In this document: positions 1 to 43,385 of the stretch, piece by piece | Numbering within the stretch: position 1 is the first letter of the stretch | Layout: every line of letters starts with the position of its first letter | Source of the DNA: Acidobacteriota bacterium | GTDB lineage: Bacteria > Acidobacteriota > Thermoanaerobaculia > Gp7-AA8 | NCBI GenBank assembly: GCA_003223635.1 | Contig: QHVS01000110.1 | Coordinates: forward strand, 1-43,385 | Reading direction: 5' to 3' | Length of the DNA stretch: 43,385 bases | Translations under genes and position numbers: made by a program | Notes under the pieces: model-generated | Databases searched by the model: none | Seen by the model: only the letters and a program-made list of their open reading frames with translations | Told to the model about the DNA's origin: nothing

Positions 1-2
1 CG

Positions 3-1187
3 CCGTTTCATCCGCGCAGTGGAAAGGGTGCGCGTCTGGTCGACGCTGACGGCAAGGAGTACTGGGATCTTCTCGGCGGCATCGCTGTCAACGCCCTCGG
101 GCATCAGCATCCGCGGCTGGTGAAGACGCTGCGCGATGAGTCGCGCTCGCTTCTCCATGTTTCGAACCTCTACTTTCATCCCGCCCAAGGCATTCTCGGC
201 GAGCGGCTCGTGCGCGCCTCGGGAATGCTCCGCGCGTTTTTCTGCAACAGCGGCACGGAGGCGAATGAGGCGGCGCTGAAATTCGCGCGGCTGGCCAATC
301 CCGGCCGCAGCGGTCTCGTGGCGCTGGAGGAGAGCTTTCACGGACGGACGTTCGGCGCGCTGTCGCTGACGGGACACGCCGCCTATCGCACTCCATTCGA
401 GCCTCTCGTGCCCGGCGTGACGTTCGTTGCGCCGAACGATGTCGCCGCGCTCGAAGCGGCCGTGGATGGGAACACGAACGCGATCGTTCTCGAGCCGGTG
501 ATGGGGGAGGGCGGCATCATCCCTCTGACGGACGAATACCTCGCAGCGGCGCGACGCATCGCCGATCGCACCGGCGCGATTCTGATCTTCGACGAGATCC
601 AATGCGGCCTCGGGCGAACAGGAATGATGTTCGCCTTCCAGCACAGCGGCGTCACGCCCGACATCATCACGTTGGCCAAGCCTCTGGGCGGAGGACTTCC
701 GCTTGGCGCCGTGCTCACCGGCCCGGCCATCGAAGGTGTGGTCAAGCCGGGCCATCACGGAACCACGTTCGGCGGCAATCCTCTGGCCTGCCGACTCGGC
801 CTGGCCGTGCTCGACGAGATCGAACACGCGTTGCTGCTGCAACGAGTCACGCTGTGCGGCGAATGGTTCGGCACCGAGCTGCGCATGCTGCAGTCCCGGA
901 CGCCAACCATCGTCGACGTTCGGGGCCTCGGATTCATGTGGGGCATCGAGCTCGATCGCCCGGCGAAGCCCATCGCCAACGAACTGCTCGCGGCTGGATT
1001 CGTCGTCGGCACCGCGCGCGACAACGTGCTTCGCCTCCTGCCGCCGTACATCACACCGAAAAAAGCGTTTGTGGAGTTCATCGCAGCGCTCGAGCGAGCC
1101 CTCGCGGCGGTGGCCGGTGACCGGTTGACGGTCACTCCGGCGCAGCCTTCGATCACACCTTACGTGCAAGGAGCGATGTCGAAATGA
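3..1187 (+). CDS. argD: acetylornithine aminotransferase (class III PLP aminotransferase), 5' end outside window
   Basis: The frame is open from base 3 (PFHPRSGKGARLVDADGKEYWDLLGGIAVNALGHQHP...), so the listed start at 120 is internal. Motifs FFCNSGTEANEAALKFAR, DEIQCGLGRTG and LAKPLGGGLP are present. ATGA overlap with argG and arg-gene context. Confidence 0.9.
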   Translation, partial: PFHPRSGKGARLVDADGKEYWDLLGGIAVNALGHQHPRLVKTLRDESRSLLHVSNLYFHPAQGILGERLVRASGMLRAFFCNSGTEANEAALKFARLANPGRSGLVALEESFHGRTFGALSLTGHAAYRTPFEPLVPGVTFVAPNDVAALEAAVDGNTNAIVLEPVMGEGGIIPLTDEYLAAARRIADRTGAILIFDEIQCGLGRTGMMFAFQHSGVTPDIITLAKPLGGGLPLGAVLTGPAIEGVVKPGHHGTTFGGNPLACRLGLAVLDEIEHALLLQRVTLCGEWFGTELRMLQSRTPTIVDVRGLGFMWGIELDRPAKPIANELLAAGFVVGTARDNVLRLLPPYITPKKAFVEFIAALERALAAVAGDRLTVTPAQPSITPYVQGAMSK

Positions 1188-2404
1188 AGCAGGTGAAGAA
1201 AGTCGCGCTGGCCTACTCCGGCGGGCTCGATACATCCGTCATCATTCCCTGGCTGAAGGAGAACTACGGCTGCGATGTCGTTGCCGTGGCTGTCGACGTC
1301 GGCCAGCAGGAAGAGACGGCCGGACTGGCCGACAAGGCCTATCGCACCGGAGCATGCGATTTCTATCTCGTCGATGCGAAAGAAGAGTTCGCCCGCGCAT
1401 ATCTCTTCCCGGTCCTGAAGGCCGGTGCGATTTACGAGCGCGACTACCTCCTCGGCACGGCGAGCGCGCGGCCGCTGATCGCCCGCAAGCAGGTTGAGAT
1501 CGCTCTGGCTACGGGTTGCGATGCGTTGGCTCACGGCTGCACGGGCAAAGGGAACGATCAGGTCCGATTCGAGCTGGCCTATCAGGCGCTGGCGCCGGAG
1601 CTGAAGATCATCGCGCCGTGGCGCGAGTGGTCGATCACCTCGCGCGAAGACGCGATCGATTTCGCGGCGGCGCGCGGAATTCCTGTTCCGGTGACGAAGA
1701 AGGATCCCTACTCGCGCGATCGCAACCTGTGGCACCTCTCTCATGAGGGCGGCCCGCTGGAAGATCCGGCGTTCGAGCCGGAGGCCTCGATGTTCAAGCT
1801 GACCGCCGATCCGACGCTCGCTCCCGACGAGCCGGAGAAGGTGACGATCACCTTCGAGTCGGGCGTGCCGGTGGCGGTCAACGGGGCCGCACTTTCGCCG
1901 GCGAAGTTGATCGAGACGCTAAACGCGATCGGCGGGCGCCACGGTGTCGGCCGCGCCGACCTGGTGGAGAACCGGTTGATCGGCATCAAGTCACGCGGCG
2001 TATACGAGACTCCCGGAGGAACGCTGCTGGTGAACGCGCTGAAGGCGCTCGAGTCGATCACGCTCGACCGCGACAGCGCCCACGAGAAAGAGCGCATCTC
2101 TACGCGCTATGCGGAGCTGGTGTACTTCGGCCAGTGGTTCTCGCCTCTCAAGGAAGCGTTTGATGCGTTCGTCGACACGCTGATGGAGAACGTGAGCGGC
2201 ACGGTCACGTTGAAACTTTACAAAGGTGGATGCGCAGTCGTATCGCGCACCTCGCCCTACTCGCTCTACTCCGAAGATCTTGCATCGTTCAACATGCGCG
2301 GCTACGACGCCGCCGATTCCGCGGGGTTCATCCGTCTCTTCGGTCTGCCGCTGCGCGGTCGCAAGCGGATCGGCCCGATCGATGTCAAGAAAGTCGCGCC
2401 GTGA
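1184..2404 (+). CDS. argG: argininosuccinate synthase
   Basis: 406 aa. KKVALAYSGGLDTSV ATP-pyrophosphatase motif, GCTGKGNDQVRFE, ENRLIGIKSRGVYETPGG. Confidence 0.95.
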   Translation: MKQVKKVALAYSGGLDTSVIIPWLKENYGCDVVAVAVDVGQQEETAGLADKAYRTGACDFYLVDAKEEFARAYLFPVLKAGAIYERDYLLGTASARPLIARKQVEIALATGCDALAHGCTGKGNDQVRFELAYQALAPELKIIAPWREWSITSREDAIDFAAARGIPVPVTKKDPYSRDRNLWHLSHEGGPLEDPAFEPEASMFKLTADPTLAPDEPEKVTITFESGVPVAVNGAALSPAKLIETLNAIGGRHGVGRADLVENRLIGIKSRGVYETPGGTLLVNALKALESITLDRDSAHEKERISTRYAELVYFGQWFSPLKEAFDAFVDTLMENVSGTVTLKLYKGGCAVVSRTSPYSLYSEDLASFNMRGYDAADSAGFIRLFGLPLRGRKRIGPIDVKKVAP

Positions 2405-3738
2405 AGCTTTGGGGCGGCCGGTTCGAGAAAGGACCATCAGATCTGCTCCGGCAGTTCAATGATTCGTTCTCGTTCGATCATCAGCTTCTGTCGGAAGACA
2501 TCGACGGCTCGGTGGCGTGGGCGTACGCAATCGCCGACGCCGGCGTGCTGACGCGCGACGAAGCGCGGTCGATCGTGACGGCGCTCAGCCGCATTCAGCC
2601 TCCGGTGAAATTCAACGAGCACGAAGACGTCCATTCCTATGTGGAATCGAAGCTCCGCGAAGCCATCGGCCCGCTCGCCGGGAAGCTGCATACCGGCCGC
2701 TCGCGAAACGATCAGGTAGCCACCGATCTGAAGCTGTGGTTGAAGCGCGCTTGCGACGAGGCGACCTCAAACATTCGCGCCCTCGCCTTGATCCTGGTCA
2801 AACGTGCCGAAGCCGAGGCAGCGACGCCAATGCCTGGATATACGCACTCCAAGCAGGCCGAGCCGATCACGTTCGGCCACTGGTGCCTGGCCTATGTAGA
2901 GATGTTGCAGCGCGACATCGAGCGCTTCGCCGCGGCCCAGGCGCGCGGGGATGAGTGCCCCCTCGGCGCAGGAGCTCTCGCCGGTGCGCCGCTCCCAATC
3001 GATCGCATGAAACTGGCGCAGTCGCTGGGATTCGCTCGGCCAAGTGCGAATTCGCTCGACACAGTCTCTGACCGCGACTTCGCCGTCGACTATCTTTTCG
3101 CCGCGTCGCTGCTGCTGACGCATCTGTCGCGTCTCGCGGAGGACCTCATCTTCTTCACAAGCGACGAAGCGGGCTACGCTGAATTGCCCGATGCGTTGGC
3201 CACCGGCTCGTCCAGAATGCCGCAGAAGAAAAATCCCGACGTTCTGGAGCTGGTGCGCGGTCACGCCGGCCGGGCCATCGGTGAGCTGACCGGCCTCCTC
3301 GCGGTGATGAAAGGGCTTCCACTTGCGTACGACAAGGATCTGCAGTTGGACAAAGAGCCGCTCTTCCGGATGCGCGTGACACTGGGCGCGGCGCTTCCAG
3401 CGTTGACGGCGCTGATCGAAGGAATCGAGTTGAATCGCGAACGCATGCGCGCCGCTGCGGCCGGCCCGATGCTGATGGCCACCGCAGTTGCTGATGCGAT
3501 GGCCGCACGTGGCCTTCCCTTTCGCGAAGCGCACGAGGTGGTCGGGCGTGAGCTCGCCTCGATCGACGAGCTGGCCAGGGAATATGGCGTCACGCTCGAT
3601 GGCATCCTCGCCTCGAAGAAGGCTTTCGGCGGAACCGCGCCGGAGCGGGTGACGGCGGCGGCGCGCGCGGCCCGGGCGCGTCTGACGTCTTCGACAAGCG
3701 ACCACCGACAACCGACAACCGCCGGGCAGACGCGATGA
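2401..3738 (+). CDS. argH: argininosuccinate lyase
   Basis: The typical N-terminus VKLWGGRFEKGPSD begins at GTG 2401 and overlaps the argG stop (GTGA). GRSRNDQVATD and the fumarate-lyase signature GSSRMPQKKNPD are present. The upstream part of ORF 2230 is out-of-frame overlap with argG. Confidence 0.9.
   Translation: MKLWGGRFEKGPSDLLRQFNDSFSFDHQLLSEDIDGSVAWAYAIADAGVLTRDEARSIVTALSRIQPPVKFNEHEDVHSYVESKLREAIGPLAGKLHTGRSRNDQVATDLKLWLKRACDEATSNIRALALILVKRAEAEAATPMPGYTHSKQAEPITFGHWCLAYVEMLQRDIERFAAAQARGDECPLGAGALAGAPLPIDRMKLAQSLGFARPSANSLDTVSDRDFAVDYLFAASLLLTHLSRLAEDLIFFTSDEAGYAELPDALATGSSRMPQKKNPDVLELVRGHAGRAIGELTGLLAVMKGLPLAYDKDLQLDKEPLFRMRVTLGAALPALTALIEGIELNRERMRAAAAGPMLMATAVADAMAARGLPFREAHEVVGRELASIDELAREYGVTLDGILASKKAFGGTAPERVTAAARAARARLTSSTSDHRQPTTAGQTR
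3692..3719 (+). repeat. tandem heptamer array CGACAAG CGACCAC CGACAAC CGACAAC
   Basis: Four consecutive 7-nt units read directly. They lie in the last codons of argH and end 15 nt before the argJ ATG (3735). Confidence 0.9.
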
Positions 3739-4907
3739 AGCTACCGAAAGGGTTTCTCGCGTCCGGCGTTCGCGCTGGCATTCGAAAGAAGCGTCCGGAC
3801 CTCGGCTTGATCGTCGCCGAGGGGGGCGCAAACGCCGCGGCGGTCTTCACGAAGAATCGCTTTCAGGCCGCGCCGGTCGTCCTTTCCAAATCGTCGCTGA
3901 AGAGGAGCGGCGGACGGGTGAAGGCAGTGGTGGTCAACGCCGGATGTGCGAATGCCGTCACCGGGAAGGAAGGGCTGGACGCGGCGAAGCGCGTGCGCAC
4001 GCGCGCCGCAGCCCTGCTGCGATGCGACGCCGACGAGATCTTTCTGGCTTCTACCGGCGTGATCGGCGTGGTCCTGCCCGATAAGAAAGTGCGAGAAGCG
4101 TTACCCGATTCGATCGCCAGGCTGTCGCAGGGCGGCATCGACGCGCTGTCACACGCCATCCTCACCACCGATGTCGGCCCGAAGGTGACGCAGGCGACGT
4201 TCATGATCGGCGGCAAGCGAGCGCGCATCGTCGGCGTGGCGAAAGGGGCGGGGATGATTCATCCGAACATGGCCACGATGCTGGCCTTCGTCATGACCGA
4301 CGCGGCGATCGCTCCCGCCGTTCTTCAACGTGCGCTCAAAGAAGCGGTCGATCAGAGCTTCAACGCGATCTCTGTCGATGGCGACACTTCGACCAACGAC
4401 TGCGTGCTGGTGATGTCCAGCGGCAAGGCTGGGAACGCGCAGAGCGCCGACAGCACCGAGTTTCAACGCGCGCTCAACACGGTTTGCCGTCAGCTGGCGT
4501 GGATGATCGTCCGCGATGGCGAAGGGGCCACAAGAGTGATGGAGTTGGAGGTACGCGGCGCGCGCAGCGAACGCGATGCCCGGCTGGCTGCGCATGCCAT
4601 CGCCACGTCGCCCCTGGTGAAGACTGCGCTGCATGGCGGCGATCCGAACTGGGGACGCATCCTGGCCGCGGTCGGACGCAGCGGCGCACGATTCTCCATC
4701 CGCAGAGTCTCGCTCAGCGCCGGCCCCATCGCCCTCGTCCGCGACGGCAGCGCCGTCGAGTATCGCGAGAAGGACGCCGCGCGCATCTTCGCCCGCGAGC
4801 GCGTGCCCCTCACGCTCGACCTGGGCGGGGGGAATGGGCGGGTGGTGGTGCTGTCTTCGGATCTCGGTCACGACTACGTGTCGCTGAACGCGGACTACCG
4901 GTCGTAG
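3735..4907 (+). CDS. argJ: bifunctional ornithine acetyltransferase / N-acetylglutamate synthase
   Basis: 390 aa. LPKGFLASGVRAGI N-terminus, autoprocessing site PNMATMLAFVMTDA, ATGA overlap with argH. Confidence 0.93.
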   Translation: MKLPKGFLASGVRAGIRKKRPDLGLIVAEGGANAAAVFTKNRFQAAPVVLSKSSLKRSGGRVKAVVVNAGCANAVTGKEGLDAAKRVRTRAAALLRCDADEIFLASTGVIGVVLPDKKVREALPDSIARLSQGGIDALSHAILTTDVGPKVTQATFMIGGKRARIVGVAKGAGMIHPNMATMLAFVMTDAAIAPAVLQRALKEAVDQSFNAISVDGDTSTNDCVLVMSSGKAGNAQSADSTEFQRALNTVCRQLAWMIVRDGEGATRVMELEVRGARSERDARLAAHAIATSPLVKTALHGGDPNWGRILAAVGRSGARFSIRRVSLSAGPIALVRDGSAVEYREKDAARIFARERVPLTLDLGGGNGRVVVLSSDLGHDYVSLNADYRS

Positions 4908-4956
4908 TGGAGCGGCGGCCTTTAGGCCGCCGGCGGGCTGAAGCCCGCCGCTCCAC
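4907..4956. repeat. GC-rich nested palindrome with three mutually overlapping helices
   Basis: The outer 12-bp helix pairs GTGGAGCGGCGG (4907-4918) with CCGCCGCTCCAC (4945-4956). One inner hairpin is CGGCGGCC-TTTA-GGCCGCCG (4913-4932). A second is CGGCGGGC-TGAA-GCCCGCCG (4931-4950). GTAG tetranucleotides lie at 4904-4907 and 4963-4966. Confidence 0.8.
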
Positions 4957-4978
4957 GCGTTGGTAGACTTCCCTGCCT

Positions 4979-6661
4979 ATGAGGAACCTCGCAGCTCTCT
5001 TACTTTTTGCCATCCCTCTGCATGCGGCGTCACGCCTTCCCGTGCGCGAGCCCCGTGCGATGGTGGCTTCGGTCGACGCGATTGCCTCGCGCATCGGAGC
5101 GGACGTGATGAAGCGCGGGGGCAACGCGGTCGACGCGGCGGTGGCGGTCGCGCTGACGCTCGCCGTCACGTGGCCCGAGGCCGGAAACCTCGGCGGCGGC
5201 GGATTCATGCTGGTCCGCAAAGCGGACGGGACGACAGAGGCGATCGATTACCGCGAGATCGCGCCGCTGTCTGCCAGTCGCAACATGTACCTCGATGCGG
5301 AAGGCAACGTGATCAAGGATGCTTCGCTCGTCGGCTACAAAGCCATCGCCGTGCCGGGCACCGTTGCCGGTCTCGCATTCGCGCACAAACGTTACGGCAA
5401 GTTGCCATGGCCGGATCTCGTCGAGCCGGCGCGGAAGCTGGCTGCGGAAGGATTCATCGTCAGCCAGTATCTGGCGCGGAGTCTCGCGGTGAAACAGACG
5501 GTCGAGCGGATGCAGCGTTTTCCGGAGAGCTGGCGCATCTTTCAGCGCAGCGGGAAGCCATATCAGGCGGGCGACATCTTGGTGCAACCGGAGCTGGCCG
5601 CCGTGCTGAAGCGGATCCAGAGCGATCCGAGCGATTTCTATCGAGGGGAGACTGCGCGCAGGATCATCGCCGACGTACAAGCCCACAGCGGGACGCTGAC
5701 TGCCGAGGATCTGGCCCGTTACCAGCCGACTGTTCGCACGCCCTTACGATCGATGTACCGCGGCTACGAGATCGTGACCATGCCACCACCCTCCTCCGGC
5801 GGCGTCGCACTCATCGAGATGTTGAACATGCTCGAACCCTACGATCTCCAGGCCATGGGATGGCACTCGTCGCAGGAGGTGCATACGGTCGTCGAGGTCA
5901 TGCGCCGCGCCTACGCCGACCGCGCCAAGTACCTCGGCGATACCGATTTCACCCGCGTTCCTGTTGTTGGACTCACTTCGCGGGCCTACGCCGAGCAGCG
6001 CCGCCGCGAAATCGACCCGATGCGCGCAAGCGACAGCAAGACAGTGGGCGCAGGCGAACCGCTCGGCTACGAATCGCCGCAGACCACCCACTTCACGATC
6101 ATCGATCCCGACGGCGCCGTCGTCAGCAATACGTACACGCTCAATGAAAGCTACGGCTCCGCGGTGACCGCGGCCGGGACCGGCGTGCTGCTCAACGACG
6201 AGATGGATGACTTCACATCGAAGCCGGGCGTGCCGAACACGTACGGACTCATTCAGGGTGAGGCGAATGCAATCGCGCCTCGCAAGAAGCCGCTTTCGTC
6301 AATGACACCGACGCTGGTATTGAAAGACGGGAAACTGTGGTTTGCCGTCGGCAGTCCCGGTGGATCGATGATCATCAACACCGTCCTCGAGGTCATTCTC
6401 AATGTCGTCGACTTCGGAATGAACATCCAGCAGGCCATCGACGCGGCGCGATTCCACCACCAGTGGCTGCCGGACAAGATCAATTGGGAGCCGTTCGAAT
6501 TCTCCCGAGACACATCGGACGCGCTCGAGAAGATGGGGCATGTCTTCGCCGAAAAGCCGAGCGACATTGGCGACGCACACGCCGTAATGGTGGATCCGAA
6601 AGATAGAGCTCGGTTGGGCGCGTCCGACCCCCGTCGGGGAGGGGTCGCCGTCGGCTGGTAG
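4979..6661 (+). CDS. ggt: gamma-glutamyltranspeptidase
   Basis: 560 aa. Signal-like N-terminus MRNLAALLLFAIPLHAAS, Thr-nucleophile region PQTTHFTIIDPDGAVVSNTYTLN, GSPGGSMIIN. Confidence 0.9.
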   Translation: MRNLAALLLFAIPLHAASRLPVREPRAMVASVDAIASRIGADVMKRGGNAVDAAVAVALTLAVTWPEAGNLGGGGFMLVRKADGTTEAIDYREIAPLSASRNMYLDAEGNVIKDASLVGYKAIAVPGTVAGLAFAHKRYGKLPWPDLVEPARKLAAEGFIVSQYLARSLAVKQTVERMQRFPESWRIFQRSGKPYQAGDILVQPELAAVLKRIQSDPSDFYRGETARRIIADVQAHSGTLTAEDLARYQPTVRTPLRSMYRGYEIVTMPPPSSGGVALIEMLNMLEPYDLQAMGWHSSQEVHTVVEVMRRAYADRAKYLGDTDFTRVPVVGLTSRAYAEQRRREIDPMRASDSKTVGAGEPLGYESPQTTHFTIIDPDGAVVSNTYTLNESYGSAVTAAGTGVLLNDEMDDFTSKPGVPNTYGLIQGEANAIAPRKKPLSSMTPTLVLKDGKLWFAVGSPGGSMIINTVLEVILNVVDFGMNIQQAIDAARFHHQWLPDKINWEPFEFSRDTSDALEKMGHVFAEKPSDIGDAHAVMVDPKDRARLGASDPRRGGVAVGW

Positions 6662-6681
6662 AATCCGCGATCCGAGGAAGC

Positions 6682-8049
6682 ATGAATCTGAGCAAGAACG
6701 AGCTCCTTGCGTTCGCCCGAGGCGAACGGGAGCGCTTCGAGCGCACGCTGCGGCAATTCGTCGAGGTTCCGACAGTCTCCTCAGAGCCGGAGCGGCAGCC
6801 GGACATCCGCCGCTGCGCCGATCTGGCCGCACAGACCATTCGCGAATTCGGAGGCGAGGCGCGGATCCTGGAGACCGCGGGAAATCCGATCATTCACGGC
6901 CGCTTTGATCAGAACAGCGGCGGTCCAACCGTCACCATCTACAACCATCTCGATGTGCAGCCCGCCTCGCGAGAGACGGAACCTTGGGATTCCGATCCGT
7001 TCACCTTCACCAGGAACGGCGACCGCTATTACGGCCGCGGGACGACCGACGACAAGGGCCCGGCGCTCACTGCGCTGTGGGGCGTGCGCGCAGCGCGCGA
7101 GGCCGGCGTTCCGATCAACATCAGCGTGCTGTGGGAGCTCGAAGAAGAGATCGGCTCGCCGAATTTCGAAGCGGCGATGAAAGAGAACGCCAACCAGCTC
7201 GCCACCGACTCGGTGATCGTTTCCGACACCATCTGGGTGGCCCGCGATCGACCGGCCTGTCCGGCCGGATTGCGCGGGCTGTTTGGATTCGAGCTGATCC
7301 TCGAGACAGGGGAGACCGATCAGCACTCCGGCGTGACCGGCGGCGCAGCGCGGAATCCCATCGGCGAGCTGATGAAGCTCGTCTCAGAGATGTATGACGC
7401 ATCGACAGGAAAAGTGAAGATCAAAGGGTTCTACGATGACGTCGAGAAGCCATCGAAGGCGGAGTTGAAGGAGTTCGCCGCGTCCGGTTTCTCCGTCAAG
7501 AAATTCAAGAAGGATCATCTTTTCAAGTCGATTCGCACCGAAGATCCGATGGAGGTGATGAAACGGATCTGGGCCACGCCGACCATGGAAGTGCACGGCC
7601 TGGTCGGCGGCTATACCGGTCCGGGGATCAAGACGATCATTCCGCCGCGCGCGGCGGTGAAAATCTCCTGCCGCGTCGTTCCGAATCAGGATCCGAAGAA
7701 GATCGGAAAGCTCATTCGCGACTTCGTGAAGAAGCACAACCCCGACGTAAAGATGGTGGAAGAATCGTCGATGATGCCGTACAAGGCGCCCACCACCGGC
7801 CCGCTCGCCGATGCCGTGCGCAGCGCGATGAAGTTTGCCTTCGGACGTGAGCCTGTGTTCGTGCGCGAAGGCGGCTCGATCGGCGCCGTGATCTCCATGG
7901 AGCGTTACCTCCGCTGCCCTGTCATGTTCCTCGGCCTCTCCCTGCCCGAGCACGGGTACCACGCGCCGAATGAGAACTACGACTGGCAACAGGCCAGCGG
8001 CGGGATGGCCGCCTTCGCGAAGTACTTCGAGGAAGTGGCCGCGCTGTAG
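6682..8049 (+). CDS. M20A family metallodipeptidase (CNDP/Dug1/PepV-like)
   Basis: 455 aa. Carries HLDVQPA, YGRGTTDDKGPAL and WELEEEIGSPN, which are typical M20 metal-ligand regions. Confidence 0.8.
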   Translation: MNLSKNELLAFARGERERFERTLRQFVEVPTVSSEPERQPDIRRCADLAAQTIREFGGEARILETAGNPIIHGRFDQNSGGPTVTIYNHLDVQPASRETEPWDSDPFTFTRNGDRYYGRGTTDDKGPALTALWGVRAAREAGVPINISVLWELEEEIGSPNFEAAMKENANQLATDSVIVSDTIWVARDRPACPAGLRGLFGFELILETGETDQHSGVTGGAARNPIGELMKLVSEMYDASTGKVKIKGFYDDVEKPSKAELKEFAASGFSVKKFKKDHLFKSIRTEDPMEVMKRIWATPTMEVHGLVGGYTGPGIKTIIPPRAAVKISCRVVPNQDPKKIGKLIRDFVKKHNPDVKMVEESSMMPYKAPTTGPLADAVRSAMKFAFGREPVFVREGGSIGAVISMERYLRCPVMFLGLSLPEHGYHAPNENYDWQQASGGMAAFAKYFEEVAAL

Positions 8050-8090
8050 ATTCCCCCTCGCACCTATCCTGAGGTCTCCCTGTCGAGATG

Positions 8091-8124
8091 GTGGAAATTT
8101 GTGGACAGAAGTGGCGATAAGTGG
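8091..8124 (+). promoter_or_regulatory. candidate MraZ operator: four GTGG boxes at exact 10-bp phasing
   Basis: Four consecutive decamers each start with GTGG: GTGGAAATTT GTGGACAGAA GTGGCGATAA GTGGTAAAAA (8091, 8101, 8111, 8121). They sit 40-60 nt upstream of mraZ in an AT-enriched patch. MraZ is known to bind 10-bp-phased direct repeats in its own promoter. Confidence 0.5.
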
Positions 8125-8164
8125 TAAAAACACACATTGAATCGGTTAAAAACGGGCCTTCTTA

Positions 8165-8628
8165 ATGGAACTCAGTGTCTTGATGGGGCATGCCCCCGCT
8201 CGCGTCGACGACAAGGGACGCTTGAAGGTCCCGGCGGATTTCCGCAAGTTCATTGAAGAACGATACGGCTCCGACTGCTTCATGACTGCTTCATTATCTC
8301 CATGGACGGAGAACGCGCGCTGATCTATCCGATGCCGGTCTGGAACGATTTCCAGGGAGGGCTGGCGAAAGTCCCATCAACGTCGATGGCCAAATCCAAG
8401 CTGCTGGAGCGGGCGAATTACTACGGACAGGCGGCGACGATCGACGGGCAAGGACGGCTGCTGATCCCCACTGTGCTCCGCGAAATCGCCGGGATCGCAG
8501 AAGACGTGGTGGTCCTGGGCAACACCGATCACCTGATCGTGTGGAACGAGGAGCGGATCCAGAAGCGACTGGCGAAGAGTCCGTTGAGCGCGGAGGACAT
8601 GAAGGAGTTGGAGCTGCACGGAGTGTAG
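8165..8628 (+). pseudogene. mraZ: mraZ (dcw transcriptional regulator) interrupted by a +11 frameshift
   Basis: The N-terminal half (ATG 8165 or 8183) reads ...GHAPARVDDKGRLKVPADFRKFIEERYGSDCF and stops at TGA 8321. The C-terminal half is ORF 8302..8628 (MDGERALIYPMPVWNDF...GRLLIPTVLRE...) in another frame. Removing one copy of the 11-bp duplication restores a single 145-150 aa MraZ. Confidence 0.8.
8273..8294 (+). repeat. perfect 11-bp tandem duplication GACTGCTTCAT x2
   Basis: Read directly: 8273-8283 is identical to 8284-8294. Confidence 0.95.
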
Positions 8629-8702
8629 TTGCTGAGTTGCTTGGTTGCTAGGTTGCTGGACGGGTGGGACTGAGCAACCCAACAACCAAGTAACCCAGCG
8701 AC
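8628..8702 (+). repeat. intercistronic octamer-built hairpin (mraZ|rsmH)
   Basis: Left arm is GTTGCTGA GTTGCTTG GTTGCTAG GTTGCTGG (8628-8659). Right arm is GAGCAACC CAACAACC AAGTAACC CAGCGACC (8672-8703). Hand pairing of 8628-8657 with 8673-8702 gives 25 WC pairs, 2 GU pairs and 3 mismatches. Confidence 0.85.
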
Positions 8703-8704
8703 CG

Positions 8705-9625
8705 ATGATCCACGATCCAGTTCTTTTACAACCGGTTGTCGATTACCTCCGCCCCAATCGCGAAGACGGAACGCTCGTCGATGCGACGGTAGGGTTGGGT
8801 GGGCACGCGGAGGCGCTGTTGGAGCGCTATCCGCGGGCCCATCTGGTGGCCATCGATCGCGATCCGCGCGCGCTGAAGCTCGCGCGAGAGCGGCTGGGGA
8901 GGTTCGGAAGTCGCGTGACGTTCGCGCAGGGACGTCACGAGTCGCTCATTGACATTCTGAAGCAGTCAAACCTCGAGACCATCAGCGGCCTCGTGGCCGA
9001 CCTCGGCGTCTCCTCGATGCAGCTCGACGACGCGTCGCGCGGATTTTCCTTCCGCCTCGACGCGCCGCTCGACATGCGGATGGGGCCTGACAGCACGACG
9101 GCGGCAACGCTGGTCAACGGCCTCGAGGAACACGAGCTGGCGCGGATCCTCCGCGAATACGGCGAGGAGCCGATGGCCCGGCGCATCGCACGAGCGATCG
9201 TCGAGGCGCGGCAGAGCGCTCCGATCGAGACGACCGGACAGCTCGCGGCGATCGTGCGCGGTGTAAAGAAGTCAAAGCCCCGCGACATTGATCCCGCCAC
9301 GCTGACCTTTCAGGCGCTTCGCATCGCGGCGAATGAGGAGCTGGTCGGACTGGACCGCTTCATCGACGACGCGGTGAGCGTCCTCGAAAGCGGCGCACGA
9401 ATCGCGGTGATCTCGTTCCACTCGCTCGAGGATCGAATCGTCAAACGCGCGCTGCGGCGGCTGAAAGGCGAATGCACCTGTCCGCCCGGCATGCCGGTCT
9501 GCGGATGCGGGGCGAAGGATCTGGTGAGTGTGTTGACAGGACGTCCGGTGACTGCTTCGGAAGACGAGGTGAATCGAAATCCGCGATCGCGCAGCGCCAA
9601 GCTGCGCGTCGCAGAAAAGAAGTAA
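8705..9625 (+). CDS. rsmH: 16S rRNA (cytosine1402-N4)-methyltransferase
   Basis: MIHDPVLLQPVVDYL start at ATG 8705. DATVGLGGHAEALL SAM motif, DLGVSSMQLD, FHSLEDRIVK. The 20 codons upstream in ORF 8645 translate the repeat element. Confidence 0.9.
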   Translation: MIHDPVLLQPVVDYLRPNREDGTLVDATVGLGGHAEALLERYPRAHLVAIDRDPRALKLARERLGRFGSRVTFAQGRHESLIDILKQSNLETISGLVADLGVSSMQLDDASRGFSFRLDAPLDMRMGPDSTTAATLVNGLEEHELARILREYGEEPMARRIARAIVEARQSAPIETTGQLAAIVRGVKKSKPRDIDPATLTFQALRIAANEELVGLDRFIDDAVSVLESGARIAVISFHSLEDRIVKRALRRLKGECTCPPGMPVCGCGAKDLVSVLTGRPVTASEDEVNRNPRSRSAKLRVAEKK

Positions 9626-9643
9626 GGCGGAGCCAGGCAGCAA

Positions 9644-9716
9644 GGGTGAAGGTTGGGGAAGGGTGGGTGTGGCGCGGTGAGCGGGGGCTCGGGAGGGGTG
9701 GAGCGTGGGGGGTGGG
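9644..9716 (+). other. G-run-dense tract (G-quadruplex-prone) in the rsmH-ftsL spacer
   Basis: Nine runs of at least three G in 73 nt on the sense strand, with only six C. Includes GGGGAAGGGTGGG and GGGGGCTCGGGAGGGGTGGAGCGTGGGGGGTGGG. Confidence 0.8.
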
Positions 9717-9792
9717 TGGACGTGGACGCTGCTCGTTGCCGTGCATGTAGGCAAATCTTCACCCTTGTTCCCGGGCTCCGCGCGGCCATGGA

Positions 9793-10167
9793 ATGTACGC
9801 CCAAAAAAGACCGATCGACAACGCTCACATCGTCCGCGAACGCGACCGCCAGCGATTCCGTGAGCTCCTCGCCCTCTTAGGCCTGGGCATTCCGATCGGA
9901 CTGTTCCTTCTCCTCTTCACCTGGCAGAACCTCGAGGTCATCCGGCTGGGCCACGAGGCGACGCGTCTGCAGAAGCAGCGAAAAGACATCGAGAACGCAA
10001 ACAAAGTTCTGCAGTACGAGCTCGACCGCCTGACATCGCTGCATTCGGTCGAGCAGAAGGCGACTGCACTCGGCTTCGAGCGAACCGATCCGCGCGTGGT
10101 GGTGATGGTACAAAAGCCCGCGGACCACAGGCCGCGGCCCGCGGACCGCGACAGGACCCGGCGATGA
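9793..10167 (+). CDS. ftsL: cell division protein FtsL
   Basis: 124 aa. Single TM segment (LALLGLGIPIGLFLLLF) followed by a coiled-coil-like segment. Canonical position between rsmH and ftsI, with ATGA overlap with ftsI. Confidence 0.7.
   Translation: MYAQKRPIDNAHIVRERDRQRFRELLALLGLGIPIGLFLLLFTWQNLEVIRLGHEATRLQKQRKDIENANKVLQYELDRLTSLHSVEQKATALGFERTDPRVVVMVQKPADHRPRPADRDRTRR
10119..10153 (+). repeat. degenerate tandem heptamer array (CGCGGAC type)
   Basis: Units are CGCGGAC CACAGGC CGCGGCC CGCGGAC CGCGACA. They encode the FtsL tail PADHRPRPADRDR and end 10 nt before the ftsI ATG. Confidence 0.55.
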
Positions 10168-12116
10168 CGACTCCGCAGCGGCGTTTGCTGCAGCTGTTCG
10201 CGTTCCTCTCCGTGTGGACGCTGGTCGTCGTCGGGCGGCTGCTGCAGGTGCAGATTCTCCGTCACGACGACTACGTGGCCCGTGCACAGCGGCAGCAGGA
10301 ACGAACTCTGACTCTGAGCCCGGTGCGCGGATCGATCCTCGATGTGCACAACCGCGTGTTGGCCGAGAGTGTCGCGGCCGAATCGATCTACGCCGATCCC
10401 CAGGCCATCGTCGACCGCCGGGCGACGGCGAAGGCGTTGGTCACGATCAAGGAGCTCGGCGTCACGGCGAGCGACATTCAGGAGAAGCTCGGCGGCGACG
10501 GAGGCTTCGCCTGGATCGCGCGGCAGGTGCCTCTGGAGATCAGTGCCAGGGTGCGCGCGCTTCGCCTCCCGGGCATCTATTTTCTGGATGAGCATCGACG
10601 CGCCTACCCGCGTGGAATGCTCGCGGCAAACGTCATCGGCTATGTTGGAGTCGACGGCGCCGGCCTGGGTGGAATCGAGCATTCGTACGACAGCTATGTC
10701 CGTGGCCGCCCCGGTCGCGTGACTCTCCTGCGCGACGCGCGGCGCGGCGTCTACCTCGTCGGTGGCGAAGGGGCCAATCGGGCCATCGACGGGAACCACG
10801 TCGTGTTGACCATCGACGCGGTCGTTCAATTCATCGCCGAGCGTGCGTTGGCCAAAGCGGTGAACCGCTGGCAAGCGGCCGGCGGCTCAGTGATCGTCCT
10901 CGATCCGAGCGACGGCGCGGTGCTGGCGATGGCTTCGGTTCCCTCGTTTGATCCGAACCGGTTTCGCGATTTTCCGCCGGAGCGATGGCGCAACCGCAAT
11001 GTGCAGGACATCTACGAGCCGGGATCGACCTTCAAGATCGTCACCGCCGCGGCCGGCCTGGAGGAAGGCATCGTCACCCCGTCGGAGGTGATCAACTGCG
11101 GCGACGGCGTGATCCGCATCGCCAACAACGACATCCACGAGGCGGGCGGAAGCCGCTACGGCTTCATCACCTTCGAAGACGTGATGGTGCATTCCTCGAA
11201 CGTCGGCGCCGTGCGCGTCGGCCTGGCTCTGGGGCAGGGGAGATTTTTCCGCTACATCCGGCGCTTCGGATTCGGCGACCGCACCGGAATTCAACTTCCC
11301 GGCGAAACGCCGGGGCTGGTCCGGCGCACGGAGCGCTGGTCGCAGCTCTCCAACGCCAGCATCGCCATCGGACAGGAAGTGGGCGTTACCCCGCTGCAGA
11401 TCGCAGCCGCGACGGGGGCCGTGGCAAACGGCGGCATTCGCGTGGTCCCTCGCATTGTCGACCGTGTTGAAAATACGAAGGGCGAAATCGTCTATCGTCC
11501 GCCCCGCCCCGAGCCGATGCGCATCATCTCTGAAAAAACCGCGGCGGTGCTCAACGAGATCCTCAAAGCGGCGGTCAGCCGAGGAACGGGAGTGGGGGCG
11601 GGGCTGCCCGAGCACGTGGTGGCCGGCAAGACAGGAACGGCGCAGAAGGCCATCCGCGGCGGATATTCTCCTGACCGATTCATCTCGTCGTTCGCCGGAT
11701 ACGTTCCGGCGGATCGCCCTCGTCTGGTCATTCTGGTGGTGATCGATGAGCCGAAAGACGATCAGTACGGTGGCACGGTGGCCGCCCCCGTCTTCAAGGA
11801 TATCGCCGAGGCGACTCTGCGCTACTTCGGCGTGCCGCCGTCGATTCCCGCCCGGACGATGGACATCGGCTCGTCGCTGGCCGCGATTTCGCAAGAGTCT
11901 GGCAGCGACGAGCGGGCGTTGAGCGGCGGGCGGCGAGCGGGCGTTCCCGATCTGCGGGGCCTCGACGCGCGCGCGGCGGTCGCCAGCGCCACGGCCGCCG
12001 GATTTCGCGTCCGTGCGCTCGGGAGCGGCGTGGTCCAATCACAACTTCCTCTGCCGGGTGACGTGTTGCCGGAAAACCGTCTTCTGACCTTGCGTTTCGC
12101 GGAGGTCGCGCGATGA
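10164..12116 (+). CDS. ftsI: peptidoglycan D,D-transpeptidase FtsI (class B PBP) with C-terminal PASTA domain
   Basis: 650 aa. Motifs STFK (EPGSTFKIV), SSN (HSSNVG) and KTGT (GKTGTAQ). The C-terminal VPDLRGLDARAAVASATAAGFRVRALGSGVVQSQLPLPGD is PASTA-like. Confidence 0.9.
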   Translation: MTTPQRRLLQLFAFLSVWTLVVVGRLLQVQILRHDDYVARAQRQQERTLTLSPVRGSILDVHNRVLAESVAAESIYADPQAIVDRRATAKALVTIKELGVTASDIQEKLGGDGGFAWIARQVPLEISARVRALRLPGIYFLDEHRRAYPRGMLAANVIGYVGVDGAGLGGIEHSYDSYVRGRPGRVTLLRDARRGVYLVGGEGANRAIDGNHVVLTIDAVVQFIAERALAKAVNRWQAAGGSVIVLDPSDGAVLAMASVPSFDPNRFRDFPPERWRNRNVQDIYEPGSTFKIVTAAAGLEEGIVTPSEVINCGDGVIRIANNDIHEAGGSRYGFITFEDVMVHSSNVGAVRVGLALGQGRFFRYIRRFGFGDRTGIQLPGETPGLVRRTERWSQLSNASIAIGQEVGVTPLQIAAATGAVANGGIRVVPRIVDRVENTKGEIVYRPPRPEPMRIISEKTAAVLNEILKAAVSRGTGVGAGLPEHVVAGKTGTAQKAIRGGYSPDRFISSFAGYVPADRPRLVILVVIDEPKDDQYGGTVAAPVFKDIAEATLRYFGVPPSIPARTMDIGSSLAAISQESGSDERALSGGRRAGVPDLRGLDARAAVASATAAGFRVRALGSGVVQSQLPLPGDVLPENRLLTLRFAEVAR

Positions 12117-13600
12117 AGCTGCGCGATCTGCTCCAGGGTGTGCCTGTGCGCTCCTCGCAGGGAAATCTCGATGCGGAGATCACGGCCGTGGTGGGCGATT
12201 CGCGCCTGGCTGTTCGCGGCTCGCTCTTTGTGGCCATTCGTGGCATGCAGCAGGACGGCGCGAAGTTCGTCGACTCCGCGGTGGAAAAGGGGGCGATCGC
12301 CGTGGTCAGCGATCACCCGCTCGCCACTCGCCGTTCGCCGCCGGCATGGGTGGAGGTGGAGGATGCCCGCTCCGCACTGGCTCTGATCGCTGCCAACTTC
12401 TACGGGCACCCGGCGGACAAGCTGACCCTTGTCGGGGTCACCGGAACTTCAGGGAAGACGACCACCACGAAGATGCTCGAGTCGATCTTCGACGCGGCCG
12501 GCGAGCCGGTGGGGTTGATCGGGACGATCGAGTATCGCGCCGGCGAGGAGAGGTTGGTCGCCGATCGCACCACGCCCGATGCCGTCGTGCTGCAGCAGTG
12601 GTTTGCCAAAATGGTGGCCGCCGGCGTCAAGCACGCGGTCATGGAAGTCTCCTCGCACGCCCTGGCCCTGAAGCGGACCTACGGGATTCAGTTTGGCGCG
12701 GCGGTGTTCACGAACCTCTCGCAGGACCACTTCGATTTTCACAAAGGCTTCGAAGATTACTTCGCCGCGAAGAAGAGCCTGTTCGATCAGATCGATCGCA
12801 AGCGCCGGACCGCGGTCGTCAATATCGACGACGAGTACGGCCGGCGTCTGGCCGGCGAACTGAAAAAAGCGGTCATCTCGTTCGGCCGCTCGCCCAAGGC
12901 CGACATTCGCCCGGCCGATAAATTCGCCATCGACGTGCGCGGCCTGCGCGGCCGCGTCCACACGCCGGCAGGCGACATTCGCGTGGAGTCGCGACTTCTC
13001 GGCCTGCCGAACCTCTACAACTGGATGGCCGCCATCGGCGCCGCGGTGGCGGTGGGCATCCCGCGCAAAGCCATCGAAACGGGGATCCGCAATCTCGCCT
13101 CCGTGCGCGGCCGGTTCGAATATGTGGAATCCGCGGGCGGCCCCACGGTGATCGTCGACTACGCGCACAAACCTGACGCGCTGGAGAAGCTGCTTCACGC
13201 GGTACGCGATCTCGCGGCGAAGAAGCGCCTGGTGCTCGTCTTCGGCTGCGGCGGAGATCGAGACAAGGACAAGCGGCCGATGATGGGCGACATCGCCGGC
13301 CGGCTGGCCGACTTCACCGTGCTGACCAGCGACAATCCGCGGAGCGAGAACCCCGACTTCATCATCGACGACATCGAGAAGGGCATCCGCCGAGGAACGT
13401 ACGTGCGGATGACCGACCGGCGCGAGGCAATCGCCCGGACGATCGACGAGGCGTCCGATGATGACGTCATCGTGATCGCCGGGAAAGGTCACGAGAGCTA
13501 CCAGGTGGTGGGCGATCAGATCATTCACTTCGATGATCGGGAGGAAGCGGAATTCGCCCTGAAAAAGAGGCATGAAAAAGTAGCACCGAAAACAGGTTGA
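12113..13600 (+). CDS. murE: UDP-MurNAc-L-Ala-D-Glu:meso-DAP ligase
   Basis: 495 aa. GVTGTSGKTTT P-loop and LTSDNPRSENP (DNPR motif, indicating meso-DAP specificity). dcw context. Confidence 0.93.
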   Translation: MKLRDLLQGVPVRSSQGNLDAEITAVVGDSRLAVRGSLFVAIRGMQQDGAKFVDSAVEKGAIAVVSDHPLATRRSPPAWVEVEDARSALALIAANFYGHPADKLTLVGVTGTSGKTTTTKMLESIFDAAGEPVGLIGTIEYRAGEERLVADRTTPDAVVLQQWFAKMVAAGVKHAVMEVSSHALALKRTYGIQFGAAVFTNLSQDHFDFHKGFEDYFAAKKSLFDQIDRKRRTAVVNIDDEYGRRLAGELKKAVISFGRSPKADIRPADKFAIDVRGLRGRVHTPAGDIRVESRLLGLPNLYNWMAAIGAAVAVGIPRKAIETGIRNLASVRGRFEYVESAGGPTVIVDYAHKPDALEKLLHAVRDLAAKKRLVLVFGCGGDRDKDKRPMMGDIAGRLADFTVLTSDNPRSENPDFIIDDIEKGIRRGTYVRMTDRREAIARTIDEASDDDVIVIAGKGHESYQVVGDQIIHFDDREEAEFALKKRHEKVAPKTG

Positions 13601-13608
13601 AATTGAGC

Positions 13609-13638
13609 TTGATATTGATGACAACATCAGCTTATGAT
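13609..13638 (+). promoter_or_regulatory. candidate sigma70-like promoter TTGATA-N18-TATGAT in the murE-murF spacer
   Basis: Hexamers read at 13609-13614 and 13633-13638 inside an AT-rich island (about 13558-13650). This is a motif match only. Confidence 0.3.
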
Positions 13639-13783
13639 TTGGCGCACTGGAAACGGTGCTCTCTCCCGGCTCCGTCGGTCAGTTTCAGCGTGGGTGTGTG
13701 GACGGTGATCGCGGGGCAGTCCCGGGGGAAGGGATGCGATCGCCGTTGTGGAAGCGCGGCGGGGCCGGGAGAGAACATCGCAG

Positions 13784-13811
13784 GTCGCGGATCGCGGATC
13801 GCGGATCGCAG
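13784..13811 (+). repeat. tandem heptamer array GTCGCGG ATCGCGG ATCGCGG ATCGCAG
   Basis: Four consecutive 7-nt units read directly. They end 9 nt before the murF ATG (13821). Confidence 0.9.
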
Positions 13812-13820
13812 AGGGCAGCC

Positions 13821-15200
13821 ATGCCCACCATGACTTTCAAGCAACTCGCCGAGATGACGAACGGCGAGGTCGTTCAGAATCCCGATCTCACCGTCTCCTC
13901 GGTGGTCATCGACAGCCGCGAAGTGAAGCCGGACTCGGTCTTCTTCGCCATCAAGGGCGATCGCCTGGATGGACATCAATTCCTTCCCCAGGCTCTGCAG
14001 ACGGCGCGGGGCGCCGTCGTGGCTCGCGTTCCCGAATCACTGCCGCGCGACAAAGGCACGGCACTGCAGGAACTGGCGCATTCGATTCGCCAGCGTTACA
14101 AATTCCTGTTGATCGCCATCACCGGCTCAGCAGGCAAGACCACGACGAAGGAGATGATCGCCGCATTGGTCGGCACCGAGCGGCGCACCTGGAAGTCGTG
14201 GGGCAACTTCAACAATCTGATCGGTGCACCCCTCTGCCTGGACAACATGCCGGACGATGCTGAAGTGGTGGTCAGCGAGATGGGCATGAACCACAAAGGC
14301 GAGATCGCCACGCTGGCCGGCCTCACGCATCCCGATGTCGGCGTCTACACGAACATCGGACCGGTGCACATCGAGTTCTTCGGAACGATCGAGAAGATCG
14401 CCGAGGCGAAACGGGAGTTGCTGGAGAATGTGAAGCCCGACGGCACGATCGTTCTGAACGTCGACAACGACTACGTGATGAACATCAGCCGCGGCTTTCC
14501 AGGGCGAAAGGTGACGTACGGCATCGATCGTCCGGCGGACTTTCGCGGCACCGACGTCCGCGACCGCGGCCTGCTGGGGACCGCCTTCGAGCTGGACGGA
14601 CGTTCCTTCGAGCTCTCGCTCCCGGGGCGGCACAATCTGGAGAACCTTCTGGCCGCGATCGCCACCGCGCGTTCCATCGGTATCTCCTGGGAAGGGATCG
14701 AGCGCGGTGTGCGCGAGGTGAAGCCGGCCTACCACCGCGGCGTGATCCTTCCTCTGCGCGGCGCGACGATCTACGACGATACCTACAATTCCAACCCGTA
14801 CGCTCTGGCCCGCGCCATCCAGCTCCTGGAGCAGGCGGACGTGCGCGGAAGGCGAGTTGCCGTGATCGGCGACATGCTCGAGCTGGGGCCACGCGAGCGC
14901 GAATATCACTATGAAGTCGGCCGGCGCACCACGCCCGAGAGCATCGATGTCGTGATCGCCGTCGGCCCTCGCAGCGAGGCGCTGCTGGAAGGGGCGCGTC
15001 ACTCCGGCTTCGGCGACGACCGCCTCTATCACTTTGCGGACGCCGAGCGCGCCGGCGCATTCCTGCAGTCGTTCATCCAGCCCGGCGATCTGGTCTTGAT
15101 CAAGGCCTCGCGCGGCATCGGTCTCGATAAGATCGTAACGATGCTGCAGTCCGACCAGCGACACGCGACCAGCGACCAGCCGGTGGGGGAGCGGGGCTGA
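13821..15200 (+). CDS. murF: UDP-MurNAc-tripeptide:D-Ala-D-Ala ligase
   Basis: [18 protein letters not shown] is a typical MurF N-terminus. [14 protein letters not shown]-loop is present. The 55 codons upstream in ORF 13656 cross the repeat and spacer and look non-coding. Confidence 0.9.
15152..15179 (+). repeat. tandem heptamer array CGACCAG CGACACG CGACCAG CGACCAG
   Basis: Four consecutive 7-nt units in the last codons of murF (peptide [11 protein letters not shown]). They end 20 nt before the mraY ATG (15200). Confidence 0.9.
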
Positions 15201-16288
15201 TGCTGTATTACCTCCTCTATCCGCTCCGCAACGTGATCTCCGGATTCAACGTCTTCCGGTACATCACCTTCCGGACGGCGTGGGCGGCGCTCACCGCGCT
15301 GGTCATCTGCTTCATCCTCGGGCCGTGGCTGATCGAGCGGATGCGGCAGATCAAGCTCGGGCAGTTCATCCGCGAAGAGGGGCCGAAATCACATCAGCAG
15401 AAGGCGGGGACGCCGACGATGGGCGGCATCCTGATCAACGTGGCCATCCTCATCCCCACGCTGTTGTGGGCGGACATCCTCAACCCGTACATCTGGATCG
15501 TTCTCTTCGTCACGTTCGCCTATGGAACGATTGGTTTCATCGATGACTATCAGAAGCTGGCCAAGAAGAGAAACCTCGGCCTGACGGCGAAACAGAAGTT
15601 CACCATACAGTTCGGGGTGGCTCTGGCCGCCGGCCTGGCCATCGCCTATCTGCCCAGCATCCACAACAACTACTCCACCGTGCTGACGTTTCCTTTCTTC
15701 AAGACGCTCCACGTGAATCTCGGATTTCTGTATATCCCGTTCATCATGATCGTGATTGTCGGCGCATCGAACGCCGTCAATCTGACGGATGGTCTCGATG
15801 GGTTGGCCATCGGCACCACGCTGATCGCGGCGGTCACCTACACGATCCTGACCTACGCGGCAGGGAACTTCCGCGTGGCCGACTATCTGCGCATTGCCTG
15901 GGTGCCGCAGGCCGGAGAGCTGGCCGTGTTCTGCGGCGCCATGGTCGGGGCCTCGCTCGGATTTCTCTGGTTCAACGCGCATCCGGCAGAGATTTTCATG
16001 GGCGACGTCGGATCGCTGGCCCTGGGCGGAGCGATCGGCTGCCTGGCGGTGATGATCAAGCAGGAGATTCTGCTCATCTTCGTCGGCGGACTGTTCGTCG
16101 TCGAGGCGGCTTCGGTGATCATCCAGGTGGCTTCATTCAAGCTGACCGGCCGCCGCGTCTTCAAGATGTCGCCGCTGCATCACCACTTCGAGCTCTCCGG
16201 CTGGCGGGAGACGAAGGTGGTGGTTCGGTTCTGGATCATCGCAATCATCTTTGCGTTGTTGAGTCTTTCGACTTTGAAACTGAGATGA
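15200..16288 (+). CDS. mraY: phospho-N-acetylmuramoyl-pentapeptide transferase
   Basis: 362 aa polytopic protein. [13 protein letters not shown] and HHHFE motifs. TGATG overlap with murF. Confidence 0.95.
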
Positions 16289-17595
16289 GGCTACTCGTGG
16301 TGGGAGCGGGCAAATCGGGCGTGGCTGCAGCAAACTTCCTCGCGGAGCGGGGCGAGGACGTTGCCATCAACGATCGCAATCCGTATCCCGATCTTCCCTA
16401 TCCGCTGCACGAACGGGTGACCAGGCTGTTCGGTCAGCAGGACGAGTCTCTTCTCACCGGAGTGGAGTCGGTCATCGTCAGCCCGGGCGTTCCGCTCGAC
16501 GTACCGCTGCTCCGGCACGCTGCGTCGATGCGCATTCCGGTCATCGGCGAGATCGAGCTGGCGTTCCGTCATCTCAAAGGAACGGTCATCGCCATCACCG
16601 GCTCCAACGGCAAGTCGACGACGACGGCCCTGATCGGCGAGATCCTCAAAGTCGCCGGCCGTCAGCCGATCGTGGCCGGCAACATCGGCGAACCGCTGAT
16701 AGCAGCGATCGATCAGGAGAAGCCGCGGACCTACGTGCTGGAGCTTTCGTCGTTTCAACTGGAGACAGTTGACGCGTTCCGGGCGAATGTCGCGCTTCTT
16801 TTGAACATTACGCCCGACCACATGGACCGCTATCCGAACTTCGACGCCTACGCGGCAACAAAGTATCGGGTCCTCCGCAATCAGCAGGCCAGTGACACGG
16901 CGATCGTGAACGCCAGCGAACGTCGTGCTGTCGATCGGGGGTCCCATGCTCGCCTGTGGCGCTTCTCCGCATCGGAGAAGGTGAATGAAGGTGCCTGGCT
17001 GGATGGCGACCAGATGGTCTTGAGCATCGGCGGCGAAGAGCGGCGCATACCGCGTTCTGCGTTGAAGCTGGAAGGGCTGGCGAACGTGGAAAACGCTCTG
17101 GCCGCATGGCTTGCCGCGCGCGCGGTGGGCGTCGATGACGTGGCGGTGCAGATCGCGTTCGGATCGTTCCGAGGGCTGCCGCACCGGATGGTGATGGTGC
17201 GGGAGAAGGGCGGCGTTCGTTACGTCAACGACTCGAAAGGGACGAACGTCGACGCCACGCTCAAATCGCTGGAAAGTTTTCCCCCGTCCAGCGTGCTGCT
17301 GATCCTGGGAGGCAAAGACAAAGCGGGTGAGTTCGAGCGGATGCGCGATCTCATTGCGGAGAAGACACGCTACGTGATCACCATCGGCGCCGCCGCGGAT
17401 CGCATCTCCAGCGCGCTGGAGGGCTCGGCGACCATCGTTCCGATGGGCGATATGGAGCGCGCGGTGCGCTGGGCGTCGGAACATGCCAAAACCGGCGACA
17501 CGGTGCTCCTCTCGCCGGCCTGCGCCAGCTTCGATCAGTACAAGAACTTCGAGCATCGGGGACAACATTTTGAGGGGTTGGTGAGGAGGTTGTGA
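16285..17595 (+). CDS. murD: UDP-MurNAc-L-Ala:D-Glu ligase
   Basis: 436 aa. [15 protein letters not shown] Rossmann N-terminus and [12 protein letters not shown]-loop. ATGA overlap with mraY. Confidence 0.93.
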
Positions 17596-17671
17596 GTTGC
17601 TCGGTTGCTAGGTAGCTGAGTTGCTGGGTGTTTCGCCTGGCAACCGAGCAACCTAGCAACTGAGGAACCCA
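17593..17671 (+). repeat. intercistronic octamer-built hairpin (murD|ftsW), paralogue of 8628-8702
   Basis: Left arm is GAGTTGCT CGGTTGCT AGGTAGCT GAGTTGCT. Right arm is GGCAACCG AGCAACCT AGCAACTG AGGAACCC. Lower stem 17593-17617/17647-17671 has 21 WC pairs, 1 GU pair and 3 mismatches. Upper stem 17620-17628/17636-17644 has 7 WC and 2 GU pairs, with a 7-nt loop. Confidence 0.85.
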
Positions 17672-17676
17672 GGAAC

Positions 17677-18774
17677 ATGAGCCGCAAACTCTCATATGAC
17701 ACGTGGTTATTCGCCGCTGCGCTGCTGATCGTGGTCATCGGCCTGGTGATGATCTACAGCGCCTCGGCCATCATCACCACGCAGAAAGTCGGCTTGGACA
17801 ATCCGTACTACTTCATCACCCGTCAGTGCATCTGGCTGCTCGGCGGAAGCGCGCTGATGCTGATCCTGATGCATGTCGATCTGAGCCGGCTGCGCGATCG
17901 TCGCGTGATCTACGCGGCGATGGGCGTCCTGGGGATTGCCCTGGTGGTGGTGCTGTTCCAAACACCGGTGAACGGAACACACCGCTGGATCGTGTTTCCC
18001 AGCTTCCGGCTGCAGCCGAGCGAATTCGCGAAGCCGGTGATCGTGCTGTTCCTCGCTTCGTTCCTCGCCCGGCGCGAGAGCCGGATCAACGAGGTCACCT
18101 CGACGCTGCTGCCGCTCGGTTTCACGATCGCCGTGTTCGCGGGACTCATCCTCATCGAGCCCGATTTCGGCACCGCGGCGACGCTGGTGCTGGTCACAGC
18201 GGGGATGGTGTTCGCCGCCGGCATCGCCTGGAACCGCGTGGCCATCTTCTCGCTGATGGTGATTCCCGCGGCGGCCATGGTGGCCTTCAGCGCGGCGTAT
18301 CGACGCGATCGACTCTTCACGTTTCTCAATCCGGAGGCCGATCCACTGGGCAAGGGTTTTCAGGCCATGCAGTCGCTGATTGCGCTCGGAACCGGCGGCC
18401 TGCACGGATTGGGCATCGGCAACGGGCGGCAGAAACTGTTCTTCCTGCCCGAGCCGCACACGGATTTCATCTTCTCCATCATCGGCGAGGAACTGGGGTT
18501 CATCGGCGCCTTCGGGCTGATCGCGCTCTTCGCGTTTCTGGTGTGGCGCGGCTACCGCGTGGCGCGTTTCAGCCAGGAGCGCTTCGACTACTACGCGGCG
18601 CTCGGATTCACTCTGATGATCGCCGTGCAGGCCTTGATCAACATCAGCGTGGCATTGTGCCTTCTTCCGACGAAGGGGCTACCGCTGCCGCTGGTCAGCT
18701 ACGGCGGCTCCTCGCTGACGACCAGCCTGATCGCGGTCGGCATGCTGCTGAATCTCTCGCAACAATCGGGCTGA
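17677..18774 (+). CDS. ftsW: SEDS peptidoglycan glycosyltransferase FtsW
   Basis: 365 aa polytopic protein. SEDS-family motifs (RLQPSEFAKP, EPHTDFIFSIIGEELGF, PLPLVSYGGSS). Position between murD and murG. Confidence 0.9.
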   Translation: MSRKLSYDTWLFAAALLIVVIGLVMIYSASAIITTQKVGLDNPYYFITRQCIWLLGGSALMLILMHVDLSRLRDRRVIYAAMGVLGIALVVVLFQTPVNGTHRWIVFPSFRLQPSEFAKPVIVLFLASFLARRESRINEVTSTLLPLGFTIAVFAGLILIEPDFGTAATLVLVTAGMVFAAGIAWNRVAIFSLMVIPAAAMVAFSAAYRRDRLFTFLNPEADPLGKGFQAMQSLIALGTGGLHGLGIGNGRQKLFFLPEPHTDFIFSIIGEELGFIGAFGLIALFAFLVWRGYRVARFSQERFDYYAALGFTLMIAVQALINISVALCLLPTKGLPLPLVSYGGSSLTTSLIAVGMLLNLSQQSG

Positions 18775-18784
18775 GGACAATCAC

Positions 18785-19882
18785 ATGGGAGCGATGGGCG
18801 TGTTGATGATTGCCGGAGGTGGAACGGGGGGACACATCTACCCGGCCATCGCCATCGCTCAGGAGTTTCTGGCCCGCGATTCGAAGCGTCGCGCCATCTT
18901 CGTGGGAACGAAGTACGGTCTGGAGAAGACGATCGTTCCTCGAGCGGGTTTCCCCATCGAATTCATTTCCGTCGGTGGTCTGAAGGGAAAGGGAGCGCTG
19001 GAGCTGGTCAAGAATCTCGCCCGGCTGCCGGTCGGGTTCGTTCAGGCGTGGAAGGTCGTGGCAAGGCACCGACCGAGCGTGCTTCTGGGAGTGGGCGGCT
19101 ACGCCTCCGGCCCTGCGCTATTCGCTGGCCGACTGCTCGGCATCCCTACGGCCATTCACGAACAGAACGCCTTTCCGGGCCTGACGAACCGGATGCTCGC
19201 CCGGATCGTGAGCGCGGTGGCGGTGGCTTTCTCTGACGCCGGACCGCGTCTGAAGCGCGCGGACGCCGTGGTTACCGGCAATCCCGTGCGCCGCGAGTTC
19301 TTCGACGCGGCCGGACGCGCGCCTCGCTCGACGGTCCGCAAGCGGCTTCTGATTTTCGGCGGATCCCAGGGGTCGCGCGTGCTCAACGAGGCCATGATCG
19401 GCGCGCTGCTGTTCCTGGCCCGGTTGAAGGATCGGCTGGAGATCATCCACCAAACAGGTCCCAACGAAGTGGACAGAGTGCGCGATGCCTACCGGGCCTC
19501 GGCCTTCGCCGACGCCCGGGTGGTGGCCTATCTCGATCCGATCGTCGACGAGATCGCTGCGGCCGATCTCGTGATCAGCCGGGCCGGAGCGATGACCATC
19601 GGCGAGCTGGCGGCGGTCGGGAGGGGGGCGATTCTCGTCCCTTTTGCCGCGGCGACGAACAATCACCAGGAAGTGAATGCCCGCGTGGTGGAGAAGGCCG
19701 GTGGGGCGATGGTGATCACGGAGTCACAGCTCTCGCCGGAACGGCTGGCCACAGCCATCACCGAAGTGATCAACGACCCTCAGCGCGCGTTGCGCATGGG
19801 GGCAGCGGCACGAGCGCTCGCTGCGCCTGATGCTAGCAGGAAGATCGTCGATTTACTCGAAAAAATTCAGAGAAATGAATAA
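18785..19882 (+). CDS. murG: UDP-GlcNAc:lipid I GlcNAc transferase
   Basis: IAGGGTGGHIYPAIAIA N-terminus and GGSQGS motif. The start could instead be ATG 18794. Confidence 0.92.
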   Translation: MGAMGVLMIAGGGTGGHIYPAIAIAQEFLARDSKRRAIFVGTKYGLEKTIVPRAGFPIEFISVGGLKGKGALELVKNLARLPVGFVQAWKVVARHRPSVLLGVGGYASGPALFAGRLLGIPTAIHEQNAFPGLTNRMLARIVSAVAVAFSDAGPRLKRADAVVTGNPVRREFFDAAGRAPRSTVRKRLLIFGGSQGSRVLNEAMIGALLFLARLKDRLEIIHQTGPNEVDRVRDAYRASAFADARVVAYLDPIVDEIAAADLVISRAGAMTIGELAAVGRGAILVPFAAATNNHQEVNARVVEKAGGAMVITESQLSPERLATAITEVINDPQRALRMGAAARALAAPDASRKIVDLLEKIQRNE

Positions 19883-19910
19883 ACTCTGTAATTAGCAAGC
19901 CACTATACGA

Positions 19911-21269
19911 ATGAATTTTGAGAACATTAAGACTATTCATTTCGTCGGCATCGGTGGTATCGGAATGAGTGGCATTGCTGAGATCCTCGCCGATCGAGGC
20001 CTGGTCGTCTCCGGCTGCGACCTGAAGGCTTCGGCGATGACCGATCTTTTGATCGGCCGGGGCATCCCCGTCACCATCGGCCACGACCCGGTTCACCTGC
20101 ACGGCGCCGACCTGGTGGTGGTTACTTCCGCAGTGAAGGGCTACAACGTGGAGATCGACTCCGCGCTGCAGCGCGGCATTCCGGTCGTCAAGCGGAAGGA
20201 GATTCTCGGCCACATCGTCAATCGCAAGCGGGCCATCGGCGTCTCTGGCACGCATGGCAAGACGACCACCTCCGCCATGATCGCGGTGATCCTGGAAGAA
20301 GCGGGACTCGATCCGACGGTGATCATCGGCGGCATGCTGCGCAACATCGGATCGAATGCCAAGAGCGGCCGCGGAGATTTTCTGGTCGTCGAAGCCGACG
20401 AGTACGACCGCACCTTTCACGAGCTGCGTCCGGAGATCGCGGTGATCACCAACGTGGAAGCCGATCACCTCGAGTACTACGGCAGCTTCGAAGCGATCGT
20501 GGAAGCCTTCCGCATTTTCGCCACGCGCGTGAAGCCGGGCGGCGCCGTGATCGGATGCGTGGACGATCCGATCGTCCGCGATTTGCTCGGGAAGATTTCC
20601 GGCGCCACACAAAAAGTCATTCGCTACGGCCTCTCAGACACCGCCGAACTTCGTGCCACGAACATTGTCTACAGCGAGCTGGGATCGACATTCGAGGTTC
20701 CGCGCGTCGGAGGATTCCGTGTGTTCGTCCCCGGTGAGCACAACGTGCGCAATGCGCTCGCGGCGATCGCCGTGGCCCGCGAGCTTGGAATCACTACCCA
20801 GGCCACAGCAGCCGGGCTGGCTCGCTTCCTGGGCGTCGATCGACGGTTTCAGATCCTGGGCGAATTTGCCGGAGCGATCGTCGTCGACGACTACGCGCAC
20901 CATCCGACCGAGATCCGGGCCACGCTGACGGCTGCCCGGCGTGGATATCCGAAGCGCCGCGTGGTGGCGCTCTTCCAACCGCACCTCTACTCGCGCACGC
21001 GCGACTTCGCCGTCCAGTTCGGTGAGTCGCTGCTGGTGGCGGACGTGGCGCTCGTCGCGCCGATCTACGCGTCGCGCGAGCAGCCCATCGAAGGGATCAC
21101 CTCGAAGTTGATCGCGGACGCGGTCGGAGGCGTGGAGTACCTGGAGCGCAGCAACGATGCCATCATCGAGGAACTGCGGCGGCGGCTGCAGCCGAACGAT
21201 CTGTTCATCGCCATGGGTGCGGGTGACGTTCACCAGATCGCCGAGGCGCTGGTGGAAGGGGGACGATGA
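19911..21269 (+). CDS. murC: UDP-N-acetylmuramate:L-alanine ligase
   Basis: 452 aa. HFVGIGGIGMSGIAEIL N-terminus and VSGTHGKTTTSAM P-loop. Confidence 0.93.
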   Translation: MNFENIKTIHFVGIGGIGMSGIAEILADRGLVVSGCDLKASAMTDLLIGRGIPVTIGHDPVHLHGADLVVVTSAVKGYNVEIDSALQRGIPVVKRKEILGHIVNRKRAIGVSGTHGKTTTSAMIAVILEEAGLDPTVIIGGMLRNIGSNAKSGRGDFLVVEADEYDRTFHELRPEIAVITNVEADHLEYYGSFEAIVEAFRIFATRVKPGGAVIGCVDDPIVRDLLGKISGATQKVIRYGLSDTAELRATNIVYSELGSTFEVPRVGGFRVFVPGEHNVRNALAAIAVARELGITTQATAAGLARFLGVDRRFQILGEFAGAIVVDDYAHHPTEIRATLTAARRGYPKRRVVALFQPHLYSRTRDFAVQFGESLLVADVALVAPIYASREQPIEGITSKLIADAVGGVEYLERSNDAIIEELRRRLQPNDLFIAMGAGDVHQIAEALVEGGR

Positions 21270-22114
21270 CCGCGCAGGCCGAGTCGACTCGGCGCTTCCT
21301 GCGCCCGGCGGACGCCGAGCGCACGCCGCGCAACTATCGACGCATTCAGATGCAGCGGCTGCTCGCCGTGGCCCGCAACGTCGTCGTCGTGCTGGCCATC
21401 GCCGCGGTGGTCATGTCGCTGTACCGGCAGACGCAGTCCGATCGCCGCTTCGCCGTTCGGCACATCGAGATCATCGGTGCAGTGCACGCGCCTCGCGCTG
21501 CGCTGCACGAAGTCGTCAACCGCTACGTCGGCCTCAATCTCTTCCGCCTGGACATCGCCCGCGTGCACAGCGATCTCGCGGCGCTGAGCTGGATCAACGG
21601 CGTGGAAATCGAGAAGAAGCTGCCCGACACGCTGCGCATCCGCGTCTCGGAGCGTTCCGCGGTTGCGCTGGTGGAGAGCAGCGGCACGATTCGTTATGTC
21701 GACGCCGCAGGGATCGAATTCGCCGAGCTTTCGCCTGAAGTGGGTGACGCCGACCTGCCGCTGATCACCGCGGCCAGTGGCCCGGATCTGGTTCGCTGCG
21801 TGGCCCTCGTGCGCGAGCTGCGCGGGCGCGACCCGCAGGTGTACGCGCGGATCTCGGAAGTGCGGCCCCTGCCGCCGCGCGGCTTCGCGTTGTTCGATCG
21901 ACGGATTGGAGCGTTCGTCTACGCCAACGAGGACGATGTGTTTACGAAGTGGCGCGATCTGGCGGCCATCGCCCGGAGCGAGCGATTCGGCCGCGGCGAT
22001 CTGGCGTACGTCGACCTTCGCTTCGCCGATCGCGTAGTGATCAAGCCGGTCCACGCGCCGGTGTTGCCCGTTCTCAATGCCCCGAAATTCATTCCGTCTC
22101 AGATCACCAATTAG
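21266..22114 (+). CDS. ftsQ: cell division protein FtsQ (POTRA domain)
   Basis: 282 aa. Single TM segment (VVVVLAIAAVVMSL) followed by a POTRA-like region (VRHIEIIGAVHAPRAAL...LPDTLRIRVSER). 4-nt overlap with murC; precedes ftsA. Confidence 0.8.
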   Translation: MTAQAESTRRFLRPADAERTPRNYRRIQMQRLLAVARNVVVVLAIAAVVMSLYRQTQSDRRFAVRHIEIIGAVHAPRAALHEVVNRYVGLNLFRLDIARVHSDLAALSWINGVEIEKKLPDTLRIRVSERSAVALVESSGTIRYVDAAGIEFAELSPEVGDADLPLITAASGPDLVRCVALVRELRGRDPQVYARISEVRPLPPRGFALFDRRIGAFVYANEDDVFTKWRDLAAIARSERFGRGDLAYVDLRFADRVVIKPVHAPVLPVLNAPKFIPSQITN

Positions 22115-22125
22115 GAGCAGGTCAA

Positions 22126-23358
22126 ATGCCGAAGAGCGAAGAGAAATATGTGGTGGCCCTCGACATCGGGACTTCAAAAGTGTGCGTGCTGGTGGGGGAA
22201 GTAACCGACCGCGGGCAGCTCGAGATCATCGGCAAGGGCACGGCGCCGATGAAGGGCACGCGACGGGGCAACATCATCAACCTCGATCAGGCCATCGACG
22301 CGGTGAAGAAGGCGGTGGACGAGGCCGAGGTCATGGCCGGCCTGCAGATCGAGTCGGTGTACGTGGGCGTAGCCGGCGATCACATCCGATCGGTCAACTC
22401 GCGCGGCGTGGTTTCCGTGGGCGGCAAGCACAAAGAGATCTCCCGCGAAGACATCGAGCGGGTGATCGAAGCCTCGAAGTCGATCAACATTCCGGCGGAG
22501 CTGGAGCTGCTGCACGTCATTCCCCGCGAGTTCGTCGTCGATGGCCAGGATGGAATCCACGATCCGCTGGGCATGACCGCCGCTCGCCTCGAGGCAAACG
22601 TGCACATCGTCACCGGGGCCCGCACGCACAACCAGAACGTGCTGACCGCGGTGAACAAAGCGGGGATCGCCGTGCAGGAGCTGGTCCTGGAGCAACTGGC
22701 CGCAGCCGAAGCGGTGCTCACACACGACGAGCGCGAGATGGGCGTGCTGCTGATGGACCTGGGCGCAGGCACCACCGATTACGCCGTGTTCCTGGAAGGA
22801 AACGTGGTGCACACCAACGTGCTGCCCGTCGGTGCAGGGCATTTCACCAGCGATGTCTCCGTCGTGCTGCGCACGCCGATGGAGGATGCAGAACGGATCA
22901 AGAAGCGCTACGGATGCGCGCTGGCTTCGCTGGTCACCGAAGACGATCCGATCGAAGTACCGACCGTCGGTGGCCGCGCACCGAAGATTCTTTCCAAGCA
23001 CGAGCTGACGAACATCCTCGAGCCGCGCGCGGCGGAGATCGCCAAGCTCGTCTACCGCGACCTGGAGAAGGTCGGTCTGGAGAAGGAGATCCGGTCCGGC
23101 GTGGTGATTGTGGGCGGCGGCGCGGACATGGACGGCATCATCGAGATGGTCGAGCAGATCTTCGATCAACAGGCGCGGAAGGGATTGCCGCGCGGTCTGG
23201 GCGGACTGTCGGACACAGTGAACGGGCCGGAGTGGGTCGCGGCGGCCGGCCTTCTGCTGTGGGGCTTCCGCGACCGGGCCCGCGTGCGCAGGCGCGCGCG
23301 CCGCGGCGGTCTGGCTCGGGTGGCGGATTCGTTTCGTTCGTGGTTTGCAGCGAGTTAG
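22126..23358 (+). CDS. ftsA: cell division protein FtsA
   Basis: The start MPKSEEKYVVALDIGTSKVCVLVGE is preceded by AGGAGCAGG. Actin-fold motifs are present, plus a C-terminal amphipathic tail (LARVADSFRSWF). The upstream part of ORF 21949 overlaps ftsQ. Confidence 0.93.
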   Translation: MPKSEEKYVVALDIGTSKVCVLVGEVTDRGQLEIIGKGTAPMKGTRRGNIINLDQAIDAVKKAVDEAEVMAGLQIESVYVGVAGDHIRSVNSRGVVSVGGKHKEISREDIERVIEASKSINIPAELELLHVIPREFVVDGQDGIHDPLGMTAARLEANVHIVTGARTHNQNVLTAVNKAGIAVQELVLEQLAAAEAVLTHDEREMGVLLMDLGAGTTDYAVFLEGNVVHTNVLPVGAGHFTSDVSVVLRTPMEDAERIKKRYGCALASLVTEDDPIEVPTVGGRAPKILSKHELTNILEPRAAEIAKLVYRDLEKVGLEKEIRSGVVIVGGGADMDGIIEMVEQIFDQQARKGLPRGLGGLSDTVNGPEWVAAAGLLLWGFRDRARVRRRARRGGLARVADSFRSWFAAS

Positions 23359-23388
23359 CAGCGACAACAATTCGACGGGAGACGGTAC

Positions 23389-24666
23389 ATGATTACGTTT
23401 GATGATACGGGCGCCGGAAAGCTCAACATCTCGATGGATGAGAACCAGCTCACGGCGAACATCAAGGTGATTGGGGTCGGCGGGGGTGGCGGGAATGCCG
23501 TCAACCGGATGATCCAGGCAGGAATCAAAGGCGTTGAGTTCCTCGTCTGCAACACCGACGTGCAGGCGATGCGCGCGTCATCTGCGCCGATCAAGATTCA
23601 GATCGGAGCGAAGCTGACCAAAGGCCTCGGCGCGGGCGCCAATCCGGAGATCGGAAAACAGGCCGCGCTGGAAGACACGGATCGCATCCTGGAAGTGCTC
23701 TCCGGCGCCGACATGATCTTCATCACCACGGGGATGGGTGGGGGGACGGGGACCGGCGCGGCGCCGATCATCGCTTCCCTGGCCGCGGAGCTCGGATCGC
23801 TCACCGTGGCCGTGGTGACCAAGCCCTTCGCCTTCGAAGGGAAGCGCCGCCGCGTGCAGGCGGAACAGGGAATCCGCGCCCTCCGCGATACGGTCGACAC
23901 GCTGATCACGATTCCCAACGAGCGACTGCTCAACTTCGTCGAGCGCGCCACCTCTCTGGGTGACGCGTTCAAGATCGCCGACGACATCCTGCGCCAGGCC
24001 GTGCAGGGCATCTCCGATCTGATCACCGTCCCCGGCGAGATCAACCTCGACTTTGCGGACGTGAAAACCATCATGCACGGCATGGGCATGGCCCTGATGG
24101 GAACCGGAGTCTCCTCAGGCGAACATCGCGCTGTGGAGGCGGCGCAGCGGGCGATCTCGTCACCGCTCCTGGAAGAAGCTTCCATCGAAGGAGCGAAAGG
24201 CGTCCTCATCAACATTACCGGCGGCTCGGACATGACGCTGTTCGAAGTGCATGAAGCGGCGTCGATCATTCAGGAAGCGGCCGACGAAGAAGCGAACATC
24301 ATCTTCGGAACGGTCATCGATCCGAAGATGAAGGACGAAGTGAAGGTGACCGTGATCGCCACCGGCTTCGACGCGGCCACGAAGGGCTTCCTCAACACGC
24401 GCGGTGAGCAGCTCGCGCCGCCGCCGCGGCCGCATCCTCCTCATCCACATGCGCCGGCGCCGGCGCAGCGCACGGTCGCCGCGTCGCACGAGGTGCCCCA
24501 CGATCCGCCGTCGCAGATCGGCGCGGAAGGAGACATCTACGATCCCCCTTTTTTTCGCAAAGGATTCTCGCGCGGTGACGGCAGCAGCGGCTTCGGCCCG
24601 ATGGCATCGAACGATTTCGGCAATGACCTCGATATTCCGACGGTGATTCGAAACTTGAGCGATTAG
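23389..24666 (+). CDS. ftsZ: cell division GTPase FtsZ
   Basis: 425 aa. Tubulin signature [22 protein letters not shown], a Pro-rich linker and the C-terminal peptide DIPTVIRN. Confidence 0.97.
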
Positions 24667-24678
24667 GACGTAGAAACT

Positions 24679-24706
24679 CTTAGCTATTAGCTGTTAGCTC
24701 TTGGAT
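24679..24706 (+). repeat. tandem heptamer array CTTAGCT ATTAGCT GTTAGCT (CTTGGAT)
   Basis: Three units with an identical TTAGCT core plus a degenerate fourth. They begin 12 nt after the ftsZ stop, in the convergent spacer. A weak AGCTCTT/AAGAGCT 7-bp stem (24696-24702/24719-24725) overlaps the array. Confidence 0.7.
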
Positions 24707-24747
24707 GAGCGTTGACTTAAGAGCTCAAAGCGCGACCCTCGTGCGCG

Positions 24748-26142
24748 CTATGCGGGTGGCGGGGAGAGGGACCCGGCACCAACTGTTCCGGGGCGCGGTT
24801 CGCCGCGCCCCGTGTTTTCCTGCAATGGTCCCGACGCAAACGCGGTCCCGAGGATCAGAAGCGAGAGGAGTGGCTGCGAGACCCGCGGAAGGGTCCATGA
24901 CATCTGCATCGCCAGGCCGCTCGTGTACTGCAGATACAGGAATGCGAAGAAGGCGAAGAGCAGCGGGAGCGAGATCAGAAGCGGCAACGCGTCGATCAGC
25001 CGACGCGGCGAGCGAACGGCTACGCAGATCAACACGGCCGCGGGGATGAGCCACGACATTCCCCAGCATCCGGCGGAGAGGCCCTTCGGGGCCTCGGTGA
25101 GGATGACCGGGAGATTTCGAAGGAGAAGACCTTGAAAGTTCGTGAACCGGTGATAGCCGACGGGAAGACCGAAGCGGTATTGATATCCGAACCAGATGGA
25201 GATGGAAGCGGCCGTGCTGAGCGTCAGCAACGCCACGCGCCGCACGACGCTCGCATCTCGCCGCAGCAGATCTCGAACCGCGATTCCGAAGAGCATGGCG
25301 CCGATGAACGCGAGCGCTTCCGCTTTGGTCAGCGCTGCACCGGCGAATGCCGCAGCGGCAATCCAGCGGCTCCGCGGATCGTAGCGCTCTGCGATGATGG
25401 CCACCCCCGCGACGGAGATGTATGCCACGAGTGTCGCGTCCGCGTTTCCTCCGCAGCCGGAATAGGCGAAGCTGGCCGCCATGGCGGCCGCCCAGAACGC
25501 CGACACGGCGGCGGCGAAATCGCGTCCGAAAGCGCGCTCCAGTGACCAGCGAATGAAAGGAATGGGAGCAACGAGCCACACCGTCGACATGCCTGCAGCG
25601 GTGATCCACGGCATCCGGCGCGAGAAGAGAAGACCCCAGGCTTGCACCACAGGCACGAGCGGCGGGTAATCAACGTGGGGCGGCGGAAATCGGGAAAGCA
25701 AGAAGCCAGGATCGAGCGCCGCGGCGGCGGCGAAGCGCACCGCCTTCACGCCCCAGAAGAGCACGTAGTCCGGGGAGACCGACTGCGTAGTGATGATGGA
25801 AAGCGCGAAATGAAGAACGGAGATCAGCACGATCGCGTTGGCCACATGCGTCGCGACGAGCGTCCGTCTTCCTGCCAGCTGTGGTGGGGAAGAAGGGATT
25901 CGCGGCCAGAGCAAGACAGTCAAACTCGCCGCGACGAGCGGCAGCGATAATCCGATGACGTTCCACCGAATGCCAGCGATCGAGAAGATCGTCGCCTCGA
26001 TCGTAAGGAGCAGCGCGCCTGCCAGGAATGCAAAGCCGATCCGCGCTGCGCGCGAGTCGATGCCGGTCACTCGATGCGCGGCCAGCAACATGCCGAATAG
26101 CGGAAGCGCCGCGTAGGAGAGGAGGTAGATCGCCGATGTCAT
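24748..26142 (-). CDS. polytopic integral membrane protein of unknown function (GT-C / polymerase-like topology)
   Basis: 464 aa from MTSAIYLLSYAALPLF. Many hydrophobic helices are visible in the translation. The ATG overlaps the upstream stop (ATGA). I recognise no family motif. Confidence 0.6.
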   Translation of the reverse strand: MTSAIYLLSYAALPLFGMLLAAHRVTGIDSRAARIGFAFLAGALLLTIEATIFSIAGIRWNVIGLSLPLVAASLTVLLWPRIPSSPPQLAGRRTLVATHVANAIVLISVLHFALSIITTQSVSPDYVLFWGVKAVRFAAAAALDPGFLLSRFPPPHVDYPPLVPVVQAWGLLFSRRMPWITAAGMSTVWLVAPIPFIRWSLERAFGRDFAAAVSAFWAAAMAASFAYSGCGGNADATLVAYISVAGVAIIAERYDPRSRWIAAAAFAGAALTKAEALAFIGAMLFGIAVRDLLRRDASVVRRVALLTLSTAASISIWFGYQYRFGLPVGYHRFTNFQGLLLRNLPVILTEAPKGLSAGCWGMSWLIPAAVLICVAVRSPRRLIDALPLLISLPLLFAFFAFLYLQYTSGLAMQMSWTLPRVSQPLLSLLILGTAFASGPLQENTGRGEPRPGTVGAGSLSPPPA

Positions 26143-26555
26143 CGCTCCCCACGAATGCAGATGCTTCCGCCTTTCACCAGGCGCATCATCGTGGCGTCGG
26201 AAGGACACCCGGCGCTCCCGTAAACGAGGACGTACTTTGCCTCCCGGCCGCCCCCGGGCTGTGGTGCCCAGACGAACGTCGCGGGGTACGGCCGCACGCC
26301 ACCAAACAGGCCAGCCGAGATCATGAACAGCTGTGTTTCTTCATCGCCGTTCGCCGCGTTAATCGTGTAGGACGATCCCTCAGGCACGAAGCGCCGCGCC
26401 TCGTCCAGGAAGCGCCAATACGCGGCGAAGGTCGGCTGCGCCGCATCGATCGGCGAAGCGCGCCGTCGAATGTCGTGATGTTCCAGGAAGCGGCTCCAGG
26501 TGACGACCGGGCCGATAAGCAGCACGAGCGCACCGATCAGCCACAGCCGTCGCAT
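26139..26555 (-). CDS. small N-terminally anchored hypothetical protein
   Basis: 138 aa from MRRLWLIGALVLLIGPVV, with GGGAG 8 nt upstream of the ATG. A GTG at 26570 is an alternative start. Translationally coupled to the downstream membrane protein. Confidence 0.5.
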   Translation of the reverse strand: MRRLWLIGALVLLIGPVVTWSRFLEHHDIRRRASPIDAAQPTFAAYWRFLDEARRFVPEGSSYTINAANGDEETQLFMISAGLFGGVRPYPATFVWAPQPGGGREAKYVLVYGSAGCPSDATMMRLVKGGSICIRGER

Positions 26556-26560
26556 CGCAT

Positions 26561-28114
26561 TCACTCCCACTCGATGGTGCTGGGCGGTTTCGAGGAGATG
26601 TCGTAGACGACGCGGTTGATGCCGCGCACTTCGTTCACCAGGCGCCGGGCGATGCGATCGAGCAGGTCATGCGGCATGCGGTACCAGTCGGCGGTCATGA
26701 AGTCGGTGGTGGTGACCGCCCGGACGGCGACAACGTTCTCGTACGTCCGTTCGTCACCCATCACGCCAACGCTCCGCACCGGCAGCAGCACGGCGAAGGC
26801 CTGAGCGATGTCTCGATACAGGCCGGCGCGGCGGATCTCGTCGATCACGATGTCGTCGGCGTTCTGCAGAATTTCGACGCGCTCGGCGTTCACCTCGCCG
26901 AGAATGCGCACCGCCAAACCAGGCCCGGGGAACGGATGCCGCCACACGAATTCCTCTTCCAGACCTAGCTCCAGGCCGAGACGCCGCACCTCGTCTTTGA
27001 AAAGCTCCCGCACCGGCTCGATGAGCTTCAGCCCCATCTTCTCCGGCAATCCGCCGACGTTGTGATGGGTCTTGATGACCGACGACGGCCCTTTGATGGA
27101 GACCGATTCAATGACATCGGGATACAGCGTTCCCTGGACCAGAAACTCCGCGTCGCGAATCTTCTTCGCCTCTTCCTCAAAGACGGCGATGAATTCGTTG
27201 CCGATGCGCTTGCGCTTGATCTCGGGATCTTCCACGCCGGCCAGGCGCTCGTAGAAGCGCTGGCGCGCGTCGACAGCGATGATGTGCATGCCCAGCCCCT
27301 CGCTCAGGCGCGAGACGACCTCCATCGCCTCGTTCTTTCGCAGCACGCCGTTGTCGACAAAGATGGCCGTGAGCTGATCGCCGATTGCCTCGGCCACGAG
27401 CAGCGCGGCCACCGACGAGTCGACGCCGCCGCTCACCGCGGCGATCACCTTCTTCTTGCCGACGGTCTTGCGGATCTCCTCCACCTTGCGCTTGCGGTAG
27501 TCGCCCAGGTCCCAGGTCGGCCGGCAGCCGGCGATGTGAAACAGGAAATTGCGCAGGATCTCCGGGCCCGCCTCGGTGTGCGTCACCTCAGGATGGAAGA
27601 GGATCCCGAAGCAGCGCCGCTCGAGGTTCTCGAAGCCTGCGATCGGCGCATTGTCCGAACGGGCGATGACGCGGAAGCCGGGCGGCTCGCGAACGATGCG
27701 ATCGCCGTGGCTGGCCCAGACGCGCTGCCGGGCCGGCGTATTGGCGAAGAGACACGAGTCGCCGAGGATCTCGATCTCCGCGCCGCCGTATTCGCGCTCG
27801 TCTGCGGCTTCCACCTTGCCGTCGAGGAAGTACGCGGTGAGCTGCATCCCATAGCAGATGGCCAGGATGGGAATGCCGAGGTCGAACACTTCGCGCGCGC
27901 AATAAGGGGCTGATTCGGAGTAGACGGATTGCGGCCCGCCGGAGAGCACAATGGCCTTCGGAGCGAACTCCCGGATCTTGTCGATGGGGTAGTCGAACGG
28001 ATGAACGACCGAGTAGACGCGCTGTTCACGAATCCGGCGCGCGATCAGTTGGGTGTATTGCGAGCCGAAATCGAGAACGAGTACCGTATCGGTGCCAGTC
28101 CGCTCAGTCACCAC
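26561..28114 (-). CDS. guaA: GMP synthase (glutamine-hydrolysing)
   Basis: 517 aa. GATase domain (LVLDFGSQYTQLIARRIRE), ATP-PPase motif SGGVDSSVAA, C-terminal PPSTIEWE. Confidence 0.95.
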   Translation of the reverse strand: MVTERTGTDTVLVLDFGSQYTQLIARRIREQRVYSVVHPFDYPIDKIREFAPKAIVLSGGPQSVYSESAPYCAREVFDLGIPILAICYGMQLTAYFLDGKVEAADEREYGGAEIEILGDSCLFANTPARQRVWASHGDRIVREPPGFRVIARSDNAPIAGFENLERRCFGILFHPEVTHTEAGPEILRNFLFHIAGCRPTWDLGDYRKRKVEEIRKTVGKKKVIAAVSGGVDSSVAALLVAEAIGDQLTAIFVDNGVLRKNEAMEVVSRLSEGLGMHIIAVDARQRFYERLAGVEDPEIKRKRIGNEFIAVFEEEAKKIRDAEFLVQGTLYPDVIESVSIKGPSSVIKTHHNVGGLPEKMGLKLIEPVRELFKDEVRRLGLELGLEEEFVWRHPFPGPGLAVRILGEVNAERVEILQNADDIVIDEIRRAGLYRDIAQAFAVLLPVRSVGVMGDERTYENVVAVRAVTTTDFMTADWYRMPHDLLDRIARRLVNEVRGINRVVYDISSKPPSTIEWE

Positions 28115-28785
28115 GGCAGCCCCAGCGCCTTTGTCACGAACCGCACGAGTGGGGTCATCTTCCGGGAGGCGGAGGAGAAGTCGGACATGAAATCGGAACT
28201 GCAGACTTCTTTCTCGGTGAGCGGAACGGAGGTCACAAAATCGGTGCGCTTGAGATCTTCAATCAGAGGGTGGTCCGGCGCAAATCCCTTTGGCGCTCGC
28301 TTCAACGAGCCGCCTTCGATCGGCAACCTGGAGCGTCGAACTTCTTTCCACTCGTCCGGGCGGGCGGCAATCGCGTGGCGGACGCGGGCCAGCGCTGCAG
28401 GATCGGGATGCCAGATCCCGGCGGCAGCGAAACTTTGCTCGGACGAAATGTGCAGATAGACCCCGGGAACGCTCGGTGCCTTCTTCGCGCTCTGGTGAAA
28501 GAAATGGATTCCGATTTGAGTCTTGTACGGCGACTTGTCGCGGGAAAAGCGGGTGTCGCGGTATATGCGAAAAAGTGATCCGCCGGAAGGACGCGCGTCG
28601 GCCACCAGGCGCGGGGCGATCTTCGCCAGCCGTGGTCCGAAGTCGGAAATGAATCGCAGCGCCGGGTCGCGAACGACCCTTTCGTAGAGCTCTTTGTTCG
28701 TGAGGAACCAGTCGCGGTTGTTGTTGTCGCGCAGTTGGCGCAGGAAGGCGAATGTTTCTGAAGTGAAGTAGGAAGATCCCTTCAC
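28108..28785 (-). CDS. DUF2461 (TIGR02453) family protein
   Basis: 225 aa. FAFLRQLRDNNNRDWF...FRIYRDTRFSRDKSPYKT is characteristic of the family. GTG start overlaps the HU stop. 7-nt overlap with guaA. Confidence 0.8.
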   Translation of the reverse strand: MKGSSYFTSETFAFLRQLRDNNNRDWFLTNKELYERVVRDPALRFISDFGPRLAKIAPRLVADARPSGGSLFRIYRDTRFSRDKSPYKTQIGIHFFHQSAKKAPSVPGVYLHISSEQSFAAAGIWHPDPAALARVRHAIAARPDEWKEVRRSRLPIEGGSLKRAPKGFAPDHPLIEDLKRTDFVTSVPLTEKEVCSSDFMSDFSSASRKMTPLVRFVTKALGLPW

Positions 28786-29051
28786 AGCAGATTTCGCAGT
28801 TCCTTACCCGGCTTGAAGCGAATCGTGTTGCCAGGTGGGATCTTCACTTCCACGCCGGTCTTGGGATTGCGTCCGATGCCTTTCTTCCGCTGCTTGACCT
28901 GGAACACGCCGAAGCCGCGCAGCTCAATGCGCTGTCCGCGGGCCAGCGCGTTGCGCAGCCCTTCAATGACCGTGTCCACCGCCTGCGCCGCCTTCACCCT
29001 GGAGATTTCCGACACCTCGGCGACTTTGTTGACGATATCCGCCTTGATCAT
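28782..29051 (-). CDS. HU/IHF family DNA-binding protein
   Basis: 89 aa from MIKADIVNKVAE. RGFGVFQVKQRKKGIGRNPKTGVEVKIPPGNTIRFKPGKEL is the HU/IHF arm signature. The longer ORF to 29207 overlaps the divergent S4 gene. Confidence 0.85.
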   Translation of the reverse strand: MIKADIVNKVAEVSEISRVKAAQAVDTVIEGLRNALARGQRIELRGFGVFQVKQRKKGIGRNPKTGVEVKIPPGNTIRFKPGKELRNLL

Positions 29052-29088
29052 GCACCCTCCGCTGTGGGGGTTTTGATTATAGCCGCTC

Positions 29089-29445
29089 ATGAGCGAACGC
29101 CATCGAATCGACGCCTGGCTCAAGCTGGTCTGCCTGTACAAGCATCGCAACCAGGCGACGGAAGCGTGCCGGGGCGGCCACGTGAAGATCAATGGAGTGC
29201 GGGTCAAGCCCGCAGCGGCGGTCCGGCAGGGCGATGTGATCGAGTTCCTGGCCGCTGATGTCTACCGCCGGGTAGTCGTGCAGGGTCTGCCGGAAACGCA
29301 GACGTCGAAGGAACTGGCGCGGACCATGTATCTCGACGAAACGCCGAAGCAGGAGCGCGTCATCATGCCCCCCCGCCTGCGCGAGCGGGGCAGCGGCCGT
29401 CCCACGAAGCGCGATCGGCGAGAGATCGATCGATTGAAGCGGTGA
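29089..29445 (+). CDS. S4-domain RNA-binding protein, Hsp15 (HslR)-like
   Basis: 118 aa. RIDAWLKLVCLYKHRNQATEACRGGHVKINGVRVKPA matches the S4/Hsp15 fold pattern. Basic C-terminal tail. Confidence 0.75.
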   Translation: MSERHRIDAWLKLVCLYKHRNQATEACRGGHVKINGVRVKPAAAVRQGDVIEFLAADVYRRVVVQGLPETQTSKELARTMYLDETPKQERVIMPPRLRERGSGRPTKRDRREIDRLKR

Positions 29446-29453
29446 GCGAGTTG

Positions 29454-29477
29454 AAGGCGGCGGCTTGCCGCCGCTTT
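29454..29477. terminator. GC hairpin between convergent hslR-like and rodA genes
   Basis: AAGGCGGCGG-CTTG-CCGCCGCTTT forms a 10-bp stem including one GU pair. It is flanked by the direct repeat TTGAAGG (29451-29457 and 29476-29482). There is no proper U-tract on either strand. Confidence 0.35.
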
Positions 29478-29503
29478 GAAGGCACCGAACTCCAAAAGCG
29501 CAA

Positions 29504-30601
29504 TTAGGCGTTCACGAACCGCCGCATGTCCACGTTGGCCATCAACCCGATGGCGATCAGGAACATCATCGTCGACGAGCCACCGTAGGAAATCAGCGGC
29601 AGTGGAATCCCGGTCGTGGGCAGGACGCCGATCTGCATCGACACGTTGATCAGCACGTGGAAGATGAAGAACGAGATGAGCGAGATCACCAGGAACGCGC
29701 CGCCGCGATCGCGCGCGTTCTTGGCGAACTGCAGCGCCTGCACGATCAGGAAGAGATAGAGCGCCAGCACGATGGCCACGCCGATGAATCCCCACTCTTC
29801 ACCCAGGACGGCGAAGATGAAATCGGTATGCCGCGCAGGAAGAAACTCCAGCTTGGCCTGCGTCCCCTGTTTGAAGCCCTTGCCGTGAATTCCGCCGGAG
29901 CCGATGGCGATCTTGGCTTGGGTCACCTGATAGCCCTTGCCCAGCGGATCGCGATCCGGATTGAGAAAGGTGACGATGCGGTCCTTCTGGTACGGCTTGA
30001 GGAAGAACGCCCATCCTGCGCCGGCCAGCAGGGCCACAATCAACGCCGTCACCACCCAAACGCGCCAGCGGATCCCACCGAAGAACATGGCCACCGCCAC
30101 CAGCGGAAAGAATGTGGCTGCTGTGCCGAAATCCGGCTGGACAATGATCAGCGCGACCGGAATGCCGATGATCAGCATCACCCGGAGGAATGACTTCAGA
30201 TCGAGGTAGGCGCGGTCGTACGTATCGAAAAACTTCGCCAGCATCAGCGCGGTGAAGATCTTCATGAACTCGGACGGCTGGAACTGAAACGTTCCGATGT
30301 GGATCCATGACTTCACGTTCGCGGTCACCTTGCCCCACACCAGGAGGTACACGAGCAGGGCGACGCCGATGCCGTAGAGGATCGGAGCGACGTCGAAGAA
30401 AACGTGGTAGTCGACGAAGAGGAAGAACATCGCCAGCGTGATCCCGATGCCGACCCACAGCACTTGCTTGCGGAGCGTCTGCAAACCGGGGTCGCTGAAG
30501 TACGTGGCGCTGTAGATCAGCATGCAGCCGATCGCGGCGATGACCAGCGCGGTGCCGAGAAAGTTCAGATCGAGCGTGGAAAATGATCGTTCGCGGATCA
30601 T
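29504..30601 (-). CDS. rodA: SEDS peptidoglycan glycosyltransferase RodA
   Basis: 365 aa from MIRERSFSTLDLNFLG. The ATG shares one base with the mrdA stop (TGATG). SEDS motifs (FQPSEFMKI, ARHTDFIFAVLGEEWGF, PLPLISYGGSS). Confidence 0.9.
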   Translation of the reverse strand: MIRERSFSTLDLNFLGTALVIAAIGCMLIYSATYFSDPGLQTLRKQVLWVGIGITLAMFFLFVDYHVFFDVAPILYGIGVALLVYLLVWGKVTANVKSWIHIGTFQFQPSEFMKIFTALMLAKFFDTYDRAYLDLKSFLRVMLIIGIPVALIIVQPDFGTAATFFPLVAVAMFFGGIRWRVWVVTALIVALLAGAGWAFFLKPYQKDRIVTFLNPDRDPLGKGYQVTQAKIAIGSGGIHGKGFKQGTQAKLEFLPARHTDFIFAVLGEEWGFIGVAIVLALYLFLIVQALQFAKNARDRGGAFLVISLISFFIFHVLINVSMQIGVLPTTGIPLPLISYGGSSTMMFLIAIGLMANVDMRRFVNA

Positions 30602-32577
30602 CAATGTCCGAGGCCCGAGTCTGGGATGGCCGGCGGCTTGGTTGTTTGACCGGGGACGGGGAGCTTTCCTTCCTTGATCATCTCCAGCGTTGCGGGATTC
30701 GTGAGATCGAGGCGCGCCGTTTCGATCTGATTGCGGAAGCGCGACTCGTACAGAAGCTTCGCCAACGGCGCGGAATCGGTTCCGCCGTGCGCCCCTGCGT
30801 GTTCGACGAAGACGACGACCACCATCTGCGGATTGTCCTTCGGCGCATAGGAGGCGAACCACGCGTGGTCGCGCTCCATGAAGGGCAGGCCCGCAGTGCT
30901 GAACCAGCCGCTCTGCGCGATCACCTGCACGGTGCCGGTTTTCCCGGAGATATCCAGCCCGGCAACCCGCGCATTTCCGCCCGTTCCTCCCTCTTCATTG
31001 ACGACCTTCCACAGACCGAGCTTCACGGTCTGCAGTGCGGCGGGAGGCAACGTGACTTTGTGCAGCACTTCGCTGGCCACTTGCAGCTTCTGCACTCTGC
31101 CGTCGGGCGAGTTCTTCTCGATCATGCGCACAACGTGGGGACGATAGACCGTTCCGCCGTTGGCGATGGCCGCCATCATGTTGGCCACCTGGAGCGGCGT
31201 GACAATGAGCGGCCCCTGGCCGACGGAAACGGAAATCGTTTCAGAGGGGTACCACTTGCGGTGCTGTTTCGTAGCCGCCCACTGCGTGGAGGGAACGAGG
31301 CCTGCTTTTTCGCCGTCGAGATCGATCTTCGAAATTTCGCCGAACGTCAGGTTGTGCGCATATTCTGCGATTTTGTCGATGCCGAGGCGCGCTCCAGTGT
31401 TGTAGAAAAAGATGTCGCAGGAGACCTTCAGCGCGTTGGCCACAGCGACCGGTCCGTGGCCCTGTTTTCTCCAGCAACGGAAGCGGCGTCCGAAGAACAC
31501 TGCGCTGCCACCACAATCGAACGTCGTTCCCGGCCCGAGGGCGCCATCTGCCAGACCGGCCATGGCCATCACCGTCTTGAACACGGACCCCGGCGAGTAG
31601 AGGCCCTGGATGGCGCGGTTCAATTCGACCTTGAATGGATTCGAGGAGATCTGCTTCCACGTTTCCGGCGTGAATCGTCTGGTGTAAACGTTCGGATTGA
31701 ACTCAGGCGAGGAGACCATGGCCAGAACTTCACCGTTGCGCGGATCGAGGGCCACAGCGGCGCCGACAAATTCGTTTTCCACGAAGTACTGCTCGGCGCG
31801 GCGCTGCAGCTCGAAGTCGAGGGTCAGATAGACGTTGTCGCCAGCGACGGGAGCCTGCCGCGCCGTAACCACTTCCGCCAGGCGCCTGCCGTGGCTGTCG
31901 TACTCCCAGAACTGCGCGCCGTCTCGGCCGCGGAGATATTCGTCGTACATCAACTCCACGCCGCGTTTGCCGATCAGATCGCCCTGCTTCAGCTCTTTGT
32001 GCTGTCCGAGGTCCTTCTCCGAGACTTCGCCGATGAATCCGATCACGTGCGCGGACATGGTGCCGTACGGGTAGCTGCGCCGCTGCACCGGCTCGACGTT
32101 GAGCTCAGGAAACGAAAGCGACTGAGCCTGAATCGATGCTACCTGCGGCATGCTGAGGTCTTCGGCAACTGGAATCGGGCGGGCGAAAGGGACGAGCTTC
32201 CCTTTCGCGAATCGTGCCTCGATGTCCTGCGGCCCGATGCCCAACACCACGGAAAGGAAGTCGATGAGCTTGGCCCGATGCGTCGGATCGGCTTTGACGA
32301 TCGGCCGCATGACGACGCGATCGAGAGTGAGCGAGTACGCAGGTTGGTTGTCGGCCAGGATGTTCTGACCGGTGCGGTCGAGAATCAAACCGCGTTTTGC
32401 GGGCATCGTGACCGGACGCAGGGCGTTCGCATCCGAGAGGTAGCGGTATTTCTCCGCCTGCACTCCCTGAACGAACCAGAACGAGCCGGCTAGAAAGACG
32501 AAGACGCCGACGATGGCCCACAACAGGGCGTTGATGCGGAAGGTGAGGAACTTTTGATCGTCTCGATATACGCGCAT
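30601..32577 (-). CDS. mrdA: penicillin-binding protein 2 (elongasome transpeptidase)
   Basis: 658 aa from MRVYRDDQKFLTFRIN. Motifs SVFK (SPGSVFKTV), SCD and KTGT (GKTGTVQV). Lies between mreD and rodA. Confidence 0.9.
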   Translation of the reverse strand: MRVYRDDQKFLTFRINALLWAIVGVFVFLAGSFWFVQGVQAEKYRYLSDANALRPVTMPAKRGLILDRTGQNILADNQPAYSLTLDRVVMRPIVKADPTHRAKLIDFLSVVLGIGPQDIEARFAKGKLVPFARPIPVAEDLSMPQVASIQAQSLSFPELNVEPVQRRSYPYGTMSAHVIGFIGEVSEKDLGQHKELKQGDLIGKRGVELMYDEYLRGRDGAQFWEYDSHGRRLAEVVTARQAPVAGDNVYLTLDFELQRRAEQYFVENEFVGAAVALDPRNGEVLAMVSSPEFNPNVYTRRFTPETWKQISSNPFKVELNRAIQGLYSPGSVFKTVMAMAGLADGALGPGTTFDCGGSAVFFGRRFRCWRKQGHGPVAVANALKVSCDIFFYNTGARLGIDKIAEYAHNLTFGEISKIDLDGEKAGLVPSTQWAATKQHRKWYPSETISVSVGQGPLIVTPLQVANMMAAIANGGTVYRPHVVRMIEKNSPDGRVQKLQVASEVLHKVTLPPAALQTVKLGLWKVVNEEGGTGGNARVAGLDISGKTGTVQVIAQSGWFSTAGLPFMERDHAWFASYAPKDNPQMVVVVFVEHAGAHGGTDSAPLAKLLYESRFRNQIETARLDLTNPATLEMIKEGKLPVPGQTTKPPAIPDSGLGH

Positions 32578-32596
32578 ATGAGTTGGCGGTTCGCAG

Positions 32597-33103
32597 TTAC
32601 CACGCTGTCTGCCTACGCGTGGCGTCAATGGGCTCTTCTCGAAGGAAGAGGGTCAACAACTGATAGACAAGCATTCCGAAGAGGCAGGTGAATATCGTCT
32701 TCACGACCATTCCCTGCTCGAACATTTCAATTCGCTGCTTCAGCAGAATATTCACCAGGACGAAGATGACGAGCTCGTTGATGATCACCGCACCGATGAG
32801 GCAGGCTCCGAATGCCAGCGTGCCGCGGAGTACCAGCCGCGAGTTGACATAAGCCACGGCGTAGGCACAGACGGTCAGGGAGAAGGCGTGCAAGCCGAAG
32901 ATGGCGCCGGAGTACGCGTCCTGCACGAGTCCCGCGGCGATGCCGGCGAAGATCGCTCCGACCAGATTCCCTCCCATCGAGTAGTAGACGATCAGGATCA
33001 CGTAAGGATTGAAGAAGGCCAGCGCGTTGGGAAAGAAACTGTCCAGCAGCGAGTGCAGCGTCAATGCGATGAGAAGGCCGATGAGGAAGCGAAGCCACCT
33101 CAA
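32597..33103 (-). CDS. mreD: rod shape-determining protein MreD
   Basis: 168 aa small polytopic protein directly after mreC, with a 4-nt overlap. Confidence 0.75.
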   Translation of the reverse strand: MRWLRFLIGLLIALTLHSLLDSFFPNALAFFNPYVILIVYYSMGGNLVGAIFAGIAAGLVQDAYSGAIFGLHAFSLTVCAYAVAYVNSRLVLRGTLAFGACLIGAVIINELVIFVLVNILLKQRIEMFEQGMVVKTIFTCLFGMLVYQLLTLFLREEPIDATRRQTAW

Positions 33104-33960
33104 GGCGTGTACCTCACCACTTCGCCCGGGATCTTGCGCGTGTGCAGGATGATCACTTCTTCGATGCCGCTGAAGTCGACGCTTGGCCGCACCGCGATGT
33201 TCTTGAAGAGCTCCTGTCCCTTCTCCGCCTTGACGATCGTGCCGACGGGGATTCCTTTCGGATAGATGCCGTCGATTCCCGCCGTTTGAACGTTGTCGCC
33301 GGGCTGCACGTCGGCCAGCGACGGAATGTCCAGGAGCTGCGCGCCGGCGCCGCCATCGCCGCGCAGCACGCCTTGCCGGCGAGTCCGCTCGATCAGCACG
33401 CCGACCGCTGCGTTGCTGTCGGTGATCAGCTGGACCTTGGACAGATCTTTGGTGGTCAGGATCACACGGCCAATCAGTCCACTGGCGTTGGCCACGGCGT
33501 CATTGACCTGGATGCCTGCGCTGGAGCCACGATCGATGATGATCGACTTGAAACGGCTGGACGTGTCGAGCATCACCGCCTGAGCCATGGTCGTGGGCAT
33601 GGTGAACTGTTCGGAGTACCCGAGCAGACCGCGCAGACGTTTCAGGTCTCCTTCCGACTGGCGCAGCTTCAGGTTCTCCGTGGTGAGCTGAATGACCTTC
33701 TGATGGAGTTGAACGTTCTCGTCCACCGAGTGCCGCATGTCCAGATAGCCGTGGTACATGTCGGAGGCGCTCTGACCGATCCAGTTGACCGCTCTCGGCA
33801 CGGGCGAAAAGATGGTCATCACCGTCCGCTCGAACATCGTGCGGGTCTCGCCGAGATACCGCGTCCGGCTGCTGAGACTCATCAGGATGAACAGCAGCGA
33901 GAGGACAACGATGAACAGGAGCGTCGGTCTGCGGGGGATTACGTCTACGGGTACTGCCAT
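33100..33960 (-). CDS. mreC: rod shape-determining protein MreC
   Basis: 286 aa. N-terminal TM, coiled-coil (ENVQLHQKVIQLTTENLKLRQ) and beta-barrel region with GIDGIYPKGIPVG. Confidence 0.85.
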   Translation of the reverse strand: MAVPVDVIPRRPTLLFIVVLSLLFILMSLSSRTRYLGETRTMFERTVMTIFSPVPRAVNWIGQSASDMYHGYLDMRHSVDENVQLHQKVIQLTTENLKLRQSEGDLKRLRGLLGYSEQFTMPTTMAQAVMLDTSSRFKSIIIDRGSSAGIQVNDAVANASGLIGRVILTTKDLSKVQLITDSNAAVGVLIERTRRQGVLRGDGGAGAQLLDIPSLADVQPGDNVQTAGIDGIYPKGIPVGTIVKAEKGQELFKNIAVRPSVDFSGIEEVIILHTRKIPGEVVRYTP

Positions 33961-33997
33961 GGTTCGCGAACTGCTCTGAGCAGAATTCAGGCCATTG

Positions 33998-36585
<2,588 letters not shown>

Positions 36586-36740
36586 CGGACGAGGCTCGAA
36601 TCTTTATAACACAGGGATTGGCCGCGTTTGCCGAGGGGCCGGGGAATAGGTAGACTGTCGCGTTTTTTACGGGTAGTCGCGATCGCCCCGGTCCCGCCAG
36701 AGCGCGGTCGCTCCAAACATTCGAACGAGGTTCATTCCCG

Positions 36741-38693
36741 ATGCTCAAGTTGATGCGCGACAGTTTTCAGCAACTGAAGTGGATCCTTGTCGCCATTGTG
36801 GCGATTTTCATCCTCTTCATCTTCGTGGATTGGGGCGCCGGCGGCGCCCGCAGCAACCGTGATCAGGAGCGCTCCTACGCGGCGCGCGTGAACGGAGAGA
36901 CGATCTCCTTTCGCGAATACGATCGCGCGCTGTATTACACCGAAAAGAACTACGAGCAGATCTACCGCCAGCCGATCACGCCAGAGCTGGCTGCAGCGAT
37001 GGGTTTGACTCGCCAGGTGCTCGACTCGCTCGTCGATCAGCGCCTGATGCTCCAACAGGCGCAACGCCTCCATCTCAGCGCAACGCCGGAGGAAGTGCGC
37101 AGAAAGATCCTGCAGATCCCCACCCTCAATCCTGAGGGGAAGTTTGTGGGCGACGAACTCTATGCCCGCTACGTCACCGGCGGCCTCGGATATCAATCGC
37201 CGGCCGAATTCGAGGACGAGTTGAGCCGCGATATCACACTCCAGAAGATGGAGAGCGCGCTGTCGAACTCCATCGTGATCTCTCCAAAGCTGGCGGACGC
37301 CGAGTATCGCCGGGTCACCGAGAACGCCAAGATTCGCTACGTGCTCTATCCAGCCAGCCGCGAGGCAGCGACGATCAGCATCTCGCCGGCTGAGGTCGAC
37401 CAGTACTACAAGGCCAACCAGGCGAAGTATGCGCACGGCGAGCAGCGGGAAGTGAAGTATCTGCTTGCCGACCTGGCCGTCATTCGATCGCAGATCAATC
37501 CATCGGATAGCGAGCTGCGGAAACGCTACGAAGCGTCGAAGGAAGACTACAAGCGTCCGGCGGCCGCGCACATCCTTCATCTCCTGATCAAAGTCGATCC
37601 GACCGCGTCGCCGGAGCAGGATGGAGCGGCCAGCACGAAGGCGGCAGCCATCGTCAAGCAGCTTCGCGCCGGAGCCGACTTCGCCAAGCTGGCGCGGGAG
37701 AATTCGGGCGACCCGTCGTCATCGAGCAAGGGCGGGGACATGGGGTTCGTCGACCAGGGAAGCACCGTCGAACCGTTCGACCAGGCCGCATTCTCCATTC
37801 CTCTGAATACGATCAGCGATCCGATCCGCACCAAGGAATTCGGCTATCACATCATCAAAGTCCTGGAGCGCCGTCCGGCGGGATACCGATCGTATGAAGA
37901 AGTGAGGCCGTCGCTGGCCGCGGCGATCGCCACACAGACAGCGAAGGATCAGGCTCGCGATGAGATCACTCGCGTCGCCGCGCAACTGAAGCAGCGGAAG
38001 CCGAAGACGCCGCAGGAATTCAGCGCGCTGGCGTCGGGGAAGGTCACCTCCAACGACACGCAGTGGTTCGCCAAAAACGATGCGGTTCCCGGACTGGGAA
38101 ACAACCCGGCACTCAGCACCTGGGCGTTCAGCGCGAAGCAGGACGATGTCGGCGACATCATCGGAACCCAGCGGGGTCAGGCCATTCCGTATCTGTACGG
38201 GGTCCGGCCCGCGGGCGTGACCGATCTGAGCGAGATCCGCGCTCGCGTGGAGAACGACGCTCGAATGGCGAAGGCGCGCGAGTTGGCCCGTCAGGCGCTG
38301 GCGAAAGCGCTTCCTGCCCCGAGCATCGACGCGGTGGCATCGAAAGTTCGACTGACTCCGGCGGAAACGACGATCACGCGGCAGGGTTTCGTTTCCGGGC
38401 TGACCGGAGACCTGACGCCGCTCATCGATGCCGCAATGTCGGCGAACGTGGGCGACATCAGGGGACCGATCCCCGTGGGGGATGGCGCCATGGTTTTCCA
38501 GGTCACCGCGCAGAACAAAGTCGATCCGAAGACGGCCGCTGAGAATCGAGTCAGCTATGCCGAGATGCTGCGCCAGCAGGAAACGCGAAATCTTCGCGCG
38601 GTGCTTTTGCAACGGCTGCGCAAAGAGTCGAGCATCGACGTCAACGCGAAGCTCCTCCAGCAGCAGAAGAACACTGGCCAGGCCGGATCGTAG
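36741..38693 (+). CDS. ppiD: periplasmic chaperone / parvulin-type PPIase PpiD
   Basis: 650 aa. N-terminal MLKLMRDSFQQLKWILVAIVAIFILFIF anchor, SurA-N-like region and parvulin core (GGDMGFV...FGYHIIKV). Confidence 0.8.
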   Translation: MLKLMRDSFQQLKWILVAIVAIFILFIFVDWGAGGARSNRDQERSYAARVNGETISFREYDRALYYTEKNYEQIYRQPITPELAAAMGLTRQVLDSLVDQRLMLQQAQRLHLSATPEEVRRKILQIPTLNPEGKFVGDELYARYVTGGLGYQSPAEFEDELSRDITLQKMESALSNSIVISPKLADAEYRRVTENAKIRYVLYPASREAATISISPAEVDQYYKANQAKYAHGEQREVKYLLADLAVIRSQINPSDSELRKRYEASKEDYKRPAAAHILHLLIKVDPTASPEQDGAASTKAAAIVKQLRAGADFAKLARENSGDPSSSSKGGDMGFVDQGSTVEPFDQAAFSIPLNTISDPIRTKEFGYHIIKVLERRPAGYRSYEEVRPSLAAAIATQTAKDQARDEITRVAAQLKQRKPKTPQEFSALASGKVTSNDTQWFAKNDAVPGLGNNPALSTWAFSAKQDDVGDIIGTQRGQAIPYLYGVRPAGVTDLSEIRARVENDARMAKARELARQALAKALPAPSIDAVASKVRLTPAETTITRQGFVSGLTGDLTPLIDAAMSANVGDIRGPIPVGDGAMVFQVTAQNKVDPKTAAENRVSYAEMLRQQETRNLRAVLLQRLRKESSIDVNAKLLQQQKNTGQAGS

Positions 38694-39085
38694 TGACCGC
38701 CATCCTGCCGAAGTGGGGTGAGCCTGCGATCCGCGTGCTGATGATGCCGCGCGATACCAATGCGCAGGGAACGATCTTCGGCGGCGTGATTCTTTCCTAC
38801 ATCGACCAGGCCGGGGCGATCGAGGCGCGCCGCCAAGGCGCCAACATCATGCTCACCGTAGCCATGGACAAGATCACGTTCCATCAGCCCGTGTTCGTCG
38901 GCGATCTGGTCAGCTTCTGGACCGAGACGATTCGCATCGGCAACACCTCGATCACCGTGAAGGTCGTGGTCGATGTGTTCCGCGGCAATGGTTCCGCGCA
39001 GAAACTGCTGGTCACCGAAGCGCAGGTGGTCTACGTGAACGTGGGTGAAGACCGGAAACCCGCGCCCATCCGGCGAGCGGGCTAA
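38693..39085 (+). CDS. hotdog-fold acyl-CoA thioesterase (YciA-like)
   Basis: 130 aa. MMPRDTNAQGTIFGGVILSYIDQAG motif. GTG start shares one base with the ppiD stop (TAGTG). Confidence 0.8.
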   Translation: MTAILPKWGEPAIRVLMMPRDTNAQGTIFGGVILSYIDQAGAIEARRQGANIMLTVAMDKITFHQPVFVGDLVSFWTETIRIGNTSITVKVVVDVFRGNGSAQKLLVTEAQVVYVNVGEDRKPAPIRRAG

Positions 39086-40428
39086 CTTTTTTTCCGCTCG
39101 CCGCTCGCCTCGCGCCGCGCACTTCGCATCTTGTCCAGCCGCTCCTTGATCTCCCGTTCCAGGCCGAGCCCCTTCGGCTCGTAAAACCGCCGCCCCGCCA
39201 GCGACTCCGGAAGGCATTCCATCGCCGCGGTCTGCTCTTCGAAATCGTGTGCGTACTGATAACCGCGGCCATAGCCAAGCTCCTGCATCAGGCGGGTGGG
39301 AGCGTTGCGAATGTGCAGGGGGACAGGCGGATTGTCGCCCCGCCGCACCTCGTGCACCGCTTCGCTGTATCCGACATAGACAGCATTCGACTTCGGCGCG
39401 GCCGCGAGGTAAGTCGCAAGTTGGGCGAGGGCAACGCCGGCTTCGGGCATTCCGATGAAGTGCGTAGCTTCTTTCACCGCGACGGCCAGGATCAGCGCCT
39501 GTGGGTCGGCGTTTCCCACATCCTCGGAAGCCGCCCGCACCAGTCGCCGGGCGATGTACAGCGGATCTTCGCCTCCTTCAAGCATGCGCACCAGCCAGTA
39601 GATCGCAGCGTCCGCGTCGCCGTTGCGAATCGACTTGTGCAGCGCGGAGATGATGTTGTAGTGCTCTTCACCGCCCTTGTCGTACATCAGCGACCGGCGC
39701 TGCAGGATCGTCTGCACCTTCGCTGCATCCACCGGGTTGTCCTCTGCCCGAGCGGTCTCCACGACGAGTTGCAGGCTGGTCAGTCCCTGTCGCGCATCGC
39801 CGGCCGAAGTGGCAGCCATGAAATCGAGCGCGTCTTCGGTCACCTCGATTCCGAACTTTTGCACCGCCGGATCGGTTACCGCGCGCCGAAGAATGGTCAT
39901 CACCTGTTCGCGCTCCAGGGGCGGCAGTACGACGACCTTGCATCGCGACAGGAGCGCCGAGTTGACCTCGAACGAGGGGTTTTCAGTGGTTGCTCCGATC
40001 AGGGTGATGTCGCCCGCTTCCACGTAAGAGAGAAACGCGTCCTGCTGCGCCTTGTTGAAGCGATGGATCTCATCGATGAAGACGATCGTTTTGACAGCCC
40101 GTCCCTGGCGCAGCTTGCGCGCCTCTTCCATCAGCACCTTGATGTCTTTGATGGACGTGCTCGTCGCGGAGAACGGCACGAATCGGGCCTGGGTGGTGCG
40201 GGCGATGATACGGGCCAACGTGGTCTTGCCGGAGCCGGGCGGCCCCCAGAAGATCATCGACGGGATGCGATCTGTTTCGATCGCCGTACGAAGGAACCGC
40301 CCTTCGCCCAGAAGATCATCGAGGCCGACGACCTCCCCGAGCGATTTCGGCCTCAGCCGTTCGGCGAGGGGAGCCTCGGGACGGTTGGGCGGGTCGAAGG
40401 TGGGTTCGTCGAAGAGTGAGCCGGTCAT
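39082..40428 (-). CDS. rarA: replication-associated recombination protein A (AAA+ ATPase)
   Basis: 448 aa. Walker A GPPGSGKTTLA, Walker B IVFIDEIHRFNK, MgsA C-terminal region (HYNIISALHKSIRNGDADAAIYW). Confidence 0.92.
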   Translation of the reverse strand: MTGSLFDEPTFDPPNRPEAPLAERLRPKSLGEVVGLDDLLGEGRFLRTAIETDRIPSMIFWGPPGSGKTTLARIIARTTQARFVPFSATSTSIKDIKVLMEEARKLRQGRAVKTIVFIDEIHRFNKAQQDAFLSYVEAGDITLIGATTENPSFEVNSALLSRCKVVVLPPLEREQVMTILRRAVTDPAVQKFGIEVTEDALDFMAATSAGDARQGLTSLQLVVETARAEDNPVDAAKVQTILQRRSLMYDKGGEEHYNIISALHKSIRNGDADAAIYWLVRMLEGGEDPLYIARRLVRAASEDVGNADPQALILAVAVKEATHFIGMPEAGVALAQLATYLAAAPKSNAVYVGYSEAVHEVRRGDNPPVPLHIRNAPTRLMQELGYGRGYQYAHDFEEQTAAMECLPESLAGRRFYEPKGLGLEREIKERLDKMRSARREASGERKKS

Positions 40429-40438
40429 GGGAGAACCG

Positions 40439-40509
40439 GAATGTTAAATGTTAAATGTTGAATGTTGAATCTGACTTTTTTCGAACTTCGAAATTCGAAC
40501 TTCACGAAC
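40439..40509. repeat. two adjacent AT-rich tandem heptamer arrays
   Basis: The first array is GAATGTT AAATGTT AAATGTT GAATGTT GAATCTG (40439-40473). The second, after the spacer ACTTTTTT, is CGAACTT CGAAATT CGAACTT CACGAAC (40482-40509). Both lie in the spacer between the dehydratase stop and the rarA start. Confidence 0.85.
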
Positions 40510-40534
40510 AAAGCAATGAGAAGTCCAGGTTCCC

Positions 40535-41488
40535 TCAACTTACCACTATGCCTACCGGCCCCCGTGGCGTAATGATTCGCGACATCAGCGCCGCGATTCC
40601 CAGCGCCCCGGTCGGCTCGATCACCAGCTTGGTGCGGTACATGGCGAACTTCAAGGCCTCGAGCAGCGGTTCGTCTTCCACGCTGACCACGTCGCGGACG
40701 CGCTCTCGGATGATCGAAAAGTTGCGCACGCCGATCGACAGTGTGCGCGCGCCATCCGCGATCGTCTTCGGTGGCTCGATGTTGATGATGCGGCCGGCGT
40801 GGAAGGACTGCTCACCGTCGTTGCCAGCCCGCGGCTCGACGCCGTACATTTCCACTTGCGGCTTCAGTGAAGTCGCGGCCAGCGCGATTCCAGCGAGCAA
40901 TCCTCCGCCGCCCAGCGGGACGACGATCGCTGCGACCTCCGGCCACTCCTCGACAATCTCGAGTCCGACTGTGCCAGCGCCGGCAATGATCCGCTCATCA
41001 TCGAAAGGCGGAATGACTGCCGCGCCGCTCTTCTGGGCGATCTCCCGGGCCATGGTGTCGCGCGTTGCTGCCGTGACCCCGGCGGTGACCACCTCCGCGC
41101 CGTAAGCCTGCGTGGCCTGGACTTTCGTGGCCACAGAGCCCTCGGGCATCACGATCGTGGCCCGCGTGCCGAGTAGCTTGGCTGCGAGGGCAACTCCCTG
41201 CGCGTGATTCCCGGAGGAGAAGGCCACCACGCCACGGCGCCGCTCGGCGTCGCTCAGTTGCAGGAGGGCGTTCATCGCCCCGCGGATCTTGAATGAGCCG
41301 GCGCGCTGAAGGTTTTCGCACTTCAGACGCACCTCGACACCGATCTTTTCGGAGAGAGAATGGTTGGGAAGAAGGGGGGTGTGGTGGACGAAGGGCCGGA
41401 TCCGCCCGGCTGCCGCCCGGACGTCCTCCACGCCCACGGCTGCCGTACGATTTGAAGAAGTCACCCGCGTTAGTATAAACTCACCCAA
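40535..41488 (-). CDS. PLP-dependent threonine/serine dehydratase (short, catalytic-domain-only form)
   Basis: 317 aa. Lys-PLP motif GSFKIRGA and glycine loop GGGGLLAG. The exact start codon is uncertain. Confidence 0.85.
   Translation of the reverse strand: MGEFILTRVTSSNRTAAVGVEDVRAAAGRIRPFVHHTPLLPNHSLSEKIGVEVRLKCENLQRAGSFKIRGAMNALLQLSDAERRRGVVAFSSGNHAQGVALAAKLLGTRATIVMPEGSVATKVQATQAYGAEVVTAGVTAATRDTMAREIAQKSGAAVIPPFDDERIIAGAGTVGLEIVEEWPEVAAIVVPLGGGGLLAGIALAATSLKPQVEMYGVEPRAGNDGEQSFHAGRIINIEPPKTIADGARTLSIGVRNFSIIRERVRDVVSVEDEPLLEALKFAMYRTKLVIEPTGALGIAALMSRIITPRGPVGIVVS
41452..41479 (+). promoter_or_regulatory. candidate sigma70-like promoter TTGAAG-N16-TATAAA
   Basis: Hexamers at 41452-41457 and 41474-41479, about 90 nt upstream of the ATG at 41568. 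They overlap the 5' end of the divergent dehydratase gene. This is a motif match only. Confidence 0.3.
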
Positions 41489-41567
41489 ACAAAGGTGGAT
41501 CGGGGTCTCTGCGGCACCCGGTTCTCATCTACGGGCAAGGTCATTATCGGGTTGGAGGAGTGGGGTT

Positions 41568-43178
41568 ATGTGGAGATGGGTTACCCGCGGCCTGGTTCTC
41601 ACCGTTCTGGCGATTTCCCTCACGCCGGCGGTTCACGCGCAAGACTTCATCGCAGCACTCGATCAACCGGATCCGACTGTGACCTGGTCCGGAGTGATCC
41701 CCGCACGCGGATGGGTGCTCGATCCTGGTCAGGTGACGAAGATCGAGCTGTACGTTGACGATCAGTTCCAGCAGATCGTCAACCACGGTCTGCCGCGAAT
41801 CGACATCATCGAGGCCTACCCCAACTATCCGGGTATCCAGAACATCGCGCCCGGTTTCATGACCGGCTTCCTGGCCAGCCGCTTCCCCAACGGGAACCAC
41901 ACGGTCATGGTCAAGGTCTACTTCAGCGATGGACGCGTGAATGAGTTGGGCCGCCGTACGATCAGCATCGACAACACGATCAATCAGTCGCCGTTCGGTT
42001 ACCTCGACATCCCAGACCTCGCCTCCGTGTACAACGCCTCCGGATCGTTCCCCGTCCAGGGATGGGCGGTTGACACCGACGGCATCGCGCGTGTGGATGT
42101 CTACATCGACGGCGGCATCATGCAGTCGGCGATCTACGGCGACGCACGGCCTGACGTAGCGAATACGTTCCCTGACTTTCCGGCCGCGCTTTTCAGCGGC
42201 TTCATCGCCAACGTCGATACGACGCGGATGCAGGATGGCGTGCATCTGCTCGAGGTACGCGCGACCGACCGGCTCGGCATGTCGAAGTTGATCGGCCGCC
42301 GGCAGGTGCAGATCTTCAACAACGAGACCAATCTGAAGCCGTTCGGCTTTCTCGATGAACCGAAGCGTGACGCGGTGCTCTACGGAACGCGATGTGCCAT
42401 TGTTCCGCCGATTATTATTTCGCCGCCCGCTCCCATCAACGTGAACTCGCACATCACGCCGGTCCGCGGCTGGGCCCTCGACCTCGGCACGCGCAGCGAT
42501 CTCGGTCGCGTTTCCTACGCCGAGCTGATGGTCGACGGTGTGCGCTGGTTCTCGACCGATAACTGCTCCTTCAGCACGATCTTCGCAAGCTACGTGAACT
42601 GCTACGGGCTGCCGCGATACGACGTCGCCAGGTACTACCCGAATTATCCCGATGCGCTGCGCTCCGGATTCATGTTCACCATGGACGTCGGTGCGCTCCT
42701 GGCGCTCGGCGTGCGTCCGGGTAACCACCAGCTGAAAGTCCGCGTGGGCGATCTGCAGCAGACATTCACTGAGCTGCCCGGCCCGCAGGGTCTTCCGGTG
42801 TTCTTCGAGTGCTCCGAGAATACGGTTGCCGCGGCAATCGGCTTCATCGATGTTCCCACCTCGTCCGACTATCTGAAGGGGACCGTGACCTTCCAGGGTT
42901 GGGCGTCGAACGAGGCCAACAGCGTGATCTCGGTGGAGATCATCGTCGACGGTGACTTCATCGGTGTCGCGCAGTACGGATATCCCCGGCCGGATGTACA
43001 GCAGGCATATCCATTCCTCCCGAACAGCTTGAACAGCGGCTGGCGATTCACGATGGACACATCGAAGCTCAGCAACGCGCGGCATCGGCTCACGGTGCGT
43101 GTCCTGACCTCCAACAACCTGCGCACGGAGATCGGCTCCGTCGACTTCTACGTGCAGAACCTGAATCTGACACCCTAA
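41568..43178 (+). CDS. secreted protein composed of four tandem beta-sandwich-like repeats, function unknown
   Basis: The start is preceded by GGAGGAG. Signal peptide MWRWVTRGLVLTVLAISLTPAVHA|QD. Four repeats share the pattern GW-x-D ... V-x-V-x-VDG ... YG-x-x-R-x-DV-x-x-x-YP ... SGF ... G-x-H-x-L-x-VR. Confidence 0.7.
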   Translation: MWRWVTRGLVLTVLAISLTPAVHAQDFIAALDQPDPTVTWSGVIPARGWVLDPGQVTKIELYVDDQFQQIVNHGLPRIDIIEAYPNYPGIQNIAPGFMTGFLASRFPNGNHTVMVKVYFSDGRVNELGRRTISIDNTINQSPFGYLDIPDLASVYNASGSFPVQGWAVDTDGIARVDVYIDGGIMQSAIYGDARPDVANTFPDFPAALFSGFIANVDTTRMQDGVHLLEVRATDRLGMSKLIGRRQVQIFNNETNLKPFGFLDEPKRDAVLYGTRCAIVPPIIISPPAPINVNSHITPVRGWALDLGTRSDLGRVSYAELMVDGVRWFSTDNCSFSTIFASYVNCYGLPRYDVARYYPNYPDALRSGFMFTMDVGALLALGVRPGNHQLKVRVGDLQQTFTELPGPQGLPVFFECSENTVAAAIGFIDVPTSSDYLKGTVTFQGWASNEANSVISVEIIVDGDFIGVAQYGYPRPDVQQAYPFLPNSLNSGWRFTMDTSKLSNARHRLTVRVLTSNNLRTEIGSVDFYVQNLNLTP

Positions 43179-43205
43179 CGCCAGATCGCAATCGGATCCG
43201 AGGAG

Positions 43206-43233
43206 CGCCGCCGATTTCGGCGGCGTTTTTTTT
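43206..43233 (+). terminator. rho-independent terminator
   Basis: CGCCGCCG-ATTT-CGGCGGCG (perfect 8-bp GC stem) followed directly by eight T (43226-43233), 28 nt after the stop of the repeat protein. Confidence 0.75.
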
Positions 43234-43236
43234 GTA

Positions 43237-43280
43237 CCGCCGGCAACTTGCCGGCGGGTGCGCCGGCTACCAGCCGGCGC
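43237..43280. repeat. two REP-like GC palindromes
   Basis: The first is CCGCCGGCAA-C-TTGCCGGCGG (43237-43257). The second is GCGCCGGCT-ACC-AGCCGGCGC (43260-43280). The second contains the stop codon of the RAYT-like gene and reads GTAG on the minus strand. Confidence 0.5.
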
Positions 43281-43383
43281 AGCCAACATAAGGCCAGTCC
43301 ACAAGTCCAGCCTTTGCCGGATTCTCCAATACATAGCGCACCGTCCGAAGAAGTTCTCGTTCGTCCCGAATGCACCGGTCGTA
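43267..43383 (-). CDS. C-terminal fragment of an IS200/IS605-type Y1 transposase-like protein (RAYT-like); rest lies beyond the window
   Basis: The minus-strand frame from 43383 reads YDRCIRDERELLRTVRYVLENPAKAGLVDWPYVGCAGW*. The pattern (D-x-x-IRDE...Y-[IV]-x-x-NP-x-K-x-G-x-V...WP) matches the conserved C-terminus of REP-associated tyrosine transposases. Only 38 residues are visible. Confidence 0.5.
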   Translation of the reverse strand, partial: YDRCIRDERELLRTVRYVLENPAKAGLVDWPYVGCAGW

Positions 43384-43385
43384 AT

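Follow-up and report, generated by a model that had tools for sequence, protein, structure and literature searches.

Heptanucleotide repeat arrays around dcw-cluster genes in a soil Acidobacteriota genome

The genome of a soil acidobacterium of the Thermoanaerobaculia contains many blocks of about 30 bases, in which a unit of 7-8 bases is repeated about four times. Their placement near the ends and beginnings of genes raises the question whether these arrays are signals dedicated to gene boundaries or repeats that persist where they are tolerated. We address it for a stretch of 43,385 nucleotides (the window) and for the corresponding regions of other genomes, all array loci examined being dcw-cluster neighbourhoods.

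Repeat arrays of the window

Tandem Repeats Finder (TRF), the source of the coordinates and copy numbers in Table 1, detects an array at each of the nine loci named in a preliminary description of this DNA, and what was taken there for a two-unit trace at 39094 proves to be an array of 3.6 CCGCTCG units. With a threshold of at least 2.8 copies, 13 period-7 arrays were found in the window, compared with a mean of 0.46 and a maximum of 2 in 50 dinucleotide shuffles, and three period-8 arrays compared with 0.26 expected, which bears out the recurrence noted earlier; periods 4-6 and 9-14 show no excess over the shuffle background in the window. One TRF row (9695-9716, GGGGTGG) was excluded as part of a different, conserved element. 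A search of Rfam gave no family matching the arrays.

Ten of the 15 window arrays are mostly non-coding, though non-coding DNA makes up 4.5% of the window (binomial p = 7.5e-11; many loci are orthologous, and the p-values therefore overstate independence). The earlier claim that every array abuts a start or stop codon holds, within 60 nt, for 14 of the 15 and fails for the array at 12317-12341, which lies inside murE and had escaped the preliminary description.

Table 1. Repeat arrays of the window, with TRF coordinates
Coordinates	Strand	Array	Position and remarks
3692..3721	+	(CGACAAC)x4.3	T-poor; translated as argH C-terminal tail; 14 nt before argJ ATG; argH/argJ ATGA stop/start overlap kept; identical in strain contig L221
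8627..8658	+	5' arm, (GTTGCTNN)x4 (TRF unit AGTTGCTG x4.0)	Begins at mraZ stop codon
8672..8700	+	3' arm, (NNAGCAAC)x3.6	Ends 5 nt before rsmH ATG; pairs with 8627-8658
10118..10150	+	(CCGCGGA)x4.7	Non-conserved ftsL C-terminal tail; 14 nt before ftsI ATG
12317..12341	+	(CCGCTCG)x3.6	Within murE, 201 nt into gene (codons ~69-77); in-frame insertion in variable loop; L034, L035 and L036 carry arrays in same loop
13777..13812	+	(ATCGCGG)x4.7	Single, unstructured; 3' end of murE-murF spacer; 9 nt before murF ATG
15152..15180	+	(CGACCAG)x4.1	murF tail; in-frame insertion upstream of retained Shine-Dalgarno and TGATG overlap with mraY; different units at this site in other lineages
17588..17629	+	5' arm, (GTTGCTNN)x~5	Begins at murD stop codon
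17636..17682	+	3' arm, (NNAGCAAC)x~5	Extends into ftsW ATG; final units altered to GGAAC, resembling Shine-Dalgarno sequence
24680..24699	+	(TTAGCTA)x2.9	Short; 14 nt after ftsZ stop; upstream of terminator-like hairpin 24789-24812
35091..35150	-	Inverted pair, (AGCGAGC)x4 then (TGCTCGC)x3 in transcript sense	FecR-like gene stop to mreB; TRF arms 35091-35110 GCGAGCA and 35123-35150 GCTCGCT; strain differences are A/G swaps at variable unit position only
39094..39118	-	(CGAGCGG)x3.6 in sense (TRF unit CCGCTCG)	Translated as rarA C-terminal tail; overlaps 9-11-bp stem where thioesterase and rarA gene ends converge
40440..40470	-	(TAACATT)x4.4 in sense (TRF unit AATGTTA)	AT-rich; 12 nt upstream of rarA start
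40480..40503	-	(GTTCGAA)x3.4 in sense (TRF unit TTCGAAC)	Position of (AACATTC)6-7 in five other strains

Constancy among strains and turnover among relatives

Short-read metagenome assemblies can mishandle repeats, and an artefact of assembly or sequencing was among the possibilities raised at the outset. Its probability is negligible: the arrays, at about 30 nt, are far below read and k-mer length, they are the same in 21 contigs of 98.7-100% identity assembled independently from other samples by other pipelines (ENA scaffolds, MEGAHIT k141, JGI, Logan), and MAGs derived from long reads, such as L006 and L043, have the same architecture.

In 64 array-by-strain comparisons at this level of identity the copy number is constant, the exceptions being one 1-nt indel and one rewritten arm, and the substitution rate is 0.6% in arrays versus 1.35% in other non-coding DNA. 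The proposal that the arrays are slippage-prone sites is thus unsupported. The same constancy argues against contingency loci, in which slippage would alter copy number, reading frame or spacing and so turn genes on or off. Heptamer units, seven not being divisible by three, and a location close to gene ends would suit such a role, and simple repeats act as on/off switches in pathogens (PMC4679880); however, the genes in question are housekeeping genes with essential functions, and in the coding arrays, which keep the frame within tails and loops, gaining or losing one unit would kill the cell instead of regulating a gene, which makes this explanation highly improbable. As an origin of the arrays, simple stepwise slippage predicts a broad spread of copy numbers and variation among strains, neither of which is seen. 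The copy number has its mode at 4.25-4.75 (54 arrays of 30-31 nt) and falls steeply at 5 copies. Lengths are quantised, centring on about 4.3 units (30-32 nt): near-perfect arrays measure either up to 20 nt or 27-33 nt, intermediate lengths being almost absent, and the four-unit length mode is found in 120 unrelated metagenome loci as well.

Comparison of orthologous junctions in relatives, as had been proposed, indicates that the presence of arrays varies and that units differ at the same sites. The 44 loci of close Thermoanaerobaculia contain 1.95 arrays per 10 kb and the 37 distant loci 0.28, with no such difference for periods other than 7 and 8, and related genomes are uneven, some having many arrays and others almost none. 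Junctions that measure 6 nt or are ATGA overlaps in some genomes are paired arrays of 70-160 nt in others; for instance, the mraZ-rsmH spacing is only 6 nt in seven relatives, and the murD-ftsW junction, where the codons overlap in many relatives, has undergone at least seven patchy gains. The same loop carries different perfect units in sister genomes, (CGGCATC)4 in L026 and (CCACCGG)4 in L035. A unit is common to different loci in 7.2% of within-genome pairs versus 1.6% of between-genome pairs, single families occupying two or three loci per genome (GAAGGCA in L029, ACCGCCA in L036, CGACAAC in L040, ACCGGCC in L035, GTTGCT in the window).

Such gains could be ascribed to miniature mobile elements, the unit of transfer being either one block (about 30 nt) or a complete hairpin (70-130 nt) that a trans-acting enzyme copies and inserts. 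A single-strand transposase (RAYT or IS200/IS605-type) or a reverse-transcription route is conceivable, and the arrays would then resemble REPINs, MITEs or Nostoc's very small dispersed repeats. Precise empty sites, the patchy and repeated gains at the same junctions, the quantal size of whole blocks and the true in-frame insertion of the MurE-loop arrays are consistent with this explanation, and the recurrence of unit families at different loci within a genome fits copying and insertion better than growth in place. GAAGGCA is found at non-orthologous loci of L008 and L029, (CGACAAC)n occurs in contigs of 33-74% GC, and at overlapping junctions, again more in keeping with copying and insertion, the insert is flanked on both sides by direct duplications of ATGA(G) or longer (4-12 nt; 12 nt in L021). 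Survival of the genes at ATGA overlaps requires these flanking duplications, however, and selection alone could explain them. Conserved termini are lacking, loops differ between copies with the same arms, 101 arrays comprise at least 50 canonical units, and many arrays are single arms. Each arm is kept uniform separately, which leaves periodic mismatches between arms; in L040 both arms are perfect, yet differ from each other by one mismatch per unit. The window has no transposase gene, and viral contigs gave only 19 matches. We consider a mobile origin possible but on balance unlikely.

Gene boundaries, coding arrays and predicted hairpins

Over all loci, non-coding DNA, which accounts for 6.6% of the bases, contains 102 of 148 arrays, and array density there is about 49-fold greater. 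None of the 38 coding arrays can form a stop codon in any frame: T constitutes 1.6-4.9% of their sense strand versus 20.7% in intergenic arrays, and this lack of T makes a stop codon impossible in every reading frame. Together, the difference in density and the stop-free coding arrays indicate that the boundary bias is of the kind left by purifying selection, so that the association most likely marks where arrays are tolerated, not a demonstrated function. Recurrent coding sites are the MurG interdomain loop, the MurE loop, the MurF tail immediately before the Shine-Dalgarno sequence, and the FtsL tail. Since perfect four-unit heptamer arrays occupy tolerant loops within murG and murE of relatives, and the window has an array in murE, the arrays cannot be called locked to boundaries, as they initially were.

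Four window arrays are, as originally described, translated as C-terminal tails (argH, ftsL, murF, rarA), and in FtsL and MurF, the pair compared with orthologues, the alignment ends before the tail, hence both are non-conserved. These tails had been interpreted as intergenic elements absorbed into upstream reading frames, but they are not: stop and start codons overlap (ATGA) at the ancestral junctions, and the arrays were inserted in frame ahead of the stop codon and the Shine-Dalgarno sequence, both of which were retained.

Roughly half of the arrays belong to inverted pairs, and these pairs are predicted to fold into hairpins of 26-32 bp between genes. In agreement with the three long hairpins proposed initially, strong folding is predicted for the mraZ-rsmH pair (8627-8700; -42.3 kcal/mol, z -5.1), the murD-ftsW pair (17588-17682; -55.3 kcal/mol, z -6.3) and the mreB-side pair (35091-35150; 26-bp perfect stem, -66.0 kcal/mol, z -10.6). 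The count of partnered loci is to be extended by the array at 40440, but on the evidence of other strains: five of them carry (AACATTC)6-7, its true inverted partner, at the position of 40480-40503, which indicates that in the window's strain another sequence has replaced the original arm. Paired arrays show strong predicted folding and single arrays do not, and no T-run (U-tract) was found 3' of the hairpins. In transcript orientation the G-rich arm is 5' in 25 cases versus 6, with the C/A-rich arm adjoining the ATG, and the gap between stop codon and array start is 0-4 nt; each of these features might have a functional basis.

RNA elements that act in cis in polycistronic mRNAs and are under selection would display such features, the hairpins being RNase III or stability sites or devices for translational coupling, and the unstructured C/A-rich arrays being loading sites for the ribosome (S1), CsrA, Csp or Rho before starts. 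This explanation would also account for strong hairpins without terminator U-tracts, for the Shine-Dalgarno-like alteration of the ftsW arm and for the stability among strains, which is compatible with selection to keep the arrays, and a translational role has been proposed for TAACTGA repeats located just upstream of start codons (PMC4679880). Nevertheless, close relatives vary in the presence of arrays at junctions of essential genes, orthologous sites show no conservation of unit sequence, the same arrays occur within coding loops and tails, arms drift from complementarity, and neither covariation nor a family signal was found. We therefore consider it rather improbable that the arrays were selected as RNA elements. 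The paired-array hairpins would probably keep translational coupling or serve as sites of mRNA stability or processing, and we regard this effect as a side effect and not as the reason why the arrays exist.

Proposed origin and relation to known repeats

The reading that we prefer, with a probability of about 0.5, is that the arrays are STRR-like heptanucleotide (in some cases octanucleotide) long simple-sequence repeats, a lineage-specific class at the level of DNA that behaves as neutral or selfish sequence, and not dedicated boundary signals. An array would be born in replication or repair as one complete block, about 30 nt long (four units plus 2-3 nt), by recopying of a 7-8-nt seed, and its inverted partner may come from fold-back copying or from a small pre-existing stem-loop whose two arms were both amplified. 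Homogenisation of units within an arm and the dispersal of unit families across loci within one genome would then produce the observed pattern of units. Selection then decides survival: arrays persist in intercistronic spacers, dispensable C-terminal tails and surface loops, and coding DNA keeps only in-frame arrays that have no T on the sense strand and thus encode neither stop codon nor hydrophobic residue. Transcribed pairs are predicted to form the intercistronic hairpins, without U-tracts, that set the upstream stop beside the downstream start.

The four-unit rule itself might be attributed to G-quadruplexes or i-motifs built of four G- or C-tracts, as proposed for GGGAATC of Xanthomonas. 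The published G4-forming repeats have the same four-unit mode (PMC4692102), and GGG or CCC is present in a few units (e.g., CCCGACA, GGGAGTG, CCCACCC), but most units lack both (CGACAAC, CGACCAG, ATCGCGG, GTTGCTNN, AGCGAGC, AATGTTA, GAAGGCA) and still show the four-unit mode. The unit sequences largely refute this very doubtful explanation for the lineage.

The likeness to cyanobacterial STRR suggested in the preliminary description is upheld by period 7, the many loci, the several unit families and the mainly intergenic location; units of the GTTGTCA type belong to the very family that occurs in 44 repeats in Nostoc PCC 7120 (PMC2408588). The accompanying remark that STRR are not known to be associated with boundaries is at variance with the literature, as the heptamer repeats of Xanthomonas and Nostoc are 89-93% intergenic, with a mean distance of 28 nt to the ORF upstream, four units being commonest and inverted pairs frequent (PMC4692102). 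The Xanthomonas GGGAATC repeats share both the four-unit mode and the inverted pairs with the arrays studied here, which match an already described, though poorly understood, class of bacterial simple repeats known from cyanobacteria and Xanthomonas.

The arrays and the genes of the window

The short tandem arrays of the window belong to the known heptanucleotide long-SSR/STRR-like class of repeats; new here are the four-unit rule in dozens of units incapable of forming G-quadruplexes, and the arrays located in frame within essential genes. Fifteen arrays, with at least 10 different unit sequences among them, are present in 43 kb (GC 63%). While 13 arrays of period 7 with at least 2.8 copies were found in the window, 50 dinucleotide shuffles contained 0.46 such arrays on average and 2 at most; the corresponding numbers for period 8 are 3 and 0.26, and no other period was enriched in the window over the shuffles. 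The preliminary description listed nine boundary loci and a two-unit trace, and TRF found an array at every one of these positions, with sequences that read as described. Ten of the 15 arrays are mostly non-coding, while non-coding DNA makes up 4.5% of the window according to the curated gene map (p = 7.5e-11). The association with gene boundaries holds for 14 arrays, which lie no more than 60 nt from a start or stop codon, but the remaining one is internal to murE and was overlooked in the preliminary description, in which none had been noticed in gene interiors.

It is very unlikely that the arrays are artefacts of assembly. Exact-protein look-ups with MraY, thioesterase and ArgJ retrieved 21 contigs of 98.7-100% identity to the window, which derive from further soil samples assembled with four different pipelines, and every array that they cover is present in them. 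The architecture of arrays in long-read-derived MAGs is the same as in the window.

Gene calls and Pfam matches place argD-G-H-J, ggt and an M20 peptidase gene before a complete division and cell-wall (dcw) cluster, mraZ-rsmH-ftsL-ftsI-murE-murF-mraY-murD-ftsW-murG-murC-ftsQ-ftsA-ftsZ. The genes guaA, a DUF2461 gene, HU, rodA-mrdA-mreDCB and a FecR-like gene are on the strand opposite to this cluster, while the last part of the window contains a PpiD-like gene, thioesterase, rarA, a cysK-like gene and a gene of a Big_7 protein.

Features of the window and of related loci (positions refer to the window unless a locus is named)
Position	Strand	Feature	Observation
8091-8130	+	Four direct GTGG boxes upstream of mraZ	10-nt spacing: GTGGAAATTT GTGGACAGAA GTGGCGATAA GTGGTAAA
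8273-8294		11-nt perfect tandem duplication	GACTGCTTCAT twice; only in the window, absent from strains L081, L083 and L221
8645-9625		Long ORF	Open through T-free arrays
9638-9770	+	~133-nt G-rich element, rsmH-ftsL spacer	Conserved in 24 Thermoanaerobaculia loci, e.g. L016:4659-4792
9695-9716		GGGGTGG row	Rejected as an array member; belongs to the conserved 133-nt element
10118-10137	opposite	Weak terminator consensus match	Stem of 6 bp, overlapping the array in the ftsL tail
12317-12341		(CCGCTCG)x3.6 array	201 nt inside murE
13609-13638		Promoter-like TTGATA-18-TATGAT	Directly after the murE stop, in the conserved ~220-nt murE-murF spacer
13656-15200		Long ORF	Open through T-free arrays
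14059		murF in-frame indel	24 nt (8 codons) of L081-L084 missing in the window; unrelated to arrays
17603		1-nt array indel	In L082
24748-26142	-	464-aa ORF	Coding-like codon usage, no Pfam match; conserved in strain L081; AT skew unusually high (0.21 over 24-26 kb)
24789-24812		Strong terminator-like hairpin after ftsZ	10 GC pairs and T-run; apart from arrays
39094		Array, the two-unit trace of the preliminary description
40480		Dynamic locus of paired arrays
L007:11060-11270; L009:3260-3500		mraY-murD inserts	2-3 tandem copies of a whole ~95-nt hairpin unit, its arms being CAGAGAT / GATCTCT; a higher-order repeat
L029:11090-11205		Non-periodic palindromic insert	mraY-murD junction
L083:77-150		Non-periodic palindromic insert	After the M20 stop

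Two features at the beginning of the dcw cluster are of a different kind. The G-rich element upstream of ftsL is a candidate structured RNA, closed by a stem of 17 bp, CAAGGGTGAAGG...CTTCACCCTTG; changes in its inner stem are compensatory (CG/GC/UA), and the element matched no Rfam family in a gathering-score search of the window or in an E-value search of 9600-9800. The GTGG boxes resemble an operator and may be that of MraZ, a protein that binds direct repeats. The mraZ gene itself encodes 150 aa in other strains and is frameshifted in the window by the 11-nt duplication, which leaves an ORF of 108 aa.

Lineage distribution, unit number and turnover

A search via MraY yielded 80 related loci, the nearest of which (81-94% identity) all come from Thermoanaerobaculia or Acidobacteriota MAGs. 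Period-7 arrays have a density of 1.95 per 10 kb when the window and 43 close loci are taken together, versus 0.28, a background level, in 37 more distant ones; for periods 5, 6, 9 and 12 the two groups are alike. Among the close relatives, an orthologous locus of about 20 kb contains from none (L015, L016) to 14-16 arrays (L029, L034 and the window), and the 101 arrays in relatives represent 50 canonical units, with those of CGACAAC type being the commonest.

The copy-number histogram of period-7 arrays peaks at 4.25-4.75 copies (54 arrays of 30-31 nt), with only four arrays at 5.0 copies, and that of period-8 arrays at 4.0. When only arrays with 95% or more matches are considered, their lengths are up to 20 nt or 27-33 nt, and two fall between. 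No function has been found for the comparable repeats of Xanthomonas, and their four-unit rule was ascribed to G-quadruplex formation (PMC4692102). Most units analyzed here contain neither GGG nor CCC and lack the G-tract per unit of G-quadruplex repeats. Thus, the published reason for the number four is not general, and we consider G-quadruplex formation very unlikely as a cause of these arrays; some mechanistic length ruler presumably exists. With these arrays, an uncultured phylum of soil bacteria provides a clean case of the puzzling four-unit preference of bacterial heptamer repeats.

An exact metagenome search for (CGACAAC)3 gave 120 loci (L091-L210), in which period 7 is again dominant (279 arrays); copy numbers there are most often around 4.5 but extend up to 36. 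The (CGACAAC)n arrays of these loci often adjoin TGACAAC units, and some reach 16-36 copies. Their presence in contigs of 33-74% GC indicates that the heptamer family is spread far beyond the Thermoanaerobaculia lineage. Phages were considered as a vehicle of this spread and rejected, as a search of 2.9 million viral contigs gave (CGACAAC)3 in no more than 19.

Between genomes, the units turn over. Sister genomes L026 and L035 carry different yet perfect units in one MurG loop, and the MurF tail has CCGACAA in L040 versus ACCGCCA in its relatives L039 and L042. Perfect arms that mismatch once per unit were seen in 16 of 34 inverted pairs (e.g., GTTGGCG / CCGACAA in L040). Different loci have a unit in common in 7.2% of comparisons within a genome versus 1.6% between genomes (Fisher p = 4e-7, the comparisons being non-independent), as exemplified by ACCGGCC in the MurE and MurG loops of L035, ACCGCCA in three loci of L036, GAAGGCA in two loci of L029, and GTTGCT in two loci of the window; the loops of hairpins whose arms have one unit in common are unrelated. 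A search of flanking gene ends for possible seeds revealed only the murD end of the window as seed-like (GTTGTGA beside GTTGCTN), and not the other junctions. There is evidence here for the appearance of arrays as whole blocks, for units being kept alike per arm, and for a spread of unit families within a genome.

Within the species the picture is one of stability. The arrays had been proposed as slippage-prone sites, but no gain or loss of a unit was detected in 64 array-by-strain comparisons, in which the sole array indel is of 1 nt. The substitution rate of arrays in the strain comparisons, 0.6%, lies between the 0.49% of coding DNA and the 1.35% of the remaining non-coding DNA, and array hypermutability within the species was therefore rejected. 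One locus is dynamic: (AACATTC)6-7 of five strains, the true partner of (AATGTTA)4.4, is replaced in the window by (TTCGAAC)3.4, and this arm has 7 units in L211 and 6 in the other strains. Phase variation by changes in unit number is very unlikely. Differences between species at array junctions could serve as typing markers.

Arrays within genes and at gene junctions

The 148 arrays in 635 kb (44 loci) comprise 102 intergenic ones, 19 located at gene edges, and 27 within gene interiors; the interiors make up 86% of bases and non-coding DNA 6.6%, the array density in the latter being about 49-fold higher. Interior arrays concentrate at two orthologous sites, the MurE loop and the MurG interdomain loop between EFF and RLLIFGGSQGS. 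The MurG loop contains perfect arrays in four genomes, (CGACAAC)4 in L008, (CCGAGGC)4 in L022, (CGGCATC)4 in L026, and (CCACCGG)4 in L035, and decayed ones in L002, L033, L037, L040, and L043. The MurE-loop arrays, including that of the window, are in-frame insertions as compared with a short baseline. In the MurF tail, where units differ in six lineages, arrays are inserted directly upstream of a retained Shine-Dalgarno sequence and TGATG overlap. By extending essential proteins of the cell wall and of division with hydrophilic peptides some 10 residues long, the arrays represent a concrete route to low-complexity insertions.

A sense-strand stop codon is possible in none of 38 coding arrays (about 20% expected), and the T content of coding arrays is 1.6-4.9% versus 20.7% in intergenic ones. 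Since a heptamer array is read in three frames, a T-free unit encodes no stop codons and none of the residues whose codons have U in the middle. The T-free coding arrays represent a clear selection filter, which explains the C/A-rich units of gene tails listed in the preliminary description. The same arrays account for the non-conserved tails and, being open in all frames, mislead ORF and start calling, e.g., in the case of the two long ORFs in the table. Within an overall account of arrays that appear as whole blocks and pass such a filter, the boundary association would be a survivorship effect, a reading to which we assign a probability of roughly one half.

The mraZ-rsmH junction is a 6-nt spacer in seven relatives, with a 6-7-bp hairpin (GTTGCCT...AGGCAAC) in some; in the window, L029, L033, and L034 it comprises 79-97 nt, in which a loop separates four units from four complementary ones, and the unit sequence is different in each of these genomes. 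The murD-ftsW and mraY-murD junctions consist of overlapping codons (TAATG, ATGA) in many genomes and of 70-240-nt paired-array inserts in others, with at least seven patchy gains at murD-ftsW on a neighbour-joining tree and with differences between sister genomes. Tightly coupled overlapping junctions become spacers of 80-130 nt with a 30-bp hairpin, a change that might affect how the dcw operon is processed or translationally coupled.

The three paired loci of the window fold, as was described, into long hairpins (-42.3, -55.3, and -66.0 kcal/mol; z-scores -5.1, -6.3, and -10.6), and single arrays are unstructured in folding. The G-rich arm is 5' in transcript sense in 25 of 31 co-oriented pairs, many of them orthologous; as nearly all informative genes are co-oriented, this strand bias is not assignable to replication or transcription. 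A terminator scan of the window found no U-tract terminator at any sense-strand hairpin of paired arrays, and a gathering-score search of the whole window with Rfam 15 gave no matches. A selected function of the arrays at the RNA level, to which such hairpins might contribute, seems to us quite improbable.

Overlapping junctions with an insert keep ATGA(G) on either side of it, with up to 12 nt duplicated (L021). These flanking duplications, which are variable in length, could be target-site duplications or reflect a mere requirement for the survival of both genes, and no IS-like termini were seen on the array inserts. A copy-and-insert micro-mobile mechanism, of which target-site duplications might be the trace, is a serious if somewhat unlikely rival to survivorship of array blocks. 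Non-periodic palindromic REP/MITE-like inserts, flanked by a CGATGAG duplication, occur at like overlapping junctions (mraY-murD of L002 as well as the sites in the table), which indicates that a second small-insert class uses these sites.

The mechanism generating the arrays is one that we only infer. A bolder and unlikely proposal is that four-heptamer blocks are written or transposed by a mechanism that does not depend on sequence and has its own ruler of about 30 nt. It would be shared across distant phyla, because CAAC(C/T)GA / TAACTGA units occur in Thermoanaerobaculia, cyanobacteria, Beggiatoaceae, and the metagenome contigs of widely different GC. If true, no smaller self-propagating DNA modules than these blocks would be known, the blocks would enter MurG, MurE, MurF, and FtsL in frame repeatedly and be kept uniform across the dispersed loci of one genome, and the G-quadruplex explanation of the four-unit rule would be wrong in general.

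Relation to known repeats

Among the long simple repeats of many bacteria, those with heptanucleotide units are the most abundant, as found by Mrazek et al. 2007 (summarised in PMC4679880 and PMC4692102); our literature search found no paper tying Acidobacteriota to them. The proposed analogy to STRR of heterocystous cyanobacteria is well founded, as the arrays exhibit four features of this class: an excess of tandem 7-nt repeats, many loci and units, a non-coding bias near ORF ends, and sporadic abundance. Like STRR, they consist of tandem 7-nt units of several families per genome, dispersed and mainly intergenic. STRR occupy tens to hundreds of loci, with GTTGTCA, GTTGTTA, and CCACTGA arrays in Nostoc/Anabaena PCC 7120, and their function is unknown; ttgtcagttgtcagttgtca (GTTGTCA) arrays of Nostoc PCC 7120 are listed 44 times (PMC2408588). 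The GTTGTC(A/G) / (C/T)GACAAC unit family is common to STRR and the Acidobacteriota arrays. In contrast to STRR, the arrays described here come from Acidobacteriota DNA of 63% GC, are tightly quantised at about 4.3 units with half in inverted pairs (as measured on these loci only), and, as compared with STRR as published, lie in frame within essential cell-wall and division genes.

Xanthomonas genomes contain about 185 GGGAATC arrays each, most of four units, with 70-75 inverted pairs (Rehm et al. 2015, PMC4692102). The GGGAATC / GGGGA(C/T)T repeats of Xanthomonas and Nostoc are 89-93% intergenic, with an average distance of 28 nt to the upstream ORF; they are rare between divergent genes and flank housekeeping genes, and related species have them at the same junctions, differing in length and sequence (PMC4692102). 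The four-unit mode, the inverted pairs, the intergenic location near the upstream ORF, the rarity between divergent genes, the housekeeping neighbours and the shared junctions with varying length and sequence recur here. However, the Xanthomonas type is one G-tract family, whereas here dozens of families, mostly without G/C tracts, follow the same rule.

The TAACTGA repeats directly upstream of start codons in marine Beggiatoaceae, cyanobacteria, and Bacteroidetes (MacGregor 2015, PMC4679880) are similar in being heptamers in 2-6 copies, upstream of starts and in some ORFs, with no clear link to gene function. The TAACTGA unit differs by one or two substitutions from CAACTGA / CAACCGA, a family that is the commonest both in the loci studied here and among the metagenome hits. 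While the TAACTGA genome has a single dominant unit and only one reported inverted instance, many units and frequent inverted pairs are found here.

In their 70-130 nt intergenic extent, two inverted arms of about 30 nt, long hairpins at intra-operon gene ends and variable presence among relatives, the paired arrays resemble REP, BIME, and REPIN elements. Unlike REP, whose conserved sequence families possess a cognate RAYT and share a recognisable palindrome, they have periodic, highly variable arms without conserved termini; units and loops vary by locus, and arms alone are shared, in few pairs. No RAYT (TnpA_REP) was among the Pfam hits in the 43 kb of the window.

Rickettsia palindromic elements (RPE) are selfish palindromic DNA of 100-150 nt and conserved sequence, present in frame in protein-coding genes. 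They insert at surface-exposed, tolerant positions of essential genes and add a peptide segment. The arrays are similar to RPE as short in-frame repeats at tolerant sites of essential genes, but they differ from them in being tandem heptamer blocks of about 30 nt.

What the first reader, a model, noticed from the sequence alone, without database searches (positions are those of the whole stretch)
8273..8294. Perfect 11-bp tandem duplication frameshifts mraZ while its operator stays intact
GACTGCTTCAT occurs twice in tandem. The upstream frame reads ...DDKGRLKVPADFRKFIEERYGSDCF and then hits TGA at 8321. The second MraZ half (MDGERALIYPMPVWNDF... to 8628) is in a different frame. Deleting one copy gives the continuous sequence YGSDCFIISMDGERALIYP and a normal-length two-domain MraZ. 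An 11-nt duplication is not a typical homopolymer sequencing artefact. It therefore looks like a real loss-of-function (or split) allele of the dcw regulator, or a population variant fixed by the assembler. If real, the dcw operon would be de-repressed in this organism.
Basis: seen in the sequence. Interest (0 to 1): 0.6.

Follow-up and report, generated by a model that had tools for sequence, protein, structure and literature searches.

The report
Probable assembly duplication splitting mraZ
An exact back-to-back copy of 11 bases splits the cell-division regulator gene mraZ in this draft soil-bacterium genome, but every independent assembly of the same population has one copy, so it is most likely a local assembly error and at best a one-strain knockout of a non-essential gene.

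Summary
GACTGCTTCAT occurs twice in tandem at 8273-8294 and splits mraZ into 52-aa and 108-aa ORFs. With one copy, the gene encodes a normal 150-aa two-domain MraZ. Four GTGG operator boxes at 8091-8124 are intact.

The duplication is found only in this fragmented, gapped MAG (395 contigs, 87 N-runs). Nineteen independent contigs of the same or sister populations (up to 99.9% identical) and all 40 related genomes have one copy.

Three signs point to one local patch rather than gene decay:
- The first copy ends on the last base before the first strain-variable site of the gene.
- Three of the window's five private substitutions in 9.8 kb lie 3-65 nt after the duplication. Two change residues invariant in 120 homologues.
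- Three other MAG-only perfect duplications (11, 19, 28 bp) damage conserved genes. In both cases with a close comparator, the duplication also sits at the edge of a strain-divergent block.

I read it as a local assembly error (about 0.6). A real strain-specific loss-of-function allele remains possible (about 0.33). The scan has met the same kind of MAG-only duplication in other genomes. Interest is low.

The parts
8091..8124 (+). MraZ operator-like array: four GTGG boxes at 8091, 8101, 8111 and 8121 with a 10-bp period
   Evidence: Positions. It is the only four-box array of this kind in the genome. The same GTGG-N6 array lies upstream of mraZ in 18 family relatives. It matches the published GTG(T/G)/GTGG MraZ boxes (PMC12957436; bioRxiv 10.1101/2022.02.09.479790).
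8165..8323 (+). ORF1: MraZ residues 1-40 (first DXXXR motif, DDKGR) plus 12 out-of-frame residues and TGA
   Evidence: PF02381 scores 19.9 bits, below the cut-off. The exact 52-aa product is in no public collection.
8273..8283 (+). Copy 1 of GACTGCTTCAT. It ends on the last base before the first strain-variable site of mraZ.
8284..8294 (+). Copy 2 of GACTGCTTCAT, the extra 11 bases relative to every comparator
   Evidence: Absent from 19 near-identical contigs and from 40 related genomes.
8297..8359 (+). Patch of three substitutions private to this contig: 8297 C>T (Thr41Ile), 8313 G>A (synonymous), 8359 A>G (Arg62Gly)
   Evidence: Private against 18-19 comparators. Thr41 and Arg62 are invariant in 120/120 homologues. 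One cluster member has Ser41. P(3 or more in this stretch) is 4e-7 to 4e-5.
8302..8628 (+). ORF2: MraZ residues 43-150 (rest of domain 1 and domain 2 with the second DXXXR motif, DGQGR)
   Evidence: 46.6 bits. No Shine-Dalgarno-like sequence precedes ATG 8302. The 108-aa product is on record only from the MAG's own 43385-bp contig.
8705..9625 (+). rsmH (mraW), the next gene of the dcw cluster, intact
   Evidence: The exact 306-aa product is also encoded on an independent contig next to an intact 150-aa mraZ.

Best explanation
The extra 11 bases are most likely a local assembly error, and the organism's mraZ is single-copy and in frame.

Proposed mechanism: several strains that differ in the middle of mraZ coexist in these soil samples. 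The sequence they share ends at ...GACTGCTTCAT, and the next base is the first site where they differ. An assembly graph branches at such a point. The shared piece and a strain-specific piece were then joined by scaffolding, gap filling or automated error repair. Eleven overlapping bases were not trimmed, and this produced a perfect tandem copy. The strain-specific or patched piece also brought in three bases that no other assembly has.

Shown here: the duplication is unique to this MAG, it sits at the variable-site boundary, the private substitutions are clustered, and other MAG-only duplications of the same kind exist. Inferred: which software step made the join, and that no read spans the 8283|8284 junction.
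For: 1. The genome is a fragmented, gapped draft: 395 contigs, 87 N-runs of 1-250 N, contigs down to 213 bp, and contig ends that overlap by 30-313 bp.

2. All 19 independent contigs of the same or sister populations have one copy. They come from MEGAHIT-style k141 contigs, gapped scaffolds, JGI and Logan. L034 is 99.91% identical over 5.8 kb upstream, and L031/L037 is 99.46% identical over 7 kb. All 40 related genomes have an intact mraZ.

3. The 108-aa fragment is known only from the MAG's own contig. The 52-aa fragment is not on record anywhere.

4. The base right after copy 2 is the first of 16 polymorphic sites in the 453-bp gene among close comparators. The chance of that adjacency is 3.5%.

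5. Only five substitutions are private to the window in 9773 bp. Three of them lie 3-65 nt after the duplication. P is 7e-7 at the background rate and 4e-5 at the neutral rate. Even neutral drift over the whole gene gives P = 0.007. So the duplication and the substitutions arrived together as one patch.

6. The same signature recurs elsewhere in the MAG.
- C133:9626 is an 11-bp duplication that splits a Na+/H+ antiporter. Its 527-aa relative, 99% identical in protein, is intact. The base after copy 2 is variable, and there are 8 differences in the next 150 bp.
- C72:2800 is a 19-bp duplication that destroys a C-terminus conserved in the 12 best-matching homologues printed (all about 300 aa). 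A variable site lies 2 nt before copy 1, with 8 differences in the 180 bp upstream.
- C195:13354 is a 28-bp duplication inside PEPCK_ATP, 245 bp from a contig end.
- The joint chance of the adjacency is 4e-4 by the strict definition (two loci) and 1.4e-3 by the loose definition (three loci).

7. Local assembly errors and duplicate sequence at scaffold joins are described for short-read MAGs, especially IDBA-UD assemblies (Chen et al. 2020, PMC7111523).
Against: The junction is therefore untested.

A pure de Bruijn assembler cannot invent the CAT|GAC junction. The error needs a scaffolding, gap-filling or patching step that I cannot identify.

The 87 N-runs are not flanked by duplicated sequence, so the documented 'Ns between overlapping ends' error is not visibly at work here.

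Two of the three private substitutions change residues invariant in 120 homologues. This is what a dead gene would accumulate. Under the artefact reading it has to be blamed on erroneous or very rare reads.

Short perfect tandem duplications are also a natural feature of this lineage. The 11-bp repeat at C145:12968 is present in at least 9 independent contigs. Another 11-bp repeat lies inside a 101-bp overlap shared by two contigs.
Confidence: 0.62

Rival explanations
1. Real strain-specific loss-of-function allele. A cell lineage acquired the 11-bp duplication together with three nearby transitions, in one error-prone repair or replication event or in quick succession. The assembler reported that allele faithfully.

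The two DXXXR halves of the DNA-binding cradle would then lie on separate polypeptides (52 aa and, if translated at all, 108 aa). MraZ could no longer bind the intact GTGG boxes, and its autoregulated control of the mra promoter would be lost.
For: Thr41Ile and Arg62Gly hit residues invariant in 120/120 homologues. By contrast, 12 of 13 private substitutions in flanking genes are synonymous.

De Bruijn contigs normally contain only junctions seen in reads.

Real short tandem duplications exist in this lineage (C145), as do tandem arrays at gene junctions (earlier notes). The genome has two Ku genes, so end-joining repair is available.

Both DXXXR motifs are needed for MraZ function (bioRxiv 10.1101/2022.02.09.479790). 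Lys13, Arg15 and Arg86 form one cradle (PMC12957436). From my own knowledge, mraZ deletions are viable in E. coli and B. subtilis.
Against: The allele appears in none of 19 independent contigs, several from the same soil study series. Neither ORF product is on record outside the MAG.

Drift cannot give three private substitutions in 63 bp, so a rare complex event must be assumed. No template for such an event was found.

The exact coincidence with the first strain-variable site goes unexplained, as does the same signature at two other broken genes.

Four conserved genes hit by perfect, undiverged duplications is a lot for one 3.7-Mb free-living genome.
Confidence: 0.33
2. Functional split or recoded MraZ. 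Either the two ORFs are both made and reassemble, or a programmed ribosomal frameshift restores a full-length protein with a short insertion.
For: Each ORF retains one DXXXR motif, and the operator is intact.
Against: There is no slippery heptamer between 8255 and 8325, and no Shine-Dalgarno-like sequence before ATG 8302. The split falls inside domain 1, not between the domains. No relative has a split gene. No RNA element lies at the site.
Confidence: 0.02

Closest known systems
Local assembly and scaffolding errors in short-read metagenome-assembled genomes (Chen, Anantharaman, Shaiber, Eren and Banfield 2020, Genome Res, PMC7111523)
   Same: It is an exact duplicate sequence inside a gapped draft MAG. 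It is absent from independent assemblies of the same population. It sits where strain variation fragments the assembly, and other such lesions occur in the same genome.
   Different: The paper describes Ns inserted between overlapping ends, unsupported consensus, and long concatenated repeats. Here there are no Ns at the site, and the N-runs of this MAG are not flanked by duplicates. The defining test, absence of perfectly matching reads, could not be run.
Spontaneous short tandem-duplication frameshifts that create bacterial pseudogenes
   Same: It is a perfect head-to-tail copy whose length is not a multiple of three. It lies inside a non-essential gene and is missing from close relatives.
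   Different: There is no flanking microhomology. It is tied to a cluster of private substitutions and to a strain-variable boundary. It is not seen in any other assembly.
MraZ transcriptional regulators of the dcw/mra operon (E. coli, B. subtilis, Mycoplasma genitalium) and their null or R15A/R86A mutants
   Same: [quoted passage not shown] It has two PF02381 halves, each with a DXXXR motif. Repeated GTGG boxes with a 10-bp period lie upstream.
   Different: There are four boxes rather than the usual three (four are reported for some Mycoplasma, PMC12957436). As deposited, the gene is split inside domain 1.

Membership tests
MraZ (Pfam PF02381, UPF0040) | Two tandem MraZ/AbrB-like halves that match PF02381 above the gathering score | tested here: met
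   The one-copy reading scores 70.3 bits in two stretches. ORF2 alone scores 46.6 bits. ORF1 alone scores 19.9 bits, below the 23-bit cut-off.
MraZ (Pfam PF02381, UPF0040) | A DXXXR motif in each half (R15 and R86 in B. subtilis and M. genitalium numbering) | tested here: met
   DDKGR at residues 15-19 and DGQGR at 89-93 of the 150-aa reading. The requirement for both motifs is from bioRxiv 10.1101/2022.02.09.479790 and PMC12957436.
MraZ (Pfam PF02381, UPF0040) | First gene of the dcw cluster, followed by rsmH, ftsL and ftsI, with repeated GTGG boxes upstream | tested here: met
   Gene order. Boxes at 8091/8101/8111/8121 are conserved in 18 relatives.
Local assembly error of a short-read MAG | No read matches the region perfectly, so the junction is unsupported | not testable with these tools
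Local assembly error of a short-read MAG | The lesion is absent from independent assemblies of the same population | tested here: met
   19 of 19 contigs are single-copy, up to 99.91% identical in the flanks. The ORF products are on record only from the MAG.
Local assembly error of a short-read MAG | The lesion lies at a point where the assembly graph would branch (strain variation or repeat), and similar lesions occur elsewhere in the same assembly | tested here: met
   Copy 1 ends before the first polymorphic site. C133, C72 and C195 carry MAG-only perfect duplications in conserved genes, and both testable cases lie at the edge of a divergent block.
Genuine pseudogene (relaxed selection) | Excess of damaging substitutions spread over the gene at about the neutral rate | tested here: inconclusive
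   Two private missense changes fall at invariant residues. However, all three private changes lie within 63 bp next to the duplication, and there are too many for neutral drift (P = 0.007 for the whole gene, 4e-5 for the patch).
Programmed ribosomal frameshift | A slippery heptamer in the zero frame ahead of the stop | tested here: not met
   None between 8255 and 8325.
Transposon excision footprint (a target-site duplication left behind) | A cut-and-paste element with an 11-bp target duplication in the genome, and a shared target pattern | tested here: not met
   No PF01609 transposase was found in the MAG, though the MAG is incomplete. The six 11-mers share no pattern. One of them is an old, fixed repeat.

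The most novel reading that the evidence does not exclude
The duplication and the three transitions are one genuine error-prone repair event that knocked out mraZ in a wild Thermoanaerobaculia strain. The lineage would be unusually prone to short tandem duplications: tandem arrays at gene junctions, fixed 11-bp repeats, and two Ku genes. That would give a natural mraZ null with an intact four-box operator, in which dcw regulation without MraZ could be studied in soil populations.
Probability: 0.25. Interest if true: 0.3.

Novelty: not a real feature. Interest (0 to 1): 0.1.

Why it matters
Taken at face value, the deposited genome says this organism lacks a working MraZ, and NCBI already carries the 108-aa fragment as a protein. 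That is probably wrong. The same MAG probably also misreports a Na+/H+ antiporter, a PEP carboxykinase and an ABC-2 permease.

One practical point is reusable for screening MAG 'pseudogenes' when reads are not at hand. A perfect non-triplet tandem duplication is suspect when it sits exactly at the edge of a strain-divergent block and is missing from independent assemblies.

If the allele were real, it would be an ordinary strain-level loss of a non-essential regulator.

Tried and rejected
I did not use read laying, because it needs run ids from that tool.
- Exact look-ups of the two split ORFs found nothing outside the MAG.
- A pattern scan of genome contigs for either allele found nothing. 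The metagenome scan found one single-copy contig.
- I tested whether N-runs in the MAG are flanked by duplicated ends, the error type in Chen et al. They are not.
- I considered a fixed 11-bp software offset, because 11-bp perfect repeats are enriched: 7 places at 6 distinct loci against 0.9 expected. This was weakened when C145's 11-bp repeat proved real and old. The other damaging duplications are 19 and 28 bp.
- I considered transposon excision footprints. There is no IS4-type transposase and no shared target pattern.
- I looked for a template-switch or gene-conversion donor for the 8284-8359 patch. Only chance 12-14-mers turned up, with no local direct or inverted repeats.
- I tested for a haplotype switch exactly at the duplication in mraZ. 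It is not demonstrable, because L043 matches the window on both sides apart from the private sites.
- Programmed frameshift and split-gene function were rejected.
- The close comparators for PEPCK (L032, L033) are too divergent at the site for a strain-level test.
- Rfam found nothing at the site.

Full report
**1. The observation**

The window reads ...GGCTCC GACTGCTTCAT GACTGCTTCAT TATCTCCATGG..., with the two 11-mers at 8273-8283 and 8284-8294. The 11-mer occurs nowhere else in the window. The match does not extend by a single base on either side, so there is no microhomology.

ORF listing gives a 52-aa ORF at 8165-8323, ending ...GSDCFMTASLSPWTENAR* at TGA 8321. A 108-aa ORF runs from 8302 to 8628. 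With one copy, the reading is a continuous 150-aa protein. It matches Pfam MraZ (PF02381) at 70 bits in two stretches. The 52-aa piece alone falls below the family cut-off.

**2. The gene and its setting**

The protein has the two DXXXR motifs of MraZ: DDKGR at 15-19 and DGQGR at 89-93. It is followed by rsmH, ftsL, ftsI and murE.

Four GTGG boxes lie upstream at 8091, 8101, 8111 and 8121, with an exact 10-bp period. This is the only four-box array of that kind in the genome. The same array precedes mraZ in 18 relatives of the family. It matches the published MraZ boxes: GTGG[A/T]G repeats in B. subtilis (bioRxiv 10.1101/2022.02.09.479790) and GTG(T/G) boxes contacted by Lys13, Arg15 and Arg86 in M. 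genitalium (PMC12957436). So "operator intact" is right.

No slippery heptamer lies ahead of the stop, and no Shine-Dalgarno-like sequence precedes ATG 8302. Rfam finds nothing at the site. If the sequence is true, the gene is dead. The break falls inside domain 1 and puts the two halves of the DNA-binding cradle on separate products.

**3. Where the sequence comes from**

The window is contig C210 of a metagenome-assembled genome of 3.73 Mb in 395 contigs, 93% complete. It has 87 N-runs of 1-250 N and contigs as short as 213 bp. Contig ends overlap one another by 30-313 bp. Earlier notes of this scan place it in the Thermoanaerobaculia. It is a gapped draft in which pieces have been joined after contig assembly.

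**4. Relatives and independent assemblies**

All 40 related genomes searched have an uninterrupted mraZ, collinear through ...CFITS....

Nineteen public contigs of the same or sister populations were recovered. The routes were exact look-ups of neighbouring proteins, near-identical MraZ proteins, and a DNA pattern scan. They come from different samples and assemblers: MEGAHIT-style k141 contigs, gapped scaffolds, JGI and Logan. All are single-copy.
- L034 is 99.91% identical to the window over 5.8 kb upstream and 99.5% downstream.
- L031/L037 is 99.46% identical over 7 kb.

The 108-aa fragment is on record only from the MAG's own 43385-bp contig. The 52-aa fragment is in no collection. P0128 is identical to the one-copy reading except for Thr41 and Arg62, and is encoded on 12 contigs.

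**5. The duplication is part of a patch**

Over the 9773 positions covered by at least three comparators, the window has only five private substitutions. Three of them are at 8297, 8313 and 8359, which is 3-65 nt after the duplication.
- At the background rate, the chance of three in that stretch is about 7e-7.
- At the neutral rate estimated from synonymous sites, it is 4e-5.
- Even for the whole gene evolving neutrally, it is 0.007.

Two of the three change residues invariant in 120 of 120 homologues: Thr41Ile and Arg62Gly. One cluster member has Ser41. In the flanking genes, 12 of 13 private substitutions are synonymous.

Ordinary pseudogene drift does not explain this. The duplication and the three changes arrived together. 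I found no donor or template for them in the genome or nearby.

**6. The duplication sits on a strain boundary**

From 8091 to the end of the 11-mer, all eight close (≥98% identical) comparators are identical to the window. The very next base is the first of 16 polymorphic sites in the 453-bp gene. The following 240 bp are a strain-variation hot spot: 3.3% divergence from L034, against about 0.1% in the flanks. Independent contigs also tend to end, or carry N-runs, around this locus.

That is where an assembly graph branches. A shared piece ending ...GACTGCTTCAT, joined to a strain-specific piece that still carried 11 overlapping bases, would give exactly the observed structure.

**7. The same thing elsewhere in the MAG**

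A genome-wide scan found other perfect tandem duplications whose length is not a multiple of three.
- C133:9626 (11 bp) splits a Na+/H+ antiporter. A 527-aa relative, 99% identical in protein, is intact. In the 97.6%-identical contig L044 the base after copy 2 differs, and 8 of the next 150 bases differ. All four amino-acid differences lie downstream of the duplication.
- C72:2800 (19 bp) replaces the C-terminus ...AAVRLRRYREPI of an ABC-2-type permease, which is conserved in the 12 best-matching homologues printed (all about 300 aa). In L057 a variable site lies 2 nt before copy 1, and 8 differences lie in the 180 bp upstream.
- C195:13354 (28 bp) interrupts a PEPCK_ATP domain 245 bp from a contig end.

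The joint chance that variable sites abut these duplications is 4e-4 by the strict definition (two loci) and 1.4e-3 by the loose one (three loci). The nhaP and C72 cases served as tests of a prediction made from mraZ. nhaP met it exactly. C72 met it only in mirrored form.

The MAG also has two long perfect in-frame duplications, of 375 bp and 297 bp.

**8. What argues the other way**

- A plain de Bruijn assembler cannot invent the CAT|GAC junction, so a joining or patching step must be assumed. I cannot name it.
- The MAG's N-runs are not flanked by duplicated ends.
- Short tandem duplication is also real biology in this lineage. The 11-bp repeat at the 3' end of a SWIB gene (C145:12968) is present in at least nine independent contigs at 92-99.8% identity. 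Another 11-bp repeat lies inside a 101-bp overlap shared by two contigs.
- The genome has two Ku genes.
- The two missense changes at invariant residues are what a dead gene would show.

A genuine allele made by one error-prone event therefore cannot be excluded.

**9. Verdict**

I weigh four points most heavily: uniqueness to one draft assembly, the exact placement at a strain branch point, the single-patch statistics, and recurrence at other conserved genes of the same MAG. On these I put about 0.62 on a local assembly error of the kind described by Chen et al. 2020 (PMC7111523). I put about 0.33 on a real strain-specific loss-of-function allele, and about 0.02 on a functional split or recoded gene.

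In either case nothing new in kind is present. Earlier follow-ups of this scan met the same class of MAG-only perfect duplications in other genomes, with mixed but mostly artefact verdicts. I used these as leads only.

If the allele is real, de-repression of the mra promoter is a reasonable inference from E. coli and B. subtilis. It is untested here.

Noticed in passing
window 8091-8283 versus 8295-8530: The mraZ promoter region and first 119 coding bases are identical in all close comparators and nearly so in contigs that are only 92-96% identical elsewhere. The next 240 bp of the same gene are a strain-variation hot spot (about 3% against 0.1% in the flanks) made almost entirely of synonymous changes in mosaic haplotypes. 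The DNA-level constraint on the 5' block is unexplained.
   Followed up: partly
window 8049-8090: The gap between the M20 peptidase gene and the mraZ operator is rich in indels and differs completely between strains that are more than 99.5% identical on both sides. Independent scaffolds carry N-runs exactly here.
   Followed up: partly
G000 C145:12968-12989: A perfect 11-bp tandem repeat, AACACCTGAGC x2, forms the last codons and stop of a SWIB-domain gene (...KHLSNT*), just ahead of a terminator-like hairpin. It is conserved in at least 9 independent contigs at 92-99.8% identity. It is a real, old duplication that reset the C-terminus.
   Followed up: yes
G000 C133:9626-9647; C72:2800-2837; C195:13354-13409: Three more perfect tandem duplications not divisible by three (11, 19 and 28 bp) damage a Na+/H+ antiporter, an ABC-2-type permease and a PEP carboxykinase. 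All are single-copy in the nearest public contigs. They are probably the same kind of assembly lesion as in mraZ.
   Followed up: partly
G000 C141:8961 (375 bp x2) and C370:18413 (297 bp x2): Two long perfect tandem duplications, both multiples of three. I did not test whether they are real or artificial concatenations.
   Followed up: no
G000 contig ends, e.g. C42 end / C222 start (101 bp), C86/C293 (313 bp): Fifteen pairs of contig ends overlap perfectly by 30-313 bp, so the MAG could be joined further. The variable overlap lengths do not fit one fixed k-mer size.
   Followed up: no
G000 C251:2232-2774 and C105:599-1135: Two Ku-domain genes (PF02735, 180 and 169 bits), which suggests a non-homologous end-joining system.
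   Followed up: no
window 8625-8705, minus strand: The repeat-built hairpin between mraZ and rsmH gives a sub-threshold chance hit to an animal microRNA model (mir-196, 22 bits against 55 needed). It only reflects hairpin shape.
   Followed up: no

What the first reader, a model, noticed from the sequence alone, without database searches (positions are those of the whole stretch)
8628..8702. Octamer-built hairpin fills the mraZ|rsmH gap from stop codon to start codon
The element begins at the last base of the mraZ stop (TAG 8626-8628) with four tandem GTTGCTNN octamers. A 12-nt spacer follows, and then four NNGCAACC-type octamers that end 1 nt before the rsmH ATG (8705). Hand pairing gives a 30-position stem (25 WC, 2 GU, 3 mismatches) with a 15-nt loop. 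The structure would bury the whole rsmH translation-initiation region, and no SD is visible. Because the arms are internally periodic, they can also pair in shifted registers (slippery helix).
Basis: seen in the sequence. Interest (0 to 1): 0.7.

Follow-up and report, generated by a model that had tools for sequence, protein, structure and literature searches.

The report
Repeat-built hairpin filling an operon junction
The hairpin between mraZ and rsmH is real, but it is one copy of a fast-changing, dispensable family of hairpins built from 7-8-base repeats that fill gene junctions in Thermoanaerobaculia genomes, much like the heptamer-repeat hairpins known from cyanobacteria.

Summary
Four GTTGCTNN octamers (8628-8659), a 12-nt spacer and four mirrored octamers (8672-8703) fill the gap from the mraZ stop (8626-8628) to the rsmH ATG (8705). 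The RNA folds at -46.7 kcal/mol (z = -6.0).

It is not unique. A second copy fills the murD|ftsW gap (17596-17676), and a heptamer version lies at 35088-35145. A scan of reference genomes finds GTTGCTNN arrays mostly in Thermoanaerobaculia and other Acidobacteriota. Copies share the unit but not loops or lengths. Most lie between same-strand genes, a median 9 nt after the stop and 14 nt before the start.

The element is dispensable. Relatives with 94-97% identical RsmH carry 27 nt of direct heptamers, or those heptamers plus an inverted arm. More distant relatives have 2-18 nt. Where the hairpin is kept, pairing is maintained by compensatory, unit-wide changes. Wobble mismatches show no bias towards the sense strand.

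Best reading: a repeat palindrome of the cyanobacterial STRR kind, made in place by slippage and template switching. It is tolerated because the stem loops out and keeps the stop, an SD-like GGAG and the AUG together. That last step is inferred. It is a new variant of a known kind, of moderate interest.

The parts
8165..8628 (+). mraZ. In this contig it is split into two ORFs (8165-8323 and 8302-8628) by an 11-bp tandem duplication. The stop is TAG at 8626-8628.
   Evidence: Both ORFs hit Pfam MraZ. TRF reports GACTGCTTCAT x2 at 8273-8294. Relatives have a single copy and an intact 150-aa MraZ.
8620..8623 (+). SD-like GGAG inside the last mraZ codons, 4 nt 5' of the stem base.
   Evidence: Sequence. 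With the stem 8628-8702 looped out, 4 + 2 = 6 unpaired nt separate it from ATG 8705. In the free RNA it is predicted to pair with UCC 8709-8711. Its use as an SD is inferred.
8628..8659 (+). Left arm: four tandem GTTGCTNN octamers.
   Evidence: (TRF period 8, 4.0 copies).
8660..8671 (+). Spacer ACGGGTGGGACT, the core of the 15-nt loop.
   Evidence: It differs at 3 of 12 positions from the 98% relative L204, while the arms differ at 1 of 64.
8672..8703 (+). Right arm: four NNGCAACC-type octamers, mirror of the left arm.
   Evidence: Of 30 stem positions, 25 are Watson-Crick, with G-U wobbles among the other five.
8705..9625 (+). rsmH (16S rRNA m4C1402 methyltransferase), ATG at 8705.
   Evidence: Pfam Methyltransf_5, E = 3.6e-108. 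P0001 is 100% identical over 306 aa.
17583..17589 (+). GAGGAGG at the murD 3' end, the likely SD of ftsW, now 5' of the second hairpin.
   Evidence: Sequence. In the hairpin-free relative L002 the homologous GAGGGA lies 6 nt from the ftsW ATG. With the stem 17593-17671 looped out, 3 + 5 = 8 nt remain.
17596..17676 (+). Second copy of the same octamer hairpin. It fills the murD (stop 17593-17595) | ftsW (ATG 17677) gap.
   Evidence: I3: 32-nt arms, 81% complementary. MFE is -59.2, z = -6.3.
35088..35145 (-). Third periodic-arm hairpin, built from GCGAGCA heptamers. It lies between a FecR-domain gene and mreB on the minus strand.
   Evidence: I1: 26 nt, 100% complementary. (-69.6 kcal/mol, z = -10.4). 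for the flanking genes.

Best explanation
The element is one copy of a lineage-specific family of palindromes whose arms are short tandem arrays of 7-8-nt units. Here the unit is GGTTGCTN. The family is scattered through genomes of Thermoanaerobaculia (Acidobacteriota).

Origin (inferred). Copies arise and change in place at very short intergenic junctions. Replication slippage adds or removes units. Template switching between the arms, as in quasipalindrome correction, creates the inverted arm and keeps it complementary. This would explain why copies share a unit and an architecture but not loops, lengths or flanks.

Effect (inferred). The element is transcribed within the dcw operon mRNA and folds into a hairpin of about 30 bp. 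The stem base brings together the mraZ stop codon, an SD-like GGAG in the last mraZ codons, and the rsmH AUG. A ribosome finishing mraZ would melt the basal pairs and free the AUG. The insertion therefore preserves the translational linkage that hairpin-free relatives achieve with a 2-3-nt gap. On this view it is a tolerated, self-maintaining passenger with at most a modulating effect, not an essential regulator.

Shown: the structure, the family, its distribution, its dispensability, its in-place turnover, and the maintenance of pairing. Inferred: the mutational mechanism and the translational consequence.
For: Structure:
- z = -6.0 for this copy and -6.3 for the second.

Family:
- A second copy lies at murD|ftsW and a heptamer version at 35088.
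38 come from Thermoanaerobaculia and 12 from other Acidobacteriota, including at least 8 loci of the single chromosome OY970284.1.
- My detector finds 53 periodic-arm hairpins in those loci. They carry many different units, and their loops are unrelated.
- Density is 72 per Mb in unbiased loci of this lineage, against about 10 per Mb in other bacteria.

Context:
- 33 of 44 classifiable copies lie between co-directional genes. Median distances are 9 nt from the stop and 14 nt to the start.
- In 24 tight junctions only 5 have an SD core after the hairpin, while 13 have one within 22 nt before it. About 46% of genes in relatives have an SD core.

Dispensability and turnover at this junction:
- 76-nt hairpin in the window and L203-L205.
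- 27 nt of direct GTTGTCG heptamers only in L201, L207 and L212.
- The same heptamers plus inverted GACAACT x3 in L213.
- Small palindromes of 8-18 nt in L215, L208/L214 and L206.
- 2-3 nt in L210 and L002-L004.
- 4-fold divergence between the hairpin-bearing and hairpin-free relatives is only about 10%.

Maintenance of pairing:
- Across six orthologues, 91.1% of cells are paired and 7 pairs changed on both sides. No shuffle of 500 reaches the covariation score, and slid controls give 17-49% paired.
- In L218 and L221 the units changed from GTTGCT/AGCAAC to GTTGTT/AACAAC in both arms.
- The arms differ at 1 of 64 positions, against 10.4% at 4-fold sites.

Strand test:
- Sense-strand G-U versus A-C mismatches are 25 versus 32 (p = 0.43). 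This gives no sign of selection on the sense RNA alone and fits a DNA-level process.

Precedents:
- Template switching homogenises inverted-repeat arms (PMC7202029, PMC8604942).
- Hairpins that bridge SD and AUG are known from T4 genes 25 and 38 (PMC3014915).
- Cyanobacterial 7-bp-repeat hairpins lie between hupS and hupL (PMC2670836).
Against: - The arms evolve more slowly than 4-fold sites, and pairing is kept by compensatory change. Selection for a function of the hairpin would predict the same, so a real regulatory role is not excluded.
- The same two junctions carry the same unit type in two clades that share only about 71% amino-acid identity (window clade and L001 clade).
- The mraZ|rsmH loops of those clades look alike: ACGGGTGGGAC, ATGGATGTGAC and GTGGGCGTAAC. 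This suggests long retention or a strong site preference, neither of which a purely neutral model predicts.
- A second, more distant lineage also has periodic hairpins of unrelated units at mraZ|rsmH.
- rsmH has no convincing SD in any relative, so the bridged-SD argument is weaker for rsmH than for ftsW.
- The G-U/A-C test has low power (57 mismatches).
- There are no expression data.
Confidence: 0.6

Rival explanations
1. The element is a dedicated post-transcriptional regulator of the dcw operon. The hairpin masks the rsmH initiation region, so that RsmH is made only when mraZ is translated, or it is an RNase III or RNase E target. Either way it would set the MraZ:RsmH ratio. The second copy would do the same for ftsW.
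For: - The stem runs from stop to start. The basal extension pairs GGA 8620-8622 with UCC 8709-8711 and part of the AUG.
- Pairing is kept by compensatory changes, and the arms are more conserved than 4-fold sites.
- Hairpins recur at this junction in several lineages.
- A stem of about 30 bp is long enough for RNase III (own knowledge).
Against: - It is absent from relatives with 94-97% identical RsmH and from most other relatives, whose operons are otherwise identical.
- In the same operon a truly conserved RNA structure in the rsmH|ftsL spacer is kept in all nine lineages. Functional RNAs here are therefore not lost easily.
- Family members are spread over co-directional, divergent and convergent gaps (33, 6 and 5). 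By my estimate this is roughly the share of each gap type in bacterial genomes generally.
- There is no sense-strand wobble bias.
Confidence: 0.2
2. The element is a miniature mobile element, of the REP/REPIN, MITE or IS200/IS605-derived palindrome type. A transposase would insert it at stop/start junctions.
For: - High copy number restricted to one lineage, with the same unit at many loci.
- Presence or absence differs between close relatives.
- GTAG precedes the palindrome in the window copy (8625-8628), as in GTAG-tagged REPs (PMC3733652).
Against: - Copies share only the 6-nt core. Loops, unit numbers and lengths all differ.
- Comparison of filled and empty sites shows no target duplication and no clean boundaries.
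- Intermediate states at the same site (direct array only; direct array plus short inverted array) point to growth in place.
- GTAG is missing from the second copy and from L001.
Confidence: 0.1
3. The element works at the DNA level. It would be a cruciform, or an array of 8-bp sites bound by a protein, acting in replication, recombination, chromosome structure or transcription.
For: - Both DNA strands fold equally well.
- Mismatches show no strand bias.
- The motif is conserved across species.
Against: - An 8-bp period does not match the helical repeat of DNA.
- Many unrelated units show the same architecture, which argues against one sequence-specific binding protein.
- No promoter-like site lies in or next to the element.
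Confidence: 0.06
4. The element is an intrinsic terminator or attenuator that separates mraZ from the rest of the operon.
For: - A strong stem lies directly after a stop codon.
- The unrelated heptamer hairpin of L004 at murD|ftsW is followed by T6.
Against: - No T-run follows either window copy. The stem is followed by CG-ATG and by GGAAC-ATG.
- The terminator scan finds nothing at the element.
- Terminating before rsmH, or before ftsW, would cut off the essential cell-division and cell-wall genes further down the cluster (own knowledge).
Confidence: 0.03

Closest known systems
Cyanobacterial STRR (short tandemly repeated repetitive) sequences, in particular the 7-bp-repeat hairpin between hupS and hupL in Nostoc, Anabaena and Lyngbya (PMC2670836)
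   Same: - Short tandem units are dispersed over many intergenic sites of one lineage.
- Some arrays are followed by their inverted copy, giving a hairpin between two co-transcribed genes.
- The function is unknown. The proposals there are also transcript stability or translational coupling.
   Different: - The phylum differs (Acidobacteriota, class Thermoanaerobaculia).
- The dominant unit is an octamer, GGTTGCTN, alongside many heptamers.
- Here the hairpin form fills the whole stop-to-start gap, and its turnover between near-identical strains is documented.
- I found no report for this lineage.
TAACTGA heptamer direct repeats of Beggiatoaceae, cyanobacteria and some Bacteroidetes (PMC4679880)
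   Same: - Heptamer arrays are almost all intergenic.
- Most lie upstream of a start codon, and the largest class ends 1 nt before it.
- One motif is shared across species.
   Different: - Those are direct repeats chosen for lack of structure. Only one inverted case is reported.
- Here the defining feature is the mirrored second arm and a very stable stem.
REP / BIME / REPIN extragenic palindromes (PMC3116915, PMC3733652)
   Same: - Abundant, lineage-specific intergenic palindromes.
- Often found inside operons, with effects on mRNA.
- Present or absent between strains.
   Different: - REPs have a conserved full sequence of 20-40 nt and a GTAG or CGTC head, and they go with RAYT transposases.
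- Here the arms are internally periodic, only the unit is conserved, and the length varies from 50 to 180 nt.
Split translation-initiation regions bridged by a hairpin (phage T4 genes 25 and 38; PMC3014915)
   Same: - An SD-like motif lies 5' of a stable hairpin and the AUG just 3' of it.
- Folding reduces the spacing to 6 nt for rsmH and 8 nt for ftsW.
   Different: - The T4 hairpins are short, giving 22-27 nt of linear spacing, and have been tested by mutation.
- Here the looped-out segment is 75-80 nt, the SD use is untested, and this describes a consequence rather than the family the element belongs to.

Membership tests
STRR-type repeat hairpins (cyanobacteria) | Tandem units of about 7 nt, dispersed at many intergenic loci of a genome | tested here: met
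   Units are 7-8 nt. There are three hairpins plus further arrays in the 43-kb window. At least 8 loci of one chromosome hold the octamer array. 53 periodic hairpins were found in the fetched loci.
STRR-type repeat hairpins (cyanobacteria) | An array plus its inverted array forms a hairpin between co-transcribed genes | tested here: met
   mraZ|rsmH and murD|ftsW in the window. 33 of 44 copies lie between co-directional genes.
STRR-type repeat hairpins (cyanobacteria) | Cyanobacterial host and the canonical STRR heptamers | tested here: not met
   The host is an Acidobacteria MAG whose relatives are named Thermoanaerobaculia. The unit is GGTTGCTN.
REP / REPIN | The whole palindrome sequence (20-40 nt) is conserved among copies | tested here: not met
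   Copies differ in loop, unit number and length (53-181 nt). Only the unit core is shared.
REP / REPIN | GTAG or CGTC tetranucleotide at one end | tested here: not met
   GTAG is at 8625-8628 in this copy only. The second copy has GTGA and the L001 copies have TTGA and CTAG.
REP / REPIN | An associated RAYT (Y1) transposase in the genome | not tested
   Only 8-20-kb pieces of the genomes were available. No whole-genome protein search was possible.
MITE | Terminal inverted repeats, a target-site duplication, and a conserved internal sequence | tested here: not met
   Filled and empty sites were compared at both junctions. There is no duplication, and intermediate repeat states occur at the same site.
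Intrinsic terminator | A G+C-rich stem followed directly by a run of U | tested here: not met
   No T-run follows 8703 or 17676. The scan reports no site at the element.
Any Rfam family | A match to a curated covariance model | tested here: not met
   No hit at gathering score in the window. Only one sub-threshold match (E = 0.085, 25.3 bits against a gathering score of 90), well away from the hairpins, in 8000-18000 at E up to 1.
Hairpin-bridged split initiation region (T4 gene 25/38 type) | SD 5' of a stable hairpin, AUG 3' of it, and 5-11 nt spacing once folded | tested here: inconclusive
   The geometry fits: GGAG 8620-8623 gives 6 nt, and GAGGAGG 17583-17589 gives 8 nt.

The most novel reading that the evidence does not exclude
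Thermoanaerobaculia, and perhaps other Acidobacteriota, may have a specific and possibly enzyme-assisted process that builds repeat-armed hairpins at stop/start junctions. The cell would then use them as operon punctuation. Such structures would hold stop, SD and AUG together, or act as processing sites, and so tune the output ratio of neighbouring genes such as mraZ and rsmH. This would explain four things: the recurrence at the same junctions in clades only 71% identical, the similar loops, the unit-wide compensatory change, and the arms that evolve more slowly than synonymous sites.
Probability: 0.18. Interest if true: 0.75.

Novelty: new variant of a known kind. Interest (0 to 1): 0.5.

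Why it matters
- If the family is as common as the sampled loci suggest (about 70 per Mb), a Thermoanaerobaculia genome of about 6 Mb holds several hundred such hairpins. Many would sit exactly between a stop and the next start.
- That affects gene-start calling. Here a mechanical TTG ORF reads through the hairpin, and one relative's RsmH is annotated 10 residues too long.
- It may also affect assembly and strain typing.
- The series of states at one junction (direct array, array plus short inverted arm, full hairpin, nothing) among strains about 10% diverged at silent sites is a natural record of how palindromic repeats are born and lost.
- It also gives a natural test of how much insertion a translationally linked gene pair tolerates when the insert folds out of the way.
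- It extends the unexplained heptamer-repeat phenomenon of cyanobacteria and Beggiatoaceae to a third phylum. This points to a general cause rather than a cyanobacterial oddity.

Tried and rejected
- The metagenome scan with RsmH was swamped by a universally conserved peptide pattern. It gave only four close relatives, so closer ones had to be fetched one at a time.
- My first three gene callers based on GC3 missed murD or picked antisense shadow ORFs. The version was used. It is still crude, so the context counts are approximate.
- The first register calculation (first half) was off by one base. One search replaces it.
- Rfam gave nothing, and the promoter/terminator scan gave nothing at the element.
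- Literature searches for such repeats in Thermoanaerobaculia or Acidobacteria found nothing relevant.
- The test for sense-strand wobble bias, meant to separate RNA-level from DNA-level maintenance, showed no signal (25 versus 32).
- I considered and dropped the following: CRISPR-like array (no unique spacers between repeats); coding repeat (the period of 8 is not a multiple of 3, and TGA or TAG appears in shifted frames); MraZ operator (the MraZ-box-like GTGG repeats lie upstream at 8091-8124 and are unrelated); assembly artefact (the same element occurs in independent assemblies).
- The taxon of the second lineage with hairpins at mraZ|rsmH (L005, L009, L012, L014, L046) was not determined.

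Full report
**What is in the sequence.** The window is a whole 43,385-bp contig of an Acidobacteria MAG. Its closest named relatives are Thermoanaerobaculia. Positions 8165-24666 hold a dcw cluster running from mraZ through rsmH, ftsL, a PBP, murE, murF, mraY, murD and ftsW to further division and cell-wall genes. The mraZ stop is TAG at 8626-8628. Four GTTGCTNN octamers follow (8628-8659), then a 12-nt spacer (8660-8671), four mirrored NNGCAACC-type octamers (8672-8703), one G, and the rsmH ATG at 8705. The arms 8628-8657 and 8673-8702 are 25 of 30 complementary, with 15 nt between them. As RNA the region folds at -46.7 kcal/mol, against -27.5 +/- 3.2 for shuffles (z = -6.0). As DNA both strands also fold better than every shuffle.

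**It is not unique.** The same octamer builds a second hairpin that fills the murD|ftsW gap, from the stop at 17593-17595 to the ATG at 17677. It folds at -59.2 kcal/mol with z = -6.3. A perfect 26-bp hairpin made of GCGAGCA heptamers lies at 35088-35145. Other 7-mer arrays are scattered through the window.

I scanned one genome per species for GTTGCTNNGTTGCTNNGTTGCT. Of these, 38 come from Thermoanaerobaculia and 12 from other Acidobacteriota, including at least 8 loci of the single chromosome OY970284.1. Several of the other hits, for example in Burkholderiales and Bacteroidia, are matches spaced exactly 24 nt apart, which look like a different kind of repeat. A detector for hairpins with periodic arms found 53 of them in these loci. 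Most are built from GGTTGCTN. Others use unrelated units such as AACGATG, AACCAGA, AATGCAG, AGTGATC and TTCGCGCC. Some are nested one inside the loop of another. Copies share the unit and the architecture, but not loops, unit numbers or lengths. In loci that were not selected by the pattern, the density is about 72 per Mb in this lineage, against about 10 per Mb in other bacteria.

**Where copies sit.** Gene calls here come from a crude GC3-based caller, so the numbers are approximate. Of 44 classifiable hairpins, 33 lie between co-directional genes, 6 in divergent gaps and 5 in convergent gaps. By my estimate that is roughly the usual mix of gap types. The median distance is 9 nt from the upstream stop and 14 nt to the downstream start. 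Filling the whole stop-to-start gap is therefore a property of the family, not of mraZ|rsmH.

**Comparison with relatives.** The mraZ|rsmH spacer was read in 20 related contigs. Percentages are RsmH identity to the window unless stated otherwise.

| Relatives | Identity | Spacer |
|---|---|---|
| L203-L205, three independent assemblies | 98% | same 76-nt hairpin |
| L201, L207, L212 | 94-97% | 27 nt of direct GTTGTCG heptamers, no inverted arm (MFE -6) |
| L213 | 96% | same heptamers followed directly by GACAACT x3, a loop-less 48-nt hairpin (-26 kcal/mol) |
| L206, L208/L214 | 86-87% | small palindromes of 17-18 nt |
| L215 | 91% to L001 | 8 nt that are the reverse complement of the last mraZ bases |
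| L210, L002-L004 | 73-80% | 2-3 nt |

All these relatives have an intact operon, and wherever mraZ is complete on the contig it encodes a 150-151-aa MraZ. The murD|ftsW gap behaves the same way. It holds an octamer hairpin in the window, L203, L001 and L221, and an unrelated GATCAGC heptamer hairpin in L004. It is 7-16 nt or an ATGA overlap in L201, L206, L208, L210, L215 and L002. Silent-site divergence between the window and either L203 (hairpins present) or L201 (hairpins absent) is about 10%. Whole elements therefore come and go on that time scale.

**Pairing is maintained where the element is kept.** I aligned the six orthologous mraZ|rsmH hairpins of the window clade and the L001 clade. 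91.1% of cells are paired, and seven pairs changed on both sides. No shuffle of 500 reaches the observed covariation score, and slid controls give 17-49% paired. In L218 and L221 the units changed from GTTGCT/AGCAAC to GTTGTT/AACAAC in both arms. Between the window and L204 the arms differ at 1 of 64 positions and the loop at 3 of 12, while 4-fold sites differ at 10.4%.

Either selection on the hairpin or a process that copies one arm onto the other could produce this. Mismatches in 33 oriented copies show no excess of sense-strand G-U over A-C (25 versus 32, p = 0.43). There is thus no sign that the sense RNA alone is the selected object, although the test is weak. By contrast, the rsmH|ftsL spacer of the same operon holds a structure of about 155 nt conserved in all nine lineages compared. 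This shows what a retained RNA element looks like in these genomes.

**How it most likely arises (inferred).** One junction shows several states: a direct array, a direct array plus a short and more uniform inverted array, a full hairpin, tiny palindromes, and a spacer that is the reverse complement of the preceding coding bases. These fit growth in place, with replication slippage adding or removing units. Template switching between nearby inverted sequences would create and homogenise the second arm. That mechanism is documented for quasipalindromes in E. coli and yeast (PMC7202029, PMC8604942). Comparison of filled and empty sites shows no target-site duplication and no shared internal sequence, which argues against a MITE or a REP.

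**What it most likely does (inferred).** No SD lies between the hairpin and the ATG. An SD-like GGAG lies at 8620-8623, inside the last mraZ codons. With the stem looped out it is 6 nt from the ATG. At murD|ftsW the motif GAGGAGG (17583-17589) would be 8 nt from the ATG. In the hairpin-free L002 the homologous GAGGGA lies 6 nt from the ftsW ATG. In 24 tight junctions of the family, only 5 have an SD core after the hairpin and 13 have one just before it. About 46% of genes in relatives have an SD core.

This is the geometry of the hairpin-bridged initiation regions of T4 genes 25 and 38 (PMC3014915). In the free RNA a weak basal extension pairs GGA 8620-8622 with UCC 8709-8711, and pairs A8705 and U8706. 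A ribosome ending at the mraZ stop would open that extension. My reading is that a self-complementary insert is tolerated at such junctions because it keeps the stop, the SD-like motif and the start together. The caveat is that rsmH has no clear SD in any relative, so for rsmH the argument rests on proximity and re-initiation rather than on an SD.

**What remains odd.** The window clade and the L001 clade share only about 71% amino-acid identity and are not sisters. Yet both carry the octamer hairpin at the same two junctions. Their mraZ|rsmH loops also resemble each other: ACGGGTGGGAC, ATGGATGTGAC and GTGGGCGTAAC. A more distant lineage (RsmH about 50-55% identical, taxon not determined) also has periodic hairpins of unrelated units at mraZ|rsmH in some members and none in others. 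Three explanations are possible: long retention with many losses, a strong site preference, or selection for some hairpin at this junction. The native coding ends GAGTTGGAGTTGC and GGTTGGTGA resemble the unit and could seed a site preference. I cannot tell these explanations apart.

**Comparison with known systems.** The closest known kind is the cyanobacterial STRR. These are dispersed 7-bp tandem repeats that form a hairpin between hupS and hupL in several genera. Their function is unknown, and the proposals are transcript stability or translational coupling (PMC2670836). Heptamer direct repeats ending 1 nt before start codons are also known in Beggiatoaceae and cyanobacteria (PMC4679880).

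The present family differs in four ways. The phylum is different. The dominant unit is an octamer. The hairpin form is frequent. Its turnover between close strains is documented here. It fails the defining tests for REP/REPIN, MITE, intrinsic terminator and every Rfam family. I found no description of it in the searchable literature. That library is incomplete, so an earlier report cannot be excluded.

**Verdict.** The structure is real and far beyond chance. The reading as a special device of the mraZ|rsmH junction is only partly supported. It is a member of a lineage-wide, rapidly evolving, dispensable family of repeat-built palindromes. It is best classed as a new variant of the STRR/REP kind of element. 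Its probable effect is passive and coupling-preserving, and a regulatory role is not excluded. Interest is moderate (0.5).

Noticed in passing
window 8273-8294: A perfect 11-bp tandem duplication (GACTGCTTCAT x2) shifts the frame of mraZ and splits it into two ORFs (8165-8323 and 8302-8628). Relatives L204, L201 and L212 have one copy and an intact 150-aa MraZ. It is either a real slippage mutation in this population or an assembly error.
   Followed up: partly
window 8091-8124: GTGG occurs four times at an exact 10-nt period (8091, 8101, 8111, 8121), about 40 nt upstream of the mraZ ATG at 8165. From my own knowledge of the E. coli MraZ operator, this looks like MraZ-binding direct repeats.
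   Followed up: no
window 9626-9792 (rsmH|ftsL spacer); also L001-L004, L201, L206, L208, L210: A G-rich structure of about 155 nt is conserved in nine lineages down to about 71% protein identity. It has 47 predicted pairs, 7 of them with compensatory changes, and a nearly invariant closing stem GCAAGGGTGAAGGTT / AATCTTCACCCTTGT. It has no Rfam match. It is a candidate leader or cis-regulatory RNA of ftsL, and looks more like a conserved functional RNA than the hairpin under study.
   Followed up: partly
window 13601-13871 (murE|murF spacer): The spacer is long, about 270 nt by comparison with gene calls in relatives. It holds a stem (13654-13677 with 13757-13780) that recurs in L001, followed by an ATCGCGG x4.7 array at 13777-13812. 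L001 has a CAGACAGC periodic hairpin at the matching place. The mechanical GTG ORF starting at 13656 probably overcalls murF.
   Followed up: partly
window 40440-40503: Two adjacent heptamer arrays, AATGTTA x4.4 and TTCGAAC x3.4, are not complementary and do not fold (z about -0.4). They lie between an mgsA-like gene and a PLP-enzyme gene. In L170 the unit AATGTTG forms a true hairpin.
   Followed up: partly
window 4907-4956: A twin-hairpin palindrome (GGCGGCC..GGCCGCC and GGCGGGC..GCCCGCC inside an outer stem) fills the gap between two plus-strand genes. It folds at -55.5 kcal/mol with z = -7.2. Its arms are not periodic.
   Followed up: no
L123 5749-5929, L192 7178-7333, L142 4483-4664: Nested periodic hairpins. 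A GGTCTCGC-type or CTCCGCGT-type repeat hairpin sits inside the loop of a GGTTGCTN hairpin.
   Followed up: no
L005, L009, L012, L046, L014 (upstream of rsmH); L006, L007 lack it: A more distant lineage (RsmH about 50-55% identical, GC 55-59%, taxon not determined) also has periodic hairpins of unrelated heptamers (GTGAGCA, CAGTAGG, CGTAAAT, GTGAAAA) between the mraZ stop and a conserved block GTTCTTTGAACGAGATCACGGGGCGGTGGTGATGG that precedes rsmH.
   Followed up: partly
L215 9985-10000: The 8-nt mraZ|rsmH spacer ACACTCCG is the reverse complement of the last mraZ bases GGAGTGT. This gives a tiny hairpin with the stop codon in its loop, and looks like a template-switch product.
   Followed up: no

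What the first reader, a model, noticed from the sequence alone, without database searches (positions are those of the whole stretch)
17593..17671. Second copy of the octamer hairpin element fills the murD|ftsW gap and buries SD-like sequences
The architecture matches 8628-8702. It starts on the murD stop (TGA 17593-17595) with NNGTTGCT octamers, then a loop, then AGCAACNN octamers that end 5 nt before the ftsW ATG (17677). By hand pairing the lower stem has 21 WC pairs, 1 GU pair and 3 mismatches over 25 positions. After a 2x2 internal loop there is a 9-bp upper stem with a 7-nt loop. The only SD-like sequences for ftsW (GAGGAA 17662-17667, AGGAAC 17671-17676) lie in or at the foot of the stem. 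Two paralogous elements inside one essential operon argue for a functional or mobile element family rather than chance.
Basis: seen in the sequence. Interest (0 to 1): 0.75.

Follow-up and report, generated by a model that had tools for sequence, protein, structure and literature searches.

The report
Fast-evolving tandem-repeat hairpin between genes
The 79-base hairpin between murD and ftsW is real and belongs to an apparently undescribed class of hairpins built from inverted arrays of 7- or 8-base repeats, which in this soil Acidobacteriota lineage repeatedly fill tight gene junctions, change repeat sequence between close relatives, and are present or absent among near-identical strains.

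Summary
TGA 17593, four NNGTTGCT units, a loop and four AGCAACNN units end 5 nt before the ftsW ATG (RNA fold -55 kcal/mol, z = -6.3), and 8628-8702 is a second copy.

The organism is an uncultured Thermoanaerobaculia bacterium (Acidobacteriota). GTTGCTNN arrays are a dispersed family there, about 27 per Mb in loci not chosen for repeats.

The family is one case of a wider pattern. In relatives the ancestral murD|ftsW state is an ATGA stop/start overlap. Thirteen lineages carry hairpins there built from unrelated 7- or 8-nt units. Strains 99% identical in ftsW either share the window's hairpin or have only a 7-nt spacer.

Across about 50 hairpins I found no wobble bias on the sense strand, no target-site duplications and no conserved loops. 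The SD-like motifs of this copy are absent in a strain 97% identical in ftsW DNA.

Best reading: hypervariable repeat DNA, made by slippage and exchange between arms. It is tolerated at junctions because the folded RNA keeps stop codon, upstream SD and AUG together, and a terminating ribosome melts the stem base. A selected regulatory role or a REPIN-like mobile element remains possible.

It is a new variant of known repeat kinds and of moderate-to-high interest.

The parts
17593..17671 (+). Tandem-repeat hairpin (element 2). Left arm 17593-17630 has four NNGTTGCT octamers, one mutated to GTAGCT. Loop 17631-17633. Right arm 17634-17671 has GCAAC/AGCAAC/AGGAAC octamers.
   Evidence: (I2)
17593..17595 (+). 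murD stop codon TGA, which forms the first pairs of the stem foot.
17585..17589 (+). SD-like GGAGG inside the last murD codons (GTG AGG AGG). It corresponds to the GGTGAGG motif that lies 5 nt upstream of the ftsW ATG in relatives with the ATGA overlap.
   Evidence: its function is inferred
17662..17676 (+). SD-like GAGGAA and AGGAAC. These are two AGCAAC units with a C-to-G change. GAGGAA is paired in the lower stem. Neither motif is present in L202.
17677..17679 (+). ftsW start codon, 5 nt 3' of the stem foot.
8628..8702 (+). Tandem-repeat hairpin (element 1) of the same GTTGCTNN family. It fills mraZ stop to rsmH start.
35088..35145 (-). Tandem-repeat hairpin with a different unit: heptamer GCGAGCA x3 against GCTCGCT x3, a perfect 26-bp stem. 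It lies between the stop of a FecR-domain gene (35149) and mreB.
   Evidence: (I1)
13777..13812 (+). Direct-only heptamer array (GGATCGC x4-5) in the variable slot just upstream of the murF start. Relatives carry tandem-repeat hairpins with other units in this slot.

Best explanation
The element is one copy of a lineage-wide class of 'tandem-repeat hairpins'. Each consists of two inverted arrays of the same 7- or 8-nt unit, here NNGTTGCT and AGCAACNN.

Shown:
- It is non-coding, hypervariable repeat DNA.
- Units are gained, lost and replaced quickly.
- Both arms carry the same unit consensus without position-by-position mirroring.
- The element is present or absent among near-identical strains.
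- Such hairpins pile up at what were tight or overlapping stop/start junctions of co-directional genes.

Inferred origin: replication slippage of 7-8-nt units, plus templated exchange between arms and between arrays, working from short local seeds or ectopic copies.

Inferred reason it persists inside an essential operon: in the mRNA the insert folds out of the way. The stem foot keeps the murD stop codon, the old SD (GGAGG in murD's last codons) and the ftsW AUG within about 8 nt of each other. This resembles the split SD-AUG sites of T4 genes 25 and 38. A ribosome terminating on the TGA at the foot must also melt the lower stem, which frees the ftsW start region. ftsW translation therefore stays coupled to murD, as in the ancestral ATGA overlap, perhaps somewhat attenuated. 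The net effect would be near-neutral to mildly modulatory.
For: Family and taxon:
- FtsW relatives are named Thermoanaerobaculia or Acidobacteriota.
- The pattern scan gave 120 stretches, about 50 of them from Acidobacteriota MAGs and many per genome, mostly as + and - paired arrays.
- Density is 27 per Mb in relatives' loci not chosen for repeats, against 0 in distant loci.

The class:
- In Thermoanaerobaculia ftsW loci not chosen for repeats, 24 of 41 period-7 arrays and 8 of 21 period-8 arrays have an inverted partner. For periods 5, 6, 9 and 10 the figure is 0 of 40. In other phyla it is 4 of 62 and 7 of 92.
- The class also occurs in Terriglobales.

Same slot, different units:
- murD|ftsW is an ATGA overlap in 6 lineages.
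- It is filled by tandem-repeat hairpins with unrelated units in 13 lineages: GTTGCTNN, GTTCGCA, GTCCTGC, GAGCCGCC, AAATGCA, GCTCTTA, ACCGGTG, GCGATCA, GCAGAGG and others.
- Filled and empty states are interspersed on the FtsW tree.
- mraZ|rsmH behaves the same way.

Speed of change:
- Window against L202: coding DNA 96-97% identical, spacer 67%, with a 2-unit indel.
- L247-L250 (99.2-99.5%) keep the hairpin. L251 (99.3%) and L245/L246 (97%) have a 7-nt spacer, GCGAACG, which resembles one unit of L203's array.
- L204 has a single-unit mini-hairpin where L201 has arrays. L205 has a 436-nt triplicated module.

DNA-level rather than RNA-level signature:
- Sense against antisense MFE: 21 against 30 (p = 0.26).
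- Arms: 1176 WC, 31 GU and 44 AC on the sense strand.

Context:
- 51 of 62 classifiable hairpins lie between co-directional genes.
- 10 of those 51 leave 10 nt or less of residual spacer, although such junctions offer only 0.7% of intergenic sites.

Translation geometry:
- The foot pairs 17593 with 17671.
- Holding nt up to 17607 open raises GAGGAA accessibility from 0.17 to 0.72.
- No intrinsic terminator is predicted.
- Precedents: ribosome-assisted unfolding (PMC4538824) and the split SD-AUG hairpin (PMC3014915).
Against: - No expression data exist for this uncultured organism. The coupling and fold-out step is purely inferred.
- The roughly 25-fold excess at tight junctions and the high occupancy of murD|ftsW could instead reflect targeting or positive selection.
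- The same unit recurs at several loci of one genome (GCAGAGG at 3-4 junctions in L013; GCGAGCA in the window and in L245; GTTGCTNN genome-wide). Purely local slippage does not explain that, and it hints at copying between loci.
- This particular copy is 13 kcal/mol more stable as sense RNA than as antisense RNA.
- The test for mirror symmetry of unit variants was inconclusive.
- My gene calls come from a home-made codon-usage caller.
Confidence: 0.55

Rival explanations
1. Selected cis-regulatory mRNA hairpin. The stem is kept by selection to set the ftsW:murD expression ratio, either by sequestering the ftsW ribosome-binding site or by acting as a processing or stabilising stem-loop. Changes in repeat number would then serve as an evolvable tuning knob.
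For: - murD|ftsW is occupied in 13 or more lineages, and every long spacer there folds strongly, from -38 to -250 kcal/mol.
- Hairpins start on the stop codon and end next to the start codon.
- This copy has 5 GU pairs and is more stable as sense RNA, -55 against -42 kcal/mol.
- GAGGAA is buried.
- All three lineages with a filled mraZ|rsmH junction carry GGAG at the foot, whereas empty ones have GGTG or GGCG.
Against: - There is no sense-strand wobble bias over 47-51 hairpins.
- The SD-like motifs are not conserved in L202.
- Stability and size vary enormously between close relatives: 7 nt, 18 nt, 70-91 nt and 436 nt.
- The hairpin is absent in strains 97-99% identical and in 6 lineages with the ATGA overlap.
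- Spacer divergence is at or above the neutral level.
Confidence: 0.2
2. Non-autonomous mobile DNA of the REP/REPIN or IS200/IS605-dependent type. A hairpin-recognising single-strand transposase would move these elements without making target duplications, with a preference for sites just after stop codons.
For: - Dispersed families share one unit at many loci and across genomes.
- Several junctions of one operon carry the same unit in L013.
- There is a strong preference for gene junctions.
- Nested arrangements of two unit types occur.
- Absence of target-site duplications is what Y1-transposase mobility predicts.
Against: - Copies of a family share only the unit, not loops, length or termini.
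- Single-unit and direct-only intermediates exist at orthologous sites.
- Unit number changes stepwise, as in simple-sequence repeats.
- No transposase was identified. None lies in the window according to the Pfam and NCBIfam scans of 20 of its ORFs.
- No GTAG or CGTC tag is present.
Confidence: 0.15
3. Dedicated templated-addition mechanism. Short units would be added repeatedly to both 3' ends of a DNA break, by a telomerase-like or primase-like activity. Joining the two ends would then give inverted arrays separated by an unrelated 'loop'.
For: - Both arms carry the same unit consensus without clear position-by-position mirroring.
- Loops are unrelated between copies.
- The period is narrowly restricted to 7-8 nt.
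- New units sit inside older ones in nested elements.
Against: - There is no candidate enzyme or template.
- Variable NN positions and many different unit families would each need their own template.
- Direct-only arrays and single-unit seeds fit ordinary slippage.
- The idea is entirely speculative.
Confidence: 0.05
4. Chance or an assembly artefact: slippage noise with no family.
For: All sequences come from metagenome assemblies. L202 and L251 are short contigs.
Against: - The same hairpin is recovered almost unchanged in four independent contigs from different samples (L247-L250).
- The pattern is enriched 10 against 0.13, and fold z-scores are -5 to -6.
- Hundreds of analogous hairpins occur in JGI, ENA, NCBI and Logan assemblies.
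Confidence: 0.02

Closest known systems
Long simple-sequence repeats with 5-11-nt units: Mrazek 2007 as summarised in PMC4679880, cyanobacterial STRR heptamers, and the TAACTGA heptamer repeats of Beggiatoaceae, Cyanobacteria and Bacteroidetes (MacGregor 2015, PMC4679880)
   Same: Head-to-tail arrays of 7-8-nt units. They are almost exclusively intergenic, often lie a few nt upstream of start codons, vary in copy number and have a patchy phylogenetic distribution. Heptamers are the commonest class.
   Different: Those are direct arrays; MacGregor found one inverted set among 170. Here about half of all 7/8-mer arrays are paired with an inverted array of the same unit and form 50-150-nt hairpins. 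They fill stop-to-start junctions inside operons. Many unrelated units share one architecture.
REP/BIME elements and REPINs (PMC3116915, PMC2817692, PMC3733652)
   Same: Abundant extragenic palindromic DNA, often just after stop codons inside operons. REPINs are two inverted repeats that form a long hairpin. They make no target-site duplication, and their proposed roles include mRNA stabilisation.
   Different: REPs are 20-40-nt units of fixed sequence with a GTAG or CGTC tag, and they depend on a RAYT. Here the arms are tandem arrays of 7-8-mers, copies share only the unit, no tag is present, no RAYT is known, and the unit sequence turns over at orthologous sites.
MITEs
   Same: Short, non-coding, intergenic, with inverted-repeat ends that fold into hairpins, and present in multiple copies.
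   Different: MITEs have defined terminal inverted repeats, a conserved interior and target-site duplications. None of these was found. True MITE-like elements (GTCATTCCGAGCG...CGCTCGGGATGAC) do occur in relatives and look quite different.
Split SD-AUG initiation sites bridged by a hairpin (T4 genes 38 and 25; PMC3014915), and translational coupling by ribosome-assisted unfolding of intergenic structure (Tian & Salis 2015, PMC4538824)
   Same: A stable stem-loop lies between an SD and its AUG, or between an upstream stop and a downstream start. The effective spacing across the stem foot is about 8 nt here, against 5 and 11 nt in T4. The upstream ribosome reaches the 5' arm.
   Different: The T4 hairpins are short (spacing 22-27 nt), conserved and experimentally validated. 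Here the resemblance is only one of mechanism, inferred from geometry. The hairpin is 79 nt, hypervariable and dispensable.
Integron attC sites
   Same: Imperfect hairpins of variable sequence and length lying directly after ORFs. Structure, not sequence, is what is shared.
   Different: The core sites RYYYAAC and GTTRRRY are not matched (GTTGCTN has C and T where R is required). There is no cassette array or integrase, and the dcw operon is a conserved housekeeping cluster.

Membership tests
Long simple-sequence repeats / STRR-type short tandem repeats | At least 3 head-to-tail copies of a 5-11-nt unit in non-coding DNA | tested here: met
   TRF finds period 8 with 4-5 copies in each arm. The element is intergenic.
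Long simple-sequence repeats / STRR-type short tandem repeats | Copy-number hypervariability between close relatives | tested here: met
   The left arm has 4 units in the window and 2 in L202, at 97% DNA identity. Strains 97-99% identical differ in presence or absence.
Long simple-sequence repeats / STRR-type short tandem repeats | Arrays are direct (single orientation) | tested here: not met
   The array is paired with an inverted array of the same unit. This holds for 24 of 41 period-7 arrays and 8 of 21 period-8 arrays in loci not chosen for repeats.
REP / REPIN | Fixed 20-40-nt imperfect palindrome with a conserved GTAG or CGTC end tag | tested here: not met
   Copies share only the octamer. 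Loops and lengths differ, and there is no tag at the ends.
REP / REPIN | Associated RAYT (Y1 transposase) gene in the genome | not testable with these tools
   Only 8-21-kb loci are available and no whole-genome protein scan is possible. None was found among the 20 window ORFs scanned.
MITE | Target-site duplication flanking the element | tested here: not met
   Flank-to-flank direct-repeat score is 4.93, against 4.86 for mismatched flanks (p = 0.27, n = 68). Only the functionally required ATGA is duplicated at overlap junctions.
MITE | Conserved interior and length among copies | tested here: not met
   The two window copies and the copies in OY970284.1 have unrelated loops and different unit numbers.
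Intrinsic (Rho-independent) terminator | GC-rich stem-loop followed by a U-tract | tested here: not met
   No terminator-like site in 17300-17900. The stem is followed by GGAACAUGAGCC.
Curated structured RNA family (Rfam 15) | Covariance-model match at the gathering score | tested here: not met
   No hit in the window. Only chance-level hits with E of 0.1 or more in 17450-17800.
Conserved cis-regulatory RNA (generic) | Structure kept through RNA-specific (G-U tolerant, sense-strand) substitutions across homologues | tested here: not met
   Sense against antisense MFE is 21 against 30. GU 31 against AC 44 on the sense strand. Unit-mirror covariation is weak or inconclusive.
Translational-coupling / split-RBS hairpin | Upstream stop codon within ribosome reach of the 5' arm, and downstream start region on the opposite side of the same stem foot | tested here: met
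   TGA pairs at the foot (17593 with 17671) and the AUG lies 5 nt 3' of the foot. Opening nt up to 17607 raises GAGGAA accessibility from 0.17 to 0.72.
Translational-coupling / split-RBS hairpin | Downstream translation depends on upstream translation and on stem integrity | not testable with these tools
   This needs reporter or toeprint experiments.
Integron attC | R''/R' core sites RYYYAAC...GTTRRRY and an integrase context | tested here: not met
   By inspection, GTTGCTN violates RRR and NAGCAAC violates YYY. The context is the dcw operon.

The most novel reading that the evidence does not exclude
Acidobacteriota harbour a previously unrecognised, self-propagating kind of hairpin DNA: inverted arrays of 7-8-nt units. 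These would be actively created or moved to stop/start junctions by a structure- or template-directed mechanism, such as a REPIN-like single-strand transposition or templated end-addition. Their rapid changes in unit number would act as evolvable rheostats for translational coupling in essential operons such as dcw.
Probability: 0.2. Interest if true: 0.8.

Novelty: new variant of a known kind. Interest (0 to 1): 0.62.

Why it matters
The element shows how a large, extremely stable hairpin can be dropped repeatedly and independently into the overlapping stop/start codons of essential cell-division genes without breaking the operon. It gives a natural series of alleles at one junction: the ATGA overlap, 7-nt and 18-nt spacers, hairpins of 70-166 nt and 250 nt, and a 436-nt module. 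That series could be used to test models of translational coupling and split ribosome-binding sites.

It also points to a mutational or mobile process specific to this lineage. That process makes inverted arrays of 7-8-nt repeats, is a major source of intergenic structural variation between near-identical strains, and is apparently undescribed in a dominant but poorly studied soil phylum.

In practice, such hairpins will confuse gene-start prediction, ncRNA and terminator finders, and assembly in Acidobacteriota MAGs.

Tried and rejected
- **Rfam.** No hit at gathering score on the window or by E-value on the element.
- **Intrinsic terminator or promoter.** None predicted.
- **RNA-level selection by strand asymmetry.** I compared sense and antisense MFE and counted GU against AC. 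There is no sense-strand bias, so I rejected the reading that it is a selected structured RNA family.
- **Register and mirror tests of unit variants.**
  - The shift-by-one-unit control looked positive but was biased, because the register had been chosen as the best one.
  - With unit-shuffle nulls the observed value was 0.868. It falls between the same-register null (0.845) and the best-of-five-registers null (0.888), so the result is inconclusive.
- **Target-site duplications.** No signal. The 13-nt exact duplication I found belongs to a hairpin in L206 that is not built from tandem repeats.
- **Viral contigs.** The scan gave 38 direct arrays and no paired hairpins, which is uninformative.
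- **Gene calling.** My first caller, based on position-specific base composition, picked antisense ORFs. I replaced it with a codon-usage model seeded on the dcw genes.
- **Effective SD-AUG spacing.** Using outermost MFE pairs across lineages was too noisy to use quantitatively.
- **Literature.** I found no description of inverted 7/8-mer arrays in Acidobacteriota.
- **Not done.** I did not build a covariance model. The family shares only a periodic unit, so pattern scans answered the copy-number question.
Full report
**1. Observation**

The finding is accurate to the base.
- murD (16285-17595) ends in TGA 17593-17595 and ftsW starts at ATG 17677. Both genes are confirmed by NCBIfam equivalog models.
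- Between them lie GTTGCT at 17596, 17604 and 17620, with GTAGCT at 17612. A short loop follows, then AGCAAC at 17647 and 17655 and AGGAAC at 17663 and 17671.
RNAfold then finds an upper stem of 11 pairs including 3 GU.
- The RNA folds at -55.3 kcal/mol (z = -6.3). As DNA it folds at -27 kcal/mol (z = -5.1).
- The copy at 8628-8702 fills the gap from the mraZ stop to the rsmH start with the same architecture (-46.5 kcal/mol, z = -5.5).
- GTTGCTNNGTTGCT with up to one mismatch occurs 10 times in the window, all within these two loci, against 0.13 expected.
- There is no Rfam match and no terminator or promoter consensus.

**2. Organism and family**

- FtsW relatives are named Thermoanaerobaculia or Acidobacteriota. 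The window is a whole 43,385-bp MAG contig.
About 50 came from Acidobacteriota MAGs, 38 of them Thermoanaerobaculia, and many from the same genome: 10 of the 120 stretches lie on the complete chromosome OY970284.1.
- In those MAGs the arrays are mostly followed within 100 nt by the inverted array. They often begin on a stop codon or end next to a start codon, and they are sometimes nested with other octamers such as GCGGTCTC or GTGGATTA.
- Hits in other phyla are direct arrays.
- In loci fetched through FtsW, and so not chosen for repeats, clusters with at least 2 perfect GTTGCTNN units number 7 in 255 kb for Thermoanaerobaculia and 0 in 628 kb for distant relatives.
- The two window copies are therefore members of a real, dispersed family.

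**3. The same slot holds different repeats in relatives**

In relatives with FtsW 67-99% identical, murD|ftsW is found in several states.
- **ATGA overlap:** L009, L011, L014, L015, L016, L206.
- **Short spacer:** L005 (3 nt), L245/L246/L251 (7 nt), L204 (18 nt).
- **Plain GC hairpin:** L008.
- **Hairpin of inverted tandem repeats, with a different unit in each lineage:**

| Lineage | Unit |
|---|---|
| window, L202 | GTTGCTNN |
| L203 (FtsW 90% identical) | GTTCGCA / GCGAACC |
| L201 (89%) | GTCCTGC |
| L001 | GCGGTCTC + GGTTGCCG |
| L002 | GAGCCGCC |
| L003 | GAGTTGCG + GGCACGCG |
| L004 | AAATGCA |
| L006 | GCTCTTA |
| L007 | ACCGGTG |
| L010 | GCGATCA |
| L013 | GCAGAGG |
| L205 | a 145-nt composite module repeated three times (436 nt, -250 kcal/mol) |

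Filled and empty states are interspersed on an FtsW tree.

The mraZ|rsmH slot behaves the same way:
- window: GTTGCTNN;
- L204: GTCTCGCG / GTTGCGGG;
- L006: AGCTGAC;
- L245: a direct-only GTTGTCG array;
- L010, L011, L016: empty.

Other dcw junctions that are ancestrally overlapping are filled sporadically. So is a variable slot just upstream of murF, which holds a direct GGATCGC array in the window.

**4. A class defined by architecture**

I combined TRF with a local search for an inverted match.
- In Thermoanaerobaculia loci not chosen for repeats, 24 of 41 period-7 arrays and 8 of 21 period-8 arrays have an inverted partner.
- For periods 5, 6, 9 and 10 the figure is 0 of 40.
- In other phyla it is 4 of 62 (period 7) and 7 of 92 (period 8).
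- The same architecture, with yet other units such as CACGGAGG and TCAGTTC, occurs in loci that turned out to be Terriglobales. There a G-to-A change in the unit is found in both arms, but not in mirrored positions.
- The window holds a third such hairpin, with heptamer unit GCGAGCA, between a FecR-domain gene and mreB (-67 kcal/mol).

**5. Tempo**

- Four independent contigs 99.2-99.5% identical in ftsW DNA carry the window's hairpin with 1-3 point changes.
- A fifth (L251, 99.3%, same FtsW protein as two of the four) and two contigs at 97% have only the spacer GCGAACG. That spacer resembles one unit of L203's array.
- L202 has coding DNA 96-97% identical, but its spacer is 67% identical. It has a two-unit deletion in the left arm, and it carries AGCAAC where the window has the SD-like AGGAAC and GAGGAA.
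- L204 has a single-unit mini-hairpin where L201 has arrays.
- Between the window and L245 (about 96% identical), the intergenic structural differences inside the operon are three tandem-repeat sites and two MITE-like insertions.

**6. Tests of mechanism**

- **RNA-level selection.** It predicts G-U pairs on the transcribed strand. Over 51 hairpins between co-directional genes, sense RNA is more stable in 21 and antisense in 30 (p = 0.26). In ungapped arms there are 1176 WC, 31 GU and 44 AC oppositions on the sense strand.
- **Mirror symmetry of unit variants.** It is weak: 0.868 observed, against unit-shuffle nulls of 0.845 and 0.888. The arms pair mainly because both are arrays of one unit.
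- **Target-site duplication.** There is no signal. At overlap junctions only the functionally required ATGA(G) is duplicated.
- **Conservation between copies.** Loops are unrelated between copies.
- **Genomic context.** Of 62 classifiable hairpins, 51 are between co-directional genes. Ten of those 51 leave 10 nt or less of residual spacer, although such junctions provide only 0.7% of intergenic positions. These figures rest on my own codon-usage gene caller.

**7. How it most likely works**

Shown: this is hypervariable repeat DNA whose sequence is not conserved. It is dispensable and concentrated at tight junctions.

Inferred origin: slippage of 7-8-nt units, the size class already known to dominate bacterial long simple-sequence repeats (PMC4679880), plus templated exchange between arms and arrays.

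Inferred reason for tolerance:
- The stem foot pairs the murD TGA with 17669-17671.
- This leaves 3 nt between the GGAGG in murD's last codons (17585-17589) and the foot, and 5 nt between the foot and the AUG.
- GGAGG is the counterpart of the GGTGAGG that lies 5 nt upstream of the ATG in the overlap state.
- The effective spacing is therefore about 8 nt, comparable with the split SD-AUG sites of T4 genes 38 and 25 (PMC3014915).
- A ribosome stopped on TGA covers the first 12 nt or so of the left arm. Holding those nucleotides open raises the accessibility of GAGGAA from 0.17 to 0.72. This is the ribosome-assisted unfolding route to coupling (PMC4538824).
- The ancestral coupling is thus plausibly retained.

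None of this has been tested experimentally.

**8. Rivals**

- **A selected regulatory hairpin.** Favoured by the high occupancy of this junction, by the fact that all long spacers there fold, and by the sense-strand stability of this copy. Disfavoured by points 5 and 6.
- **A REPIN-like element moved by a single-strand transposase.** This would explain families shared across loci, the junction preference and the missing target duplications. It would not explain the unrelated loops, the stepwise unit changes or the single-unit intermediates. No enzyme is known.
- **A templated end-addition mechanism.** Speculative.
- **Chance or assembly artefact.** Excluded.

**9. Novelty**

Searches of the held literature found direct heptamer arrays, REP/REPIN elements and MITEs. 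They found no description of inverted 7/8-mer arrays at gene junctions in Acidobacteriota. I rate the element a new variant of known kinds, namely simple-sequence repeats and extragenic palindromes.

The surprising features are the architecture, the convergence on one junction of an essential operon, and the rapid turnover.

Noticed in passing
window 13601-13820 (murE|murF spacer); alignment A1: murF probably starts near ATG 13821, not at GTG 13656. The spacer holds a sigma70-like promoter (TTGATA, 18 nt, TATGAT) right after the murE stop. It also holds a conserved structured element of about 140 nt (13640-13779), present in all 11 Thermoanaerobaculia lineages checked. RNAalifold predicts 35 pairs, 8 of them with compensatory double changes. 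There is no Rfam hit even at E <= 1. It is a candidate new leader RNA for murF-mraY-murD-ftsW.
   Followed up: partly
window 13777-13812: A direct heptamer array (GGATCGC x4-5) lies in a variable slot between that leader element and the murF start. The same slot holds tandem-repeat hairpins or arrays with other units in L245 (GCGAGCA), L204 (GGTTGTC), L205, L013 and L016.
   Followed up: partly
window 35088-35145 (- strand genes): A perfect 26-bp hairpin made of heptamer GCGAGCA x3 against GCTCGCT x3 (-67 kcal/mol). It fills the gap between the stop of a FecR-domain gene and mreB. The same unit forms the murF-leader hairpin in relative L245.
   Followed up: partly
window 8273-8294: An 11-nt tandem duplication (GACTGCTTCAT x2) frameshifts mraZ in the window. 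Relative L249 (98.8% identical) lacks it and encodes an intact 150-aa MraZ. It is either a real pseudogenisation or an assembly error.
   Followed up: yes
window 40440-40503: Two adjacent direct heptamer arrays (AATGTTA/G x4 and TTCGAAC x3) lie between a PLP-dependent enzyme gene and an MgsA/RarA-like ATPase gene. They do not form a hairpin (z = -1.7). The AATGTTG unit forms a hairpin in L170.
   Followed up: partly
window 24680-24700: A direct TTAGCTN x3 array lies just after ftsZ. Its unit is related to the AGCTCTT hairpin units of L006 and L016. No significant fold.
   Followed up: partly
window 9626-9792 (rsmH|ftsL spacer): The spacer keeps a conserved length of 167-193 nt in most lineages (287 nt in L016, which has a repeat hairpin inserted there). 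It has a long-range stem (GGCGGAGCC..CAAGGGTGAAGGTTG / CAAATCTTCACCCTTG..GGCTCCGC) around a G-rich interior. The same stem is visible in L204.
   Followed up: partly
L201 6880-7050, 10415-10520, 13055-13150; L206 4910-5020; L245 375-465, 14463-14560, 17325-17420: A MITE-like element with ends GTCATTC(C/T)GAGCG...CGCTC(G/A)GGATGAC is inserted at several dcw junctions of relatives. It is absent from the window (chance-level matches only).
   Followed up: partly
L206 2330-2480 (mraY|murD): A 130-nt hairpin not built from tandem repeats is inserted at the ATGA junction. It is flanked by an exact 13-nt direct repeat, AACTTCGATGAAC.
   Followed up: no
window 17578-17583 with 17692-17697; L016, L009, L013, L004 and others: The SD-like GGTGAG in the last murD codons is complementary to CTCACC in ftsW codons 5-7 in many lineages, including those with the ATGA overlap. 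In the window the pair is TGAGGG with CTCTCA. This may be an older structure enclosing the junction.
   Followed up: no
L251 vs L249/L250/L245: L251 encodes the same FtsW protein as the hairpin-bearing L249 and L250. Its murD end and 7-nt spacer, however, resemble the 97%-identical L245 type. This suggests recombination at the junction or a chimeric contig.
   Followed up: no
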